From assembly GCA_032718475.1 (NCBI GenBank), contig JAUCBJ010006766.1, positions 62,001-126,000 on the forward strand: a stretch of DNA of 64,000 nucleotides. Direction: 5' to 3'. This DNA is from Nemertoderma westbladi (taxonomy: Eukaryota; Animalia; Xenacoelomorpha). The translations under genes were made by a program, and so were the position numbers. The notes under the pieces were generated by a model. It worked only from the letters and a program-made list of their open reading frames with translations, had not been told where the DNA came from and searched no databases. Shown here one piece after another: positions 1-64,000 of the stretch (position 1 is the first letter of the stretch; each line of letters starts with the position of its first letter).

Positions 1-601
1 CACGGTGTCAGTTATCTCCTGGCCGGCTGCCTGTCTTTTCCCCTACCCTACTGGAGAGAGAGTGGCCAACAATTATTTGAGTCCCTTTACTCATGACCGT
101 TCTAGCCCAAAACAAACCCTAAGTTTGTGAGAGGAAGATGGATTCTGGAGTTGGAGGCTACTCTCAATGTTCCACTCCGACCAACCAAGCCATTATTGGT
201 GTACCGGAGGCAAATCATAAGACTATCCTCAGTTAATACCACTCGGGTTCCCAATGCGACAAGGTGAGCTGACAGCCATGGCTTCATCTTTATGCAGTGG
301 GTGTGGTGTTCAAGAATACCGAATACAGGCTGGACAGATTGACGAGGTTCTGATTAGGATATGTGAGGTGGTTGGCGACTTGCCCTCGCCTCAGGCGATC
401 GCAGAATGGTAATGGAAAAATTGGCCTAATGAATTATGTTATTTATGAATACAACTGCACTTACAGCATTGGACGAACTTCTGGACTGCGGACGCTACAT
501 ATACAAAAGGGATCATAGACACATTTGATGATATTGTATCATCATCTCGATTTACAAAATCAATATTAAATGTCTCAACGCTAATATAACAAGAAACTTA
601 C

Positions 602-3600
602 CTCTTCATCGTCTCCATTAGTACCCAACTCGAAAGTAATATGACTTTGTCCAACGGTGTCTCCTATTACCCAGCCTCCTGAATCGAAGTCAGCCCCGTC
701 TGTGTCTCCAGGACCGAGATACCTAAGATAATAATTAAATTTATTGATATTACCGGCATCACTTTATAGAGACGTGTATACGTTACGGTGTAGTGTTACT
801 CGCTATGGGGTGTGTTAACATACTTATACTTATTAATATATATACCTTATTATTAAATATCTGGGTCTGGGCCAGGTATACGGGGTAACAGTTTATTCTA
901 GAACACTGAATGTAGACAATTATTTGAGATATGATTGCCATTATAGGCAGAGCGCGGGATTAACGTTGTACTCTCCTTGATAAAGGGCCAAAATATGATA
1001 GCCCACTCCCTGGCGAATAAATTATTCATCCGTCCTGTTAGCTCAGTGGTTATAGACACAAAACATTCGGCTGAAGATAACCGAGGGTTTAATAACCGGA
1101 GGACCCAACTGGGTCGGGTGATATATGTTTAGACAACGACACCTCTTATACTATAGATTAATGTAAAATAAAAGTGATGGGTGAAAGTGTGAAATACGAA
1201 TCACCGCAGGCAACTCCTTCCTCTCGCCTGTTACCTGTAAGGTAGGGACGGCGACACACTAACTCCCAAGGGTTAATAATGAATAACCATCCAACCCTAT
1301 CTTAAATACTACATCCGATTTGAACCTGCACCGCCAACACTCCTTTCAGGCGCTGTATTCACTCGGACATTGCGAGCGACAGGATCATGGGGAGAGAGTA
1401 ATCATTGCGATTCCAATAATTACAAGGTCACATTGCGATTTTGAAAACAGTATACTAATTGGATAGTATTTTGTACATATATTTCAATTTATCAATTTAG
1501 TTAATATTACTGTATGCCTGCTGCATACAATCTACATAATTTATGCTATCGCATTATTGACCAATAGCAATGCCAAACCGGAAGTACCAAATAAATACCG
1601 AATGCCTGTATAAACCATTCGCCATTGCCAATACGATTGGGCTATATTTATATACTAAGGAATAATAACTTGATATTAATTGCATTGCCTTCATAGCAGA
1701 TTCAGTAGTAGGATTATTCTTGTAATACATTTACAATTTACAGTACAATGTACGCATTTATGATATTATAAAGTTTATCAGTAACTAATTTGTAAGACAA
1801 TAAATAATTAAATAAGTCAGGTTTGGCTAGTATAGTAGTTTGGCTATAATAATCGGTTTGCGTTATATTCGAAATTTTTTTCAACCAAAAGTTAAACACA
1901 GAGCACAGGTAACAGAGTGGCGGCCCAAAGCCTAATTAAAACGTATAGGGTTTCATGTCACTTTTAATGATGGTTTGTTGGTCAGGCCTAACCAAAATAA
2001 CAAACGGACAACCAAAGTAAAAGCGATTCAAAGTTACAGCACAGCCTCAGTGTTGATACTGTGTTAGCATAGTGTGAGTAAAACCATTGATATGAAAAAG
2101 GATTAGAGCGGGTTAATTATCTTTGTTACATAATAAATTATACTTATTATTAAATAATATTCATGCCTTGCCTAAAAAAATTAGTGAATCTGCTTCAAAA
2201 AGTCACTAAAAACACATTATTTTAAACTGGAGTACAATACTATAAATTTTAAACTTAATATTTTTAATAATTTGCACTAAATTTTTAACTATGAGTGTAT
2301 TTACTATTTACTGTGCTTTTAGTTGATGGCGCCTTGAAATATCTCAGATACGGTGTTATATAAATGTTATATATAATTATTATTCACTTCGCGCGAACAC
2401 ATTATAAAAGATGGAGAGAAAATATTCGCTTCGACTACAAGGTCTATTTGCTGTTGCTATCAGTATACTGTTTGGGTATTATTTGGACTCAGGGGGAATT
2501 GTTATAATATCATTAATTCAACGGATATTTGCTAGCTTGTCCTGTATTTATGGACTAGTAATACTGCATATCAGTATCTGCCATCCTAGCAGTATATGTT
2601 CAATAGCTACAATGATCCTACATTACATGATACAAACTATATTTAAATTAATATCAATTATAGGGAAGTGGCGATTGGACCAAACTTCCGTAAATGTTGT
2701 CGATGTTCAACAACGCTATCTATTAAATTTCCTGAAAGATTTCAAAGATACTGAATACGCTCGTGATAACATTCCAGAAAATATACAATCACGTGAGCAA
2801 TTCGCCAAGCTTACACCCCTTACAACATATGCCGACTACACAGCTTACATTGATAGAGCTTCCAAAAACATTGCTAATGTCTTGTTTCCAGGTAAACCAG
2901 CATTTTTAGCTGTAACGTCGGGAACAAGCGGTGTCAATAAACATTTTCCGGTGCAAAATCTGACGCAAAGACGCTCATTTTGTGGTGGGCTTCAAATGGC
3001 ATTCTATCCTCTCACACAGATGTGTGGATCTAACTCTGGTCCTATGATTTGTCCAATAAAAGCTCCGCCACCGAGTTTGCCAACCAACGATTATGGGTTG
3101 ACTGTTTGTCCGATCTCATGCAGAAAGAGTAATATCGGCACAATACCGAAGACTTCACCTATGGATGCCTACTACTTACGCAATGACCGCGATTCACTCT
3201 ATGTCCACGCTGTTTTTGCATTACTGGATAAAAATGCAATCGTCATATTTACTACCTTTATATCCATTGTCTCTGATTTTTTTTCATTAATCGAGCAGAA
3301 ATGGAATAATATTCTCTATGACATAGCTAAAGGTCAACTAAGTTCCAGCCGCGTAGCCAGGAATTTCCCACGGTAGGGTCCCAGACCCCAAATTGTAATT
3401 CATATTTATAGTAGTTGTGGGTGTGGGGGAAGAGCCCCCCCCCCCCCCCCAGCGTAGTCCAGGTGTGATTGTTTGGAATTTTAACAAAATGCCCGCCACA
3501 CGTGATGTGTAATGTTTAGTAGGGTACGCAGCAAACTTCGCCCGCAGACAATCTTCTCCCGCGAGCAACCATCGCCAACTAAACAATTATTGTTTTGGTT

Positions 3601-6600
3601 AGAAAAAGCCGTTTCTGTAACCTGCTCCTTACCTTAAATTGGTAACAACATCGTTTATTGTTTTGGTTAGAAGAAGCCGTCTCTGTAACCTGCTCCTTTC
3701 CCTTAATTGGTAACTAAAATGGTTACTAACACAAATCTTATTGGGCGAAGGTTGTTCGCGGTGGAAGATTGCCTTGCGGGCGAAGGTTTTCCCCGGGGTG
3801 AAGTGTGGACGCGGGCGAAGGTTGTACTCGGGCGAAGGTTGCACCCAACCTGTAGCCTGTAGTACAGTAGTCGGTATACTACTCATTCTGAGTAATGCGC
3901 ACCAGTACATGTTCATTCCCCCAGTAAAGCCCCCCCCCCCCCCCCCCCCCCCCAGTAAAGATGAGTAATTTAGAAAATCCGCTATTAAGAATTAATATGA
4001 TAAAATCATAGTTATAAAGTAAGTTACTGAAATTACAAATGAAATTGAATTAATAAATTAAATTAATATTATAATTAAACTGAGGGGACTGTTTTACATA
4101 CGGTCATTTAATTTGGCTTAATTGGAAAGATTAAAAATAATACTTTAATTATAACAGAAAGTTTTTATGTTTCAAGAAACTGCTATTCGCGTGTCATTTA
4201 TCCCCCTGTCATTTAGCTTTAAATCATTTACGTAATGATGTGTCATTTAAACTCATTAACATAATAATAGTTATACGGCATAGCAACTGGTCTGGTCGTC
4301 ATGCTGTCATGGCTTTTCAGTAAATTTAATAATATTTCTATTAAGAACAGTTAACTTATTCTTAAAAACTAGTACTATAGGCCCTACTACCATGGAATCA
4401 TAACAACATGTATTGATAACATAAAAGTATTGCAAAATGACAGTAGGCAAATTTCAATTCATGTCATTTAAATTAAGGGACGTAAAATTTAAATGTGCTT
4501 CCGTTTTTTAAATACCTTATTTACAAATCGGCGATTTCCATTTAGTTAAATGTCGCTTCGTGAAACAATCCCCCACCCCACACCATGGTATATTATTTTA
4601 TAAACTGCCACATTTTGAAATTGAACTAATTATGGTACCGGTACATTATTAAATACACTTTTTTGATTTATTGAAAGTAAAAAAAAAACGTTTTTTTGTT
4701 AAAAAAAATTAATGTTCTAATTAATTACATTTCAAAGTAATTTTCATGGTATTAATAATAATATTGAATTAAAATACATAGCCACCCACAGGTTATTTAG
4801 TTGTGACTCGGCAAGACAAGCTACGCAATATCCAATCACGTTGGTCAGTGTACCCAGAAAAAATTACATAATTCATTATATTACATCAGAGTCAGAGTGC
4901 CTATCTTATTTATGCTATCTTTCATTGGTATATATTGAACCCTGCTTGACAGGCAAGGCACAGCGACGTCGTCTAATCAAAGCACAGAAACCAAGGCAGG
5001 AGCCAGTGGGCGCCCCCCTGCAGTGGTCAATTGGGCTCCATTTCATTGCTTTACATTACAGACTATTAAACTGGTTGAGAGATTATATAATATAGGCCTA
5101 AGTAATAAGCTGGCTTTCTAAGAACATTGTATGATATTATGATGCCTTATCATGGGGGCGGGGGGGGGGGGGGGGGGGGGTGCCTGAGGGAATTATTGGT
5201 AGTGTGGCTGGAGGCCTGGCTACAACACTTTGATGGGGTATATGGTCTCCTTTCTACTACTTATTTTCTTTGGCAACCTGCCTGGGATAATGTGGATTGT
5301 ATCTGGTCTGGGGTCGGGCTCCTTTCCAAAGCAACTTCAACTTCGAATATTTTCTAATATTCGGTTTATTGCACTTGTCATTATAATTTTTTTAATTTAA
5401 CGGAACTTGACGATGGCAAAATGCTCTCAGAGTTAGTGTAAGTTGGAATCTCCACGGTAGGGTCCCGGGACCCTGGGACCCTACCCTCGCTACGCTAGTG
5501 CTAAGTTCATCCTTGGACATTTCTGATGAAATGAGATCGAATCTCAATGGGAATCTGCAAGGCGTAAGTGCCAAATATAGAAGGGAAAGGGTTGCGGAAT
5601 GTAAGGATGAGTTCCATAAAGGATTTATTGGCATTGCCAAACGCTTGTGGCCACATCTAAACGGAATTGTTGGTATATCAACCGGAGCGATGAAAATATA
5701 TTCGATCAACCTTGAGAAAAGATACACAAAAGGGATACCTATTGTCTCTTGTATCTATGCCTGTTCTGAGTTAGGAGGTCTATATATGGCATATTGTTTG
5801 CCTGGAATTATCCCAAACGACCAGTATGTGGCACATCCTGACTCCGCTTTCTTAGAGTTCATTCCAGTGGATAATGACAATGCAGTGGACGATGACATTG
5901 TGGGAACGAAATTCCTCGATCAACTGGAAGTTGGTTGTAAGTATGAGGTTGTAATAACTTCCCGTATGACTGGTCTTGTTCGATATAGAATGTTCGATGT
6001 CTTCCGAGTTACAGGATTATACAACCAGTTACCTATCCTTGACTACTGTTACCGAGACAACCAACTACTCAATGAATCCGGTGAAATGGTCACTGAGGAT
6101 GACATTGTTACCGCTCTATCAGATGTTATGAATGTTTGGGAGGACTGCCTAGTAAGGGATTACCTTGTTGTACAGAACAATCTATTTGTGTCTCTACTAG
6201 ATGGAGATACTAACGCTAATTATTATTATTTGTTGTTTATCGAAGTAACAAGATTGTTGACAGAAAATGATGCATCTCTTATCGACAAACATTTAATGAA
6301 TATTAGTTTGGGATACCGAAATTGTCGAGGTTCTGGTTCCATTGGTAAGGTTGAAATAAGACAAGTTCCTAATGGGTTTTTTAATAGTTACAAACAGCGA
6401 ATTCTAGAAGCCAATAAATTGACGTTTTCTGGACAATTTAAGATGCCCAGAATATTAGTTAACCCAGATAGGATTACTTTGATTCAAGATGTTCTTAACT
6501 CAATGTAGTAGTATCAATTTATATAGTTGCACCAAGTTAACATATCGGAACTACTCACCTAACAACTGGAATATCAACAGGATCCCCTGATGGACAACAG

Positions 6601-9600
6601 GTTAACATATCGCGCTACTCACCTAACAACTGGAATATCAACAGGATCCCCTGATGGACAACAGGTTAACATATCGGAACTACTCACCTAACAACTGGAA
6701 TATCAACAGGATCCCCAGATGGACAACAGGTTAACATATCGCGCTACTCACCTAACAACTGGAATATCAACAGGATCCTCTGATGGACAACAGGTTAACA
6801 TATCGCGCTACTCACCTAACAACTGGAATATCAACAGGATCCCCAGATGGACAACAGGTTAACATATCGCGCTACTCACCTAACAACTGGAATATCAACA
6901 GGATCCCCTGATGGACAACAGGTTAACATATCGTGCTACTCACCGAACAACTGGAATATCAACAGGATCCCCTGATGGACAACAGGTTAACATATCGCGA
7001 TACTCACCTAACAACTGGAATATCAACAGGATCCCCTGATGGACAACAGGTTAACATATCTCGACACGGTGGTTCAGGTGTGGTTACACGAGAGGTGGTT
7101 ACAACAGTGGGAGCAGGAGTTGTTGGTGGAATTGTTACATCTAAATAATAATCACCGATATTATATATATATATGGAACTAGAATTTTATTAAAATGCCG
7201 GTCATTCATGTCGGGCTATAAAATGTTGTCTAAATACCGGGAGCGGGGGGGGGGGGGGGGGGGGGGGTGGGAGAATCTACAAATAGTAAAGAAGTGTCTG
7301 ATTTTTATTTTGCAGGTAGATTTCATTAGTTTCCATTTTTCTGAAAAAAGTTGTTCTAAAATTCGTGTGATGCTCTTTTCGGTTTTCGAGAGATTTTTTA
7401 AGATCATTGGGTTACTGTAATGTCAGTTTTAAACCGCTACTTTCAAAACATTATGAAAAACAACTAACCGCAGTTGATTCTAATGGAATGCGCATATAAA
7501 ATTCTATAGGAAGTTTTTTTAACTTTTTGAAAATTTTAAAATTTTAAAATCATAAAATAGGCGAGTCAATCTAGCCGAAAAAGGGGGTCAACCCATAACA
7601 AATTCGCAATTCATCCAGACCAATTTTTTTTATTCTACATTACCTTGTTAAAACCCCCAAAAAAGTCTATAAAAGTATATTATGCGGATCACCTTCAATT
7701 TCCTGTTTCATTCCTTAGCAACATGGATTTTACATAGCAACAAGGGGTCTATTGGTGGGATTTTCTCCAAATTTGGTACAGACAAACTTTACTCTAATGA
7801 CTATCGATTGACAGAAGTATGCACTTCTATATGGTTACCAATTTAGTTTCCAGAGCAACGGAAATTTGTCTAATAATTTAACCATTTTTAATACCAATTT
7901 TGCTGGTACAATATAAGGGACCTTATTTACACAACTTATCTACTAAACGGGTGGATGTAACCTCGCCCATCGGATTTATCTACCTCAAAAACCCTTATCC
8001 CCAAAAAATTTATTCGTTATATGATAAACTATTGTGGTTTCTAAACTAAAACAAATAAATAAATTACACCTAAAATCAATAGAGCAATCATAATTTAATT
8101 ATGTGAAAAATCTTCACTAACATTAATGGAAATTATGAAATTTCCTTGCAGTGGAATTGTATAATTTTTTTACAACAGTTACCTTAATATAACGTGAAGT
8201 TTTTGATATATTTAAAAATTTGATGCGACTTCTAGTTTCCAAGATATAGCAATTAATGTGTAACACGCCAGTGTAAATATTACTAATTTCCCATTGAATC
8301 ACAGCTTATTGTAAAATTAATTAAATTATTCTGGAACATCACCAATTTGCTACTTACTTTTCCCTACTGTTCCTTTTGTTTGGCTTGTCTTATGCAAATT
8401 TAAGCAGAATTTCCACGAATAAACATATGATCCGCAAAATAAAATTTTGTAGACTTTTTTTTGGTCATTTATAAGGTAATATAGAATCCAAAATATGTGG
8501 TTCGGATTGATTGCGAAATACTTATGGGTTTTTTGCTAGATTGACTCGACTAAACGTCAACTGCGTTTGTCTCGGGTTGCTCCTGCTTACCCAAAATACA
8601 AACTACAAATATAAATAATTTGCAGAATACTGCACAATTAAAGAAAATTCACTAATGTATTCAATTCAATTATATTTCTAATAATATACAAATTCACATT
8701 AACAATTAATAACACTAATTAATTAATTAATTAATATATAGTTAAAATAATTAATTAGCTAATTAATAGCTCACAAAAAGCTAGTAATTTCTCGACAATA
8801 TGATTGATAATAATGCATATCATAAGTTTACCTGTGTCGCATCCGAGCACATCAATATGGATTCTCGCTCCGTTCTTAACATCTGCGATATAAATAATAA
8901 CTCCAGTGGCTAGAACTTCAACGTCACTGAAATCCTTGATGTCTTGTAACTGTTGGTTGAGTCCATCCCCGGTGTAATACTGAAATAAAGCATTTAATAA
9001 TGTTTGGAGTTCGGATGGGCCAATCTTGTATAATAGCTATGTAATCTACTACTATAAATCGTCCCTTTCCATTTTCCATTACAAAAGCTACACGTCATGT
9101 AACAGAGTGGCGCTGAACTAACTTTTCGTCGAAGAAAAATTCCAGGGCAGTTTCATTGCACATTTTGAGACACAAAAAGTGGTGATTGTATAATTATGTT
9201 ATTCCAATTACGCTGGACTTAGTAGACTCATTCGAACCGATAAATTTAGTGTGTCGTGTGTTTACTGCATCAAAACAACAGTAGTGATGGATTCTCGTGA
9301 TATTCCACGGAATTGACGGGGTTGACTCAACTCAACAACAATATGACAATGTGAAATAAACACATCACAAATATAATAATTGAATTTTCTCACAGATTAA
9401 ACATTCGGCGGCGCTTTATTCTAACAATAATAATAATTGATGTGTAGTTTGTGTAGACAGCATATGGAAGCAAAAGTATAGTGATATTTTATTGAGATTT
9501 TGCATAAAAAAGTTAGGCCAGGCCAATATAATATGATACCCAAAGAAACTTTAGTCGGGGAGACCTACACCTTTAGTATAAACTCAAGAATCAATTATTC

Positions 9601-12600
9601 GACTATTGTTTTGATGGTGTGGGACACCCACTAAATCGATCATTACAGTTCGAATGGGTCAATATTTAATTTCATACGTTGTTCACTATATGGCAATACA
9701 TTTAATATAATATCGGAATTTAATTATTTAGAGAAATACAGTATCAATTGTCAAAAGACTTTAATATTATAGTTTTGAAATGAGGTATTGAAGTGTCTTA
9801 AAAATCAGTTTCCATGGGAATTTATGTTTACAAAAAGTCAACTACTGATGTTACTTGTTGGCATAAAAATTGATTCATATTAACTATTACTAACAACAAA
9901 CCTACCTATTAATAGGCCAGGGTAGTTCTTGTCAAGAGTTGAGCCGTTCAAAAACACGATGTGGTTGTGTGTGTGTATATATGTATAACCATCCAATATC
10001 TCAAAAACTCAAGCAGGTACGCAAAAATTTTAATAACAAACTCTACATAAATGTTGGTTGCGCACAAGACTGTATATTTTTTGTGGCGTTTCGATCACGG
10101 GGTCACTGAAAAATAGCGGTTTTGAAAATTTAAAGTCGAATTTCACCGATTTCAACTCGTCGAGTATGCCCCAACTTTTTTATTAGGGCTATTCAGTCAT
10201 CTGAGCAACATATTTGAGCCTCAGAATCTTTTCAAATATCGCCGATCTCGCACAGAACGTCGCCAAAATTTGTTAGTCCGGCAAAAAAACGCACTAATTC
10301 GTCTAAAAGAGTAAATTATTGGTTGCAGAATAATATGATTCATAGATAGATAGATAATAGATTTATTTATACATTGTGTAAAAACAATAACAAATACACC
10401 AAACAATGTACCGGTATAAAGGTATTGTCCAACATAACATATATGATTACCCCTAAAGCTTTGCAGCTTATTTCCAAAAAATAGCGGTTTTGAAAATTTA
10501 AAGTCCAACTTTAAAGTTGCAGAATAATTTGATTCAACTAGAAAAGCCAGCAAGCTGGCTAAGGAGACCGTCCATATAGACAAACGTAGTGTTAGTTGTG
10601 TCCCTCCTCATTCATTATCAACTCCCTCACACCTAACATAGCAGTGAGTAACCTTATAGATTATTGTCATAGGATTCACTGGGAAGAGCTATTCAGCTGG
10701 AGGGGTAATACATTATACAAACTTACAGTTGATGTTTGATTACTGTCTAGGATAGAGTGAGAGAGTAATAAATTTAGCAAGTAATATACCTCTCTGCAGT
10801 TTGGGCCTATCCATTCAATAAATAGTAGTAGCTTACTAGGCCCACATGAGTACCAGCAGCTGGTGTTTCTATCGTTGAATTGATGGCAATTTTCGTGTTT
10901 TAATTTTCGCTCACTCAGGGTACTGGTTTGAGGGGCAGGTTCGTTTAAAGCCAGGTTGCTGGCTTTCTAGTAGTAAATTAAATAATATAACACATCTATA
11001 ACACATCTACCCAAAGAAACTTTAGTCGGGGAGACCAACACAAACTCTAGAATCAATTATTCGACTATTGTTTTGATGGTGTGCGACACCCACTAAATCG
11101 GTCATAGCGGTTCGAATGAGTCGACATTTTATTTCATACGTAAAATCAGTTTCCATGGGAATTTATAGTTTACAAAAATTCAATTACTGATGTTGTGGCA
11201 TAAAAAATTGATTTATATTAACTAATTATATTCTAATAAATTAATATTAATGTTTCTAAAAGAACCTACCATGGGTGTTTTGGCGCCGTCTAATAAAATA
11301 TCCCATGTATCTAATAGTTGGCCGTCGGTGTCGAATTGTTTTGTCTCTCCATCTTTATCTTCGAATTCCACGCGGAATTGTAGACCTGAGTTACTGGTTG
11401 CAACATCTGAAAATTTAATTTAATAATACTATATATCATCCTGAATATAGTGGAATAGGGAAAAAATTAACATTTTTTTGCATACCAATTTTTTTCCAAC
11501 ATAAAAACAGTATATACCAAGTTTTTGTCTCACAATATTAATGTTGAAGGAAGGGTGGCAGGTTGAGTGCCTGTCTTAAATTCTAATGGTTGTAGGTTCG
11601 AGCCCCGACAGGGTCCGCTCAGCCTATCACAAATGTTGGTTGATATAATGATTATCAGTTAAATTAGAGCAAAACTAGGGATATGAGTAGCGCCCACCCA
11701 TACCTTCGGGTAGCAGATAGGAGTAGCGCCCACCCCTACTATCGGGTAGCAGATAGGGGTAGCGCCCACCCCTACCTTCGGTTAGCAGATAGGAGTAGCG
11801 CCCAACCATACCTTCGGGTAGCAGATAGGAGTAGCGCCCACCCATACCTTCGGGTAGCAGATAGGAGTAGCGCCCACCACTACTATCGGGTAGCAGATAG
11901 GGGTAGCGCCCACCCCTACCTTCGGCTAGCAGATTGGGGTAGCGCCCACCCCTACCTTCGGGTAGCAGATAGGAGTAGCGCCCACCCCTACCCTCGGGTA
12001 GCAGATAGGGGTAGCGCCCATCCCTACCGTCGGGTAGCAGATAGGAGTAGCGCCCACCACTACCTTCGGCTAGCAGATTGGGGTAGCGCCCACCCCTACC
12101 TTCGGGTAGCAGATAGGAGTAGCGCCCACCCCTACCCTCGGGTAGCAGATAGGGGTAGCGCCCACCCCTACCGTCGGGTAGCAGATAGGAGTAGCGCCCA
12201 CCACTACTATCGGGTAGCAGATTGGGGTAGCGCCCACCCCTACCTTTGGGGTAGCAGATAGGAGTAACGCCTACCCCTACCTTCGGGTAGCAGATGAGTA
12301 GCGCCCACCAATACCTTCGGGTAGCAGATAGGAGTAGCGCCCACCCCTACCCTCGGGTAGCAGATAGGGGTAGCGCCCACCCCTACCTTCGGCTAGCAGA
12401 TTGGGGTAGCGCCCACCCCTACCTTCGGGTAGCAGATAGGAGTAGCGCCCACCCCTACCCTCGGGTAGCAGATAGGGGTAGCGCCCACCCCTACCTTCGG
12501 CTAGCAGATTGGGGTAGCGCCCACCCCTACCTTCGGGTAGCAGATAGGAGTAGCGCCCACCCCTACCCTCGGGTAGCAGATAGGGGTAGCGCCCACCCCT

Positions 12601-15600
12601 ACCTTCGGCTAGCAGATTGGGGTAGCGCCCACCCCTACCTTCGGGTAGCAGATAGGAGTAGCGCCCACCACTACTATCGGGTAGCAGATTGGGGTAGCGC
12701 CCACCCCTACCTTCGGGTAGCAGATTGGGGTAGCGCCCACCCCTACCTTCGGGTATCAGATAGGAGTAGCGCCCACCCCTACCTTCGGGTAGCAGATGAG
12801 TAGCGCCCACCAATACCTTCGGGTAGCAGATAGGAGTAGCGTCTACCCCAACTTTCGGGTAGCAGATAGGGGTAGAGCCCACTCCTACTATCGGGTAGCA
12901 GATAGGGGTAGCGCCCACCCCTACCTTCGGCTAGCAGATTGGGGTAGCGCTCACCCCTACCTTCGGGTAGCAGATGAGTAGCGCCCACCAATACCTTCGG
13001 GTAGCAGATAGGAGTAGCGTCTACCCCAACTTTCGGGTAGCCGATAGGGGTAGAGCCCACCCCTACCTTCGGCTAGCAGATTGGGGAAGCGCTCACCCCT
13101 ACCTTCGGGTAGCAGATGAGTAGCGCCCACCAATACCTTCGGGTAGCAGATAGGAGTAGCGTCCACCCCTACCTTCGGATAGCAGATAGTAGCGCCCACC
13201 CCAACTTTCGGGTAGCAGATATGAGTAGCGTCCACCCGTACCTTCGCGTATCAGATAGGGGTAGCGCCCACCCCTACTTTCGGGTAGCAGATAGGAGTAG
13301 CGCCTACCCCTACAATCGGATAGCAGATAGGAGTAGCGCCCACCCCTACCTTCTGGTAGCAGATAGGGGTAGCGCCCACCCCTACTTTCGGGTAGCAGAT
13401 AGGAGTAGCGCCCACCCCAACTTTCGGGTAGCAGATAGGAGTAGCGCCCAGCCCTACTTTCGGGTAGCAGAGAGTAGCGCCCACCCCTACCTTCGGGTAG
13501 CAGATAGGAGTAGCGTCTACCCCTACCTTTGTGTAGCAGATAGGAGTAGCGACCAGCCCTACCCTCGGGTAACAGATAAGAGTAGCGCCCACCCCCTTAC
13601 CTTCGGGTAGCAGATAGGAGTAGCGTCCACCCCTACCATCGGGTAGAAGATAGGAGTAGCGTCCACCCCTACCCTCAGGTAGCAGATAGTAGCGTCCACC
13701 CCTACCCTCGGGTAGCAGATAGGAGTAGCGTCCAGCCCTACCCTCGGGTAGCAGATAGGAGTAGCGTCCACCCCTATCCTTGGGTAGCAGATAGGAGTAG
13801 CGTCCACCCCTACCTTCTGGTAGCAGATAGGAGTAGCACCCACCACTACCTTCGGGTAGCATATAGGAGTAGCGTCCACCCCTACCTTCTGGTAGCAGAT
13901 AGGAGTAGCACCCACCCCTACCTTCGGGTAGCAGATAGGAGTAGCGTCCACCCCTACCTTCTGGTAGCAGATAGGAGTAGCACCCACCCCTACCTTCGGG
14001 TAGCAGATAGGAGTAGCGCCCACCCATACCTTCGGGTAGCAGATAGGAGTAGCGTCCACCCCTACCCTCGGGTAGCAGATAGGAGTAGCGTCCACCCCTA
14101 CCCTCGGGTAGCGGATAGGAGTAGCGTCCACCCCTACCTTCTGGTAGCAGATAGGAGTAGCGTCCACCCCTACTTTCGGGTAGCAGATATGGGTAGAGCC
14201 CACCCCTACCTTCGGGTAGCAGATAGGAGTAGCACCCACCCCTACCCTCGGGTAGCAGATACAAGTAGCGTCCACCCCTACCCTCGGGTAGCAGATAGGA
14301 GTAGCGTCCACCCCTAACTTCTGGTAGCAGATAGGAGTAGCGTCCACCCCTACTTTCGGGTAGCAGATAGGGGTAGAGCCCACCCCTACCTTCGGGTAGC
14401 ATATAGGAGTAGGGTCCACCCATACATTCGGGTAGCAGATAGGGGTAGAGCCCACCCCTACCTTCGGGTAGCATATAGGAGTAGCGCCCACCCCTACTAT
14501 CGGGTAGCAGATAGGAGTAGCACCCATCCCTACCTTCTGGTAGCAGATAGGAGTAGAGCCCACCCCTACCTTTGGGTAGCAGATAGGAGTAGCGCCCACC
14601 ACTACTATCGGGTAGCAGATAGCAGTAGCGCCCACCCCTACATTCTGGTAGCAGATAGGAGTAGCGTCCACCCCTACTTTCGGGTAGCAGATAGGGGTAG
14701 AGCCCACCCCTACCTTCGGGTAACATATAGGAGTAGCGTCCACCCCTACCTTCTGGTAGCAGATAGGAGTAGCACCCACCCCTACCCTCGGGTAGCAGAT
14801 AGGAGTAGCGCCTACCCCTACCCTCGGGTAGCAGATAGGAGTAGCGTCCACCCCTACCTTTGGGGTAGCATATAGGAGTAGCGCCCACCCATACCTTCTG
14901 GTAGCAGATAGGAGTAGCGTCCACCCCTACTTTCGGGTAGCAGATAGGGGTAGAGCCCACCCCTACCTTCGGGTAGCATATAGGAGTAGCGTCCACCCCT
15001 ACCTTCTGGTAGCAGATAGGAGTAGCACCCACCCCTACCCTCGGGTAGCAGATAGGAGTAGCGCCTACCCCTACCCTCGGGTAGCAGATAGGAGTAGCGT
15101 CCACCCCTACCTTCGTGTTTAGCAGCTATCGAAAGAGCAGCCTTCGGGTCGCCTCCGGCTTCGGTCGACTACTGTTTGCTTTGATCAATATGGATGGGTG
15201 ATATCAAAACCCGAAATTTTGAAAAAGATGCCTTACCTTTTTTTGTACTTCTAACGAAATTTTCAAAATATAAATATATAGTCCTCAAGTTTAATTTAAT
15301 AATATGGTGATTGAGTGGACGCATAGGGTTGGTAAAGACACATCACTTTTTTTTTAAATCTGAAAAATGACGTTCACATATTAATCATTTTTCAGATATC
15401 GCATTTTAGATGTTAAAACTATATATTCAGCAATCAAGTAGTTTAACTTCTTCATCTTGTTAATGTAAAGTTAAACACAAGCATTAATGATATGAGTTAA
15501 TACAAAAGGGTAGTACAGTCAACGATAGTAGGACTATGGGATTGGTGAATGAAATGATGAGTATAAAAATGAAAGCTCAAATTTAATTCCTAGGGTGGAT

Positions 15601-18600
15601 TGATAAAATCTACCTTTTTTGTTCAAATTAAGTTGGGTTAGTGAAAAGAGGTAATAGTCGAATTATACTAAGTTTCACAAAAATATTTCAACATTCAGAT
15701 TCCAAACTGTCTGTATAGATTTTCACCCCATTAGCTTTTTTCAAAATGTTTTTTTGGGAGCATTAAGCATTTAGCAATGAATGAAAATAGATTGATAATG
15801 AGTGTTGATAGCTAAGGTGCGTAAATAAAAAAATCAGAATAAAATAATTATTAAAAGTCTCACCTTCAATCAAAGTGTAGAATCCAGTAACTTCTTGTAA
15901 TTTAGTGAAGGTAATTTCGAAATAACTATCCCTCAAAGGATACTCTATAACAACGCCGGAACCGGATGTACTCAGATCTGAAGTCAACCCTGATGCCAGT
16001 TCAACTTCAGCGTAATCTAACCGATCACAGCAATCCCTTTCGCACTCCTCGGGGGGTGGTGTGGGAGGTGGAGTGCCTGGGGGCGGTGTTCCTGGTGGTG
16101 GAGTGCCTGGAGGTGGAGTGCCTGGGGGAGGTGTTCCTGGTGGTGGAGTGCCTGGGGGAGGTGTTCCTGGTGGAGGTGTTCCTGGTGGTGGAGTGCCTGG
16201 TGGAGGTGTTCCTGGTGGTGGGGTTCCTGGTGGAGGTGTTCCTGGTGGTGGAGTGCCTGGAGGAGGTGTTCCTGGTGGAGGTGTTCCTGGTGGAGGTGTT
16301 CCTGGTGGTGGAGTGCCTGGTGGAGGTGTTCCTGGTGGTGGGGTTCCTGGTGGAGGTGTTCCTGGTGGTGGAGTGCCTGGTGGAGGTGTTCCTGGTGGTG
16401 GAGTGCCTGGAGGAGGTGTTCCTGGTGGAGGTGTTCCTGGGGGTGGGGTGCCCGGAGGAGGTGTTCCTGGTGGTGGCGTGCCTGGAGGAGGAGTGCCTGG
16501 GGGAGGTGTTCCTGGTGGTGGAGTGCCTGGGGGAGGTGTTCCTGGTGGTGGAGTGCCTGGAGGTGGTGTGCCTGGTGGAGGTGTTCCTGGTGGTGGGGTG
16601 CCTGGAGGAGGTGTTCCAGGAGGAGGTGTTCCTGGTGGTGGAGTGCCTGGAGGAGGTGTTCCTGGTGGAGGTGTTCCTGGTGGTGGAGTGCCTGGAGGAG
16701 GTGTTCCTGGTGGAGGTGTTCCTGGTGGTGGAGTACCTGGAGGTGGTGTTCCTGGAGGTGGTGTTCCTGGTGGTGGAGTGCCTGGAGGAGGTGTTCCTGG
16801 TGGAGGTGTTCCTGGTGGTGGAGTGCCTGGAGGAGGTGTTCCTGGTGGAGGTGTTCCTGGTGGAGGTGTTCCTGGTGGTGGAGTGCCTGGTGGAGGTGTT
16901 CCTGGTGGTGGGGTTCCTGGTGGAGGTGTTCCTGGTGGTGGAGTGCCTGGAGGAGGTGTTCCTGGTGGAGGTGTTCCTGGTGGAGGTGTTCCTGGTGGTG
17001 GAGTGCCTGGTGGAGGTGTTCCTGGTGGTGGGGTTCCTGGTGGAGGTGTTCCTGGTGGTGGAGTGCCTGGTGGAGGTGTTCCTGGTGGTGGGGTTCCTGG
17101 TGGAGGTGTTCCTGGTGGTGGAGTGCCTGGTGGAGGTGTTCCTGGTGGAGGTGTTCCTGGTGGTGGTGGTCCTGTGGTGGCTGCAATATAAATGGTAATG
17201 CACTTAGGAAAAATGTTGACTTTCAAAGTGATAACTTTCAGTGTTAACACCTGCATTCTATTAAACAATTACACTTAACTAACACAATGTTTATAACTTA
17301 CGCAGCTCATAGCATCCAAGTGCGTTTACATTTAATGTCTTCTCATATAATGGACTGAACATAATCACTGTGATCTTTATACCAACAACATTATCGATAA
17401 CTTCTGGAAGTTGGACTTCGACAGTGTCCATACCAGGAGGGGGGTCAACACTGTATATCTGCATTATATAAAATGTATCTACCATTACATTAACAACACA
17501 TCACATGATCGATTCTCACATATTGTTTAACCAATAAATAATCAGCATTATAATGTGCCATCGACATCACTAACGTAACAATATGCATAACTACGGCGCT
17601 ATATACACATTTAAGAACATACCGTTACAGACTGAAGGTAAGACTGAGGTGTTAGTGGGTCTCCCTGGTGGGGTATATGAGTGGGGGGTCTATCTGAACT
17701 CAATTCGAAATACCCCTCGGAATCAACAGTCATTACAGCAATGGTCACTTGCAGTACTTGTTCTCTATCTTCCAGTTTAAAGTAAAACCTATTGGGGAAA
17801 GAAAATTGTTACTCTCAAAGTCTCAACTCAACTACCTGAAGAAGGTTTATAAGTTACTCTTTGTTCTTTGTTGCTTCTCATTTTGATTTGATTGATCATT
17901 TTATTTGTTTTTCTTGCTCAATATCTTGCTCATTATCAGTCCTTGCTTCCAATGTTGCCTGTTGTATCGCGCTTTTCTTGTTATTACTAAGTATTGATCG
18001 ATATTTCTCGTTTATTGCTCAATGTTGATTGCGGTTCCCATTATTACCTTTCGTATTTTAGCACATACGGTTAAATAATATATTTCATGACAGTTGTAAG
18101 GTTATGCTAGATAGTTCCCATTGATTATTTCATATAGAAGCTAACTTTAAATTATAAGATTAATAAAAGGTCACTTACCTGGTGAGGAAGCTGGGTGTAT
18201 CAAGATTGATAACCAATGAGGCCATATCCTCATTAGGATCCCATCCAGATCCGTCCAATGAGGCGTCTTCGATGGGGTTCCCCTTGGAGTAATAGGCGCC
18301 TACCGGTAGCGTTTCCTCGGGCTCGTCGCAGTAGTCTAAAGGGAATGACAACCATTGATAGTAGAGGCAGGAACAAAACCGTGATCGTACGAGACCGGGT
18401 GATGGGGGAGGTTCAATCCAGCTCGTACGAGACCGGGTGATGGGGGATGGGGGAGGTTCAATCCAACTCGTACGAGACCGGGTGATTGGGGATGGGGGAG
18501 GTTCAATCCAGCTCGTACGAGACCGGGTGATGGGGGATGGGGGAGGTTCAATCCAGCTCATACGAGACCGGGTGATGGGGGATGGGGGAGGTTCAATCCA

Positions 18601-21600
18601 GCTCGTACGAGACCGGGGGATGGGGAGGTTCAATCCAATCTCATAACCGTTAGAGAGTGGTTAGGTCAAGCAAAGCGTCATGGTGTTGCCATGGCAATGT
18701 ATCGAGAAGTAGTCTCGAGTTAAACGATTTTACATAAGCTATACCGGTTTTGTATATTTTTACAGGCGAACCACAACAAGAGAGAGACAGGGGGGGGGGG
18801 CAACTAGACGCAAATCCCATCTTGGCGAATTAATATCCTGCCTCAATGTTAAATTCACAATTTAGGGAAAGGAGAAGGTTATAGCGGCACGTTATTTTAA
18901 CCAAAACAATAAACTAAACACAATAGAACAGGTTGCAGTTTTATTTTTGAGAGTAATCAGCTGTTATTTCCGTCGAATTTCCCCTGGAGAGGGATGAAAT
19001 TTTATTGCGTCCAGTCCCCCCCCCCCCCCCCCCCCCCCTATCTGCAACAAGAGATATGAACTTACCGCAGTCCGATGGTTCGTCGATGCAGGACTCGCAC
19101 TGGCAGACTCCGTCGCAGACCGGTGCGCAAGCACCGTCCCCACAGAGAACCTCCCCTGGTTCACATGTTGGAGCCACCGTGGTTGGGCAATCTGGTTCAA
19201 TGAATTCCTCGCAATCACAACTGCAAAGATGATTAATTGTGTAATTGATATCCATCATAACAATAATAACAATAGGCGAGCCCGCATAGCCCTTTGCGCT
19301 TTTCGAGCTCTTGCAACTTTCACAACCCTAATTGTTAATTTTAGAAACTTATTGTTTCGTTTTTAACGGTATAAAAAATTGGAACGCTTTGCATAATGAT
19401 ATAAAAAACCTAGATAATCAACATTCTTTTAAATCTGCAGTTAAATCTCACCTCCTAATATGAAAATAGGTACAATAATGATACAGTAAGTTTATTAGGT
19501 AATTCATAATTTACTGTGTACAAGGCGTTCTAGAACTACTTGTAGTTATAGAACGCCTTGACTGTGTACAAGGCGTTCTAGAACTACTTGTAGTTATAGA
19601 ACGCCTTGACTGTGTACAAGGCGTTCTAGAACTACTTGTAGTTATAGAACGCCTTGACTGTGTACAAGGCGTTCTAGAACTACTTGTAGTTATAGAACGC
19701 CTTGACTGTGTACAAGGCGTTCTAGAACTACTTGTAGTTATAGAACGCCTTGACTGTGTACAAGGCGTTCTAGAACTACTTGTAGTTATAGAACGCCTTG
19801 ACTGTGTACTATAATTGAGCATACAATACATTAAACGCCATTTCCGCTGGCACAAGTTCGTCAAGGTTCATCAAAAATCGCGTCTCAAGTTCGTAAAGTC
19901 GCGTTAAAAGTTTGTCAACTTGTACCAAAAGACGTTTAGAAAGTTCGTAAAGTTGAGCTAAAAGTTCATCAAGTTTCATTAAAAGACTTGTCTCAAGTTC
20001 GTCAAGTCGTGTTAAAAGTTTGTCAAGTTATACCAAAAGTCGTTTAGAAAGTTCGTAAAGTTGAGCTAAAAGTTCATCAAGTTTCATTAAAAGACTTGTC
20101 ACAAGTTCGTCAAGTCGTGTTAAAAGTTTGTCAAGTTGTACCAAAAGTCTTTTCTTAAGTTCATCAAGTTACATCACAATTCCGTCAAGTCGCATCTCAA
20201 GTTCATATATTTACATCAAAAGTTGAGTCACAATTTTGGTTATTTTATAGTTTGATTTATGTGTAACTGGGTGATATACTTAGTATAAAGTGTTCTAGAA
20301 TTGGACGCTTTTGAGACGCGACTTGATGGAACTGTGATGTAACTTGATGAACCCTTTTAGTACAACTTGATGAACTTGACAAACTTTTATCGCGACTTTT
20401 GATGAAACTTGATGAACTTGTGCCAGCGAAAATGACGTTTTAGTTTTAGGTTATTGTAATGATTTTCGGTAATATTGTATTATGTAACCAAGTGACATAA
20501 AGGCAAATTTACAGTTTACCGTCACCGTCAATTCTAAACAAAAAGGAGTTTTCATACGCCCAACAACTATCATATATAATCATTTCAAATTAATTTCTCC
20601 CTCTAGGGGCATCATCAGAGACCAACAAACAAAGCAATTTTTTTGAAAAATTGCTTTGTTGGTTGGTCCCTGATGATGCCCCTAGAGGGATAAATTAATT
20701 GGAAATGATTATAAGTGATAGTTGTTGGGCGTATGAAAACTCCTTTTTGTTTAGAATTGACGGTGACGGTAAACTGTAAGTATATGTCTGGTCGCGCCCT
20801 GCAGGCGGCTTGTCGCTGTTTAAATAATTTCAATAAAGACAAAGCGCTTTTACAAAAAAAAAAGAAACGATAAATGAGATAATAACCGCATATAGTGGAG
20901 TGGTTACTATATTTCGTTACTATATATAATAATTTTATATTTTTCTCAACACGAACCTTTTCTCTCCAGTGCAGAACTCATCCACTGTAATACACTCGCA
21001 AACATCATCGCATTGGCACAGAACTTCGTCATCGGGTGTGCAAGTTGTGCAGCATTCCTCGGGACTCTCATCCGATCCGTCGCCACAATCGTCGTGTCCG
21101 TCACAAACCTAAAGTTATTGTTAAAAAATTAAATTGTCAAATGGCAAAATAATGTTGTCCTACAACAATATTATAATGTGTTTCAAAACCAAAATGTATT
21201 TCAGTTATATTGCTACTCTCAACGTCTACAGATAAGTTTTCCTGATGGAGTTTACAAGCAATCACGCAATCCAATCAAAAGCATCGTTCTTCAGCGGAAA
21301 ATCGATGCCAATAACAGCTGAATACTCTCTAAAAGAAATCTTCAGACTGTTCTATTGGAATACTTATTGTTTTCGTTAGAATATCGTACCACTGTAACCT
21401 GCTCCTTTCCCTTAATTGATAATTTTACATTGAGGCGGGATATTAACTCGACAAGATGGGATTTGCATCAAGTTTCTGCCCTGTGTCACCAAATTATGAG
21501 ATGGAAATATTAACCTTGTAAGGTGGAATACAATATCCCTTCTGTCCGTTACACGTGAACGTTGTGCTGTTACATATGTGGGGGCAATGTGCCGGATCTT

Positions 21601-24600
21601 CGTCAATAAGGATTCCTGGCTGATCGCAATCTGGAATCCCATCGCAAATCTTATCTGGAGGTAAACATTTACCCATATTCGGGCATTGCACCATCGGCCT
21701 CCGGCATTCTTCGCCTATAAGAATACAAAAATAACTATTTACTTTTTCTTCTCTAGTCTTCTCTCACTTTTATCTGGGCCCATTTCAGCATACATATCGT
21801 CCATCTAGCTTCTTCCATAGTGGAATACGGGCATTACTACACCTTGGGTGACAATAGTTTGAGCTATTTTTGACCAGGATTTTATCATGAGGTTTTTTTT
21901 TCTAGAACAAATATTTGACCTTCTGACAGTAGTATGGTATTTTTTTCCAAAAAATGTTCTCGAAAAAAATGTGTTCTAGAACAGAAATATTTATCAAAAC
22001 TGATAACTAACACTTGTTATCAGATAGGGGGGGGGGGAACTGGACGCAATAAAAATTCATCCCTCTCCAGGGGAAATTCGACGCAAATAACAGCTGATTA
22101 CTCTCAAAAAATAAAACTGTAACCTGTTATATTATGTTTAGTTTATTGTTTTGGTTAAAATAACGTGCCACTGTAACCTGCTCCTTTCCATAAATTGAGA
22201 ATTTAACATTGAGGCGGGATATTAATTCGCCAAGGCGGGTTTTGCGTCCAGTTCTCCCCCCCCCCCCCCCCCCCCCAGTCTCCTTGTTCTATAACACTTA
22301 TAAAAAAAATATAAAAAACTAGCTAGTATAAAAAATATCAATTGTGTTCTAGTACAAAAATGAATTGTTCTAGAACAAAAATATTTATCAAATCTAAAAT
22401 GTCATGGAAACATTACTTTTTTTGTTAACAAAAAAAGTATTATTTTTTTGTCAAACCAAGGACTTCTAGTACATAGTATATATTCTATGAATATATACTA
22501 TGTTCTAGAAGTCCTTGGTCAAACTTGTTAACGACTTTGTCAAAAAAAGTTACAACAAATAAAAACGTTAAGATAATTTCTTCGGAAATAACAGAATTAT
22601 TATTATATTATTATTATATGTACGGAGAAACTCTAGAGGAAAACTAAAGCACTTACAATCGTACTCGTCTGAATAATCCCAGCAGTCGTAACTTCCATCG
22701 CATATTTGGTTTTCGGAATAGCAATGAAATCCCTCGTCGCAAACACTTTGATCGGGTGCGCACGTCGGCTTAGCTACGAGATAAATCAATATAGTTATAA
22801 AAAAAATAAAAAATCAAATATTGCCATATTCTCTAAGTTGCATAAGTACTCAACAATTGTAAGTTTAATTACTTATATTTAGTTGTTTTATTTTATTTTG
22901 TTACATTATATCCACTTATCAGCGTTCTGGTCTGGTTCTCGTAACGCAGCAATGTGTACCACTTTTCAGCAGGAGCGGCGGCCTGCTATAGGACGGAACG
23001 CTGCAAAGTAATCTCTAACTTAGTAACAATAAACTTATAGAACCCGTATTGGGTGTTTTCGGTTGATGATAGACTTAAAATTATATGAATTTCAATAATA
23101 TTCCTAAACATAGTACCAGTATTAATTCATGTACCGAGACATTAGGGCCCGCATTCTGTTGCCAAACTTTCAGTACAATTAGGTCCCGCCACTCCCGCGG
23201 GAACTAGACCTAATGTCTCGGTACAATTAGGTCCCGCGGGACGTAATGGCTCGCGGGACCAAATGGCTCATGACCGATAGGATAATTTGACATAATGTAA
23301 TAAAATTACGTGCGCCAAAGTGTGAAAAGAGTGCTATTCAGCGTTTTTGACCCTTGTATACTTATGTAAATACCCCTCGCTGCGCTCGCTCGGTACAAGA
23401 TACACTTGGTTCATAACACTTAAAAATGATACTATTCACACAAAATGCGATCTAAATAGTTTTTATTACAGTTTAGAGTCACGTTGTAAGTATCTAAAAA
23501 AGTTCCGATTGGATTATTATTTATCCTTAGGGTTATTCCGAGATCGCAATTAAAACAGCCACTGCTATATTGTAATATTAACGGGATAACCCTAATTAAT
23601 AAGGGTCCACTATAAAAGTAATTCCATAAATTTATCAGATTAGAACATAATGTCTCAAAGGTTAAGGTTAAACAATTTGGTTTTTGTTGGTGACCTGTGA
23701 GATTAGAACTGTTTGACCGGAATGGGAAACAAATTTCCACCGAGATTCGAATGCCCACTAAACTTTGCAGTAGTTGAACTATACGATATGGCTAGCCGTT
23801 CTGCGCTGCATGGAGGCCCCACTGCTATTGCGTTCGTATCATAATAATGCTAACACAGTACGAGGTAATATAACCTGAAGTATATATCTTTTGGTCTACT
23901 TACTGCAGTTAGCCTCATCTACACCCAAAGCGCAGTCAATGAAACCGTCGCAGTAATAATCGAGACTGCACTCCGTGGTCGCACATTCCTGGTCCACGCA
24001 TTCGAAGTTCGCGTCGCTACAGGTACAGACCTCACAATCGAAGTAAAGCACCGTGCCCGGCGGGTACTTCTTACCCGTGGCCTCGCTGTAACAACGACAA
24101 CCCTCATCCTCGCTATTTGGGTCAACGCACTTATTTCCTACAAAATAACAAACAACAACATTTAGCAATTAATAGGTTTATTATAATTTTAAAATTTTTA
24201 TTATTCAGGTTTTGAAATTAAATTTCTTATCGGAATTACGGTTTTAAATTAAAGAGCCATACTTCGGTACTGTCTTATTGGGATTACGGAAATACGGAAA
24301 ACGCCGGATTCCTGATGACGTGCAATTCCTACATCCTGTTTACGAACACGGGGTGAGTGAGCCGTGGTCATATGAACCGCAATTGCGTGAAATGAAAAGA
24401 TGATTTAAAATTAACATGAAAATAAGTTATCTTACGAATATGGATCTCGGACTGACGATCGCTCGGCAACATCTCGGCAGGAAAATAATTGAACTATATG
24501 TTATTCATGCAATAAAGCTATACTTTATTATCTTATCTCATTGTGAGGACTGATGACTCACCATCTAATACTTGTCCAGCTGGACAGTAGCAACCTTCAA

Positions 24601-27600
24601 CACAAGGCATGTCGCAAAATTCGTAAATATTCCCATTAGCGTAATTCTCGCATGTTTGTGGGCATGCAGGACCACAGAGCTAAAAAAATAATTTGATTCA
24701 ATGAATAGCAGAGAAATGTGAAATTTTTATTGAAAAACAAAACACTTTTTATCCCTTAGATAAGTCAGATATGCAGCGAGTCAATCTCGGTAATAATCTC
24801 ATACTCACTTGATATACTTTTCCATCGTCGCACATTTCCGGGCAGAAATCTGGTCGTCTCCACTTTATCTGAACTCCTTTGTTCTGGCATTCCTCGGCGT
24901 AAGCCGCAATGATTGTGCACGGACACTCGCAATCGCCACCTTTGTCGCAACTGGAAAAATTAACATGATATAGTCACAAAAAATAAAGAATCGATTATTT
25001 CTGGGTCTAAAAATTGTAATTCCAAACAAAAGTTGTTGATTATTATATGTTGCCATTATGAAATTTTATGATGATAAAATTAATGTAGAAGTAATTTTGA
25101 GCAAGAAATCTATTTCCACTTTGAGTGGAAATAAAATATGTTACAAGGTATAGGAAGGCTTGTCTAGTAGCGTATACAACTAAACAGTCAGAATCATATT
25201 ATTTAGTTTCAATTTGAACTGAAAGATTCCCGTCTGTTTATTTACTAAGAAGTACTTCACTAACCCACAAGAATCGTAGGTGCACCAATCATAAAAGGCC
25301 TGGGGGTTGACCAGGGAATGACACTGTTTGAACGTCTCCCCATCCATAATGGCGCACACAGACTTGGCCCACGGCTCTCTGTGCGGATTGGATGCACAAG
25401 GGTTGCCATGTTGATCAACGTAAAATTTGGAAAGAGGTGGGCAGCTGTCTCGGACCTAATAAAATAAAAGTATTCGTATTAGACAAAGAATTAACTACTA
25501 AACCGAAAGTGAATTTAATATAAAATAAAAAAAATAATTTACAAACAAATTATTTCAACGAGTACCAATAGATAATAATTAAAATTAATTAGTAAGGAGA
25601 TCTCCTCTCACAAATAAAAAGCAAAAAATAAATACAATGACAGGTACTTGACCTTCCATGATTCGCCGAATAATTCTGGTCTGGTCTCGATTGCGCCATC
25701 TCGTGACTCGAAGTCGTTGTCTGCATCACCGTCGTAGTGTCCACAAAGTCCACCGACTTTATTCTTAAAGGATGGTTCGAGTTTGATGTACACACGTGTT
25801 TCTGAAAACAAATTAATTGTAATATTACATTACGAATTGATACAAGTAACTCTATCAGTACTGATCAGTGACATCATTTCACCACACACGCAATTTTTTG
25901 TAATTTTTGTTTTATATGTAAGAACATCAACCATTAATGTTTGCAAAGAGATACTGAAATACAGTATTATTTTATTACTTTATTATTATCTATCTAGGAA
26001 TTCCTACACTAAATAAAATATACAAACACAACATTCCATATCATAGTGCGAATCGTAGGAAATTAACCCCGATTTAGTATTCCATGGTGTTAGCTTAATC
26101 ATTATGCCCTCATTACAAATGTCATAGCACACTGACGCGACTCGGCGCTGACGCGGATCACTAGTCTACAAATAATACTCACTTCCATCCCATAAGACAT
26201 TGATTCCGCGTCCTGACTTAACAAATGTGTAGATGCCAGCATTGTAGATTTCGATACCGGTAGCAAAGTATGGTAGAGATATCGGCGCGTTACTCAACTG
26301 AACTTCCTGGCCTCGCAATAAACTGATTTTTGTCTCTCCCAACTGAAATAAATAAACATCTCTGTGGATTAGTAACAGTTAATTAATATCATCTCTACTT
26401 GGTGAATTGCAGTCAGTAAGTAGGCCGAATAGTTTCTCTGTTTTGGTCTGACCATGACCTAGTAATGATATCTTTTAGTAGGTCATGGTCTGACAACAAA
26501 ATGATAATTATTGACGAGTTTTGTTGGGTTAAATTATCGCCTGGAAAAAAGCAAAGTGGGGTTGAATTTTATATAATCTTTGAACTGATGGTGATTAATT
26601 TTGATCTCTAAGATACGTACTTGTAGTAACACACTCACCTGTATAATGAGACTTTTTGTGCCCGTGACCTCGGTGGTACCACAATGTAGTACCGCACTCA
26701 CCTGTATAATGAGACTTTTTGTGCCCGTGACCTCGGTGGTACCACAATGTAGTACCGCACTCACCTGTATAATGAGACTTTTTGTGCCCGTGACCTCGGT
26801 GGTACAACAATGTAGTACCGCACTCACCTGTATAATGAGACTGTTTGTGCCCGTAACCTCGGTGGTACCACAATGTAGTACCGCACTCACCTGTATAATG
26901 AGACTTTTTGTGCCCGTAACCTCGGTGGTACCACAATGTAGTACCTCACTCACCTGTATAATGAGACTTTTTGTGCCCGTAACCTCGGTGGTACCACAAT
27001 GTAGTACCGCACTCACCTGTATAATGAGACTTTTTGCGCCCGTGACCTCGGTGGTACCACAATGTAGTACCGCACTCACCTGTATAATGAGACTTTTTGT
27101 GCCCGTAACCTCGGTGGTACCACAATGTAGTACCGCACTCACCTGTATAATGAGACTTTTTGCGCCCGTGACCTCAGTGGTACCACAATGTAGTACCGCA
27201 CTCACCTGTATAATGAGACTTTTTGTGCACGTGACCTCGGTGGTACCACAATGTAGTACCGCACTCACCTGTATAATGAGACTTTTTGTGCCCGTAACCT
27301 CGGTGGTACCACAATGTAGTACCGCACTCACCTGTATAATGAGACTTTTTGTGCACGTGACCTCGGTGGTACCACAATGTAGTACCGCACTCACCTGTAT
27401 AATGAGACTTTTTGTGCACGTGACCTCGGTGGTACCACAATGTGGTACCGCACTCACCTATATAATGATACTTTTTGCGCCCGTGACCTCGGTTGTACCA
27501 CAATGTAGTACCGCACTCACCTGTATAATGAGACTTTTTGTGCACGTGACCTCGGTGGTACCACAATGTGGTACCGCACTCACCTATATAATGATACTTT

Positions 27601-30600
27601 TTGCGCCCGTGACCTCGGTTGTACCACAATGTAGTACCGCACTCACCTGTATAATGAGACTTTTTGTGCACGTGACCTCGGTGGTACCACAATGTGGTAC
27701 CGCACTCACCTATATAATGATACTTTTTGCGCCCGTGACCTCGGTTGTACCACAATGTAGTACCGCACTCACCTGTATAATGAGACTTTTTGTGCCCGTA
27801 ACCTCGGTGGTACCACAATGTAGTACCGCACTCACCTGTATAATGAGACTTTTTGTGCCCGTGACCTCGGTGGTACCACAATGTAGTACCGCACTCACCT
27901 GTATAATGAGACTTTTTGTGCACGTGACCTCGGTGGTACCACAAGCGATGTTCTCCGCTTCCACACTAAAGCTCTCATCACTATTATCCTTTGATTTGAC
28001 TAAGTAGTAGCTACAGCCACCTTGGAATGTGTAGAACTTACCTGAAATATACAATAAATTAATAAATTAATAATTTGTTAGTATAAGGTAGATTGATTGC
28101 TGTTTGCACTTTGCACTTTTTTTGTTGCTTACTATTGATTGAGGCCTTTGATCTGCATCATTTGTATATATAAAGACTCACTCACCATCAAATGTTACGT
28201 AATGTGGATCACCCAAAGCCATACAAGTTGAATGACATTCGTTGTCTTGACACTGCCAATTCCTTCCCTGGCAGACGCAGGTGTTACAATCGATACGAAT
28301 TTCTTCGCCAGTTTCGAATTTTTCACCAGAATGGTAGCAAGGGCAGTTGTTCTGGTCAATACAGTGGTCGCCCTATTTAAACAAAAACAACTCAAAACTC
28401 ACTACCCACGCAAGAGGCAATTAGCTATAGGCAATTAACTATACAACCTGAACCTACAATTAGAATTAAGTTCTTGTTAATATTGATAAATTTATATACT
28501 AGCTAAAACCATCTAGCAGACTGTACCGGTGCAGACAACTACAAACGCTAAAAGTTGCTATAACTTTCGACTGTGTGGATAATTATTTTTAATATTAGGT
28601 CCAAACCTTTTATACTTTGATGATCTATTAATACTTATCAAACCGCCAATGTGAAAATTTTTTCAAGAATTTTAGAATAAAACTGGACTGGCTATAATGT
28701 TCTGAACATCTTTATTTCCACTCAGTGCAGTACACCAAAAACGACTAGTTTACACTTGAGTGTTTAAATTGATGACCTTTTAACCCCTATGACCCACACA
28801 CGCACATCGAACTATAAGGTAATCAATCTACTATAAGGCTTCCCTTTAGGTCTATCAGGTAAACAATGAATGTTAATGTCGACAGACAGTACCTCCAACA
28901 GCATCCCGTCTGGGCAAGTGCATCCTCCTAATATGGGAGTTTCACATCCTTCAGCTCCTTGCGGATACATACATGTTGCTACGCAACCACTGAACGCATC
29001 GTCATAAATCATGTTGTTAGGGCATTGAGCATCGCCGTCGCAACCGGATTCATCGCAACTCCATAGCCCCTCCAGACAGGTGCTAAAAAACGACAAAATG
29101 TACAGTGAGATAAAGCCTAAAATTATTGTGAGTTCGAGGGGCCTCTCCTACCACGTTGCGCGTCCCACACTGTATAGTGAGCTATATATGGACAACCATT
29201 ATTTTGTCTACACATACAGAACTACCTTCTAAACGCGGTAATTATTCGGTGTGAATTAACCCGATCCAAATGTATTTAAAACCTTATTCCTTATTCAGTA
29301 TAATCTAGCAGGTGATGCGCAGGATATCCCAAAACTTACCATGTGCTACATGCTTTATCCAAAATCTGCTCATTGAAATATTTTTGACCGTTGAACATGC
29401 AAGGACAGCGACTTTTGTCCACACAAATATCTTCTTGTTCATCTACAACCTGCAAAGTGCGAAATCAACGGATGGTTAACTGGTTAACGAATGTTTATAT
29501 AATGTCAAGTGATAGAGGTCTGTTAGTTTTATACTTTAAGCTGCAATTAAAAAGTATTATTTATTATTGTACTGTAATATTCGATTAACCACTTTTTCTC
29601 ACCTGGTCCCCACTGCAAACGCATCCGGCTAAGCAATGATTAGCACAGTAAGGGTCAGTGTTCGCTTTAGAAAGCGTGCCGCAGGTTAGTCCGCAAGGCT
29701 CGGAGCATTCTTTGAATGTTTGACTTGGTACGCTGCAGATAACAGCTGTAATAGATAGAATGAATGTCTCATTAAGGTACGCTGCAGGTAACAGCTGTAA
29801 TAAATATAATCAATGTTTCATTAAGGTACGCTGCAGGTAACAGCTGTAATAAATATAATCAATGTTTCATTAAGGTACGCTGCAGGTAACAGCTGTAATA
29901 AATATAATCAATGTTTCATTAAGGTACGCTGCAGGTAACAGCTGTAATAAATATAATCAATGTTTCATTAAGGTACGCTGCAGGTAACAGCTGTAATAAA
30001 TATAATCAATGTTTCATTAAGGTACGCTGCAGGTAACAGCTGTACTAAATAGAATGAATGTTTTATTAAGGTACGCTGCAGGTAACAGCTGTAATAAATA
30101 TAATCAATGTTTCATTAAGGTACGCTGCAGGTAACAGCTGTAATAAATATAATCAATGTTTCATTAAGGTACGCTGCAGGTAACAGCTGTACTAAATAGA
30201 ATGAATGTTTTATTAAGGTACGCTGCAGGTAACAGCTGTAATAAACATAATCAATGTTTCATTAAGGTACGCTGCAGGTAACAGCTGTACTAAATAGAAT
30301 GAATGTTTTATTAAGGTACGCTGCAGGTAACAGCTGTAATAAACATAATCAATGTTTCATTAAGGTACGCTGCAGGTAACAGCTGTACTAAATAGAATGA
30401 ATGTTTTATTAAGGTACGCTGCAGGTAACAGCTGTAATAAACATAATCAATGTTTCATTAAGGTACGCTGCAGGTAACAGCTGTAATAAATATAATCAAT
30501 GTTTCATTAAGGTACGCTGCAGGTAACAGCTGTAATAAATATAATCAATGTTTCATTAAGGTACGCTGCAGGTAACAGCTGTACTAAATAGAATGAATGT

Positions 30601-33600
30601 TTTATTAAGGTACGCTGCAGGTAACAGCTGTAATAAATATAATCAATGTTTCATTAAGGTACGCTGCAGGTAACAGCTGTAATAAATATAATCAATGTTT
30701 CATTAAGGTACGCTGCAGGTAACAGCTGTACTAAATAGAATGAATGTTTTATTAAGGTACGCTGCAGGTAACAGCTGTAATAAACATAATCAATGTTTCA
30801 TTAAGGTACGCTGCAGGTAACAGCTGTACTAAATAGAATGAATGTTTCATTAAGGTACGCTGCAGGTAACAGCTGTACTAAATAGAATGAATGTTTCATT
30901 AAGGTACGCTGCAGGTAACAGCTGTAATAAATATAATCAATGTTTCATTAAGGTACGCTGCAGGTAACAGCTGTAATAAATATAATGAATGTTTCATTAA
31001 GGTACGCTGCAGGTAACAGCTGTAATAAATAGAACGAATGTTTTATTAAGGTACGCTGCAGGTAACAGCTGTAATAAACATAATCAATGTTTCATTAAGG
31101 TACGCTGCAGGTAACAGCTGTACTAAATAGAATGAATGTTTCATTAAGGTACGCTGCAGGTAACAGCTGTACTAAATAGAATGAATGTTTTATTAAGGTA
31201 CGCTGCAGGTAACAGCTGTAATAAACATAATCAATGTTTCATTAAGGTACGCTGCAGGTAACAGCTGTACTAAATAGAATGAATGTTTCATTAAGGTACG
31301 CTGCAGGTAACAGCTGTACTAAATAGAATGAATGTTTTATTAAGGTACGCTGCAGGTAACAGCTGTAATAAACATAATCAATGTTTCATTAAGGTACGCT
31401 GCAGGTAACAGCTGTAATAAATATAATCAATGTTTCATTAAGGTACGCTGCAGGTAACAGCTGTACTAAATAGAATGAATGTTTCATTAAGGTACGCTGC
31501 AGGTAACAGCTGTACTAAATAGAATGAATGTTTCATTAAGGTACGCTGCAGGTAACAGCTGTACTAAATAGAATGAATGTTTTATTAAGGTACGCTGCAG
31601 GTAACAGCTGTAATAAACATAATCAATGTTTCATTAAGGTACGCTGCAGGTAACAGCTGTACTAAATAGAATGAATGTTTTATTAAGGTACGCTGCAGGT
31701 AACAGCTGTACTAAATAGATTGAATGTTTCATTAAGGTACGCTGCAGGTAACAGCTGTAATAAATATAATGAATGTTTCATTAAGGTACGCTGCAGGTAA
31801 CAGCTGTACTAAATAGAATGAATGTTTCATTAAGGTACGCTGCAGGTAACAGCTGTAATAAATAGAATGAATGTTTCATTAAGGTACGCTGCAGGTAACA
31901 GCTGTAAGAAATAGATTGAATGTTTCATTAAGGTACGCTGCAGGTAACAGCTGTAATAAATATAATGAATGTTTCATTAAGGTACGCTGCAGGTAACAGC
32001 TGTAATAAATAGATTGAATGTTTCATTAAGGTACGCTGCAGGTAACAGCTGTAATAAATAGATTGAAAGTTTCAACTCAACTTACCGCAATGTTCGGAGG
32101 TTGAGGGCAATTCTCTCCAATTGACTAGTATATCCCTCTTATTGCACTCGTGCGAGTAGGCCGACATTGCTGTGCAGTAAGACTGGGGGTTTCTGAAGAA
32201 GATAGAAATATAAAGTAACATTATTTACATTAAGTGCATTGTTGCACTGGATAAATAATACATTGCAATGATGCAGCGAAGCGACAGACATAAAAATATT
32301 CATTCGAGGATAAATTTCTGTCAATCGAACTCAATTTTACTAATTTTCACATCGATTTTCACATGGCATTTATCTTTTGATAAACAACATACAGTTGGGG
32401 AGAAAGGCACCTTTCAGAAACTTATAACAGTTGAACTATATAGAGGGTAACTACTCCTACATGAACGGATCACGACATCTACACTAATCTGATTTATTTT
32501 CTTTGATGACTTACACCAAACTTACTCATTTCCTTCAGCTGCACACAAACTTACCCATTTCCTTCCGCTGCACACAAACTTACCCATTTCCATCCGCTGC
32601 ATACAAACTTACCCATTTCCTTCAGCTGCACACAAACTTATCCATTTAGTTCCGCTGCACACAAACTTACTCATTTCCTTCCGCTGCACACAAACTTACC
32701 CATTTCTTTCCGCTGCACACAAACTTACCTATTTCCTTCCGCTGCACACAAACTTACCCATTTCCTTCCGCTGCACACAAACTTACCCATTTCCTTCCGC
32801 TGCACACAAACTTACCCATTTCCTTCCGCTGCACACAAACTTACCCATTTCCTTCAGCTGCACACAAACTTACCCATTTCGTTCCGCTGCACACAAACTT
32901 ACTCATTTCCTTCCGCTGCACACAAACTTACTCATTTCCTTCCGCTGCACACAAACTTACCCATTTCCTTCCGCTGCACACAAACTTACCTATTTCCTTC
33001 CGCTGCACACAAACTTACCCATTTCCTTCCGCTGCACACAAACTTACCCATTTCCTTCCGCTGCACACAAACTTACCCATTTCCTTCCGCTGCACACAAA
33101 CTCACCCATTTCCTTCAGCTGCACACAAACTTACCCATTTAGTTCCGCTGCACACAAACTTACTCATTTCCTTCCGCTGCACACAAACTTACCCATTTCT
33201 TTCCGCTGCACACAAACTTACCCATTTCCTTCCGCTGCACACAAACTTACCCATTTCCTTCCGCTGCACACAAACTTACCCATTTCCTTCAGCTGCACAC
33301 AAACTTACCCATTTCGTTCCGCTGCACACAAACTTACTCATTTCCTTCCGCTGCACACAAACTTACCCATTTCTTTCCGCTGCACACAAACTTACCCATT
33401 TCCTTCCGCTGCACACAAACTTACCCATTTCCTTCCGCTGCACACAAACTTACCCATTTCCTTCAGCTGCACACAAACTTACCCATTTCGTTCCGCTGCA
33501 CACAAACTTACTCATTTCCTTCCGCTGCACACAAACTTAACCATTTCCTTCAGCTGCACACAAACTTACCCATTTCGTTCCGCTGCACACAAACTTACTC

Positions 33601-36600
33601 ATTTCCTTCCGCTGCACACAAACTTACCCATTTCCTTCCGCTGCACACAAACTTACTCATTTCCTTCCGCTGCACACAAACTTACCCATTTCCTTCCGCT
33701 GCACACAACCTTACCCATTTCCTTCAGCTGCACACAAACTTACCCATTTCCTTCCGCTGCACACAAACTTACCCATTTCCTTCCGCTGCACACAAACTTA
33801 CCCATTTCCTTCCGCTGCACACAAACTTACCCATTTCCTTCAGCTGCACACAAACTTACCCATTAAGTTCCGCTGCACACAAACTTACCGATTTCTTCCG
33901 CTGCACACAAACTTACCCATTTCCTTCCGCTGCACACAAACTTACCCATTTCCTTCCGCTGCACACAAACTTACCCATTTCCTTCCGCTGCACACAAACT
34001 TACCCATTTCCTTCCGCTGCACACAAACTTACCCATTTCCTTCCGCTGCACACAAACTTACACATTTCCTTCCGCTGCACACAAACTTACCCATTTCCTT
34101 CAGCTGCACACAAACTTACCCATTTCCTTCCGCTGCGCACAAACTTACCCATTTCCTTCAGCTGCACACAAACTTACCCATTTAGTTCCGCTGCACACAA
34201 ACTTACCGATTTCCTTCCGCTGCACACAAACTTACCCATTTCCTTCCGCTGCACACAAACTTACCCATTTCCTTCCGCTGCACACAAACTTACCCATTTC
34301 CTTCCGCTGCACACAAACTTACCCATTTCCTTCCGCTGCACACAAACTTACCCATTTCCTTCCGCTGCACACAAACTTACACATTTCCTTCCGCTGCACA
34401 CAAACTTACCCATTTCCTTCAGCTGCACACAAACTTACCCATTTCCTTCCGCTGAACACAAATTTACCCATTTCCTTCCGCTGCACACAAACTTACCCAT
34501 TTCCTTCCGCTGCACACAAACTTACTCATTTCCTTCAGCTGCACACAAACTTACTCATTTCCTTCCGCTGCACACAAACTTACCCATTTCCTTCCGCTGC
34601 ACATAAACTTACCCATTTCCTTCCGCTGCACACAAACTTACACATTTCCTTCCGCTGCACACAAACTTACCCATTTCTTTCCGCTGCACACAAACTTACC
34701 CATTTCCTTCCGCTGCACACAAACTTACCCATTTCCTTCCGCTGCACACAAACTTACCCATTTCCTTCAGCTGCACACAAACTTACCCATTTCGTTCCGC
34801 TGCACACAAACTTACTCATTTCCTTCCGCTGCACACAAACTTACCCATTTCTTTCCGCTGCACACAAACTTACCCATTTCCTTCCGCTGCACACAAACTT
34901 ACCCATTTCCTTCCGCTGCACACAAACTTACCCATTTCCTTCCGCTGCACACAAACTTACACATTTCCTTCCGCTGCACACAAACTTACCCATTTCCTTC
35001 AGCTGCACACAAACTTACCCATTTCCTTCCGCTGAACACAAATTTACCCATTTCCTTCCGCTGCACACAAACTTACCCATTTCCTTCCGCTGCACACAAA
35101 CTTACTCATTTCCTTCAGCTGCACACAAACTTACTCATTTCCTTCCGCTACACACAAACGTACCCATTTCCTTCCGCTGCACATAAACTTACCCATTTCC
35201 TTCCGCTGCACACAAACTTACCCATTTCCTTCCGCTGCACACAAACTTACCCATTTCCTTCCGCTGCACACAAACTTACACATTTCCTTCCGCTGCACAC
35301 AAACTTACCCATTTCCTTCAGCTGCACACTAACTTACCCATTTCCTTCCGCTGAACACAAATTTACCCATTTCCTTCCGCTGCACACAAACTTACCCATT
35401 TCCTTCCGCTGCACACAAACTTACTCATTTCCTTCAGCTGCACACAAACTTACTCATTTCCTTCCGCTGCACACAAACCTACCAATTTCCTCCGCTGCAC
35501 ATAAACTTACCCATTTCCTTCCGCTGCACACAAACGTACCAATTTCCTTCAGCTGCACACAAACTTACCCATTTCCTTCCGCTGCACACAAACTTACCCA
35601 TTTCCTTCCGCTGCACACAAACTTACTCATTTCCTTCAGCTGCACACAAACTTACTCATTTCCTTCCGCTGCACACAAACTTACCCATTTCCTTCCGCTG
35701 CACATATACTTACCCATTTCCTTCCGCTGCACACAAACGTACCAATTTCCTTCAGCTGCACACTAACTTACCCATTTCCTTCCGCTGAACACAAATTTAC
35801 CCATTTCCTTCCGCTGCACACAAACTTACCCATTTCCTTCCGCTGCACACAAACTTACTCATTTCCTTCAGCTGCACACAAACTTACTCATTTCCTTCCG
35901 CTGCACACAAACTTACCCATTTCCTTCCGCTGCACATAAACTTACCCATTTCCTTCCGCTGCACACAAACGTACCAATTTCCTTCAGCTGCACACAAACT
36001 TACCCATTTCCTTCCGCTGCACACAAACTTACCCATTTCCTTCCGCTGCACACAAACTTACCCATTTCCTTCCGCTGCACACAAACTTACCAATTTCCTT
36101 CCGCTGCACACAAACTTACACATTTCCTTCCGCTGCACACAAACTTACCCATTTCCTTCAGCTGCACACAAACTTACCCATTTCCTTCCGCTGAACACAA
36201 ATTTACCCATTTCCTTCCGCTGCACACAAACTTACCCATTTCCTTCCGCTGCACACAAACTTACTCATTTCCTTCAGCTGCACACAAACTTACTCATTTC
36301 CTTCCGCTGCACACAAACTTACCCATTTCCTTCCGTTGCACACAAACTTACCCAATTCCTTCCGCTGCACACAAACTTACCCATTTCCTTCAGCTGCACA
36401 CAAACTTACCCATTTCCTTCCGTTGCACACAAACTTACCCATTTCCTTCCGTTGCACACATGTCCCACAAACAATTCTTGTAAAAGGGTTCCACATCCAC
36501 AGCCTCGTGGCAGCTACTGAATGGTTCCCCGTTAAGAATTTCGCAATATTCTTTGGCAGCGTCTTTTTTCTGATTTAAAAAATAAATAAAGTAACAATAA

Positions 36601-39600
36601 TAATATATTGGTAAGATTAGATAAAGATTGAGATGAGTCCTTTAAAGTTTCAAGTAAGATAGAACATAGGAATATGAAAGTTAGAAGCATTGACTGCTTA
36701 CGTGTAAACGTCTCTATGGGCTACAAAGTGATATCTTTTATTTTAATGTTAAATATTTAAACTTGAAAGCTCATGTGACCATGTATCCGTAACATAAATA
36801 GATAATAATAAATATTGTTAGATATTATCTATACCTGTGAATTAGTACTGCAGCTGTCGGAGTTGGAGGGCGTGAAGGCGTCATTACAACTGGATACAGC
36901 CAACCACGATGTTGCGAAGGTATCGACAATGGTCTCTGTGTCACCGTTGCTGGTAGTGAAGTCGTTCTTCACATTGTAATCGTAGGTTCCACATAATCCA
37001 GTTACCTACAACAAAAATAATTTTGTTAATTTTTAATGTCTTTTCCAAAATAAAATATAGGGCCAATACTATACTATATTATATACTAATATATAATTTT
37101 AACAACACTTAGTGTTTTAGTCATTATACAATTAATTAAGGTGTAAAGGAAACTTTTAAATTAGTTGGTTTACATAATTTACTTTACAAATAAACCCACC
37201 CACCACTAAAATAATATTCGTACCAAATAATTTTACCATAAAGCCTGTATTATTTAATCCTTTCGCAAATAAAGTAAAACACTTTACATGCATAATAAAA
37301 ACCACGCCACCAAAGTTAACTTTAAGATACCAAATAATTATTTCCAACAAAATATGTAACGAAAATTATGTAAACGTGCTGTTATGCTACAACTCTTACA
37401 CCATATAAGTTGAGTAATTCAGAAACAATTTTTATAGAACTTTAACATTTTCCCCTACCTTGTCGTTATGATCTTGTCCGAGAGTAATGTAGATTCGGTT
37501 AACTTTATCGTAGAGAAGGCTGATGCCGGGAGCCCGGACATGGAAGAAGGTAGAGGAGGCTGATCGGACAGTCACCTCACCTTCCGTGAATGGGAAAGCA
37601 GTCACATCGCTACCACCTGTAAACCGAGATTTAAATAAAATAAATAGGCCTAACTCTTGTCTTTTTATTACTGTAAGTTTTGATATTTAAGTCTGTAAAA
37701 ACAATCGAATTTTAGTTGTATTACCAGTAATCACTTTGGGCATGGTTATCTCACGTGCATAGAGTTTGGTAGGCTACTAACCAATATTTACAACCGATCC
37801 TCGCAGTACGACACTAGTAGTGTTATACTGTAGAACAACAGCTTTGAGGCAGTTCGTTCGCATGTCACCTTCACAGTCGTACGACTGAATGCGTATCTCT
37901 AAGATATCATCCTCATGCTACAAATTGTAAAAAGAGTTCGTTAAAATCAATTTTATATCGAAACAATTATGTTGTACCATTGGTATGGCCCATGTGAAGT
38001 ATACCAGACTTTCTGCCGTTATTTTTCACTTTGCAGTTACCCCCATGTGAAGAATACCAGGTTTTCACCAAAACCACAGGTTACAGAAGGGCTGAATCTA
38101 ACCAAAACAATAAACAAATTAGTATATGTACAGGTTATAAGACAGAAATAAGCGATATAAAACATTTAATAAAGATAAATTAAAAAAAAATAAAAAATCT
38201 TCATATATAAAATTCCAATAAAAATTCGACCGAAAAGTTAAATCCTGGTATTCTTCACATGGGCGATTGGTCTCGCTATTTATGAATGCGTATCTCTAAG
38301 ATATCATCCTCATGCTACAAATTGTAAAAAGAGTTCGTTAAAATCAATTTTATATCGAAACAATTATGTTGTACCATTGGTATCGCTATTTATACACACA
38401 GTATGTAAACAAGGTCAATAATAAACTGTTAGTTTAAAAATAACTACCTCCATTAAACATTATAAAACTAACTTTGACTTACTGTACGCATTATCTTCAA
38501 GAACTATGTGAATTGCATAAACTTGTAAGTGTCTGATGAAAAGAAACAATTTAATTATTTATAATAAACAATGAAATGCTATCTTTGTTTATTAAATTTG
38601 AACGATATACATGCACAGCGCCTTTCGACTTTTGAATTTTGGCGATATTTTTCAATTCAATGACGTTTCAAAAGATTAAGGAGTCTTATAGGTTTTAGCT
38701 TAGGGATAACTAGTTTACAGCTTTAATCGCGTGTAATTTCTTAAAAGATTTACTAAATCTTTATAACTTACTGTTGCTAATACATATTCGCAAGTACCAA
38801 AGAAGTTGTAGAAGATACCGTCAAATGTAGCGAAATGTCCGTGTCCCAGAACACCACAGGTCGAATCGCACTTGTGTTGGGAGCACTGCCATTTAGCCCC
38901 CATACAGGTGCTGCAAAAGTAATACGATGTTTAAGTGATTGACGGGACATAAAGAGTAACAAATATGAGTATTACATATTGCATCCATATAAATAGACAT
39001 ACAAAGGCTAACTGTAACACCAGTAAGGAAGTAAAGCCCGCACCAATGTGTTATATAGGCCCGTTTCCGCGCTGCCGTTTTATGCACGATTTTCTGCCAT
39101 TTTTTAAACATTTTTTTCAAGATTTTTTTGACTCTTAAAGTCCTTGTACCCATCATGCATTAAGTAACACGTACCATGTGTTGCATCCTTGGCTTATTTT
39201 ATCGCCTTTCGTGAATTCTTCGTCCCTATAACGACAGGGACAATCGGCTCTCTCGACACAGAGACCGGTAGTGGGGTTCAGATACATGCCTTCAGCACAG
39301 AAGCAACCCGGTACAGTTTCGTCCAGACAGGAGCGTGGCAGCTCGGTATCGACGTAGGCGCAGGTCTTGTGGCAACGAGGACCGTAATCTGTGTATTCCA
39401 TTAGATCGCTTTCGCATCTCTTCTCTGCGTGAAATAAAATTAACATTTAATCATAGGAAATAAGGTATAAAATATACCTTATTAAAATAAATATCAACAG
39501 CATCAAAAAATTACCTAATCTCAAATGTCGATATATTTTTTTCATTAACGTCACCTCCCAGATTTTACATCTATAAAACGGTAATTGTTAAAATGCGATT

Positions 39601-42600
39601 CCACTTCCACATGTCCCGAACAAGGAAATCGCGATAGGGCAATACGTTTTATCACATTTTCTTTTAAAACCAGTGAATTGAGACGAATAAAGTAGGAAGA
39701 TGGGCGAATGGACTGTTTCTGCAAAATCTTAAAAAAACCTAGCCTTTATGGATAATATTTTTGCTTATAATCAACGGTGAAACATGAATCATAAAATTAT
39801 GAAAATCACTTTGGAATGGTTTTACTTACGACACATATTTGCTGTTCGCCATGTCAATCGAATATGATTCTCGGCGCATTGCAGTGCGTATCCCTCGAAG
39901 ACCGAGCACTTGGCTGCCGTTTGTTCTTCAGCATCCTGACTATCGGTCATGCACAAATCATACATACAGTCGTAAATGAAGGCGTTCGGGTTGACCTGCA
40001 AGGCATGGATGGATCGGTTTATACTACCGGTCACGGTATTGGCTGGCAGTTGTTGTGTAAATGTTTCATTGTCTTGTCTTCAGTTTATGTTTTACAGTAC
40101 CGGTAGGCGGTAAGCCTGTATCAATATTGGATTTATTCCCCGATATACCGGTAACTATTTGATCAACCGCACCAATTAGAAGCATAATAATTGATTAATC
40201 TCCTCCTCATATACTTCGTACCTCCCCCTCTCTCTCTCTCTCTAGTGTGTTCTCTGATATTCCCCGCGGTCCCGTCAGCTGCTAGAAGAGTTTTGCGACC
40301 GTTACTAACACGTCCGACATGGTGTGAATCCATAATGCAGGAGCAGGAACGAGTTAAACCAGCTATAAACTTATGCGTGAACCTGATCACACCTTTCTTT
40401 TTAAATTTCCCGCCCGTATGACGTTGCTTGTTACTTAGTGACAGTAGAAGTCAGCTGGTACTGGGTAGTGGGTAGTGGAAGCTTTATGAAGGTGCTTAAT
40501 TTATATATGTAATTTTATTCAGGATCGCTATCTTATGGAATCTGCGATTGATCTCCTTTTCTACAGTTTCAATTCAAGATGGAATGACTCTGTTAACTTT
40601 GTATCCTTTGACTTTCAGTGATATACTATAATTCATTCAATTTTTCTATCCCTCTATTTAGGTACGTTAAAGTTTAAAAATTTAAGATTTTTCTTAAACG
40701 GTAGGCGATAAATAGGATCCATGACAATAAATGTAATATATAATTTATTTCCCGGGAGAAAGCGGAATAAACAAGAGGGAGCAAGGAAAGTAAATAATTC
40801 AATTTAATAAAAAAAAAACGAATTCCACGAAAACAAACATCTTTAATTACCCTATGAGTTGTTGACATGATAAAACTGGTCTCCATCGGTTACCTCGCAC
40901 GACATATTATACATCACGCGGTCAGCGGGAAATAAAGCAAAAAAAAGTAAATTAAAAATTAAAAATTTGCAGTTAAAATTATTGCAACTTATTAATTTAA
41001 CTTACAACTTCGCTGCAACCACTGAAACTGGGACTGCTCTGCAGTAAATTACAGGTGCTGTAGGCCGCATTGCGGATTTCTCGATCCTCAACTTTGAGAC
41101 AGGTATGATCGCCGACGGCAATGTCCGCACAACTGGTCAGCTCGCTGTCCAGAACTTTCCAGGAGTTAGCGAACTGTTCAGCGTAGGAGACAATGTGCTG
41201 GTCTTTTCGCATAAAATCGTCCTCTATGTTATTCGTGTAGGTGCCGCAGAGACCTTTGAAGGAATTTTCAGAAGCATTATTGATAACGAATAATTAGGCG
41301 GCAAAGGCGCTACCCACAAAAATGCAATAACTAACTTAAATTCCTTGAGTAGGTAATCGCAGGACATTTAGTATTAGTAGCGTACTGATCCTATTGATGA
41401 TATACAATTACTAGTAGACTACACTACATGGATGTACAACTGTACAGTCGGTAGCCACCGTAAACATCTGCTGTTCGCTATCAGTTGTGTAAATCCCCGA
41501 ATTCATCCGCTTTATAATTTATCAATCGATTCAGGAATGTGGATGAGTGACCATCCAATTTCTTCTCACCAGTCCGCCGCCCTTACCAATTATCTCATTG
41601 ATCGAGCCAGTTGTTTCTGCAGGGTAGCACTAGGTTTTGGAAACAAGATGTTACAGAGGTTGTACAATGCCTTATTAATTTAAACTAATTTATTGAGAAG
41701 AATTTAATGTTTTTTAGGTCTAGCTGATAAATTCCTAATATTCATTTAGTATTACCTAGTGTTTTTCCCTCATTTTCTGCCATTGCTGTGACGTAGACGT
41801 TTCCACTTGCATCCCACTTAACTCTCACACCCAGATTCGTCTCAAGGTATACCCAATCTCCGAGAACCTCAACTTTTACCGTGCTAATTAGAAAACAAAT
41901 GTTCCAAATGTAAATTGGTGATAAATATTAATAAATTTATCGTTCAAACTCAGTAAACGGATACGATCACTGTATATTACCATTTAAAATTATATTCATT
42001 ATTAAGGTTTTTCATTAATGTTAACGTATTTTAACTGCTATAGATTGAATAATTATTCAATTTTTTTAAATTTAATTTAATGCTTAATATTTAATTCGTA
42101 AAAATACTTGCAATCTCTCGGATTTTCAAACGCATCACTGTGTAATCTTATAAACTGTTACATTATAAGACTTGAAGTAAATAGTTATTTATTATGTTTC
42201 TTCTCTCTAAAAGCCTGTTTGGTTGTTTCAACATACTTGACATTGATTCCGACGTTTCTGTCCATAGCCTCCCCATTTACTGTCACATCGAATCCGTTCG
42301 CAGTGACTACGATACTCGCGAATTTCATATCCAATGACTTCTGACAGTCGGTTTGAGATGTACATTGTGTGGTGTCGATTTTGATCTACAAACACAAGGC
42401 CAGTTAGATTGATACTAATTAATTACGATGTACTAATTGTCTTTAGTATTAGTTTTAATTAAGTTGTATTAAATAGTATTTTAAAATACTTTTATATTTT
42501 ACTATTATATTTCTTTGTAAGTAAGTAAGTTTATTTCTTCCGTGTATTTAATTTCGGCATGACTTACCTCCCAATTACCGTCGGAACTTTTCGCCAGCGT

Positions 42601-45569
42601 ATACCTGCAGCGACCCGGGAAGTTGTAGTTGTACCCGTCAAAGGTTCTGTAGTGGAATCTACCGTAGTTGATGCAGGTAGCTAACTTCCGGTCGGGGTCG
42701 GGATCGTTGTAAGATACTTCCAACGACTTCAGAATGTTATTGAATTCCCGATATTCGTCTGAAATAATGTGGTTGTCATCATTTATTATTGTAAGAATTA
42801 CGCTCTTTAGGTTTAACAAATAAATGTTTCCTATATTAGATATTTAAATATATTTATTTATTTATTTATATTCGTACATGGCAAATCAAATATATATATA
42901 TATATATGAATAATGCACAGTACACCAATAATGATATATAAGATGATATATATAATGATATATATGACAATATATGCTTAAGAAATATGACATGAAGCCT
43001 GACGTATGGCGGTAATATTTCTTGTTAGCGAGCTGTTATAATTATACTAACTTCTGAAAGTCTGTGTGTCGAATAGGCCTATATAACTAGCCATAGTATA
43101 ATTATTATAATCGTTCGCAAAGATGGCTTACAGCTTTTGCTGCACGAAGGCCCCACTCGTGTTATTATTCCATAAAGATATTAAAAAAATAAGATAAATA
43201 AAGACTGTGAAGAAGAATCGTAAACCGTAGTCATCCATCTTTCTGTTTATAATAGCAGTATTAATGATGTTAAATAATCTTACCTGCTCTTCTTTGGGCC
43301 TCTGCCTCTTCGATGTTAACATCGCAGTTGGGCCCTTGCCATCCCCGACAACATTCGTTCGCCACGGATGCATCTACATTTCTGTAAATAAACAAACATG
43401 TTTCACCATCAGAATGTTTAATTAAGTAATTAACCTATCCAACATGCTTTGATTGGAATTTTAATTGTATTAATACCGACAAACGATGCGCAAAACCATA
43501 TTAATGTTCTTGCGTTACTTTTTCTTACCTTACGAATTGACAAAACGAGCCAATGCCGCCATCATCTAATGTCCACCCTAAGGCGACGAATGTGTTGATG
43601 TTATCCTGGCTACAACTTTGAAGAGTAATTGATTCACAGAAGTGTGAACCCGGTTCTATAATACTAAAATATAAGATACAGCATAATTACGATTACATAA
43701 TATTATCATTCATAATGTTTTTACAAAAAATAAGTCGCAATATAGAAAATTGCATAAAGTAGAACTTGCTTAGGGTTTTGAGCACGAGATTTGATTTTTC
43801 TAGAGCGAAGCGAGGGTAAGGAAACATTGTAGTTAGACGAACTACTCTCAGGAGCAGATCAAGAGAATCTTAGTTTGCGTGCCACCGTATCCGTAAATAC
43901 ACATACACGACCCCATCTCGGCGAATTAATATTTCGTCTCAATGGAAAAATTCTCAATTTAGGGAAAGGAGCAGGTTTCAGTGGTACGTTATTTTTACCA
44001 AATCAAAATACGAAAGTCAATAGAACAGGTTACAGATTATTTTTGAGAGTAATCAGCTCATAATTTTCCCCTGGAGGCGTTTTTTCACCTAACGTTCCCC
44101 CTACCTGCATGAAACACATGGTTTGTTCAACTAAGCGCATGAAGCACTCAGTGCAGTTGTTCTCATGTCGTACGCCATGCCCACATTCAGTAACCGTTAC
44201 ATTATTTCCTAGAGAGGACCAGCCGAGAGAGTAAAACACCAAATAGCATCTGTTTTACTGCTGGAGTTACATTTATTATAATTTATTTATTATTTATTCC
44301 TCAATAATATAGATATTAATAACATTACATATTATAAGCAGAGTTGACTCCGCTGGGTGGTAGGGGGCGGTCGAGACTATAGCGCAGCTAGTGTAGCACG
44401 GCGCGCCCTATTGCAGTGGAGGAAGTAGGACAAGAGATTGTAAGTTTTGCGGGTGGTCAGTGACGCTCTGATTGAAAAGTTTAAGATACTTGAAATAGTT
44501 TGTGATCTCAAAAAAATTACGTAAGTTAACATCATAACACCGAAACTTTAGCGCTGCGTGACAATTAACGATTATTGTAAGACACACAATGTACAATGAA
44601 GTAATTGAGCAGCACTAGATCACTGTTGAGCGTTTCTCAAAGTGAGCTCTTCCACCAGCAGCCAGGCGATAGAGATTTCGGTATTACTTTGGCAGTTGGC
44701 TGGCTCATTCTTACTTGCCACACCGCAACAGATTTCCTACTTGAAATAGCCGCATTGACAACATCATTGTGCAAACCTGCAAGAATGATTGTAGGAGTAT
44801 TGTCGACTTAGCAATTTGATTTCCTCAGCCTGTACAACTAACTATTCAGTGATTACACCATCTTTATTTTATTGAGTGACTACTTTTTCCTCTCTTCCTT
44901 GGTAGTATAGGTACCATATCACTGAACCCATCACTCAAAATATTCAGAAACTTTCTGTACCTCTTACAGTGATGAATTTGTTCACCTACCAGTCCTTGGT
45001 ACCTCATGAAAACCCTAATATATAATTTTTCCCTCGACACTCGGGTATTCGCCAGACAAGGAGAAGTTTGAGTAGTTCTAACTGAGACTGAGTTTAATTC
45101 TGCACACAACGAAATACGAAGATACTTCTTCCGGAATAGGACATGATCGATATGTAACTGCTGGTCAATTGGACTCGGGACTGCGTTGGTATACCATTTC
45201 CCTGGTCTCGGGTACCGAGCGCATTTCGCAAAACAGTTCATTAGTAAACAATAATGTGAATTTTGTTTCACATGGTTTATGTACACCCAAGGCACACATC
45301 AAGAAATTGAAATGGCAAGAAACACATATTGTTCAACTCCACTTACATATTGTAATTGTTGTAGGCTACTGAACTATGTTTTGTTTGATCGCTTTTAATG
45401 TATCTTTCAACTTGTATATATTTTTTCCAAGTTTTACATGTCGTTCGTTATATTTACTGGTTAGTTAAAAATAAATTAATTAAACAATAATAAAAGCTTA
45501 CTTTTCCTGTGCAGTAACAGCTCCGATCGCAATGAGGAAAGCTAGTACTTTCCGGAAATCCGCACCCAT
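602..45569 (-). CDS. Giant secreted SCO-spondin-like / gel-forming-mucin-like vWD protein (38 coding exons visible, continues off the window start)
   Basis: Hand-joined GT-AG exons with consistent phases: 45569-45502, 43663-43529, 43381-43284, 42758-42568, 42385-42237, 41883-41756, 41253-41006, 39995-39830, 39424-39175, 38910-38772, 37917-37782, 37616-37459, 37005-36835, 36569-36439, 32192-32086, 29745-29603, 29449-29340, 29082-28893, 28372-28186, 28041-27899, 26342-26183, 25801-25653, 25455-25265, 24950-24809, 24679-24562, 24137-23904, 22773-22657, 21714-21515, 21108-20957, 19220-19066, 18335-18179, 17788-17623, 17458-17302, 17180-15864, 11406-11270, 8979-8832, 7140-7008, 722-602 (7002 nt). 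Signal peptide MGADFRKVLAFLIAIGAVTAQ; EMI-like ECCRGWQGPNC; vWD motifs [24 protein letters not shown] each with GLCG; C8 and TIL cysteine patterns; LDLa motifs CDGSYDCWDYSDE and CDGHDDCGDGSDE. Confidence 0.9.
1031..1110 (+). mobile_element. Degenerate tRNA-derived SINE head
   Basis: A-box-like TAGCTCAGTGGT and decayed B-box GGTTTAATAACC; no intact cloverleaf. Confidence 0.35.
2411..6508 (+). CDS. GH3-family (GHDC-like) acyl-adenylate-forming ligase, intronless, nested antisense in the vWD gene intron, interrupted by a transposon (possibly a pseudogene)
   Basis: GH3 motifs TSGTSGVNKHFP, IYACSE, FLEFIP, YEVVIT..GLVRYRMFD, QFKMPR; hydrophobic N-terminus. Removing 3346-5508 (element plus one TSD) joins 2411-3345 and 5509-6508 into a single 1935-nt ORF (644 aa) reading ...GQLSSSLDISDEM... 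Confidence 0.85.
3346..5500. mobile_element. Non-autonomous hAT-type DNA transposon (2155 bp) with nested MITE fragments
   Basis: 8-bp TSD CTAAGTTC at 3338-3345 and 5501-5508; imperfect 16-bp TIRs CAGCCGCGTAGCCAGG vs CACTAGCGTAGCGAGG (reverse complement of right end); shared subterminal motif CCACGGTAGGGTCCC at both ends; no transposase ORF. Confidence 0.85.
6536..7060 (-). repeat. 64-bp tandem array, 8 copies, spanning the exon 37 splice donor
   Basis: CTCAC (GTGAG donor on minus) at 6554, 6618, 6683, 6747, 6811, 6875, 6939, 7003; unit = 53 nt exon end + 11 nt intron start. Confidence 0.92.
7558..8552. mobile_element. ~1-kb non-autonomous TIR element
   Basis: ~130-bp degenerate inverted termini (TAGGCGAGTCAATCTAGC...ATGCGGATCA vs TGATCCGCA...GCTAGATTGACTCGACTA); no TSD recognised. 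Confidence 0.65.
9535..11230. repeat. Dispersed duplicated segment (9535-9890 and 11005-11230), probably TE-derived
   Basis: Both copies share CCCAAAGAAACTTTAGTCGGGGAGACC...AGAATCAATTATTCGACTATTGTTTTGATGGTGTG...AAAATCAGTTTCCATGGGAATTTAT. Confidence 0.6.
11549..15180 (+). mobile_element. tRNA-derived SINE-like element expanded by an internal minisatellite
   Basis: Pol III B-box GGTTCGAGCCC at 11595-11605 with a degenerate A-box upstream; body continues after the array as a structured GC-rich tail (15115-15172). Confidence 0.5.
11683..15115. repeat. 36-bp minisatellite, ~95 copies
   Basis: Unit GAGTAGCGCCCACCCCTACCTTCGGGTAGCAGATAG with point variants and a few indels; contains hairpin CTACC-TTCG-GGTAG. 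Confidence 0.95.
15864..17180 (-). CDS. Exon 34: Pro/Thr-rich mucin-like domain (GTPPP)x73 plus start of a Cys/discoidin-like module
   Basis: 1317-nt exon with acceptor at 17181-17182 and donor at 15859-15863, in phase with flanking exons; 15-bp coding repeat ~16061-17160 whose variation is synonymous. Confidence 0.88.
18385..18637. repeat. 45-bp G-rich minisatellite, ~6 copies (two shortened)
   Basis: Unit CTCGTACGAGACCGGGTGATGGGGGATGGGGGAGGTTCAATCCAG; intronic, ~50 nt from the exon 31 acceptor. Confidence 0.9.
18775..19051 (-). mobile_element. ~280-bp interspersed MITE/Helentron-like element (family copy)
   Basis: Subterminal inverted repeats poly-G-AACT(G/A)GACGCAA / TTGCGTCCAGT-poly-C; body matches 22013-22288 in the opposite orientation; other copies at ~3575-3712, 21290-21480, 43905-44103, 47221-47435. 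Confidence 0.7.
19066..24137 (-). CDS. Exons 26-30: vWC-like segment plus LDL-receptor class A repeats
   Basis: CDGFIDCALGVDEANC, CDGSYDCWDYSDEYDC, CDGIPDC...DED, CDGHDDCGDGSDE, CDGVCQCESCIDE. Confidence 0.8.
19513..19808. repeat. 48-bp array: 6 copies of a 40-bp palindrome separated and flanked by 8-bp ACTGTGTA
   Basis: CAAGGCGTTCTAGAACTAC-TT-GTAGTTATAGAACGCCTTG (19-bp arms, 1 mismatch); ACTGTGTA occurs 7 times, as expected for a TSD. Confidence 0.92.
19832..20442. mobile_element. MITE with ~33-bp TIRs and inverted subterminal AAGTTCRTCAAGT repeats
   Basis: AAACGCCATTTCCGCTGGCACAAGTTCGTCAAG vs reverse complement of CTTGATGAACTTGTGCCAGCGAAAATGACGTTTT. Confidence 0.7.
20512..20776. mobile_element. 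Tc1/mariner-type foldback MITE (near-perfect 265-bp palindrome)
   Basis: TA|CAGTTTACCGTCACCG...CGGTGACGGTAAACTG|TA; ~130-bp arms meeting near 20644 with almost no loop; TA TSD. Confidence 0.8.
22013..22288 (+). mobile_element. ~280-bp interspersed MITE/Helentron-like element (family copy)
   Basis: CTTGTT..CAGATA-polyG-AACTGGACGCAA...TTGCGTCCAGTT-polyC..CTTGTT; same body as 18775-19051. Confidence 0.7.
22457..22517. mobile_element. 61-bp palindromic mini-element, P-element-like ends
   Basis: CAAGGACTTCTAG...CTAGAAGTCCTTG palindrome flanked by 7-bp direct repeat GTCAAAC (22450-22456, 22518-22524). Confidence 0.7.
24562..28372 (-). CDS. Exons 19-25: vWD3-C8-TIL
   Basis: [27 protein letters not shown]...CGTTEVTCTK...VLWDG...VGGLCGHYDGDADNDF...FGESWK...CDKGGDCECPCTIIAAYAEEC...CGPACPQTC. 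Confidence 0.85.
26453..26487. mobile_element. 35-bp palindromic mini-element, P-element-like ends
   Basis: CATGACCTA...TAGGTCATG flanked by 7-bp direct repeat GTCTGAC (26446-26452, 26488-26494). Confidence 0.65.
26622..27944 (-). repeat. 63-bp tandem array, 21 copies, spanning the exon 20 splice donor
   Basis: GTGAG donors every 63 nt from 27894 to 26634; unit = 46 nt exon end (CGTTEVTCTKSLIIQ) + 17 nt intron start. Confidence 0.95.
28893..38910 (-). CDS. Exons 10-18: vWD2-C8-TIL-TIL
   Basis: [28 protein letters not shown]...HEDDILEIRIQSYDC...VTGLCGTYDYNVKNDF...CLWDMC...YCTAMSAYSHEC...FKECSEPCGLTC...GCTCPDG. Confidence 0.85.
29727..32078 (-). repeat. 49-bp tandem array, 48 copies, spanning the exon 16 splice acceptor
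   Basis: GGTACGCTGCAG every 49 nt from 29727 to 32030; minus-strand unit = ~30 nt intron end (..TTTATTACAG) + 19 nt exon start. Confidence 0.95.
32518..36460 (-). repeat. 29-bp tandem array, ~136 copies, spanning the exon 14 splice donor
   Basis: Unit AAACTTACCCATTTCCTTCCGCTGCACAC = minus-strand GTGTGCAGCGGAAGGAAATGG|GTAAGTTT; real donor at 36434-36438. Confidence 0.95.
37886..38392 (-). repeat. 110-bp tandem duplication spanning the exon 11 acceptor; one copy interrupted by a 277-bp MITE (37988-38264)
   Basis: 37886-37987 matches 38283-38384; MITE TIR GCCCATGTGAAG(T/A)ATACCAG / CTGGTATTCTTCACATGGGC with degenerate 9-10-bp TSD (cattggtatg / gattggtctc). Confidence 0.8.
39175..42758 (-). CDS. 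Exons 4-9 of the vWD gene: vWD1-C8-TIL assembly
   Basis: ATCINYGRFHYRTFDGYNYNFPGRCRYTL...VKWDASGNVYV...GLCGTYTNNIEDDF...FANSWK...CMYDLC...YALQC...WR; TIL CHKTC...PGCFCAEG. Confidence 0.85.
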
Positions 45570-47717
45570 GTTGGTGGGATTATGACAATCTTCGTTCTTT
45601 TACGATGTTCTTTGAATTGAGTTTGATATTGAAAAATTTACCTTTTAAAAGATTCTGTGGAAAATAACTGCTGGTGAATTTCTACTGTCACCAGCAGGAA
45701 TAACTGCGCCAAGGATAACTTTGCCTTTATACATCGCACTAGAACACATCTGTGGCCCTGTTCGATTTTTCGAATGTTCGGGAAGGCCTTCAGAGATAGA
45801 GAATTCATAAAAACGGGCTTGGTGGGAGGCCACACCAGTTTGTCAACTTCATAAAAATCGCATTGTTTTCTCTCCGTAGGACCAACAAGTTTTACTAAAG
45901 CGTTCATGGCAACAGGTTGGTGCTTCCCACTCAGAGAATCACTTGGTATTGGTACTCTATGCTTTCTAATAAACTGGTGTTTGCATCTCGCTTCGATTAT
46001 AATTCATCCTTAATCACTATGCCATCTTAATTAAGCTAGGCTCCTTCTTAGCCGAAGTATAAATCGATAATTTATATATGTTCGCGCACATCCGTGAAGC
46101 AGTCGTACAAACTCCATCCCCCCGAACGGAGGATGAAATATTGCGCAATTCGTATTCAATTCAATTTTATTAAGTCAAACGGGTCGATGACTGAAGTTGT
46201 CTGGTCATTGCATGAATCGTCAAACTTAACTTTTCTGACATACTATTTTTATTTTACTGCAGTATACGACTATCACTCATGGATAAGAATAAAAAAAATT
46301 GTTTTAAAGTTAAAAAATAAAAGTTTAAAAAGTTTAAAAAAGTTAAAAAATCAAAAATTAGGAGTTGTAAAGCAGTTTTTTTATTAATTAGAAATGGAAA
46401 CATATTTAGAATTCAGTTTCACACAAACTACAACTTGTTAACATGGCATTTTTTAAATAGATAACAATATCATGTTTATTGCGCATCGCTATTATATCCA
46501 AGTCATCAGTGTGAATGTTAATGCTCTCACTTATATGTAATTTTGTTACAAGGGATCTATCTGCCAATAGTTCGGTTCATGCGCTTTTAAAGACATTTAG
46601 ACATTTAGGTTATATTTAGTATGAGTCTTAATTAGCAATGTGTATGATGTTTTAATTGTTAAGTTTTGGTGTTCATTTCTACAAGTGTACGATGCATATT
46701 GAGTGCCAAGTAAACCGTACCATTTACCTTAATATATAATTTATATGGGACCGATTAAACATTAATCATATTATTGCATACTTCTCTGGAAGAAAGTGTT
46801 CCCACTAATAAATTAAAATTCGGTCGGGTCCTTATTGGTTGATAATGTTATATTATTTGTTGCCTTGGCAACGATTATTTAAGGCTCACTGGGACATTTC
46901 CTACGCCCGGTAGCGTTATTTTAATTTAGTAGAAATGCGTGATGGGTAGCGAGGCAGGTAGATAGGTACACGGCTGGTACAGCGTCTACGAGAGACAACT
47001 ATTATTACGCAATTACTTTTTCTATGACTAATACGTATTAAAATGTTTCACATTTACGTTTTTAGCTATTAGTTTCTGTACCCATCTTTAAATGTTATCA
47101 ATAAGGTGATGGAATGACCGCAGGTTCACATGAATAACATATATGTATATGAATAATTTTTTTTATTTTGTTTTTAATCATTTATTTACTTTAAATAATA
47201 ATTTTAATAATACATATTATCAGAGGGGGGACTTTCGAGACAATAGAAATTCATCCCTCTCCAGGGAAAATCGACGCAAATAACAGCTGATTACTCTCAA
47301 AAATAAAACTGTATCCTGTTCTATTGACTTTCGTTTATTGCTTTGGTTATAATAACCTGTGTCCATATAATAAAATGTATATACACTTATAATATAGACT
47401 AGCCTTCTTTCTGAAGCATAAATTGAGAATTTTAATTTAACTAGTTGCAAAACTATAACTGCAATTTTTCTAATATATATATATTTTTTCTATAAACTGA
47501 GTCATATCTAACTAACCTTAAATTTGAACGATATACATGCACAGACAGTGCCTTTCGACTTTGGAATTTTACCTATATTTTTCAATTCAATGACTTTTCA
47601 AAATAAAGTTTTTGTTCTTATTGTTTCCGTACGTGCAAGTATACTACTCCCTAAATAAAATATATTAAACGATAATAATATATAACTAATAAATGGTTTG
47701 AAATATAAACTAAATTA

Positions 47718-50700
47718 ATGGAAGTCGAGGGAGTGAGACCCGCTTCATTTCCTTTGTCAAATCAGGTTAGTTTTAACTTATAAATTATAATTAGTCATTA
47801 ATGAAAAAATAAATCTTAAATGTAAACATAAAACTACAGATACTTCATCAGGAATGGACGGATGTGTTGCTAAGTAGTACCGGTAGGCCTATAGTTCATT
47901 CTTTTAGTAGAGCAGGTATTGGCATTGGCTCAAAGGTGCGAATGAGACGAAGGTGGTCATTAGGGGTACCGCTTATTTTGTTTAACTTAAACGTAATTTA
48001 ACTTTAACCTGTGATATTGACTCTTGGTTTATTGTTTTGGTTAGAATGGTCGCATTGCATTTTAGCACCTACCGAACTTGGAACGTGTATGTCTGACCTA
48101 GTCATTTTGGCAGTTTGTATCAATATCAGATAAGATTTTGCATTCGATATAATATCCTCATATCGGTTATTTTGCACATTTTTTTCCATTACATAAATGT
48201 ATCAACCCATTCCTCTTGTGAATGATCCTTCACATAGATTCGGCTAAACTTTGTGTGTAAAGGTATATTATTGGTAAGTATCGACACAGATGTTCTCCTC
48301 CAATTCCAATTGACAATAATTCCTTACTAGCCGCCAACCCCGCGGGATGCCGTTCTCAAAGACAAGATAGCGAGTGCCGTGGCGGATTACCTGCAGACCT
48401 TAAACCTGGAGCACGGGTCTCTGGACAGGAAACCCAAAAGTCGAGAAGTCCGCCAAATAGAATACCAGCCTGTTCGGGAACATCAACAGAGGCATGCAAG
48501 GAAGGGACACAGAGGTTGGTGACGTACCCTTAGGTTATACAGTATTATGTGTATGGTTTAGATAATGGTGGGAAGTTTATAGCTCAGTAAAGCCCCCGGA
48601 CAGTAGCCCCCGGACAGTAGCCCCCGGGCAGTAGCCCCCGGGCAGTAGCCTCCGGACAGTAACCCCCCGGACAGTAGCTCCACGGAGGCTACAGTCCGGG
48701 GGCTACTGCCTGGGGGCTACTGCCCGGGGGCTACTGCCCGGGGGATACTGCCCGGGGGCTACAGCCCGGGGGCTACTGCCCGGGGGCTACTGCCCGGGGG
48801 ATACTGTCCGGGGACTACTGCCCGGGGGCTACTGCCCGGGGGATACTGCCCGGGGGCTACTGCCCGGGGGCTACTGCCCGGGGGCTACTGCCCGGGGGCT
48901 ACTGCCCGGGGGCTACTGCCCGGGGGATACTGCCCGGGGGATACTGCCCGGGGGATACTGTCCGGGGACTACTGTCCGGGGGATGCTGTCCGGGGGATGC
49001 TGTCCGGGGGATGCTGTCCGGGGGCTACTGACCGAGGGGCAACTGTCCGGGGGTAACTGTAGGCGTAGGCTCCAGTCATGGGGGCTATAGATCGGGAGGT
49101 TTCTATCCTAACACTACTGGTGGGAATTATATTTATTATTAGTTAATTGCTTTTTTTAGGGTTGGGTGAAATTAAACCGGCTGGTGTCACCTACTACCCC
49201 CCACTGGAATGGCTTCCACCAATAGCGAATTACTTCAAAATAAAGAGACCAATCACACCAAACTTCCATTGGAGCGAATGGCCTGATAGACCAGCATCGT
49301 ACGTTAGGCCTACCATTTAAATAATTTTCATTAAAAAGCTTTCACATCAATAATATAACTAACTACTTATAAAGTACGGAGTCTTACATTTTGAACATTT
49401 ACTGTATATTTTTTAACAATGCTGACTAGACTGCTGGTGGATACGCCTTGACGTAAAGGAAAGCCCAACGTGGAAGAGTTGAGTTGAGGGTAGTTGCAAA
49501 ATTACGTACACCACTGTTAGTAATGTTCACTTAAGTAATGCTCGTTGTCACTAAAATTGAACCCTATATTCATATACTTATATATTTATTTAAAGTAATA
49601 CGACATGGGTAAAATTTTTAACAAATTAACCGGACAAATTATTGACGAAACAAATCATTAATTTACCTTTATGTATTTTGTATATTTATTGCAGATCCGT
49701 GGGTACTGAACAATATTTACCACCGCGTCCACATTCACGAGGTTAGCTAATTAAAATACAATTATTAACTTTGCTTTCTACTGCTCTGTAATACCATACT
49801 GTAGTTACAATATTTTAATTCATATAGTAAACACATACAGTACTTACTTTACATCACATATGGTGTGTAATATAGAACGCGCAACATAATAAATAAACTT
49901 GTAAATAGATTTTTACAGCATAGGATCGACTGGGTGTGTAAGAGAATGAATAAATTGATGTTCAAACCTGCTTGCAGTCCTGCTCATTAGCCGTGAGTGG
50001 AACAAACAACCCTATGTCACCACCACCCTAAGTATAAGGTGCCTCAAAACATACGGCTTGAAGAGATCTTTAAAGTTTCAAATAAAAACATCAATCATTT
50101 TTAAATAATAATCAAGGCAAAAGCAAATCTACAAGTTTCATGTGGACCACCAATTTGACTCTCGTGAGACGCCTCTTAAAGGATTAAGGCCTTGAATATG
50201 CAAATTATCTTGCGAAAGTCATCGGTGATACGGAGTTGTGGCGACGCAATTTTATCGATTAACCGGCATAGCATTCTTAATGCAACATGCCGATTATATA
50301 CATGGATAGATAGACCAGGATACCAATGGAATCCTGACGTACACGATTTAGGGTTACAAGTTAACCTCTAATAATATTCTAGCCTTATATCATGATGAAC
50401 CTTTCGGCTACAGTCATTTTGTCGAAAAACCGCCACCATTTTAGACCTACAATGTTGAAAACAATTGTTTCAATGATTAGAGTACCTGTCAAATCAACCG
50501 ATTACAATGGATATTTACAGCATTATAAATATGACTATATCAGTTCCCTTTTCGTTATTTTTTATATTTATTTAGCGCAATCTATAACACGGGAGTACGA
50601 AGGTAACGTTGAAATAGACGGGGAATTAGTGGACGGTGAAATCCTCGAAGAAACAGTTCGAGTACCTAGTCGGATTGGGTCTGCAAGACCGGAGTCCGCG

Positions 50701-51913
50701 TTGAGACCTGGTACAGGGGTCGTTAGGCCCGGAAGTGGGTTGGCTAGACCTGGGAGTGGGTTGGCTAGACCCACAAGTGGGGCCGCTAGACCCGGGAGTG
50801 GCGTTCGACCGCCTCAGAGAAGTGGAAGCAACCGAGAACTAAGAGATGGTAAGCAATTCAAACATAAAGTAGTCGGTAATAGAATAATTCATAATAACAA
50901 TACATTGGAAGTTAATGTCTGACCCATCGAAAATACGTTTATTGGTAAGAATTGAATGTGTAAAAGCTTTTGCGGATATAATCAGTCCCCCTGCCCGCAA
51001 AGTACCGTTGTAGGTGTTTTAACGGACATAAAAGTCATTCTTCTATATGTGTGCTTTGGCGGACATGGTAAGGCACAAAACCCGCAATGCGTCAAATTCT
51101 CTAGCACAGTGTAGCCTTGATGATTCAGATTACGACATCTAACAGCTGGTTGCTGGCATGGAAACGGCCGTTGGACACATGGTTCTTTGTTTCAGCTTAA
51201 CAGCCAATCAGAGCGATTTTTACTGTCGATGTGGAGATATTCTACAGATCGTGCTAGCAGTGTTCAGTCTTACGGTTTTTTCTTGATTATAGTTGTGTTG
51301 TTTCTATCTAGGCCAAGAACACCGGCTCTAGAGTCAATTCGTTTTCAGACTTTAGAAGAAACATTAGTAGGCTTAGATTATAGAACGTATAACTGTTATC
51401 AACCCAACCTTATTAACACAACTCATGCGGTACAATCTTACATACCAATCATATCATATCTTAACCTACCGTCTTAATGCTTTTTACTGTTGTTATTATT
51501 TGTATCAGTTGGTTGAATATTATTATTTGGAGAACATCTATAAAGAACCCAAATTTCCCAATTTTCTTGATACACTACAGGTTAGAGAGACAGGTTACAT
51601 ATAGCGATTGCGACTTATATTATCGTGGTTTGTAGTGAGTTTAATGCTATTTGATAGGCACTACATGAGTCAATTGCTGTTCTCTTTATATATGATAAAA
51701 TTCATTGACGGTCGGCAGATTAGTGTGCAGTATTGTGCGTTACCGGTAGTGTGCATGATTGTGGCTGATAACTAAGCATTTCCTAAAGAATGCGCCTCAT
51801 ACGTGAATCATAAGCCTTACAGTCTTACAGTTGTGTTTAGTATAAGTCATATCTCTGTTTACCTAGATAGAGCGCCACGTCCTAAAGGAACTGTTAATAT
51901 TTCCCGAAAGTGA
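47718..51913 (+). CDS. Uncharacterised multi-exon protein with RPGSG repeats (Pro/Arg/Ser-rich, probably disordered)
   Basis: Phase-consistent GT-AG exons 47718-47765, 47840-47935, (possibly 48238-48273), 48331-48514, 49160-49298, 49695-49741, 50576-50848, 51867-51913; internal exons are better supported than the first and last; no recognisable domain. Confidence 0.6.
48591..49058. repeat. 14-bp GC-rich repeat in two inverted blocks (foldback/MITE-like), intronic
   Basis: CAGTAGCCCCCGGA x~6 (48591-48685) facing TGCCCGGGGGCTAC x~25 (48693-49058). Confidence 0.85.
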
Positions 51914-52504
51914 ATAATATTGGTCAGAAATTATTTATTAACGATCAATCGAATAATCCAGTACGCTTACACTGCAATAATAAAATCTAAGCCCCATCCG
52001 AATCCAGTCTCCCGGGTATATCCAGCGGGTGAATGGACGCGCACTAGGCTGGCTTCGGCTAATGTTGTGTTTATTGGTATTAAATACTTGTCATTTACTA
52101 AAGTCTATTTATAAACCAAAAGACATATAAATTTTGGCAGGTTAAACTGCTTAAGGTCTTCAAAAGCGCGTACAATAACAGTTATTTTCTTTATTGCAGT
52201 AAGCAATAAAGTTGAAAGTACCGGTCGACCGGTAAACCTGAATCGGTACTGCTGTAGGTCCGTAGGCCTAACTGCCTGAACCGGTACTGCTGTAGGTCTG
52301 TAGGCCCAACTGTCCTAACCGGTACTTCCAGTATAAGTACATTAGTATTATTCGATTTGATAATTATATACCGGTAGGTCTCGATATTAAATCGGGGACG
52401 CCTGGTTTTTATTGGGATTTTACTTAGGTCTATTTCTGTCAGTTTTATTTCCTAGTAAGTTAATATTGAGCTGAAGACGTGTAAGTCTGCTCAGATTGTT
52501 CAGA

Positions 52505-53025
52505 TAATTGTAGGCCGGACTGTTGTCGGACTGTTGTTGGGTCTGGAGAAATTGCGGCGTGTGTAGAGTTTGTCTGATAAAGTGCCAGTAGGTAAGTTGG
52601 GGCAGCCAGAGCTGTAAGGTCAATCCCCTCTTAAAGAATAAGTCGTACTACCGTGTTAGAACGCATACTAACTAACCATTTTGGAATCTGCATATACTGT
52701 AGTTTATTTAGGCTTGATAGTAGTCTGCCAGCGCTTTAGCCTGTGTTTGTTTGTGTGGTCTGTTCAGGTACCGTAATAGTTATTACTCAGATATTTTGTA
52801 GGCTGGATTGTTGTCTAGCTATTATTAGGTCTGAAGAGATTGCTGCGTGTGTAGAGTTTGTCTGATAAAGTGCCAGTTAGTAAGTTGGGGCAGCCAGAGC
52901 TGTAAGGTCAATCCCCTCTTAAAGAATAAGTCGTACTACCGTGTTAGAACGCATACTAACTAACCATTTTGGAATCTGCACATACTGTAGTTTATTTAGG
53001 CTTGTGGTAGTCTGCCAGCGTTTGG
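52505..53025 (+). repeat. ~290-bp direct duplication in the retroelement 5' region
   Basis: GCGTGTGTAGAGTTTGTCTGATAAAGTGCCAG...TAGTCTGCCAGCG at ~52557-52733 and ~52845-53020. Confidence 0.85.
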
Positions 53026-54359
53026 TTTGTATTTTGTTTGAGTATTCTGTACGGGTAGCGTAATATTTATTATTCAGAGTTTATGCGATTATTCGCAACA
53101 TTCATGTCCCCAAGTTTATTCCTACAGTAATTGTGCTTGTTACACATACCGTTATAGTTAAATTAACCCCGGTACTACACGGGCTGCTTGGCGTAGGTAA
53201 AGACTGGTGACTTTGTGCTCCGGTCACTCCAGCAGATGCCGTTGTTCTTTTAACTGTTCAAGTATATTTAACTGCTAGTTATCTGTTTTAATAAGTACTT
53301 GTACCTAATTTAGGGTTTAGTGTACAGTGCTTTCCGAAAGTAATTAGTGTGTAGACAGTGTATTGTGTTGTAAAGTGGTTAATAGGCACGTTGGATCTGG
53401 TAGTCCGCGGTAATTAACTTCCAGGTAGGAACACTCCGTGATACATAACGTAGTACCTATAGCGATACGGCTATAGGTCGTCAGACGGTGGTATTTTTCC
53501 TATCTGGACAGCGCAATATATATTTACTACTACTTATTATTTTCAAATACCGTAGTATCCTGTCTGTTGTAATAACCAGAATTCTAACCCTTTGTTAGGC
53601 TGGTTTGTAGACTTCCTGTAAAATTACCCTAAAAATTCGTACGTGATATTTTTGTTATGTTTAGTTAGAGAATTAATCTCACCCGTATCGTACATAATTT
53701 GTAGTATTAAGTAACTTAGGTAAATTAGAATTATTTGTTTTAGTGTCCAACAAGTAGCACTTCACTGAGAGCGCACAGCTTCTGTGTAGTGACTCCCCCC
53801 AGAAATAATAACATTTATTTCAAATATTGACAAAACCCATTTTAAACGGGTATATATCTATTATAAATCAACTCAAACGATTTATCAATAGTAGGCCTGC
53901 CATACAACAACTAGGTCTCAATATCAGTTGGACTACTGCTTAAATAACGGTAATAAAGTAACTAAGTAACCTTTAAAATTCAGAAATTCAATTATTTAAA
54001 TAATTGATATACCGGTATTTACGATAGGCCTATTATCTTTACTTCTATAAATTTAGGCTGAAATTATACCGGTATTCTGTAATTAATTCTAGTCTAGAAT
54101 TATACTTATATACTATAAGTGTAGGCTGTATACCGGTATTCACGATAGGCCTATTATATATTTATATATATTTGTGTTAAAATTATATACTGGTACTCTG
54201 TGACAAACCTAGTTTACAATACTTATATATATTATAAGTGTATACCGGTATTCTAATATACTGTAATAAATTACCGGTACTAGGCCAACGGTCATACTGA
54301 ATTACTAGACTCGCTTTAACTGTAACTATAGCAGTAAGCATTCAACTGTATAGATAAAC

Positions 54360-57300
54360 ATGTCTGACACCCAGCAAAACCTGTCAGACAGTCTAATCGA
54401 TACAACCATCTGTGACACAGATAGGAGTGTGGAGCGATTAAGAAAGGGGTTCAGCTCACCTCCTACTGAAAGAAAGGTCATCCCTCCAGTAGTAGTATCA
54501 GACCCTAGGCTAATCCAACACCGTAGGTCTATCATCGGCACTCGGGCCCAAGTCAAACGGAACCAGGAAGCAGCTGTCCAACAGCAGCAACATCCTAGTC
54601 AAGAAACTTGTTCCCAGCGACCCGATAGCTCCAGTAGTTCGGATACTGTAGAGCTGACCCCCGAACGCGGAGTGCAGATGGCGGCTACAGCCTACTCGGA
54701 TCCCCTTCTCACCCTTCCTGCCGCAGTGCTAACTACTATATTGATTGCGGTGGAGGAACACCAAGTCGATTGGGCGAGAAGTGAGCGAGCGACCCACGAT
54801 AGTTATGCGGGATACGCCAGGGAAGAATTGATGTCTATTGTCGAGTCATAATGGAACTTTCCCGGACCCGGACTCCCGTTAGATTTGTCCGAAGCTACTT
54901 GGGAAGACATCCACAGGATGGGAGTGACTAAAGATACGATGGATCCAGCTGTTTGGAAGAGGTCAGCAGCAGGATATGTACAGGGATTCTTCGGCTCCTT
55001 AGAGCGATTAGAAGAACAACTGTTTCGACAACCCCAAGAACCTCAAGAGCAGGAAGAGCTGCTATATCAAGTACGCGAAAGAACCCTACGCATTAGGCTA
55101 ATCCTATCAGCCTTTGAGGAAACTTCCAAAAGAAGACAGGACACGTCGCTGCAAGTTGCTGTCAAGACTTGGTTCCAGCGGGTAGGTCTCAAAGTACAAG
55201 AAACGGTCCAGTGGAAATCCCAGCTGGCAGAGCGACCAACCTATGAAGAATCAACCGATGCCACTTTCTCTCAAGTGGAAAGCGAAGTGACAGCAGAGAG
55301 ACCGCGAACGAGAGACGCCATCGACATCTATCTGTCAGACTATCAACGTTTTTTAGGTGATGAAGAGTTGAGGAGACGACTGGCTGGACTTCGCCCCAAT
55401 AGTGAAGGAACCAAGCTTGTGTTGGACTCAATCGATGCAGAAATGTGGGCTGCAAACAAAGCTAAATTTGATGAAAAGCTCCGCCTCGCTAGAGTCCAAG
55501 AAGAACAAGTAAAGAAAAAACGTATAGAGGACAGAAAGGCAGTAGCAGCGGCAAAGGCGGCAGCGACAGTGGAAGAGGCAAAGGCGACAGTGGAAGAGGC
55601 AAAGGCGGCGGTGGAAGCAGCAAAAGCAACAGCAGCAATGGCATTGGCAGAAGCAGAACAGAGAGCGTCGGAAGAGACCACCCAACTGGAGTTGGAAAAT
55701 CTTCAAGAGACGCAAGACTGCATAAATAAACAGTTAACTGCTAGTCAAATGCAGATGATGAGTCGATCTACTCCCAAGCGCCAAGGATACACATCATCGG
55801 AGGAAGGCGAGACCACCGATCCTGAAGGCGGAGGAAATAGATCTCGTCTAAGCAGGCGTAGAAAAACATCTCATCGTCACAAATTGCCTGATTTGCCCCC
55901 AGCGGTTAGAAGACAACTAGCTAGCACAGACTTAGGTAGTACAGAACCCACAGACCAAATTATTAAGGTCAAAAGACTCCCTACCATAGTTGATGAGCCT
56001 GAAATAATTAGGCCTGTCGTTCCCAAAACCACTCCTGTGCTAGAGACCCCTGTACTTCCAGAGCTTAACTCTAAATTCCCTTTACACAGTACTACACTGC
56101 CTGTACCCGGTAGAACAGTCCATGAGAAAATTCCTGTCCTGGACTCTGAGAGAGAAATCAAAGATTTGTCTCCCGTTGTCCCGCGTCGGCCCGCTACAAT
56201 GTTGGCGACTCCCGCTTCGGTGGTCGAGTGGGTAGAGGAGGGACGGCGGGGGATGAATCTCCTGCTCGGACAGATGCAGGAGACTGTCCACCAACTTAAG
56301 GGAACAGTAAGGGAAAGTAGGGCAGAATTGCAAGAAGTGCAGCAAAGTATCGCGCTAGAACGCGACAAATTAGTCAATATACAAAAGGGTATACCAATAC
56401 CCCCAGTAACATTGTGTCAACCTGTTAGGTCTGAAGTATTACATGCGCAAGGTGTGGAGCCTACACGCATCTATACTGCTAGTGAAGTAGAAACTCCTAT
56501 AGCAAACCCTATTAAGGGTGATTATAAACCTGTTGTTAATGATATTCCCTATAGACCTGATAATGATCCGAGAAATTTATATACCGATAATTCGATATTA
56601 AATAACACGATGGCCCAAGAAAGCTTTACGCGTCAGATGGCTAGAACAGAAGCCCGCCAAGCGGTCAAAGTGGGAGAGATCGTCAAATTCAATGGAGATG
56701 AGATGAAATGGTTACCTTTCAATGAATATTACAAAGATAGCATACAGAACTCTGTACTATCTAACGGAGAGAAACTTAGATTCCTCATCAAGTGCTTGGA
56801 AGGACCTCCCAAGTTAATGGCGTTAAAGTTTATTGGACATCCAGATGGATTAAGACAAGTTTGGGATACACTAAACATCAGGTATGGTAATAGGACTAAC
56901 ATAGCTAGGTATTTGTATGCGAAATTAGTAGCGCCCCGAAAGTTCCTTAGCAGCGGGATTATAGAGTTTTCCGATGAGATTCAGGAGATCTGTAGACAGC
57001 TAGCTTGGTTAGGTAAGTCTCAGGAATATCAGAGTTCCATGGTTGTTGGAGCCGTAGCATCTACTTTGCCAAAGGGTGGAGTAGGGACAAAAAGGTTCTC
57101 TATGTGATGGACCAGCAACAAAGGGACCCTATCATGGCTGATCTCATGTCATTCTTAAATGGAGAGGTAAGGTTACAGCTCCTAAAGCAGTCCCGAGAGA
57201 AGACACCGGAAAATAAGGTGAGTGAAAAACCCGTTTCTAGGAGAAAGGTAACACCAGTTTGTTATACAGACGACGGCGAAAGCCAAACCTCATACGAGGA

Positions 57301-57511
57301 GAATAGTGGGAAAGACACCGAAAGATTTTATTATGTCAATAAAACAAGAAAAGACTTAAGTAAATCTAAGCCTCGAACCAGTGACAGGAGAGAACAGGTA
57401 ACAACAACTCCTCCTATGTCTCCTAAGAGAATTCATGGAAGAAAGCCTGAGGAAAGAACAAGTGTGCACAACACCGCACAGGTTAAAGTAAGTAACATCA
57501 AACCCAAATGA
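54360..57511 (+). pseudogene. gag: Bel/Pao gag-like ORF with an in-frame stop (54849-54851) and a frameshift (~57080-57105)
   Basis: ORFs 54360-54851 and 54885-57107 share a frame; Bel/Pao gag core motif VKFNGDEMKWLPF...KLRFLIKCLEG...VWDTLNIRYG; coiled-coil Ala/Glu/Lys-rich segment. Confidence 0.75.
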
Positions 57512-57527
57512 AATGAAATGAAATGAA

Positions 57528-60500
57528 ATGAAAAATGAAATCGGCCTACCATTTCGAAAACGAGAACCTAGATTTATAAATAACAGACCCTTGGCAGAGA
57601 AAAGAATCGCTCAATTACATCGACGCCTTACGGCTAATGCTTCAGCTAAAGAAATGTACCAAACTCAGTTGAAGAAATTTATTACAAAGGGATACGCGGA
57701 GCGAGTACCGGAAGGAACACCAGTGACTGAGAGAACGTATTACTTAACACATCATTACGTTCCCAAACCCGGTAAACCCCATGAAGTACGAGTCGTATTC
57801 GATGGCTCCGCTCTATATATGGGCCAATCCCTCAATTCCGAGTTGTTACCAGGACCCAACTTACTCCAATCTTTGTTGGGAATACTTTTAAGATTAAGAC
57901 AATATTCCATCGCGTTCGCCTCCGATATAGAAGGAATGTTCCTACAAGTCAAGGCGCTGGATAGAGATAGAGACAGCCTAAGATTTCTGTGGTGGCCTGA
58001 AGGAGATCTCAACCAGAAACCGGTAGAGTACTGGATGACCATCCAGGCTTTTGGGATCATATCAAGCCCTTCCAACGCCTGCTCCGTGGTGCGAACCACT
58101 GCGAATGACAACCGAGACGCCTTCTCCAAAGAGGTGATAGATAACATCAAGCGCGATATATACATGGATGACAATTTAAAGTCCCTTCCATCAGTAGAAG
58201 AAGCCATTGATGTCGCGAAAGGAACGGTAGAGTGTTTGAAAAGAGGTGGATTTCGACTGACGAAATTCACTAGCAACTCCCGTGAGTTTCTGGAAGCGAT
58301 ACCGGTAGAAGACCGAGGAACGAAAGACCTAGACTTAATAAAGGACGATCTTCCAGAAACCAAGACGCTTGGCTTGAAGTGGGACACTGAAAGAGATATC
58401 CTGTTTTTTCAGCTAAAACAGCGAGATAATCCAGTTCGGACCAAACGGATTTGTTTAAGTATCCTGAGCACTTATTTCGACCCATTGGGATTTATTAGCC
58501 CAGTTATATTGATTGCTCGGAGTTTAGTACAACAAATGTGGCTTGAAAACCGCTCATGGGACGATCCACTTAAGGGAGAACTGTTAAAGAAATGGATGAA
58601 ATGGGAAGATTCTCTACCTGCCATCGAGAGCTTTGTAATTTCCCGTGCATATTTTGGTCATGTTCTCCCTACTTATTCCTATCAACTCCATGTGTTTGGA
58701 GACGCCAGCGACATGGGAATAGGTATAGTAGCATATCTGCGAGTCGAAACTCCGGATGGAATCAAAGTCGCCTTGGTTACCTCTAAGGCATTGATTAACA
58801 ACAAGTTAAAGGTTCCTCGAGCGGAGTTAAAAGCGGCTTTATACGCTACAGCCATCGGCCGGAACGTAACAGAACAAATCGACTATCCACTGGAGAAAAC
58901 TGTTTATTGGACCGACGCTTTACTCGTGTTGGAGTATATAACCAATGAAGTCTGTCAGTTCAGCGTTTTTGTTACTAACAGAGTAGCCATTATTCTTAGT
59001 CGCACAAAGATAGATCAATGGAGACATTGCCCCGGTACGATTAATCCAGCCGATATCGCCTCCAGGGGAGCAACTCCACAGGAACTGATAGATACTCCAG
59101 ACTGGTTGGGTGGACCCGACTTCCTGAGCAAGGAAGAGGATGAATGGCCTCCTCACCTTACTACGGCGGAAATTAGACAAGCCAAGGGAGCGGAGAAAGT
59201 CAAACCTAAAACCCGGGCGAGTAAATCGAAGTTATTTAAACCGACTATCGATCTATCTGTATTACATACTTCCGGAAACGATGCTTCGGATCCGCAATCC
59301 CTCGCCACAAATAAGTCTGTTGTGGAAATTAGAGATAGAGATTGGAAATCTGGAATACCAGACGTCTCGCAAGGAATCTCACCCCTGCTGCAGAGAGCAA
59401 TGCATCACTACAGTTCCTGGAATCGGCTCTGTAAAGCCGTCACGTATTTAAGGAGATGTTTTCATCATCACTACTCCAGGACGAAGACCATTAGTGATAC
59501 CGCTCCATTGACATCTGCGCAAGTTCATGTTATTAAAAATTTACCCAAATATAAGACATCCGACCGGTTTCTAAAGGAAAAAATCAGTTACAAGGAGCAT
59601 GAAGAAACCAATAAGCAGATACTGAGACTCCTGCAATGCTATGAGGATTCCGATAAGTATTTCCTGTTGTTGAGAAATCCGCAGATGCGCTTAAGGGATC
59701 GCTTCTCTAGCACAATGATAGATGGGTTAATACGTGTTGGAGGAAGGCTCACCAATGCGCCATTATCCTTTGACACTAAATTCCCCATACTCATTAGAAA
59801 TCTTGAAGTACAAATCAAGATGATTGTAGATGTTCACAGTAAACTTTATCATGCTGGTAGAGAACGAGTTCTTAGCGAAATCCGAACTCGCTATTATTTT
59901 TATAAACCCCCAAGTTCTTAGGAACTGCATACCCTGTAGGAAAGCATTCAGTAGGCCTTTAACACAGCGAGAGGCAGAATTACCTAGGGAACGAGTAAGC
60001 TTCTATGAACCACCTTTTACTAATACTGGTGTAGATTTATTTGGCCCTATTGAAGTATATCGTGCTAGGACTATAGTCAAGAGATGGTGTGTCATCTTCG
60101 TATGCATGACTTGTAGAGCCATCCATCTCGATATGGTGAACGATCTATCTACCAACAGCTTCGTCTTAAGTTTACGCCGACAGATCGCTCGCTTCGGGAC
60201 GAGTAATACCTTGAGATCGGATAAGGGAACGAACTTCATTGGTGCCAACAACAAAATACAGGCTTACGTGAAGGACTGGAACCAAAGACAGGTGGACGAT
60301 CAGCTAAGGATAACAGCGTCTAGCTGGACCTTCAACGCCGCCGACGCCCCTTGGTGGGGAGGAAGTTGGGAGAGATTAATTAGAAGTGTCAAGACCGCAT
60401 TTCACTTTATAGTGCCATGCCGCGCTTATCTCACCGACGAACTTTTGCGGACGTTAATGGAGGAAATAGCTGCCTATCTCAACGAGAGACCGCTTATGCC

Positions 60501-61032
60501 AGTCTCATCGAGTCCCGACTCCCTGGAAGCGTTAACACCCGCGCACTTCCTACTGAAGAAACCTGTAGCCATGCTCCCACGATCGGAGATTGCCGACGGA
60601 GACGAATACTGCCGTCGAACTTGGCAACTTATGCAGTTGCTATCCCGTCGTTTCGCTGACCATTTCGAGAAACATTATCTGCCCACGCTACAACTTCGAA
60701 CTAAGTGGTTTGCGCAGCAAGAAAACGTCAGCGCCGGAGATATGGTGCTTATTGTAGATTCAGACCTTCCACGTAAACGGTGGCAGACAGGTCGTATCAT
60801 CGAGACTCACATCTCGGATGATGGTTTAGTACGCTCGGTAGAACTCGTCGTCATGCGGCGTAACTTCAAGAAGCCAGGCATAATCTTTGAGACGCAACAA
60901 CTCAACCGCCCAGTTGGTCGTTTATGTTTACTGGAAAGAGACAGAGAACTCTCCGGAAACTATGGAAGGCAAGACACTCTTCCCACGACCACCTCCCTAA
61001 TTCCTCAAACATCTAGGGACTCCCCAACGTGA
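57528..61032 (+). pseudogene. pol: Bel/Pao pol (RT-RNase H-integrase), frameshifted near 59900, protease missing
   Basis: RT: RVVFDGS, SLNSELLPGPNL, SDIEGMFLQV, FGIISSP, YMDD; RNase H: LHVFGDAS, PRAELKAA, YWTDA, NPADIASRG; IN: H..HAGRE, CIPCR, GVDLFGP, SDKGTNF, GGSWERLI, LTPAHFL. Confidence 0.92.
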
Positions 61033-62655
61033 TACGTCTGGAGTGGGTGCATGACTATATTATTCTATCTATTTTATTATATTTTTATATGCGAACTTTA
61101 TTATGTACTTTATTATAATCGTTTTATTTAATTTTATTTAGTAGAATGTTATTTTAGATTATTTAGTAGGCTAGTGCAATATATTAGTGTTTATTACGTA
61201 ATTACATATATATAATATATATTTAGTGTGACGGCGAGAAATAATTTTTCTTTTTCCTTACTGTCCGTATCATATTATAAATACGTGACTACAGTAAGAT
61301 GAAATGTCCGTACTTATTAAAGTACAATAAAGCCACGACTATATTCAAGTATTATTGGTAGGCAGAGTATTAGGAATGCAAAGTTCAGATCCTTGTGTCT
61401 CGGCTAAACCAAGCTCTGGGTAGACCTTGGAAACGACTTGCCTCTTCACACTGACATTGCTTCGTGCGATATTGCTCTTCTACCTTATATTAAATAATAC
61501 ATATAGTAGCGTGATGTCCCTCTAACAGTAGCGTAAAACGCAAATAAATCTGTTAAACCTTTTGACCATCTGTAATTCTAGTCGATTAAGATATCGCGGC
61601 ACCCACCGATATACTTGAAAGACAAATTCTAGAATCAGTGGTTAACGTCCCCAGACAAGTTCTGGAATAAATCGGTGCCCATCTTAAATATTAATTTAAT
61701 ATTTATTAAAATCTGTAAAATTCAGATCCTTTAAAATTTCTAGTCAATTAAGATATCGCAGCACTTACCGATACTCTTAAAAGACAATTTTATAGAATTA
61801 AGGATCTTAGGTCCCCAGACATGCTCTGAAATAAAAATTGTGTCAATTTTAACATCAAATAATAAAATTCACGGGAATCAATTTAAATTCATATTTTAAA
61901 TGAATTTCATAAATTGTCATTTTGTGCAATTTATAACATTCCCAAAATTCCATTAATTAATAGATCATGGGAGCGGAGATTCATCCTATTGAGTGTATTA
62001 GAGTGCGAGAATCTCCAACATATAGTCAATAGCCAATAAAAATTAATAAAATCATGCATAGAGAGGATATTGACAATTAAAGAATTACTATTAAATAGCA
62101 TTCCAGATCTGTATGCATGAGAATTACCCTAATTCTACCGCTAGCTTTCCATAATGTCACCATAGCAACACCCACGCTAGAATTAGAAGCAAGTTAAAAG
62201 AACCATAGAAAGCTTGTCCCATTGCATAGCATAGAGAATACATAGCACACTGTTAGTATCCAAGGATACACAGTAATAACGTGACATTCTGGAAGGCACT
62301 GACTAACGGACAAATGGCCTGTATGTGTACAATTGGTGACAGTTGTGTGGAATTTGTGCGTTTATAGGTGAATGTTACTGCTAAAGTATGTTTACAGTAG
62401 CTAGTCGCAATTGTGAAAGTAACCCAACTCTCCTATAGAAAGAACCTAAAGTGGATCCAAGCCTTTGGGACGGACAGTGGAGTGACTTGTGCCGGTTATC
62501 GTTGTCGTGCTGTTGCTACATGTTGGCGTAAACACCGCGACGACGGTACATCGGCGCTGAGAATCCCACTGTCCGGGGGCAACGAGAGGTAGGCAGCGAC
62601 GCCCGCTAGCCTAAACATAAACTCATTTGGATATTAATAAACTCAGATAGCAGAT

Positions 62656-64000
62656 ATGACGGAGTTGATAGAAGATGATCTTGGTATTAGGGAGCGATAT
62701 ACTCTACCTTTACAAGCATTTGTGGATAGCTTAATACGCGGTGAAGCCGATCCAACCATTACGGAGGACGATGGTCGTTATATCGAACCGCCGATGTCCC
62801 AAGAGCAACTTACGCGTGAATTGGACTATCGAAAATTCACCGCTCGCTATACGAATCGTAATGGTACGTATATGGACTTCTTAACTACCGGCTATCCTAT
62901 CGATTTACATGATACGGACGATGTAGACACAGAAAGGGAAATGGTTCTATTTAAATATCATACCCAGCGGAGTCGTAACGATAAACCGAGAATAGAACAC
63001 GAAAATTCTATTCGTAACAGACTGGAAAGAGAAAACGTTGAAGAACCGGATAAGCGCATCGACTTCAACGACTACCTGGAATTTTTGAGAGAAACTTATC
63101 TCAACATCACCAGTCAGCAGAACCTAGAGACTCGATATCCTCAAGGTATACATCATGACCCTATGGTAGAACTCAAACGGCTCTATTTCACTATGATGTA
63201 CCTTACCGCCAATCGTCCACTACCTGTTATCCCGGATAGTTTTGAACAAATGGAAGAATATTGCAAAACTGGAGAACGATCACCCGCGTTTCCTCTACAG
63301 GATGTACGTCTTTGGTATTATTGTGACGAATGCCCTAGACCCAACCAACAAACTGAAAGACATAAACATCCGCGGAGACGTTGCGCTAAACACAGCTTTA
63401 CGCATTATACTTACGGGAGTTTCGAGCGAAACCTGTTCGACGTATCACCTACGATCGCTCGTCTTAAACGATCACTAAATAAACCTATGATCAGAGTTCC
63501 GGAATACTCGGTCAGGCCTCCTCATTCCTTAGTGAGACCTCAAACTCTTGATCCTAACAGTATCACTGATCCTCCCGAACTATATTCCCTGTTCAAAGAC
63601 TTAGTGTTACCCGAACAATTAATCGGTGGTGCTCCGGTAGTGGGTTCGTTAGACATTCGCCCATCCTACTTAGCCGGATTGGGACGCGGGCAGCTAATAT
63701 CGCCATTTGATCCTTACAATCGTCCAGGATTAAACCCGATGCAACCCGCCACGGAAGTCGAGGAGAGCGTTATAAGAAACGCTTTAGACGCCATTCGACA
63801 GAAGATCGGAAAGGGAACACAAGATTGTTTAGAGAAACGTAAATTACAACAACAAGTCCAATCGGTGAAGGAGTTAGCCTTGCCACAGTTCGATAGAGAA
63901 ATCCAAAACCTCGAGGAGGACATCGAGCTTGGACGCACGTATTCTCTACAAGAGTTTTTAGATGAACGCTTACAGAGACAAGCGGAAGAAAATCTACTCG
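62656..64000 (+). CDS. Unannotated intronless ORF, at least 448 codons, open to the window end; candidate accessory ORF of the Bel/Pao element
   Basis: Hand translation from ATG 62656 (MTELIEDDLGIRERYTLPLQAF...LDERLQRQAEENLL) has no stop in 1345 nt; absent from the ORF track because it has no stop codon. Confidence 0.75.
   Translation, partial: MTELIEDDLGIRERYTLPLQAFVDSLIRGEADPTITEDDGRYIEPPMSQEQLTRELDYRKFTARYTNRNGTYMDFLTTGYPIDLHDTDDVDTEREMVLFKYHTQRSRNDKPRIEHENSIRNRLERENVEEPDKRIDFNDYLEFLRETYLNITSQQNLETRYPQGIHHDPMVELKRLYFTMMYLTANRPLPVIPDSFEQMEEYCKTGERSPAFPLQDVRLWYYCDECPRPNQQTERHKHPRRRCAKHSFTHYTYGSFERNLFDVSPTIARLKRSLNKPMIRVPEYSVRPPHSLVRPQTLDPNSITDPPELYSLFKDLVLPEQLIGGAPVVGSLDIRPSYLAGLGRGQLISPFDPYNRPGLNPMQPATEVEESVIRNALDAIRQKIGKGTQDCLEKRKLQQQVQSVKELALPQFDREIQNLEEDIELGRTYSLQEFLDERLQRQAEENLL

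What the first reader, a model, noticed from the sequence alone, without database searches (positions are those of the whole stretch)
6536..38392. Five tandem duplications anchored on exon-intron junctions of one gene: over 200 decoy splice sites
Seen: five independent repeats (64 bp x8, 63 bp x21, 49 bp x48, 29 bp x~136, 110 bp x2) each have a unit made of exon end plus intron end, so the GT donor or AG acceptor and its exonic context are reiterated into the intron. In every case the frame-correct site is the terminal copy next to the intact exon, and most decoys lead quickly to a stop. Five of the eight non-coding tandem repeats I found in this gene are junction-centred. My rough expectation is 10-15% each (75 junctions x ~60 bp over ~35 kb). 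Inference: either a mechanism seeds repeats at splice junctions (transcription/R-loop- or splicing-coupled repair, RNA-templated or rolling-circle copying), or the arrays persist because they tune splicing/NMD of a very large secreted protein. Null model: a minisatellite-prone genome where exon-overlapping duplications survive only if they span a junction.
Basis: partly seen in the sequence, partly recalled or inferred. Interest (0 to 1): 0.82.

Follow-up and report, generated by a model that had tools for sequence, protein, structure and literature searches.

The report
Mirage repeats in SCO-spondin-like gene
In one large secreted-protein gene of an invertebrate, five exon edges are copied head-to-tail with their splice signals (2 to 136 times) into the neighbouring introns; this repeat type is already known from lancelets ("mirages") and human genes, and the copies are likely tolerated by-products because splicing likely uses only the copy next to the exon.

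Summary
Observation confirmed. In a minus-strand SCO-spondin-like gene (36 exons, 2,260 codons, no stop), 5 of 75 splice junctions are duplicated: donors 64 bp x8, 63 bp x21, 29 bp x136; acceptors 49 bp x48 and 110 bp x2 (split by a later MITE). That gives 208 decoys with intact GT/AG; 206 would bring in a premature stop. Short-read contigs of two samples support four of the five; one spliced contig skips the 110-bp decoy. The class is known: lancelet mirages; human F7, CBS, 6-16, LMNB2, PDGF minisatellites. The scan has noted it before in at least eight other windows of this genome and in other genomes (unchecked notes). Enrichment here is modest and depends on the null: P 0.003 (5 of 8), 0.018 (5 of 10), 0.034 (5 of 15), and 0.12-0.38 if the introns were 150-250 nt when duplicated. 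No unit ends at a splice site, which argues against lariat or circular-RNA templating. Best reading: ordinary local duplication, survival of junction-spanning copies, minisatellite expansion. One oddity: the 49-bp intron has only 37 non-repeat bases, so that array may now be needed.

The parts
602..45570 (-). Host gene: SCO-spondin-like / invertebrate gel-forming-mucin-like protein (3x VWD-C8-TIL, LDLa repeats, Pro/Thr/Gly repeat exon); 36 exons 43381..602 modelled, 5' exons above 43663 uncertain, 3' end runs off the window
   Evidence: 0 stops in 2,260 codons; Pfam; best hits named SCO-spondin-like/mucin in lancelet, crinoid, acorn worm, fish at 33-36% identity; spliced contigs of run X4 match 8 listed exon pieces
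6536..7060 (-). Donor array 64 bp x8: 53 nt exon end + 11 nt intron; true donor after 7008; 7 decoys, all GT; read-through stop one codon after the true donor; 11-nt identity at the two array ends
   Evidence: not checked in reads or against homologs (0 alignments span it)
26622..27944 (-). Donor array 63 bp x21: 46 nt exon + 17 nt intron; true donor after 27899; decoys 27836 and 27773 in frame without stop, a TAG variant in copy 4 closes the frame
   Evidence: unit at many-fold depth and joined to the unique distal flank in X1, X2, X3; 30 of 39 homolog alignments have <=2 gap columns at the true junction
29713..32074 (-). Acceptor array 49 bp x48: about 30 nt intron + 19 nt exon; true acceptor at 29745; 47 of 47 decoys stop at codon 8; array makes up all but 37 nt of the 2,340-nt intron; each unit puts a YTNAY motif 27 nt before the next AG, the 37-nt head has none in range
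   Evidence: X2 contig joins the unit to the 37-nt head and donor
32517..36460 (-). Donor array 29 bp x136: 20 nt exon + 9 nt intron; true donor after 36439; 133 GT decoys, 88 of 135 identical to the true 9-mer; read-through stop one codon after the true donor
   Evidence: X1, X2, X3 contigs break on entering it and depth rises; C8 domain continues across the true junction (profile 1-35, then 38-63)
37886..38392 (-). Acceptor duplication 110 bp x2 (78 nt intron + 32 nt exon); true acceptor 37917, decoy 38314 (stop at codon 13); one copy is interrupted by a MITE
   Evidence: X4 contig 25 joins 38772 to 37917, skipping the decoy
37987..38265 (.). High-copy MITE with terminal inverted repeats and an 8-bp target-site duplication, inserted into the 110-bp pair after the duplication
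   Evidence: summed contig depth 4e5 against about 33 in flanks (X1)

Best explanation
Five exon-intron junctions of this gene are tandemly duplicated with their GT or AG; they are likely 'mirage' minisatellites, made by ordinary local DNA duplication, kept because a junction-spanning copy leaves one intact exon edge, likely expanded by slippage or unequal exchange, and likely ignored by the spliceosome, which would use the exon-adjacent copy. Shown: the units, their junction content, the intact reading frame through the exon-adjacent copies, presence in DNA of two samples, and one spliced contig skipping one decoy. Inferred: (1) seeding by slippage/microhomology or end-joining repair at the DNA level (end homology 11, about 9 imperfect, 2, 1 and 0 nt); (2) purifying selection removes duplications wholly inside exons, and short introns put much of the tolerated target near junctions; (3) concerted expansion (7-28 distinct unit types per array, mixed along the array); (4) first-donor scanning and exon definition select the true site, and NMD would clear rare decoy use (206 of 208 decoys give a premature stop).
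For: Class definition matches PMC3087553 section 16 and PMC3902484 section 17 (passages) and human F7/CBS/6-16/LMNB2/PDGF cases (PMC1557585 abstract, discussion, passages), where the most upstream donor is used. Unit ends lie 9-78 nt inside the intron in 5 of 5. Five unrelated units, none found elsewhere in the window. The gene also holds 10 non-junction non-coding arrays, so the region is repeat-prone in general. Excess disappears if introns were short: expected 4.1 or 3.0 of 8 with introns capped at 150 or 250 nt, P 0.38 and 0.12. No special conservation of decoy cores in the 136-copy array (1.4 variant alleles per core position against 0.7 elsewhere). X4 uses the true acceptor at 37917.
Against: With today's intron lengths the junction share exceeds chance under every list tried: 5 of 8 P 0.003, 5 of 10 P 0.018, 5 of 15 P 0.034, 4 of 9 P 0.043, 4 of 7 large arrays P 0.009, 5 of 8 after removing transposon-borne sequence P 0.005, cap 400 nt P 0.037. 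GC weighting does not remove it (P 0.017-0.032 for the 10-array list). The short-intron null is an assumption; no ortholog was available. Cores of the 63- and 49-bp decoys carry 0 variants (against 0.24-0.25 per position elsewhere; too few positions to tell). RNA evidence covers 1 of 5 junctions, and it is unknown whether that individual carries the duplication. The 49-bp array may no longer be neutral.
Confidence: 0.7

Rival explanations
1. Junction-biased seeding: in this lineage duplications start preferentially near exon edges (for example breaks or fork stalling at exon-edge chromatin, R-loops or co-transcriptional spliceosome pausing), then expand as ordinary minisatellites.
For: Excess of about 2.5-3.5-fold under present intron lengths, not removed by GC weighting. 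Donor units carry only 9-17 nt of intron. Unchecked scan notes report the same pattern in at least 8 other windows of this genome (a lead, not support).
Against: Window chosen after the fact; excess lost under a short-intron null; mean intron share of the unit 0.41, close to the 0.5 of random placement; unchecked notes on an octopod and an annelid report no genome-wide excess.
Confidence: 0.2
2. The arrays are kept because they regulate: decoy use sends part of the message to NMD or adds 21/42 residues to the third VWD domain, with copy number as a dial.
For: 206 of 208 decoys give a premature stop; 2 are in frame. In human CBS and 6-16 the nearest pseudo-sites are used.
Against: Stops after the phase-2 donors follow from the GTRA consensus; decoy cores mutate freely in the 29-bp array; the one informative spliced contig skips the decoy; lancelet mirages showed no aberrant mRNA.
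Confidence: 0.06
3. RNA-templated origin: reverse-transcribed lariat, circular RNA or spliced message copied back by a rolling circle.
For: None beyond the junction content of the units.
Against: Each unit holds both exon and intron across an unspliced junction, and 0 of 5 unit ends fall on a splice site; no poly-A tract or exon-exon joint in any unit (consensus units).
Confidence: 0.03
4. Assembly artefact.
Against: Units at many-fold depth and joined to unique flanks in 3 of 3 DNA runs from 2 samples; 7-28 distinct unit variants per array.
Confidence: 0.01

Closest known systems
Lancelet 'mirage' minisatellites (Adh3, globins BflGb6/BflGb9, troponin C, PGBD5). Seen: passages of PMC3087553 and PMC3902484; Canestro 2002 only as cited there (not held)
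   Same: Tandem unit spans an exon-intron boundary, at donors and at acceptors; unit sizes 29-110 bp lie inside the reported 10-160 bp; several per gene; end copies differ from the array consensus; splicing apparently normal.
   Different: Not a lancelet gene (best lancelet hit 36% identity); copy numbers up to 136 against 2-7 in the globin and PGBD5 passages; five in one gene; one intron is almost wholly array; length and somatic instability untested here.
Human junction-spanning VNTRs: F7 IVS7 (37 bp, 5-9), CBS intron 13 (15-20), 6-16 intron 2 (25 pseudo-sites), LMNB2 (100 bp, 10-15), PDGF intron 4 (81 bp, 16-18). Seen: abstract, discussion and passages of PMC1557585
   Same: First unit contains the real donor; identical pseudo-donors follow; most upstream site is used (F7, LMNB2, PDGF), the next two also in CBS and 6-16.
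   Different: One per gene and all donors in those examples; here three donor and two acceptor arrays in one gene.
Intron gain by tandem duplication (Rogers model; PMC3265369, PMC4974935). Seen: search listing with abstract starts only, and the model as summarised in PMC3087553
   Same: Duplicated splice signals in a tandem array; an intron body made of repeats (49-bp array).
   Different: Here the duplicated signal is an existing splice site and no new intron is shown; the 49-bp intron sits at the same phase-1 C8/TIL position as the intron in the first module of this protein, so it looks old.
SCO-spondin / invertebrate gel-forming mucin-like proteins (PMC4948705, passages)
   Same: [quoted passage not shown]
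   Different: Thrombospondin repeats and cystine knot not seen in the part inside the window; long TPPPG repeat exon; orthology not tested by a tree.

Membership tests
Mirage minisatellite | Head-to-tail repeat whose unit spans an exon-intron boundary | tested here: met
   5 of 5; the 110-bp pair only once the MITE is left out
Mirage minisatellite | Splice signals reiterated in many units | tested here: met
   GT 8/8, 21/21, 134/136; AG 48/48, 2/2
Mirage minisatellite | Regular splicing not disturbed | tested here: inconclusive
   1 of 5 junctions crossed by a spliced contig, true site used; X4 laid nothing on the 63/49 stretch; carrier status of that individual unknown
Mirage minisatellite | Length instability between alleles or tissues | not testable with these tools
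   Only short-read contigs; depth is not a copy number and differs between two runs of one sample
Mirage minisatellite | Concerted evolution inside the array, end copies partly excluded | tested here: met
   True copy differs from consensus at 1, 1, 1 and 4 positions; variants shared by many internal units
Intron gained by tandem duplication | New intron whose both splice sites come from the duplicated unit | tested here: not met
   Each array-bearing intron keeps a separate unique partner site outside the array; orthologous gene structures not available
SCO-spondin | VWD-C8-TIL units plus LDLa repeats | tested here: met
   Pfam hits on single exons (some below the curated cut-off because exons are domain pieces); names of best hits
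SCO-spondin | Thrombospondin-1 repeats and orthology (feature recalled) | not tested
   Gene runs off the window; no tree built

The most novel reading that the evidence does not exclude
This species has a genome-wide mutational bias that seeds tandem duplications at exon edges, so its introns are being rebuilt from their own splice junctions; the 49-bp intron, with only 37 unique bases and its branch-point motif supplied by the repeat, would be a case where the array has become indispensable and where the spliceosome picks the last of 48 acceptors.
Probability: 0.2. Interest if true: 0.6.

Novelty: new member of a known kind. Interest (0 to 1): 0.2.

Why it matters
As a class it is known. Its value is as test material: the cited lancelet paper calls the mechanism of mirage origin unclear, and none of my 7 paper searches returned a genome-wide test of junction enrichment. 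A genome dense in such arrays makes that test easy, and the 48-acceptor intron is a natural experiment on 3' splice-site choice, where first-AG scanning and exon definition predict opposite ends of the array. In practice such arrays mislead gene prediction (the in-frame 63-bp array reads as a 300-codon ORF).

Tried and rejected
Whole genome not held, so no genome-wide permutation. Homolog word-search with one VWD exon found nothing (weak, only proteins up to 2,000 aa). Metagenome scan for related loci: 395 pattern matches, 0 confirmed. Atlas search gave only generic TIL clusters. Run search listed no holder on record as RNA; X4 was read as RNA only because its contigs join exon to exon. X4 laid 0 records on 27815-29815 (can be a filter effect), so use of the 63-bp donor and 49-bp acceptor is unobserved. 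Contig depth rejected as copy number. GC-biased seeding rejected as sole cause. A putative 30-nt exon at 1234-1205 was dropped (phase mismatch; versus 20), and exon 37917 was shortened to 37782. No older degenerate junction duplications were found among 75 junctions (needs >=16 nt match across the site). The organism was not identified: best protein hits are only 33-36% identical and scattered over bilaterians. Canestro 2002 could not be read; no supplements were read, and the mirage alignments in the supplements of PMC3087553 and PMC3902484 may bear on the comparison.
Full report
Host gene. The window is animal DNA (exons 48% GC). Reading the minus strand gave 36 exons from 43381 to 602 with GT-AG introns and one open frame of 2,260 codons with 0 stops. 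Single-exon Pfam scans give three VWD-C8-TIL units and three LDLa hits (20 of 28 exons had a hit). Against 128 HMMER hits the model aligns over 1,200-1,480 residues at 33-36% identity to proteins named SCO-spondin-like or mucin in lancelets, a crinoid, an acorn worm, two fishes and an annelid (7 clusters looked up). PMC4948705 (passages) describes such invertebrate mucin-like relatives of SCO-spondin. The organism is not identified. Run X4, listed as 'DNA?', has contigs that join exon to exon at the modelled borders (records 25 and 26), so I read it as a transcriptome (inference).

The observation. TRF finds the four arrays at the stated coordinates. The fifth is two 104-nt copies 397 bp apart; a MITE with inverted ends, an 8-bp target duplication and a summed depth near 4e5 against about 33 sits inside one copy, and without it the pair is an exact 110-bp tandem. 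A search with all 75 junctions finds these 5 duplicated and no other. Decoys with intact dinucleotide: 7, 20, 133 donors and 47, 1 acceptors, 208 in all. The exon-adjacent copy keeps the frame in all five; homolog alignments run through four of the junctions without a unit-sized gap (27 of 38, 35 of 40 and 30 of 39 alignments with at most 2 gap columns; at the 49-bp site only 3 of 39, because of a 1-5 residue offset in those shown; none spans the 64-bp site). 206 of 208 decoys would add a premature stop; the exceptions are the first two 63-bp decoys. For the 64- and 29-bp donors the stop is the next codon and is simply the phase-2 GTRA consensus, so it is no sign of design.

Reality of the arrays. 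In 3 of 3 DNA runs (2 samples) the 63- and 49-bp units lie at many times flank depth, contigs join the 63-bp unit to the unique distal intron in all three, and an X2 contig joins the 49-bp unit to the 37-nt intron head. Contigs of all three break on entering the 29-bp array and at 37915, the edge of the 110-bp duplication. Copy numbers and the 64-bp array were not checked. RNA: X4 record 25 goes from 38772 straight to 37917, skipping the decoy at 38314; whether that animal carries the duplication is unknown, and X4 laid nothing on the second stretch.

More than chance? I collapsed arrays to one unit, barred placements wholly inside coding sequence and computed the chance that a unit spans a junction (8.6% for 29 bp, 14.5% for 49, 18.6% for 64, 30% for 110). 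GC weighting changes little. If introns are capped at 150, 250 or 400 nt, as if today's long introns grew later, P becomes 0.38, 0.12, 0.037. So there is a real but modest local excess, sensitive to assumed intron history, in a window selected for it.

Mechanism. Every unit crosses an unspliced junction and ends 9-78 nt inside the intron; none ends at a splice site, which speaks against lariat, circular or spliced RNA templates. End homologies range from 11 nt (64-mer) and about 9 imperfect (49-mer) to 2, 1 and 0, the mix expected from slippage and end-joining (established knowledge; inference for this locus). Arrays hold 7, 10, 11 and 28 distinct unit types with shared variants mixed along them, as in ordinary minisatellite turnover. 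Decoy cores are not protected in the largest array (1.4 against 0.7 variant alleles per position); in the 63- and 49-bp arrays the core has no variants, on too few positions to mean much. Site choice is inferred from human F7, where the most upstream of several identical donors is used (PMC1557585 abstract and discussion), and from exon definition for the acceptors (recalled).

One oddity. The intron at 32085-29746 has only 37 bases outside the array, while the other introns of the gene are 121 nt or longer. The head has no YTNAY motif at branch-point distance, whereas each unit places one 27 nt before the next AG, the true one included (24 of 37 true acceptors have such a motif, so it is common). 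The intron matches in phase and position the C8/TIL intron of the first module, so it looks old. The likeliest story is that the original body was deleted after expansion, leaving an array that cannot collapse to one copy; this is inference and untested.

Comparison. PMC3087553 (passages) defines mirages as minisatellite-like tandem duplications of exon-intron boundaries, at both donors and acceptors, with 10-160 bp units, normal splicing and unclear origin; PMC3902484 adds troponin C and PGBD5; PMC1557585 lists five human genes. The present arrays meet the structural definition; splicing neutrality is seen at 1 of 5 sites and instability is untested. I reached this reading from recall before the paper searches (note). 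Scan notes (unchecked) report the same class in at least 8 other windows of this genome, some of 38-63 kb, and in 5 other genomes, two of them without genome-wide excess; they are leads only.

Verdict. Interest 0.2; 0.6 if a genome-wide seeding bias at exon edges is shown (probability about 0.2).

Noticed in passing
window 2411-6508 (+): Intronless GH3-family gene nested on the opposite strand in the 6.3-kb intron (Pfam GH3 positions 4-231 and 231-304 in two halves), split by a 2,155-bp insertion (3346-5500) with an 8-bp target duplication and short inverted ends, hAT-like. Its stop lies 28 nt from the end of the 64-bp array, so the array would be in its 3' UTR.
   Followed up: partly
window 54852-61032 (+): BEL/Pao retrotransposon ORFs (DUF1759, Peptidase_A17, DUF5641), in several pieces.
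   Followed up: partly
window 16067-17180 (-): Coding 15-bp repeat, about 74 TPPPG units in a 1,317-nt exon; mucin-like region rich in Pro/Gly.
   Followed up: no
window 11680-15115: 36-bp x96 intronic array, 59% GC, not at a junction; no other copy in the window.
   Followed up: partly
window 19513-19809 and 19842-20440: Perfect 48-bp x6 palindromic array beside an inverted-repeat element with 54/108-bp subterminal repeats.
   Followed up: partly
window 3587-3714, 18858-18914, 21364-21422, 22141-22197, 43936-44030: A dispersed high-copy short element family recurs in many introns.
   Followed up: partly
window 48591-48678 and 48683-49053: Two 14-bp GC-rich arrays in opposite orientation, back to back.
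   Followed up: no
window 43663-45570 (-): A signal-peptide-like first exon (45569-45502) and an exon at 44208-44105 do not phase-match their neighbours in my model; small exons may be missing.
   Followed up: partly
window 27915-29798: X1/X2 contigs differ from the window at 13-16 letters and 7 gap positions over 1.9 kb, i.e. a second haplotype that also runs into both arrays.
   Followed up: partly
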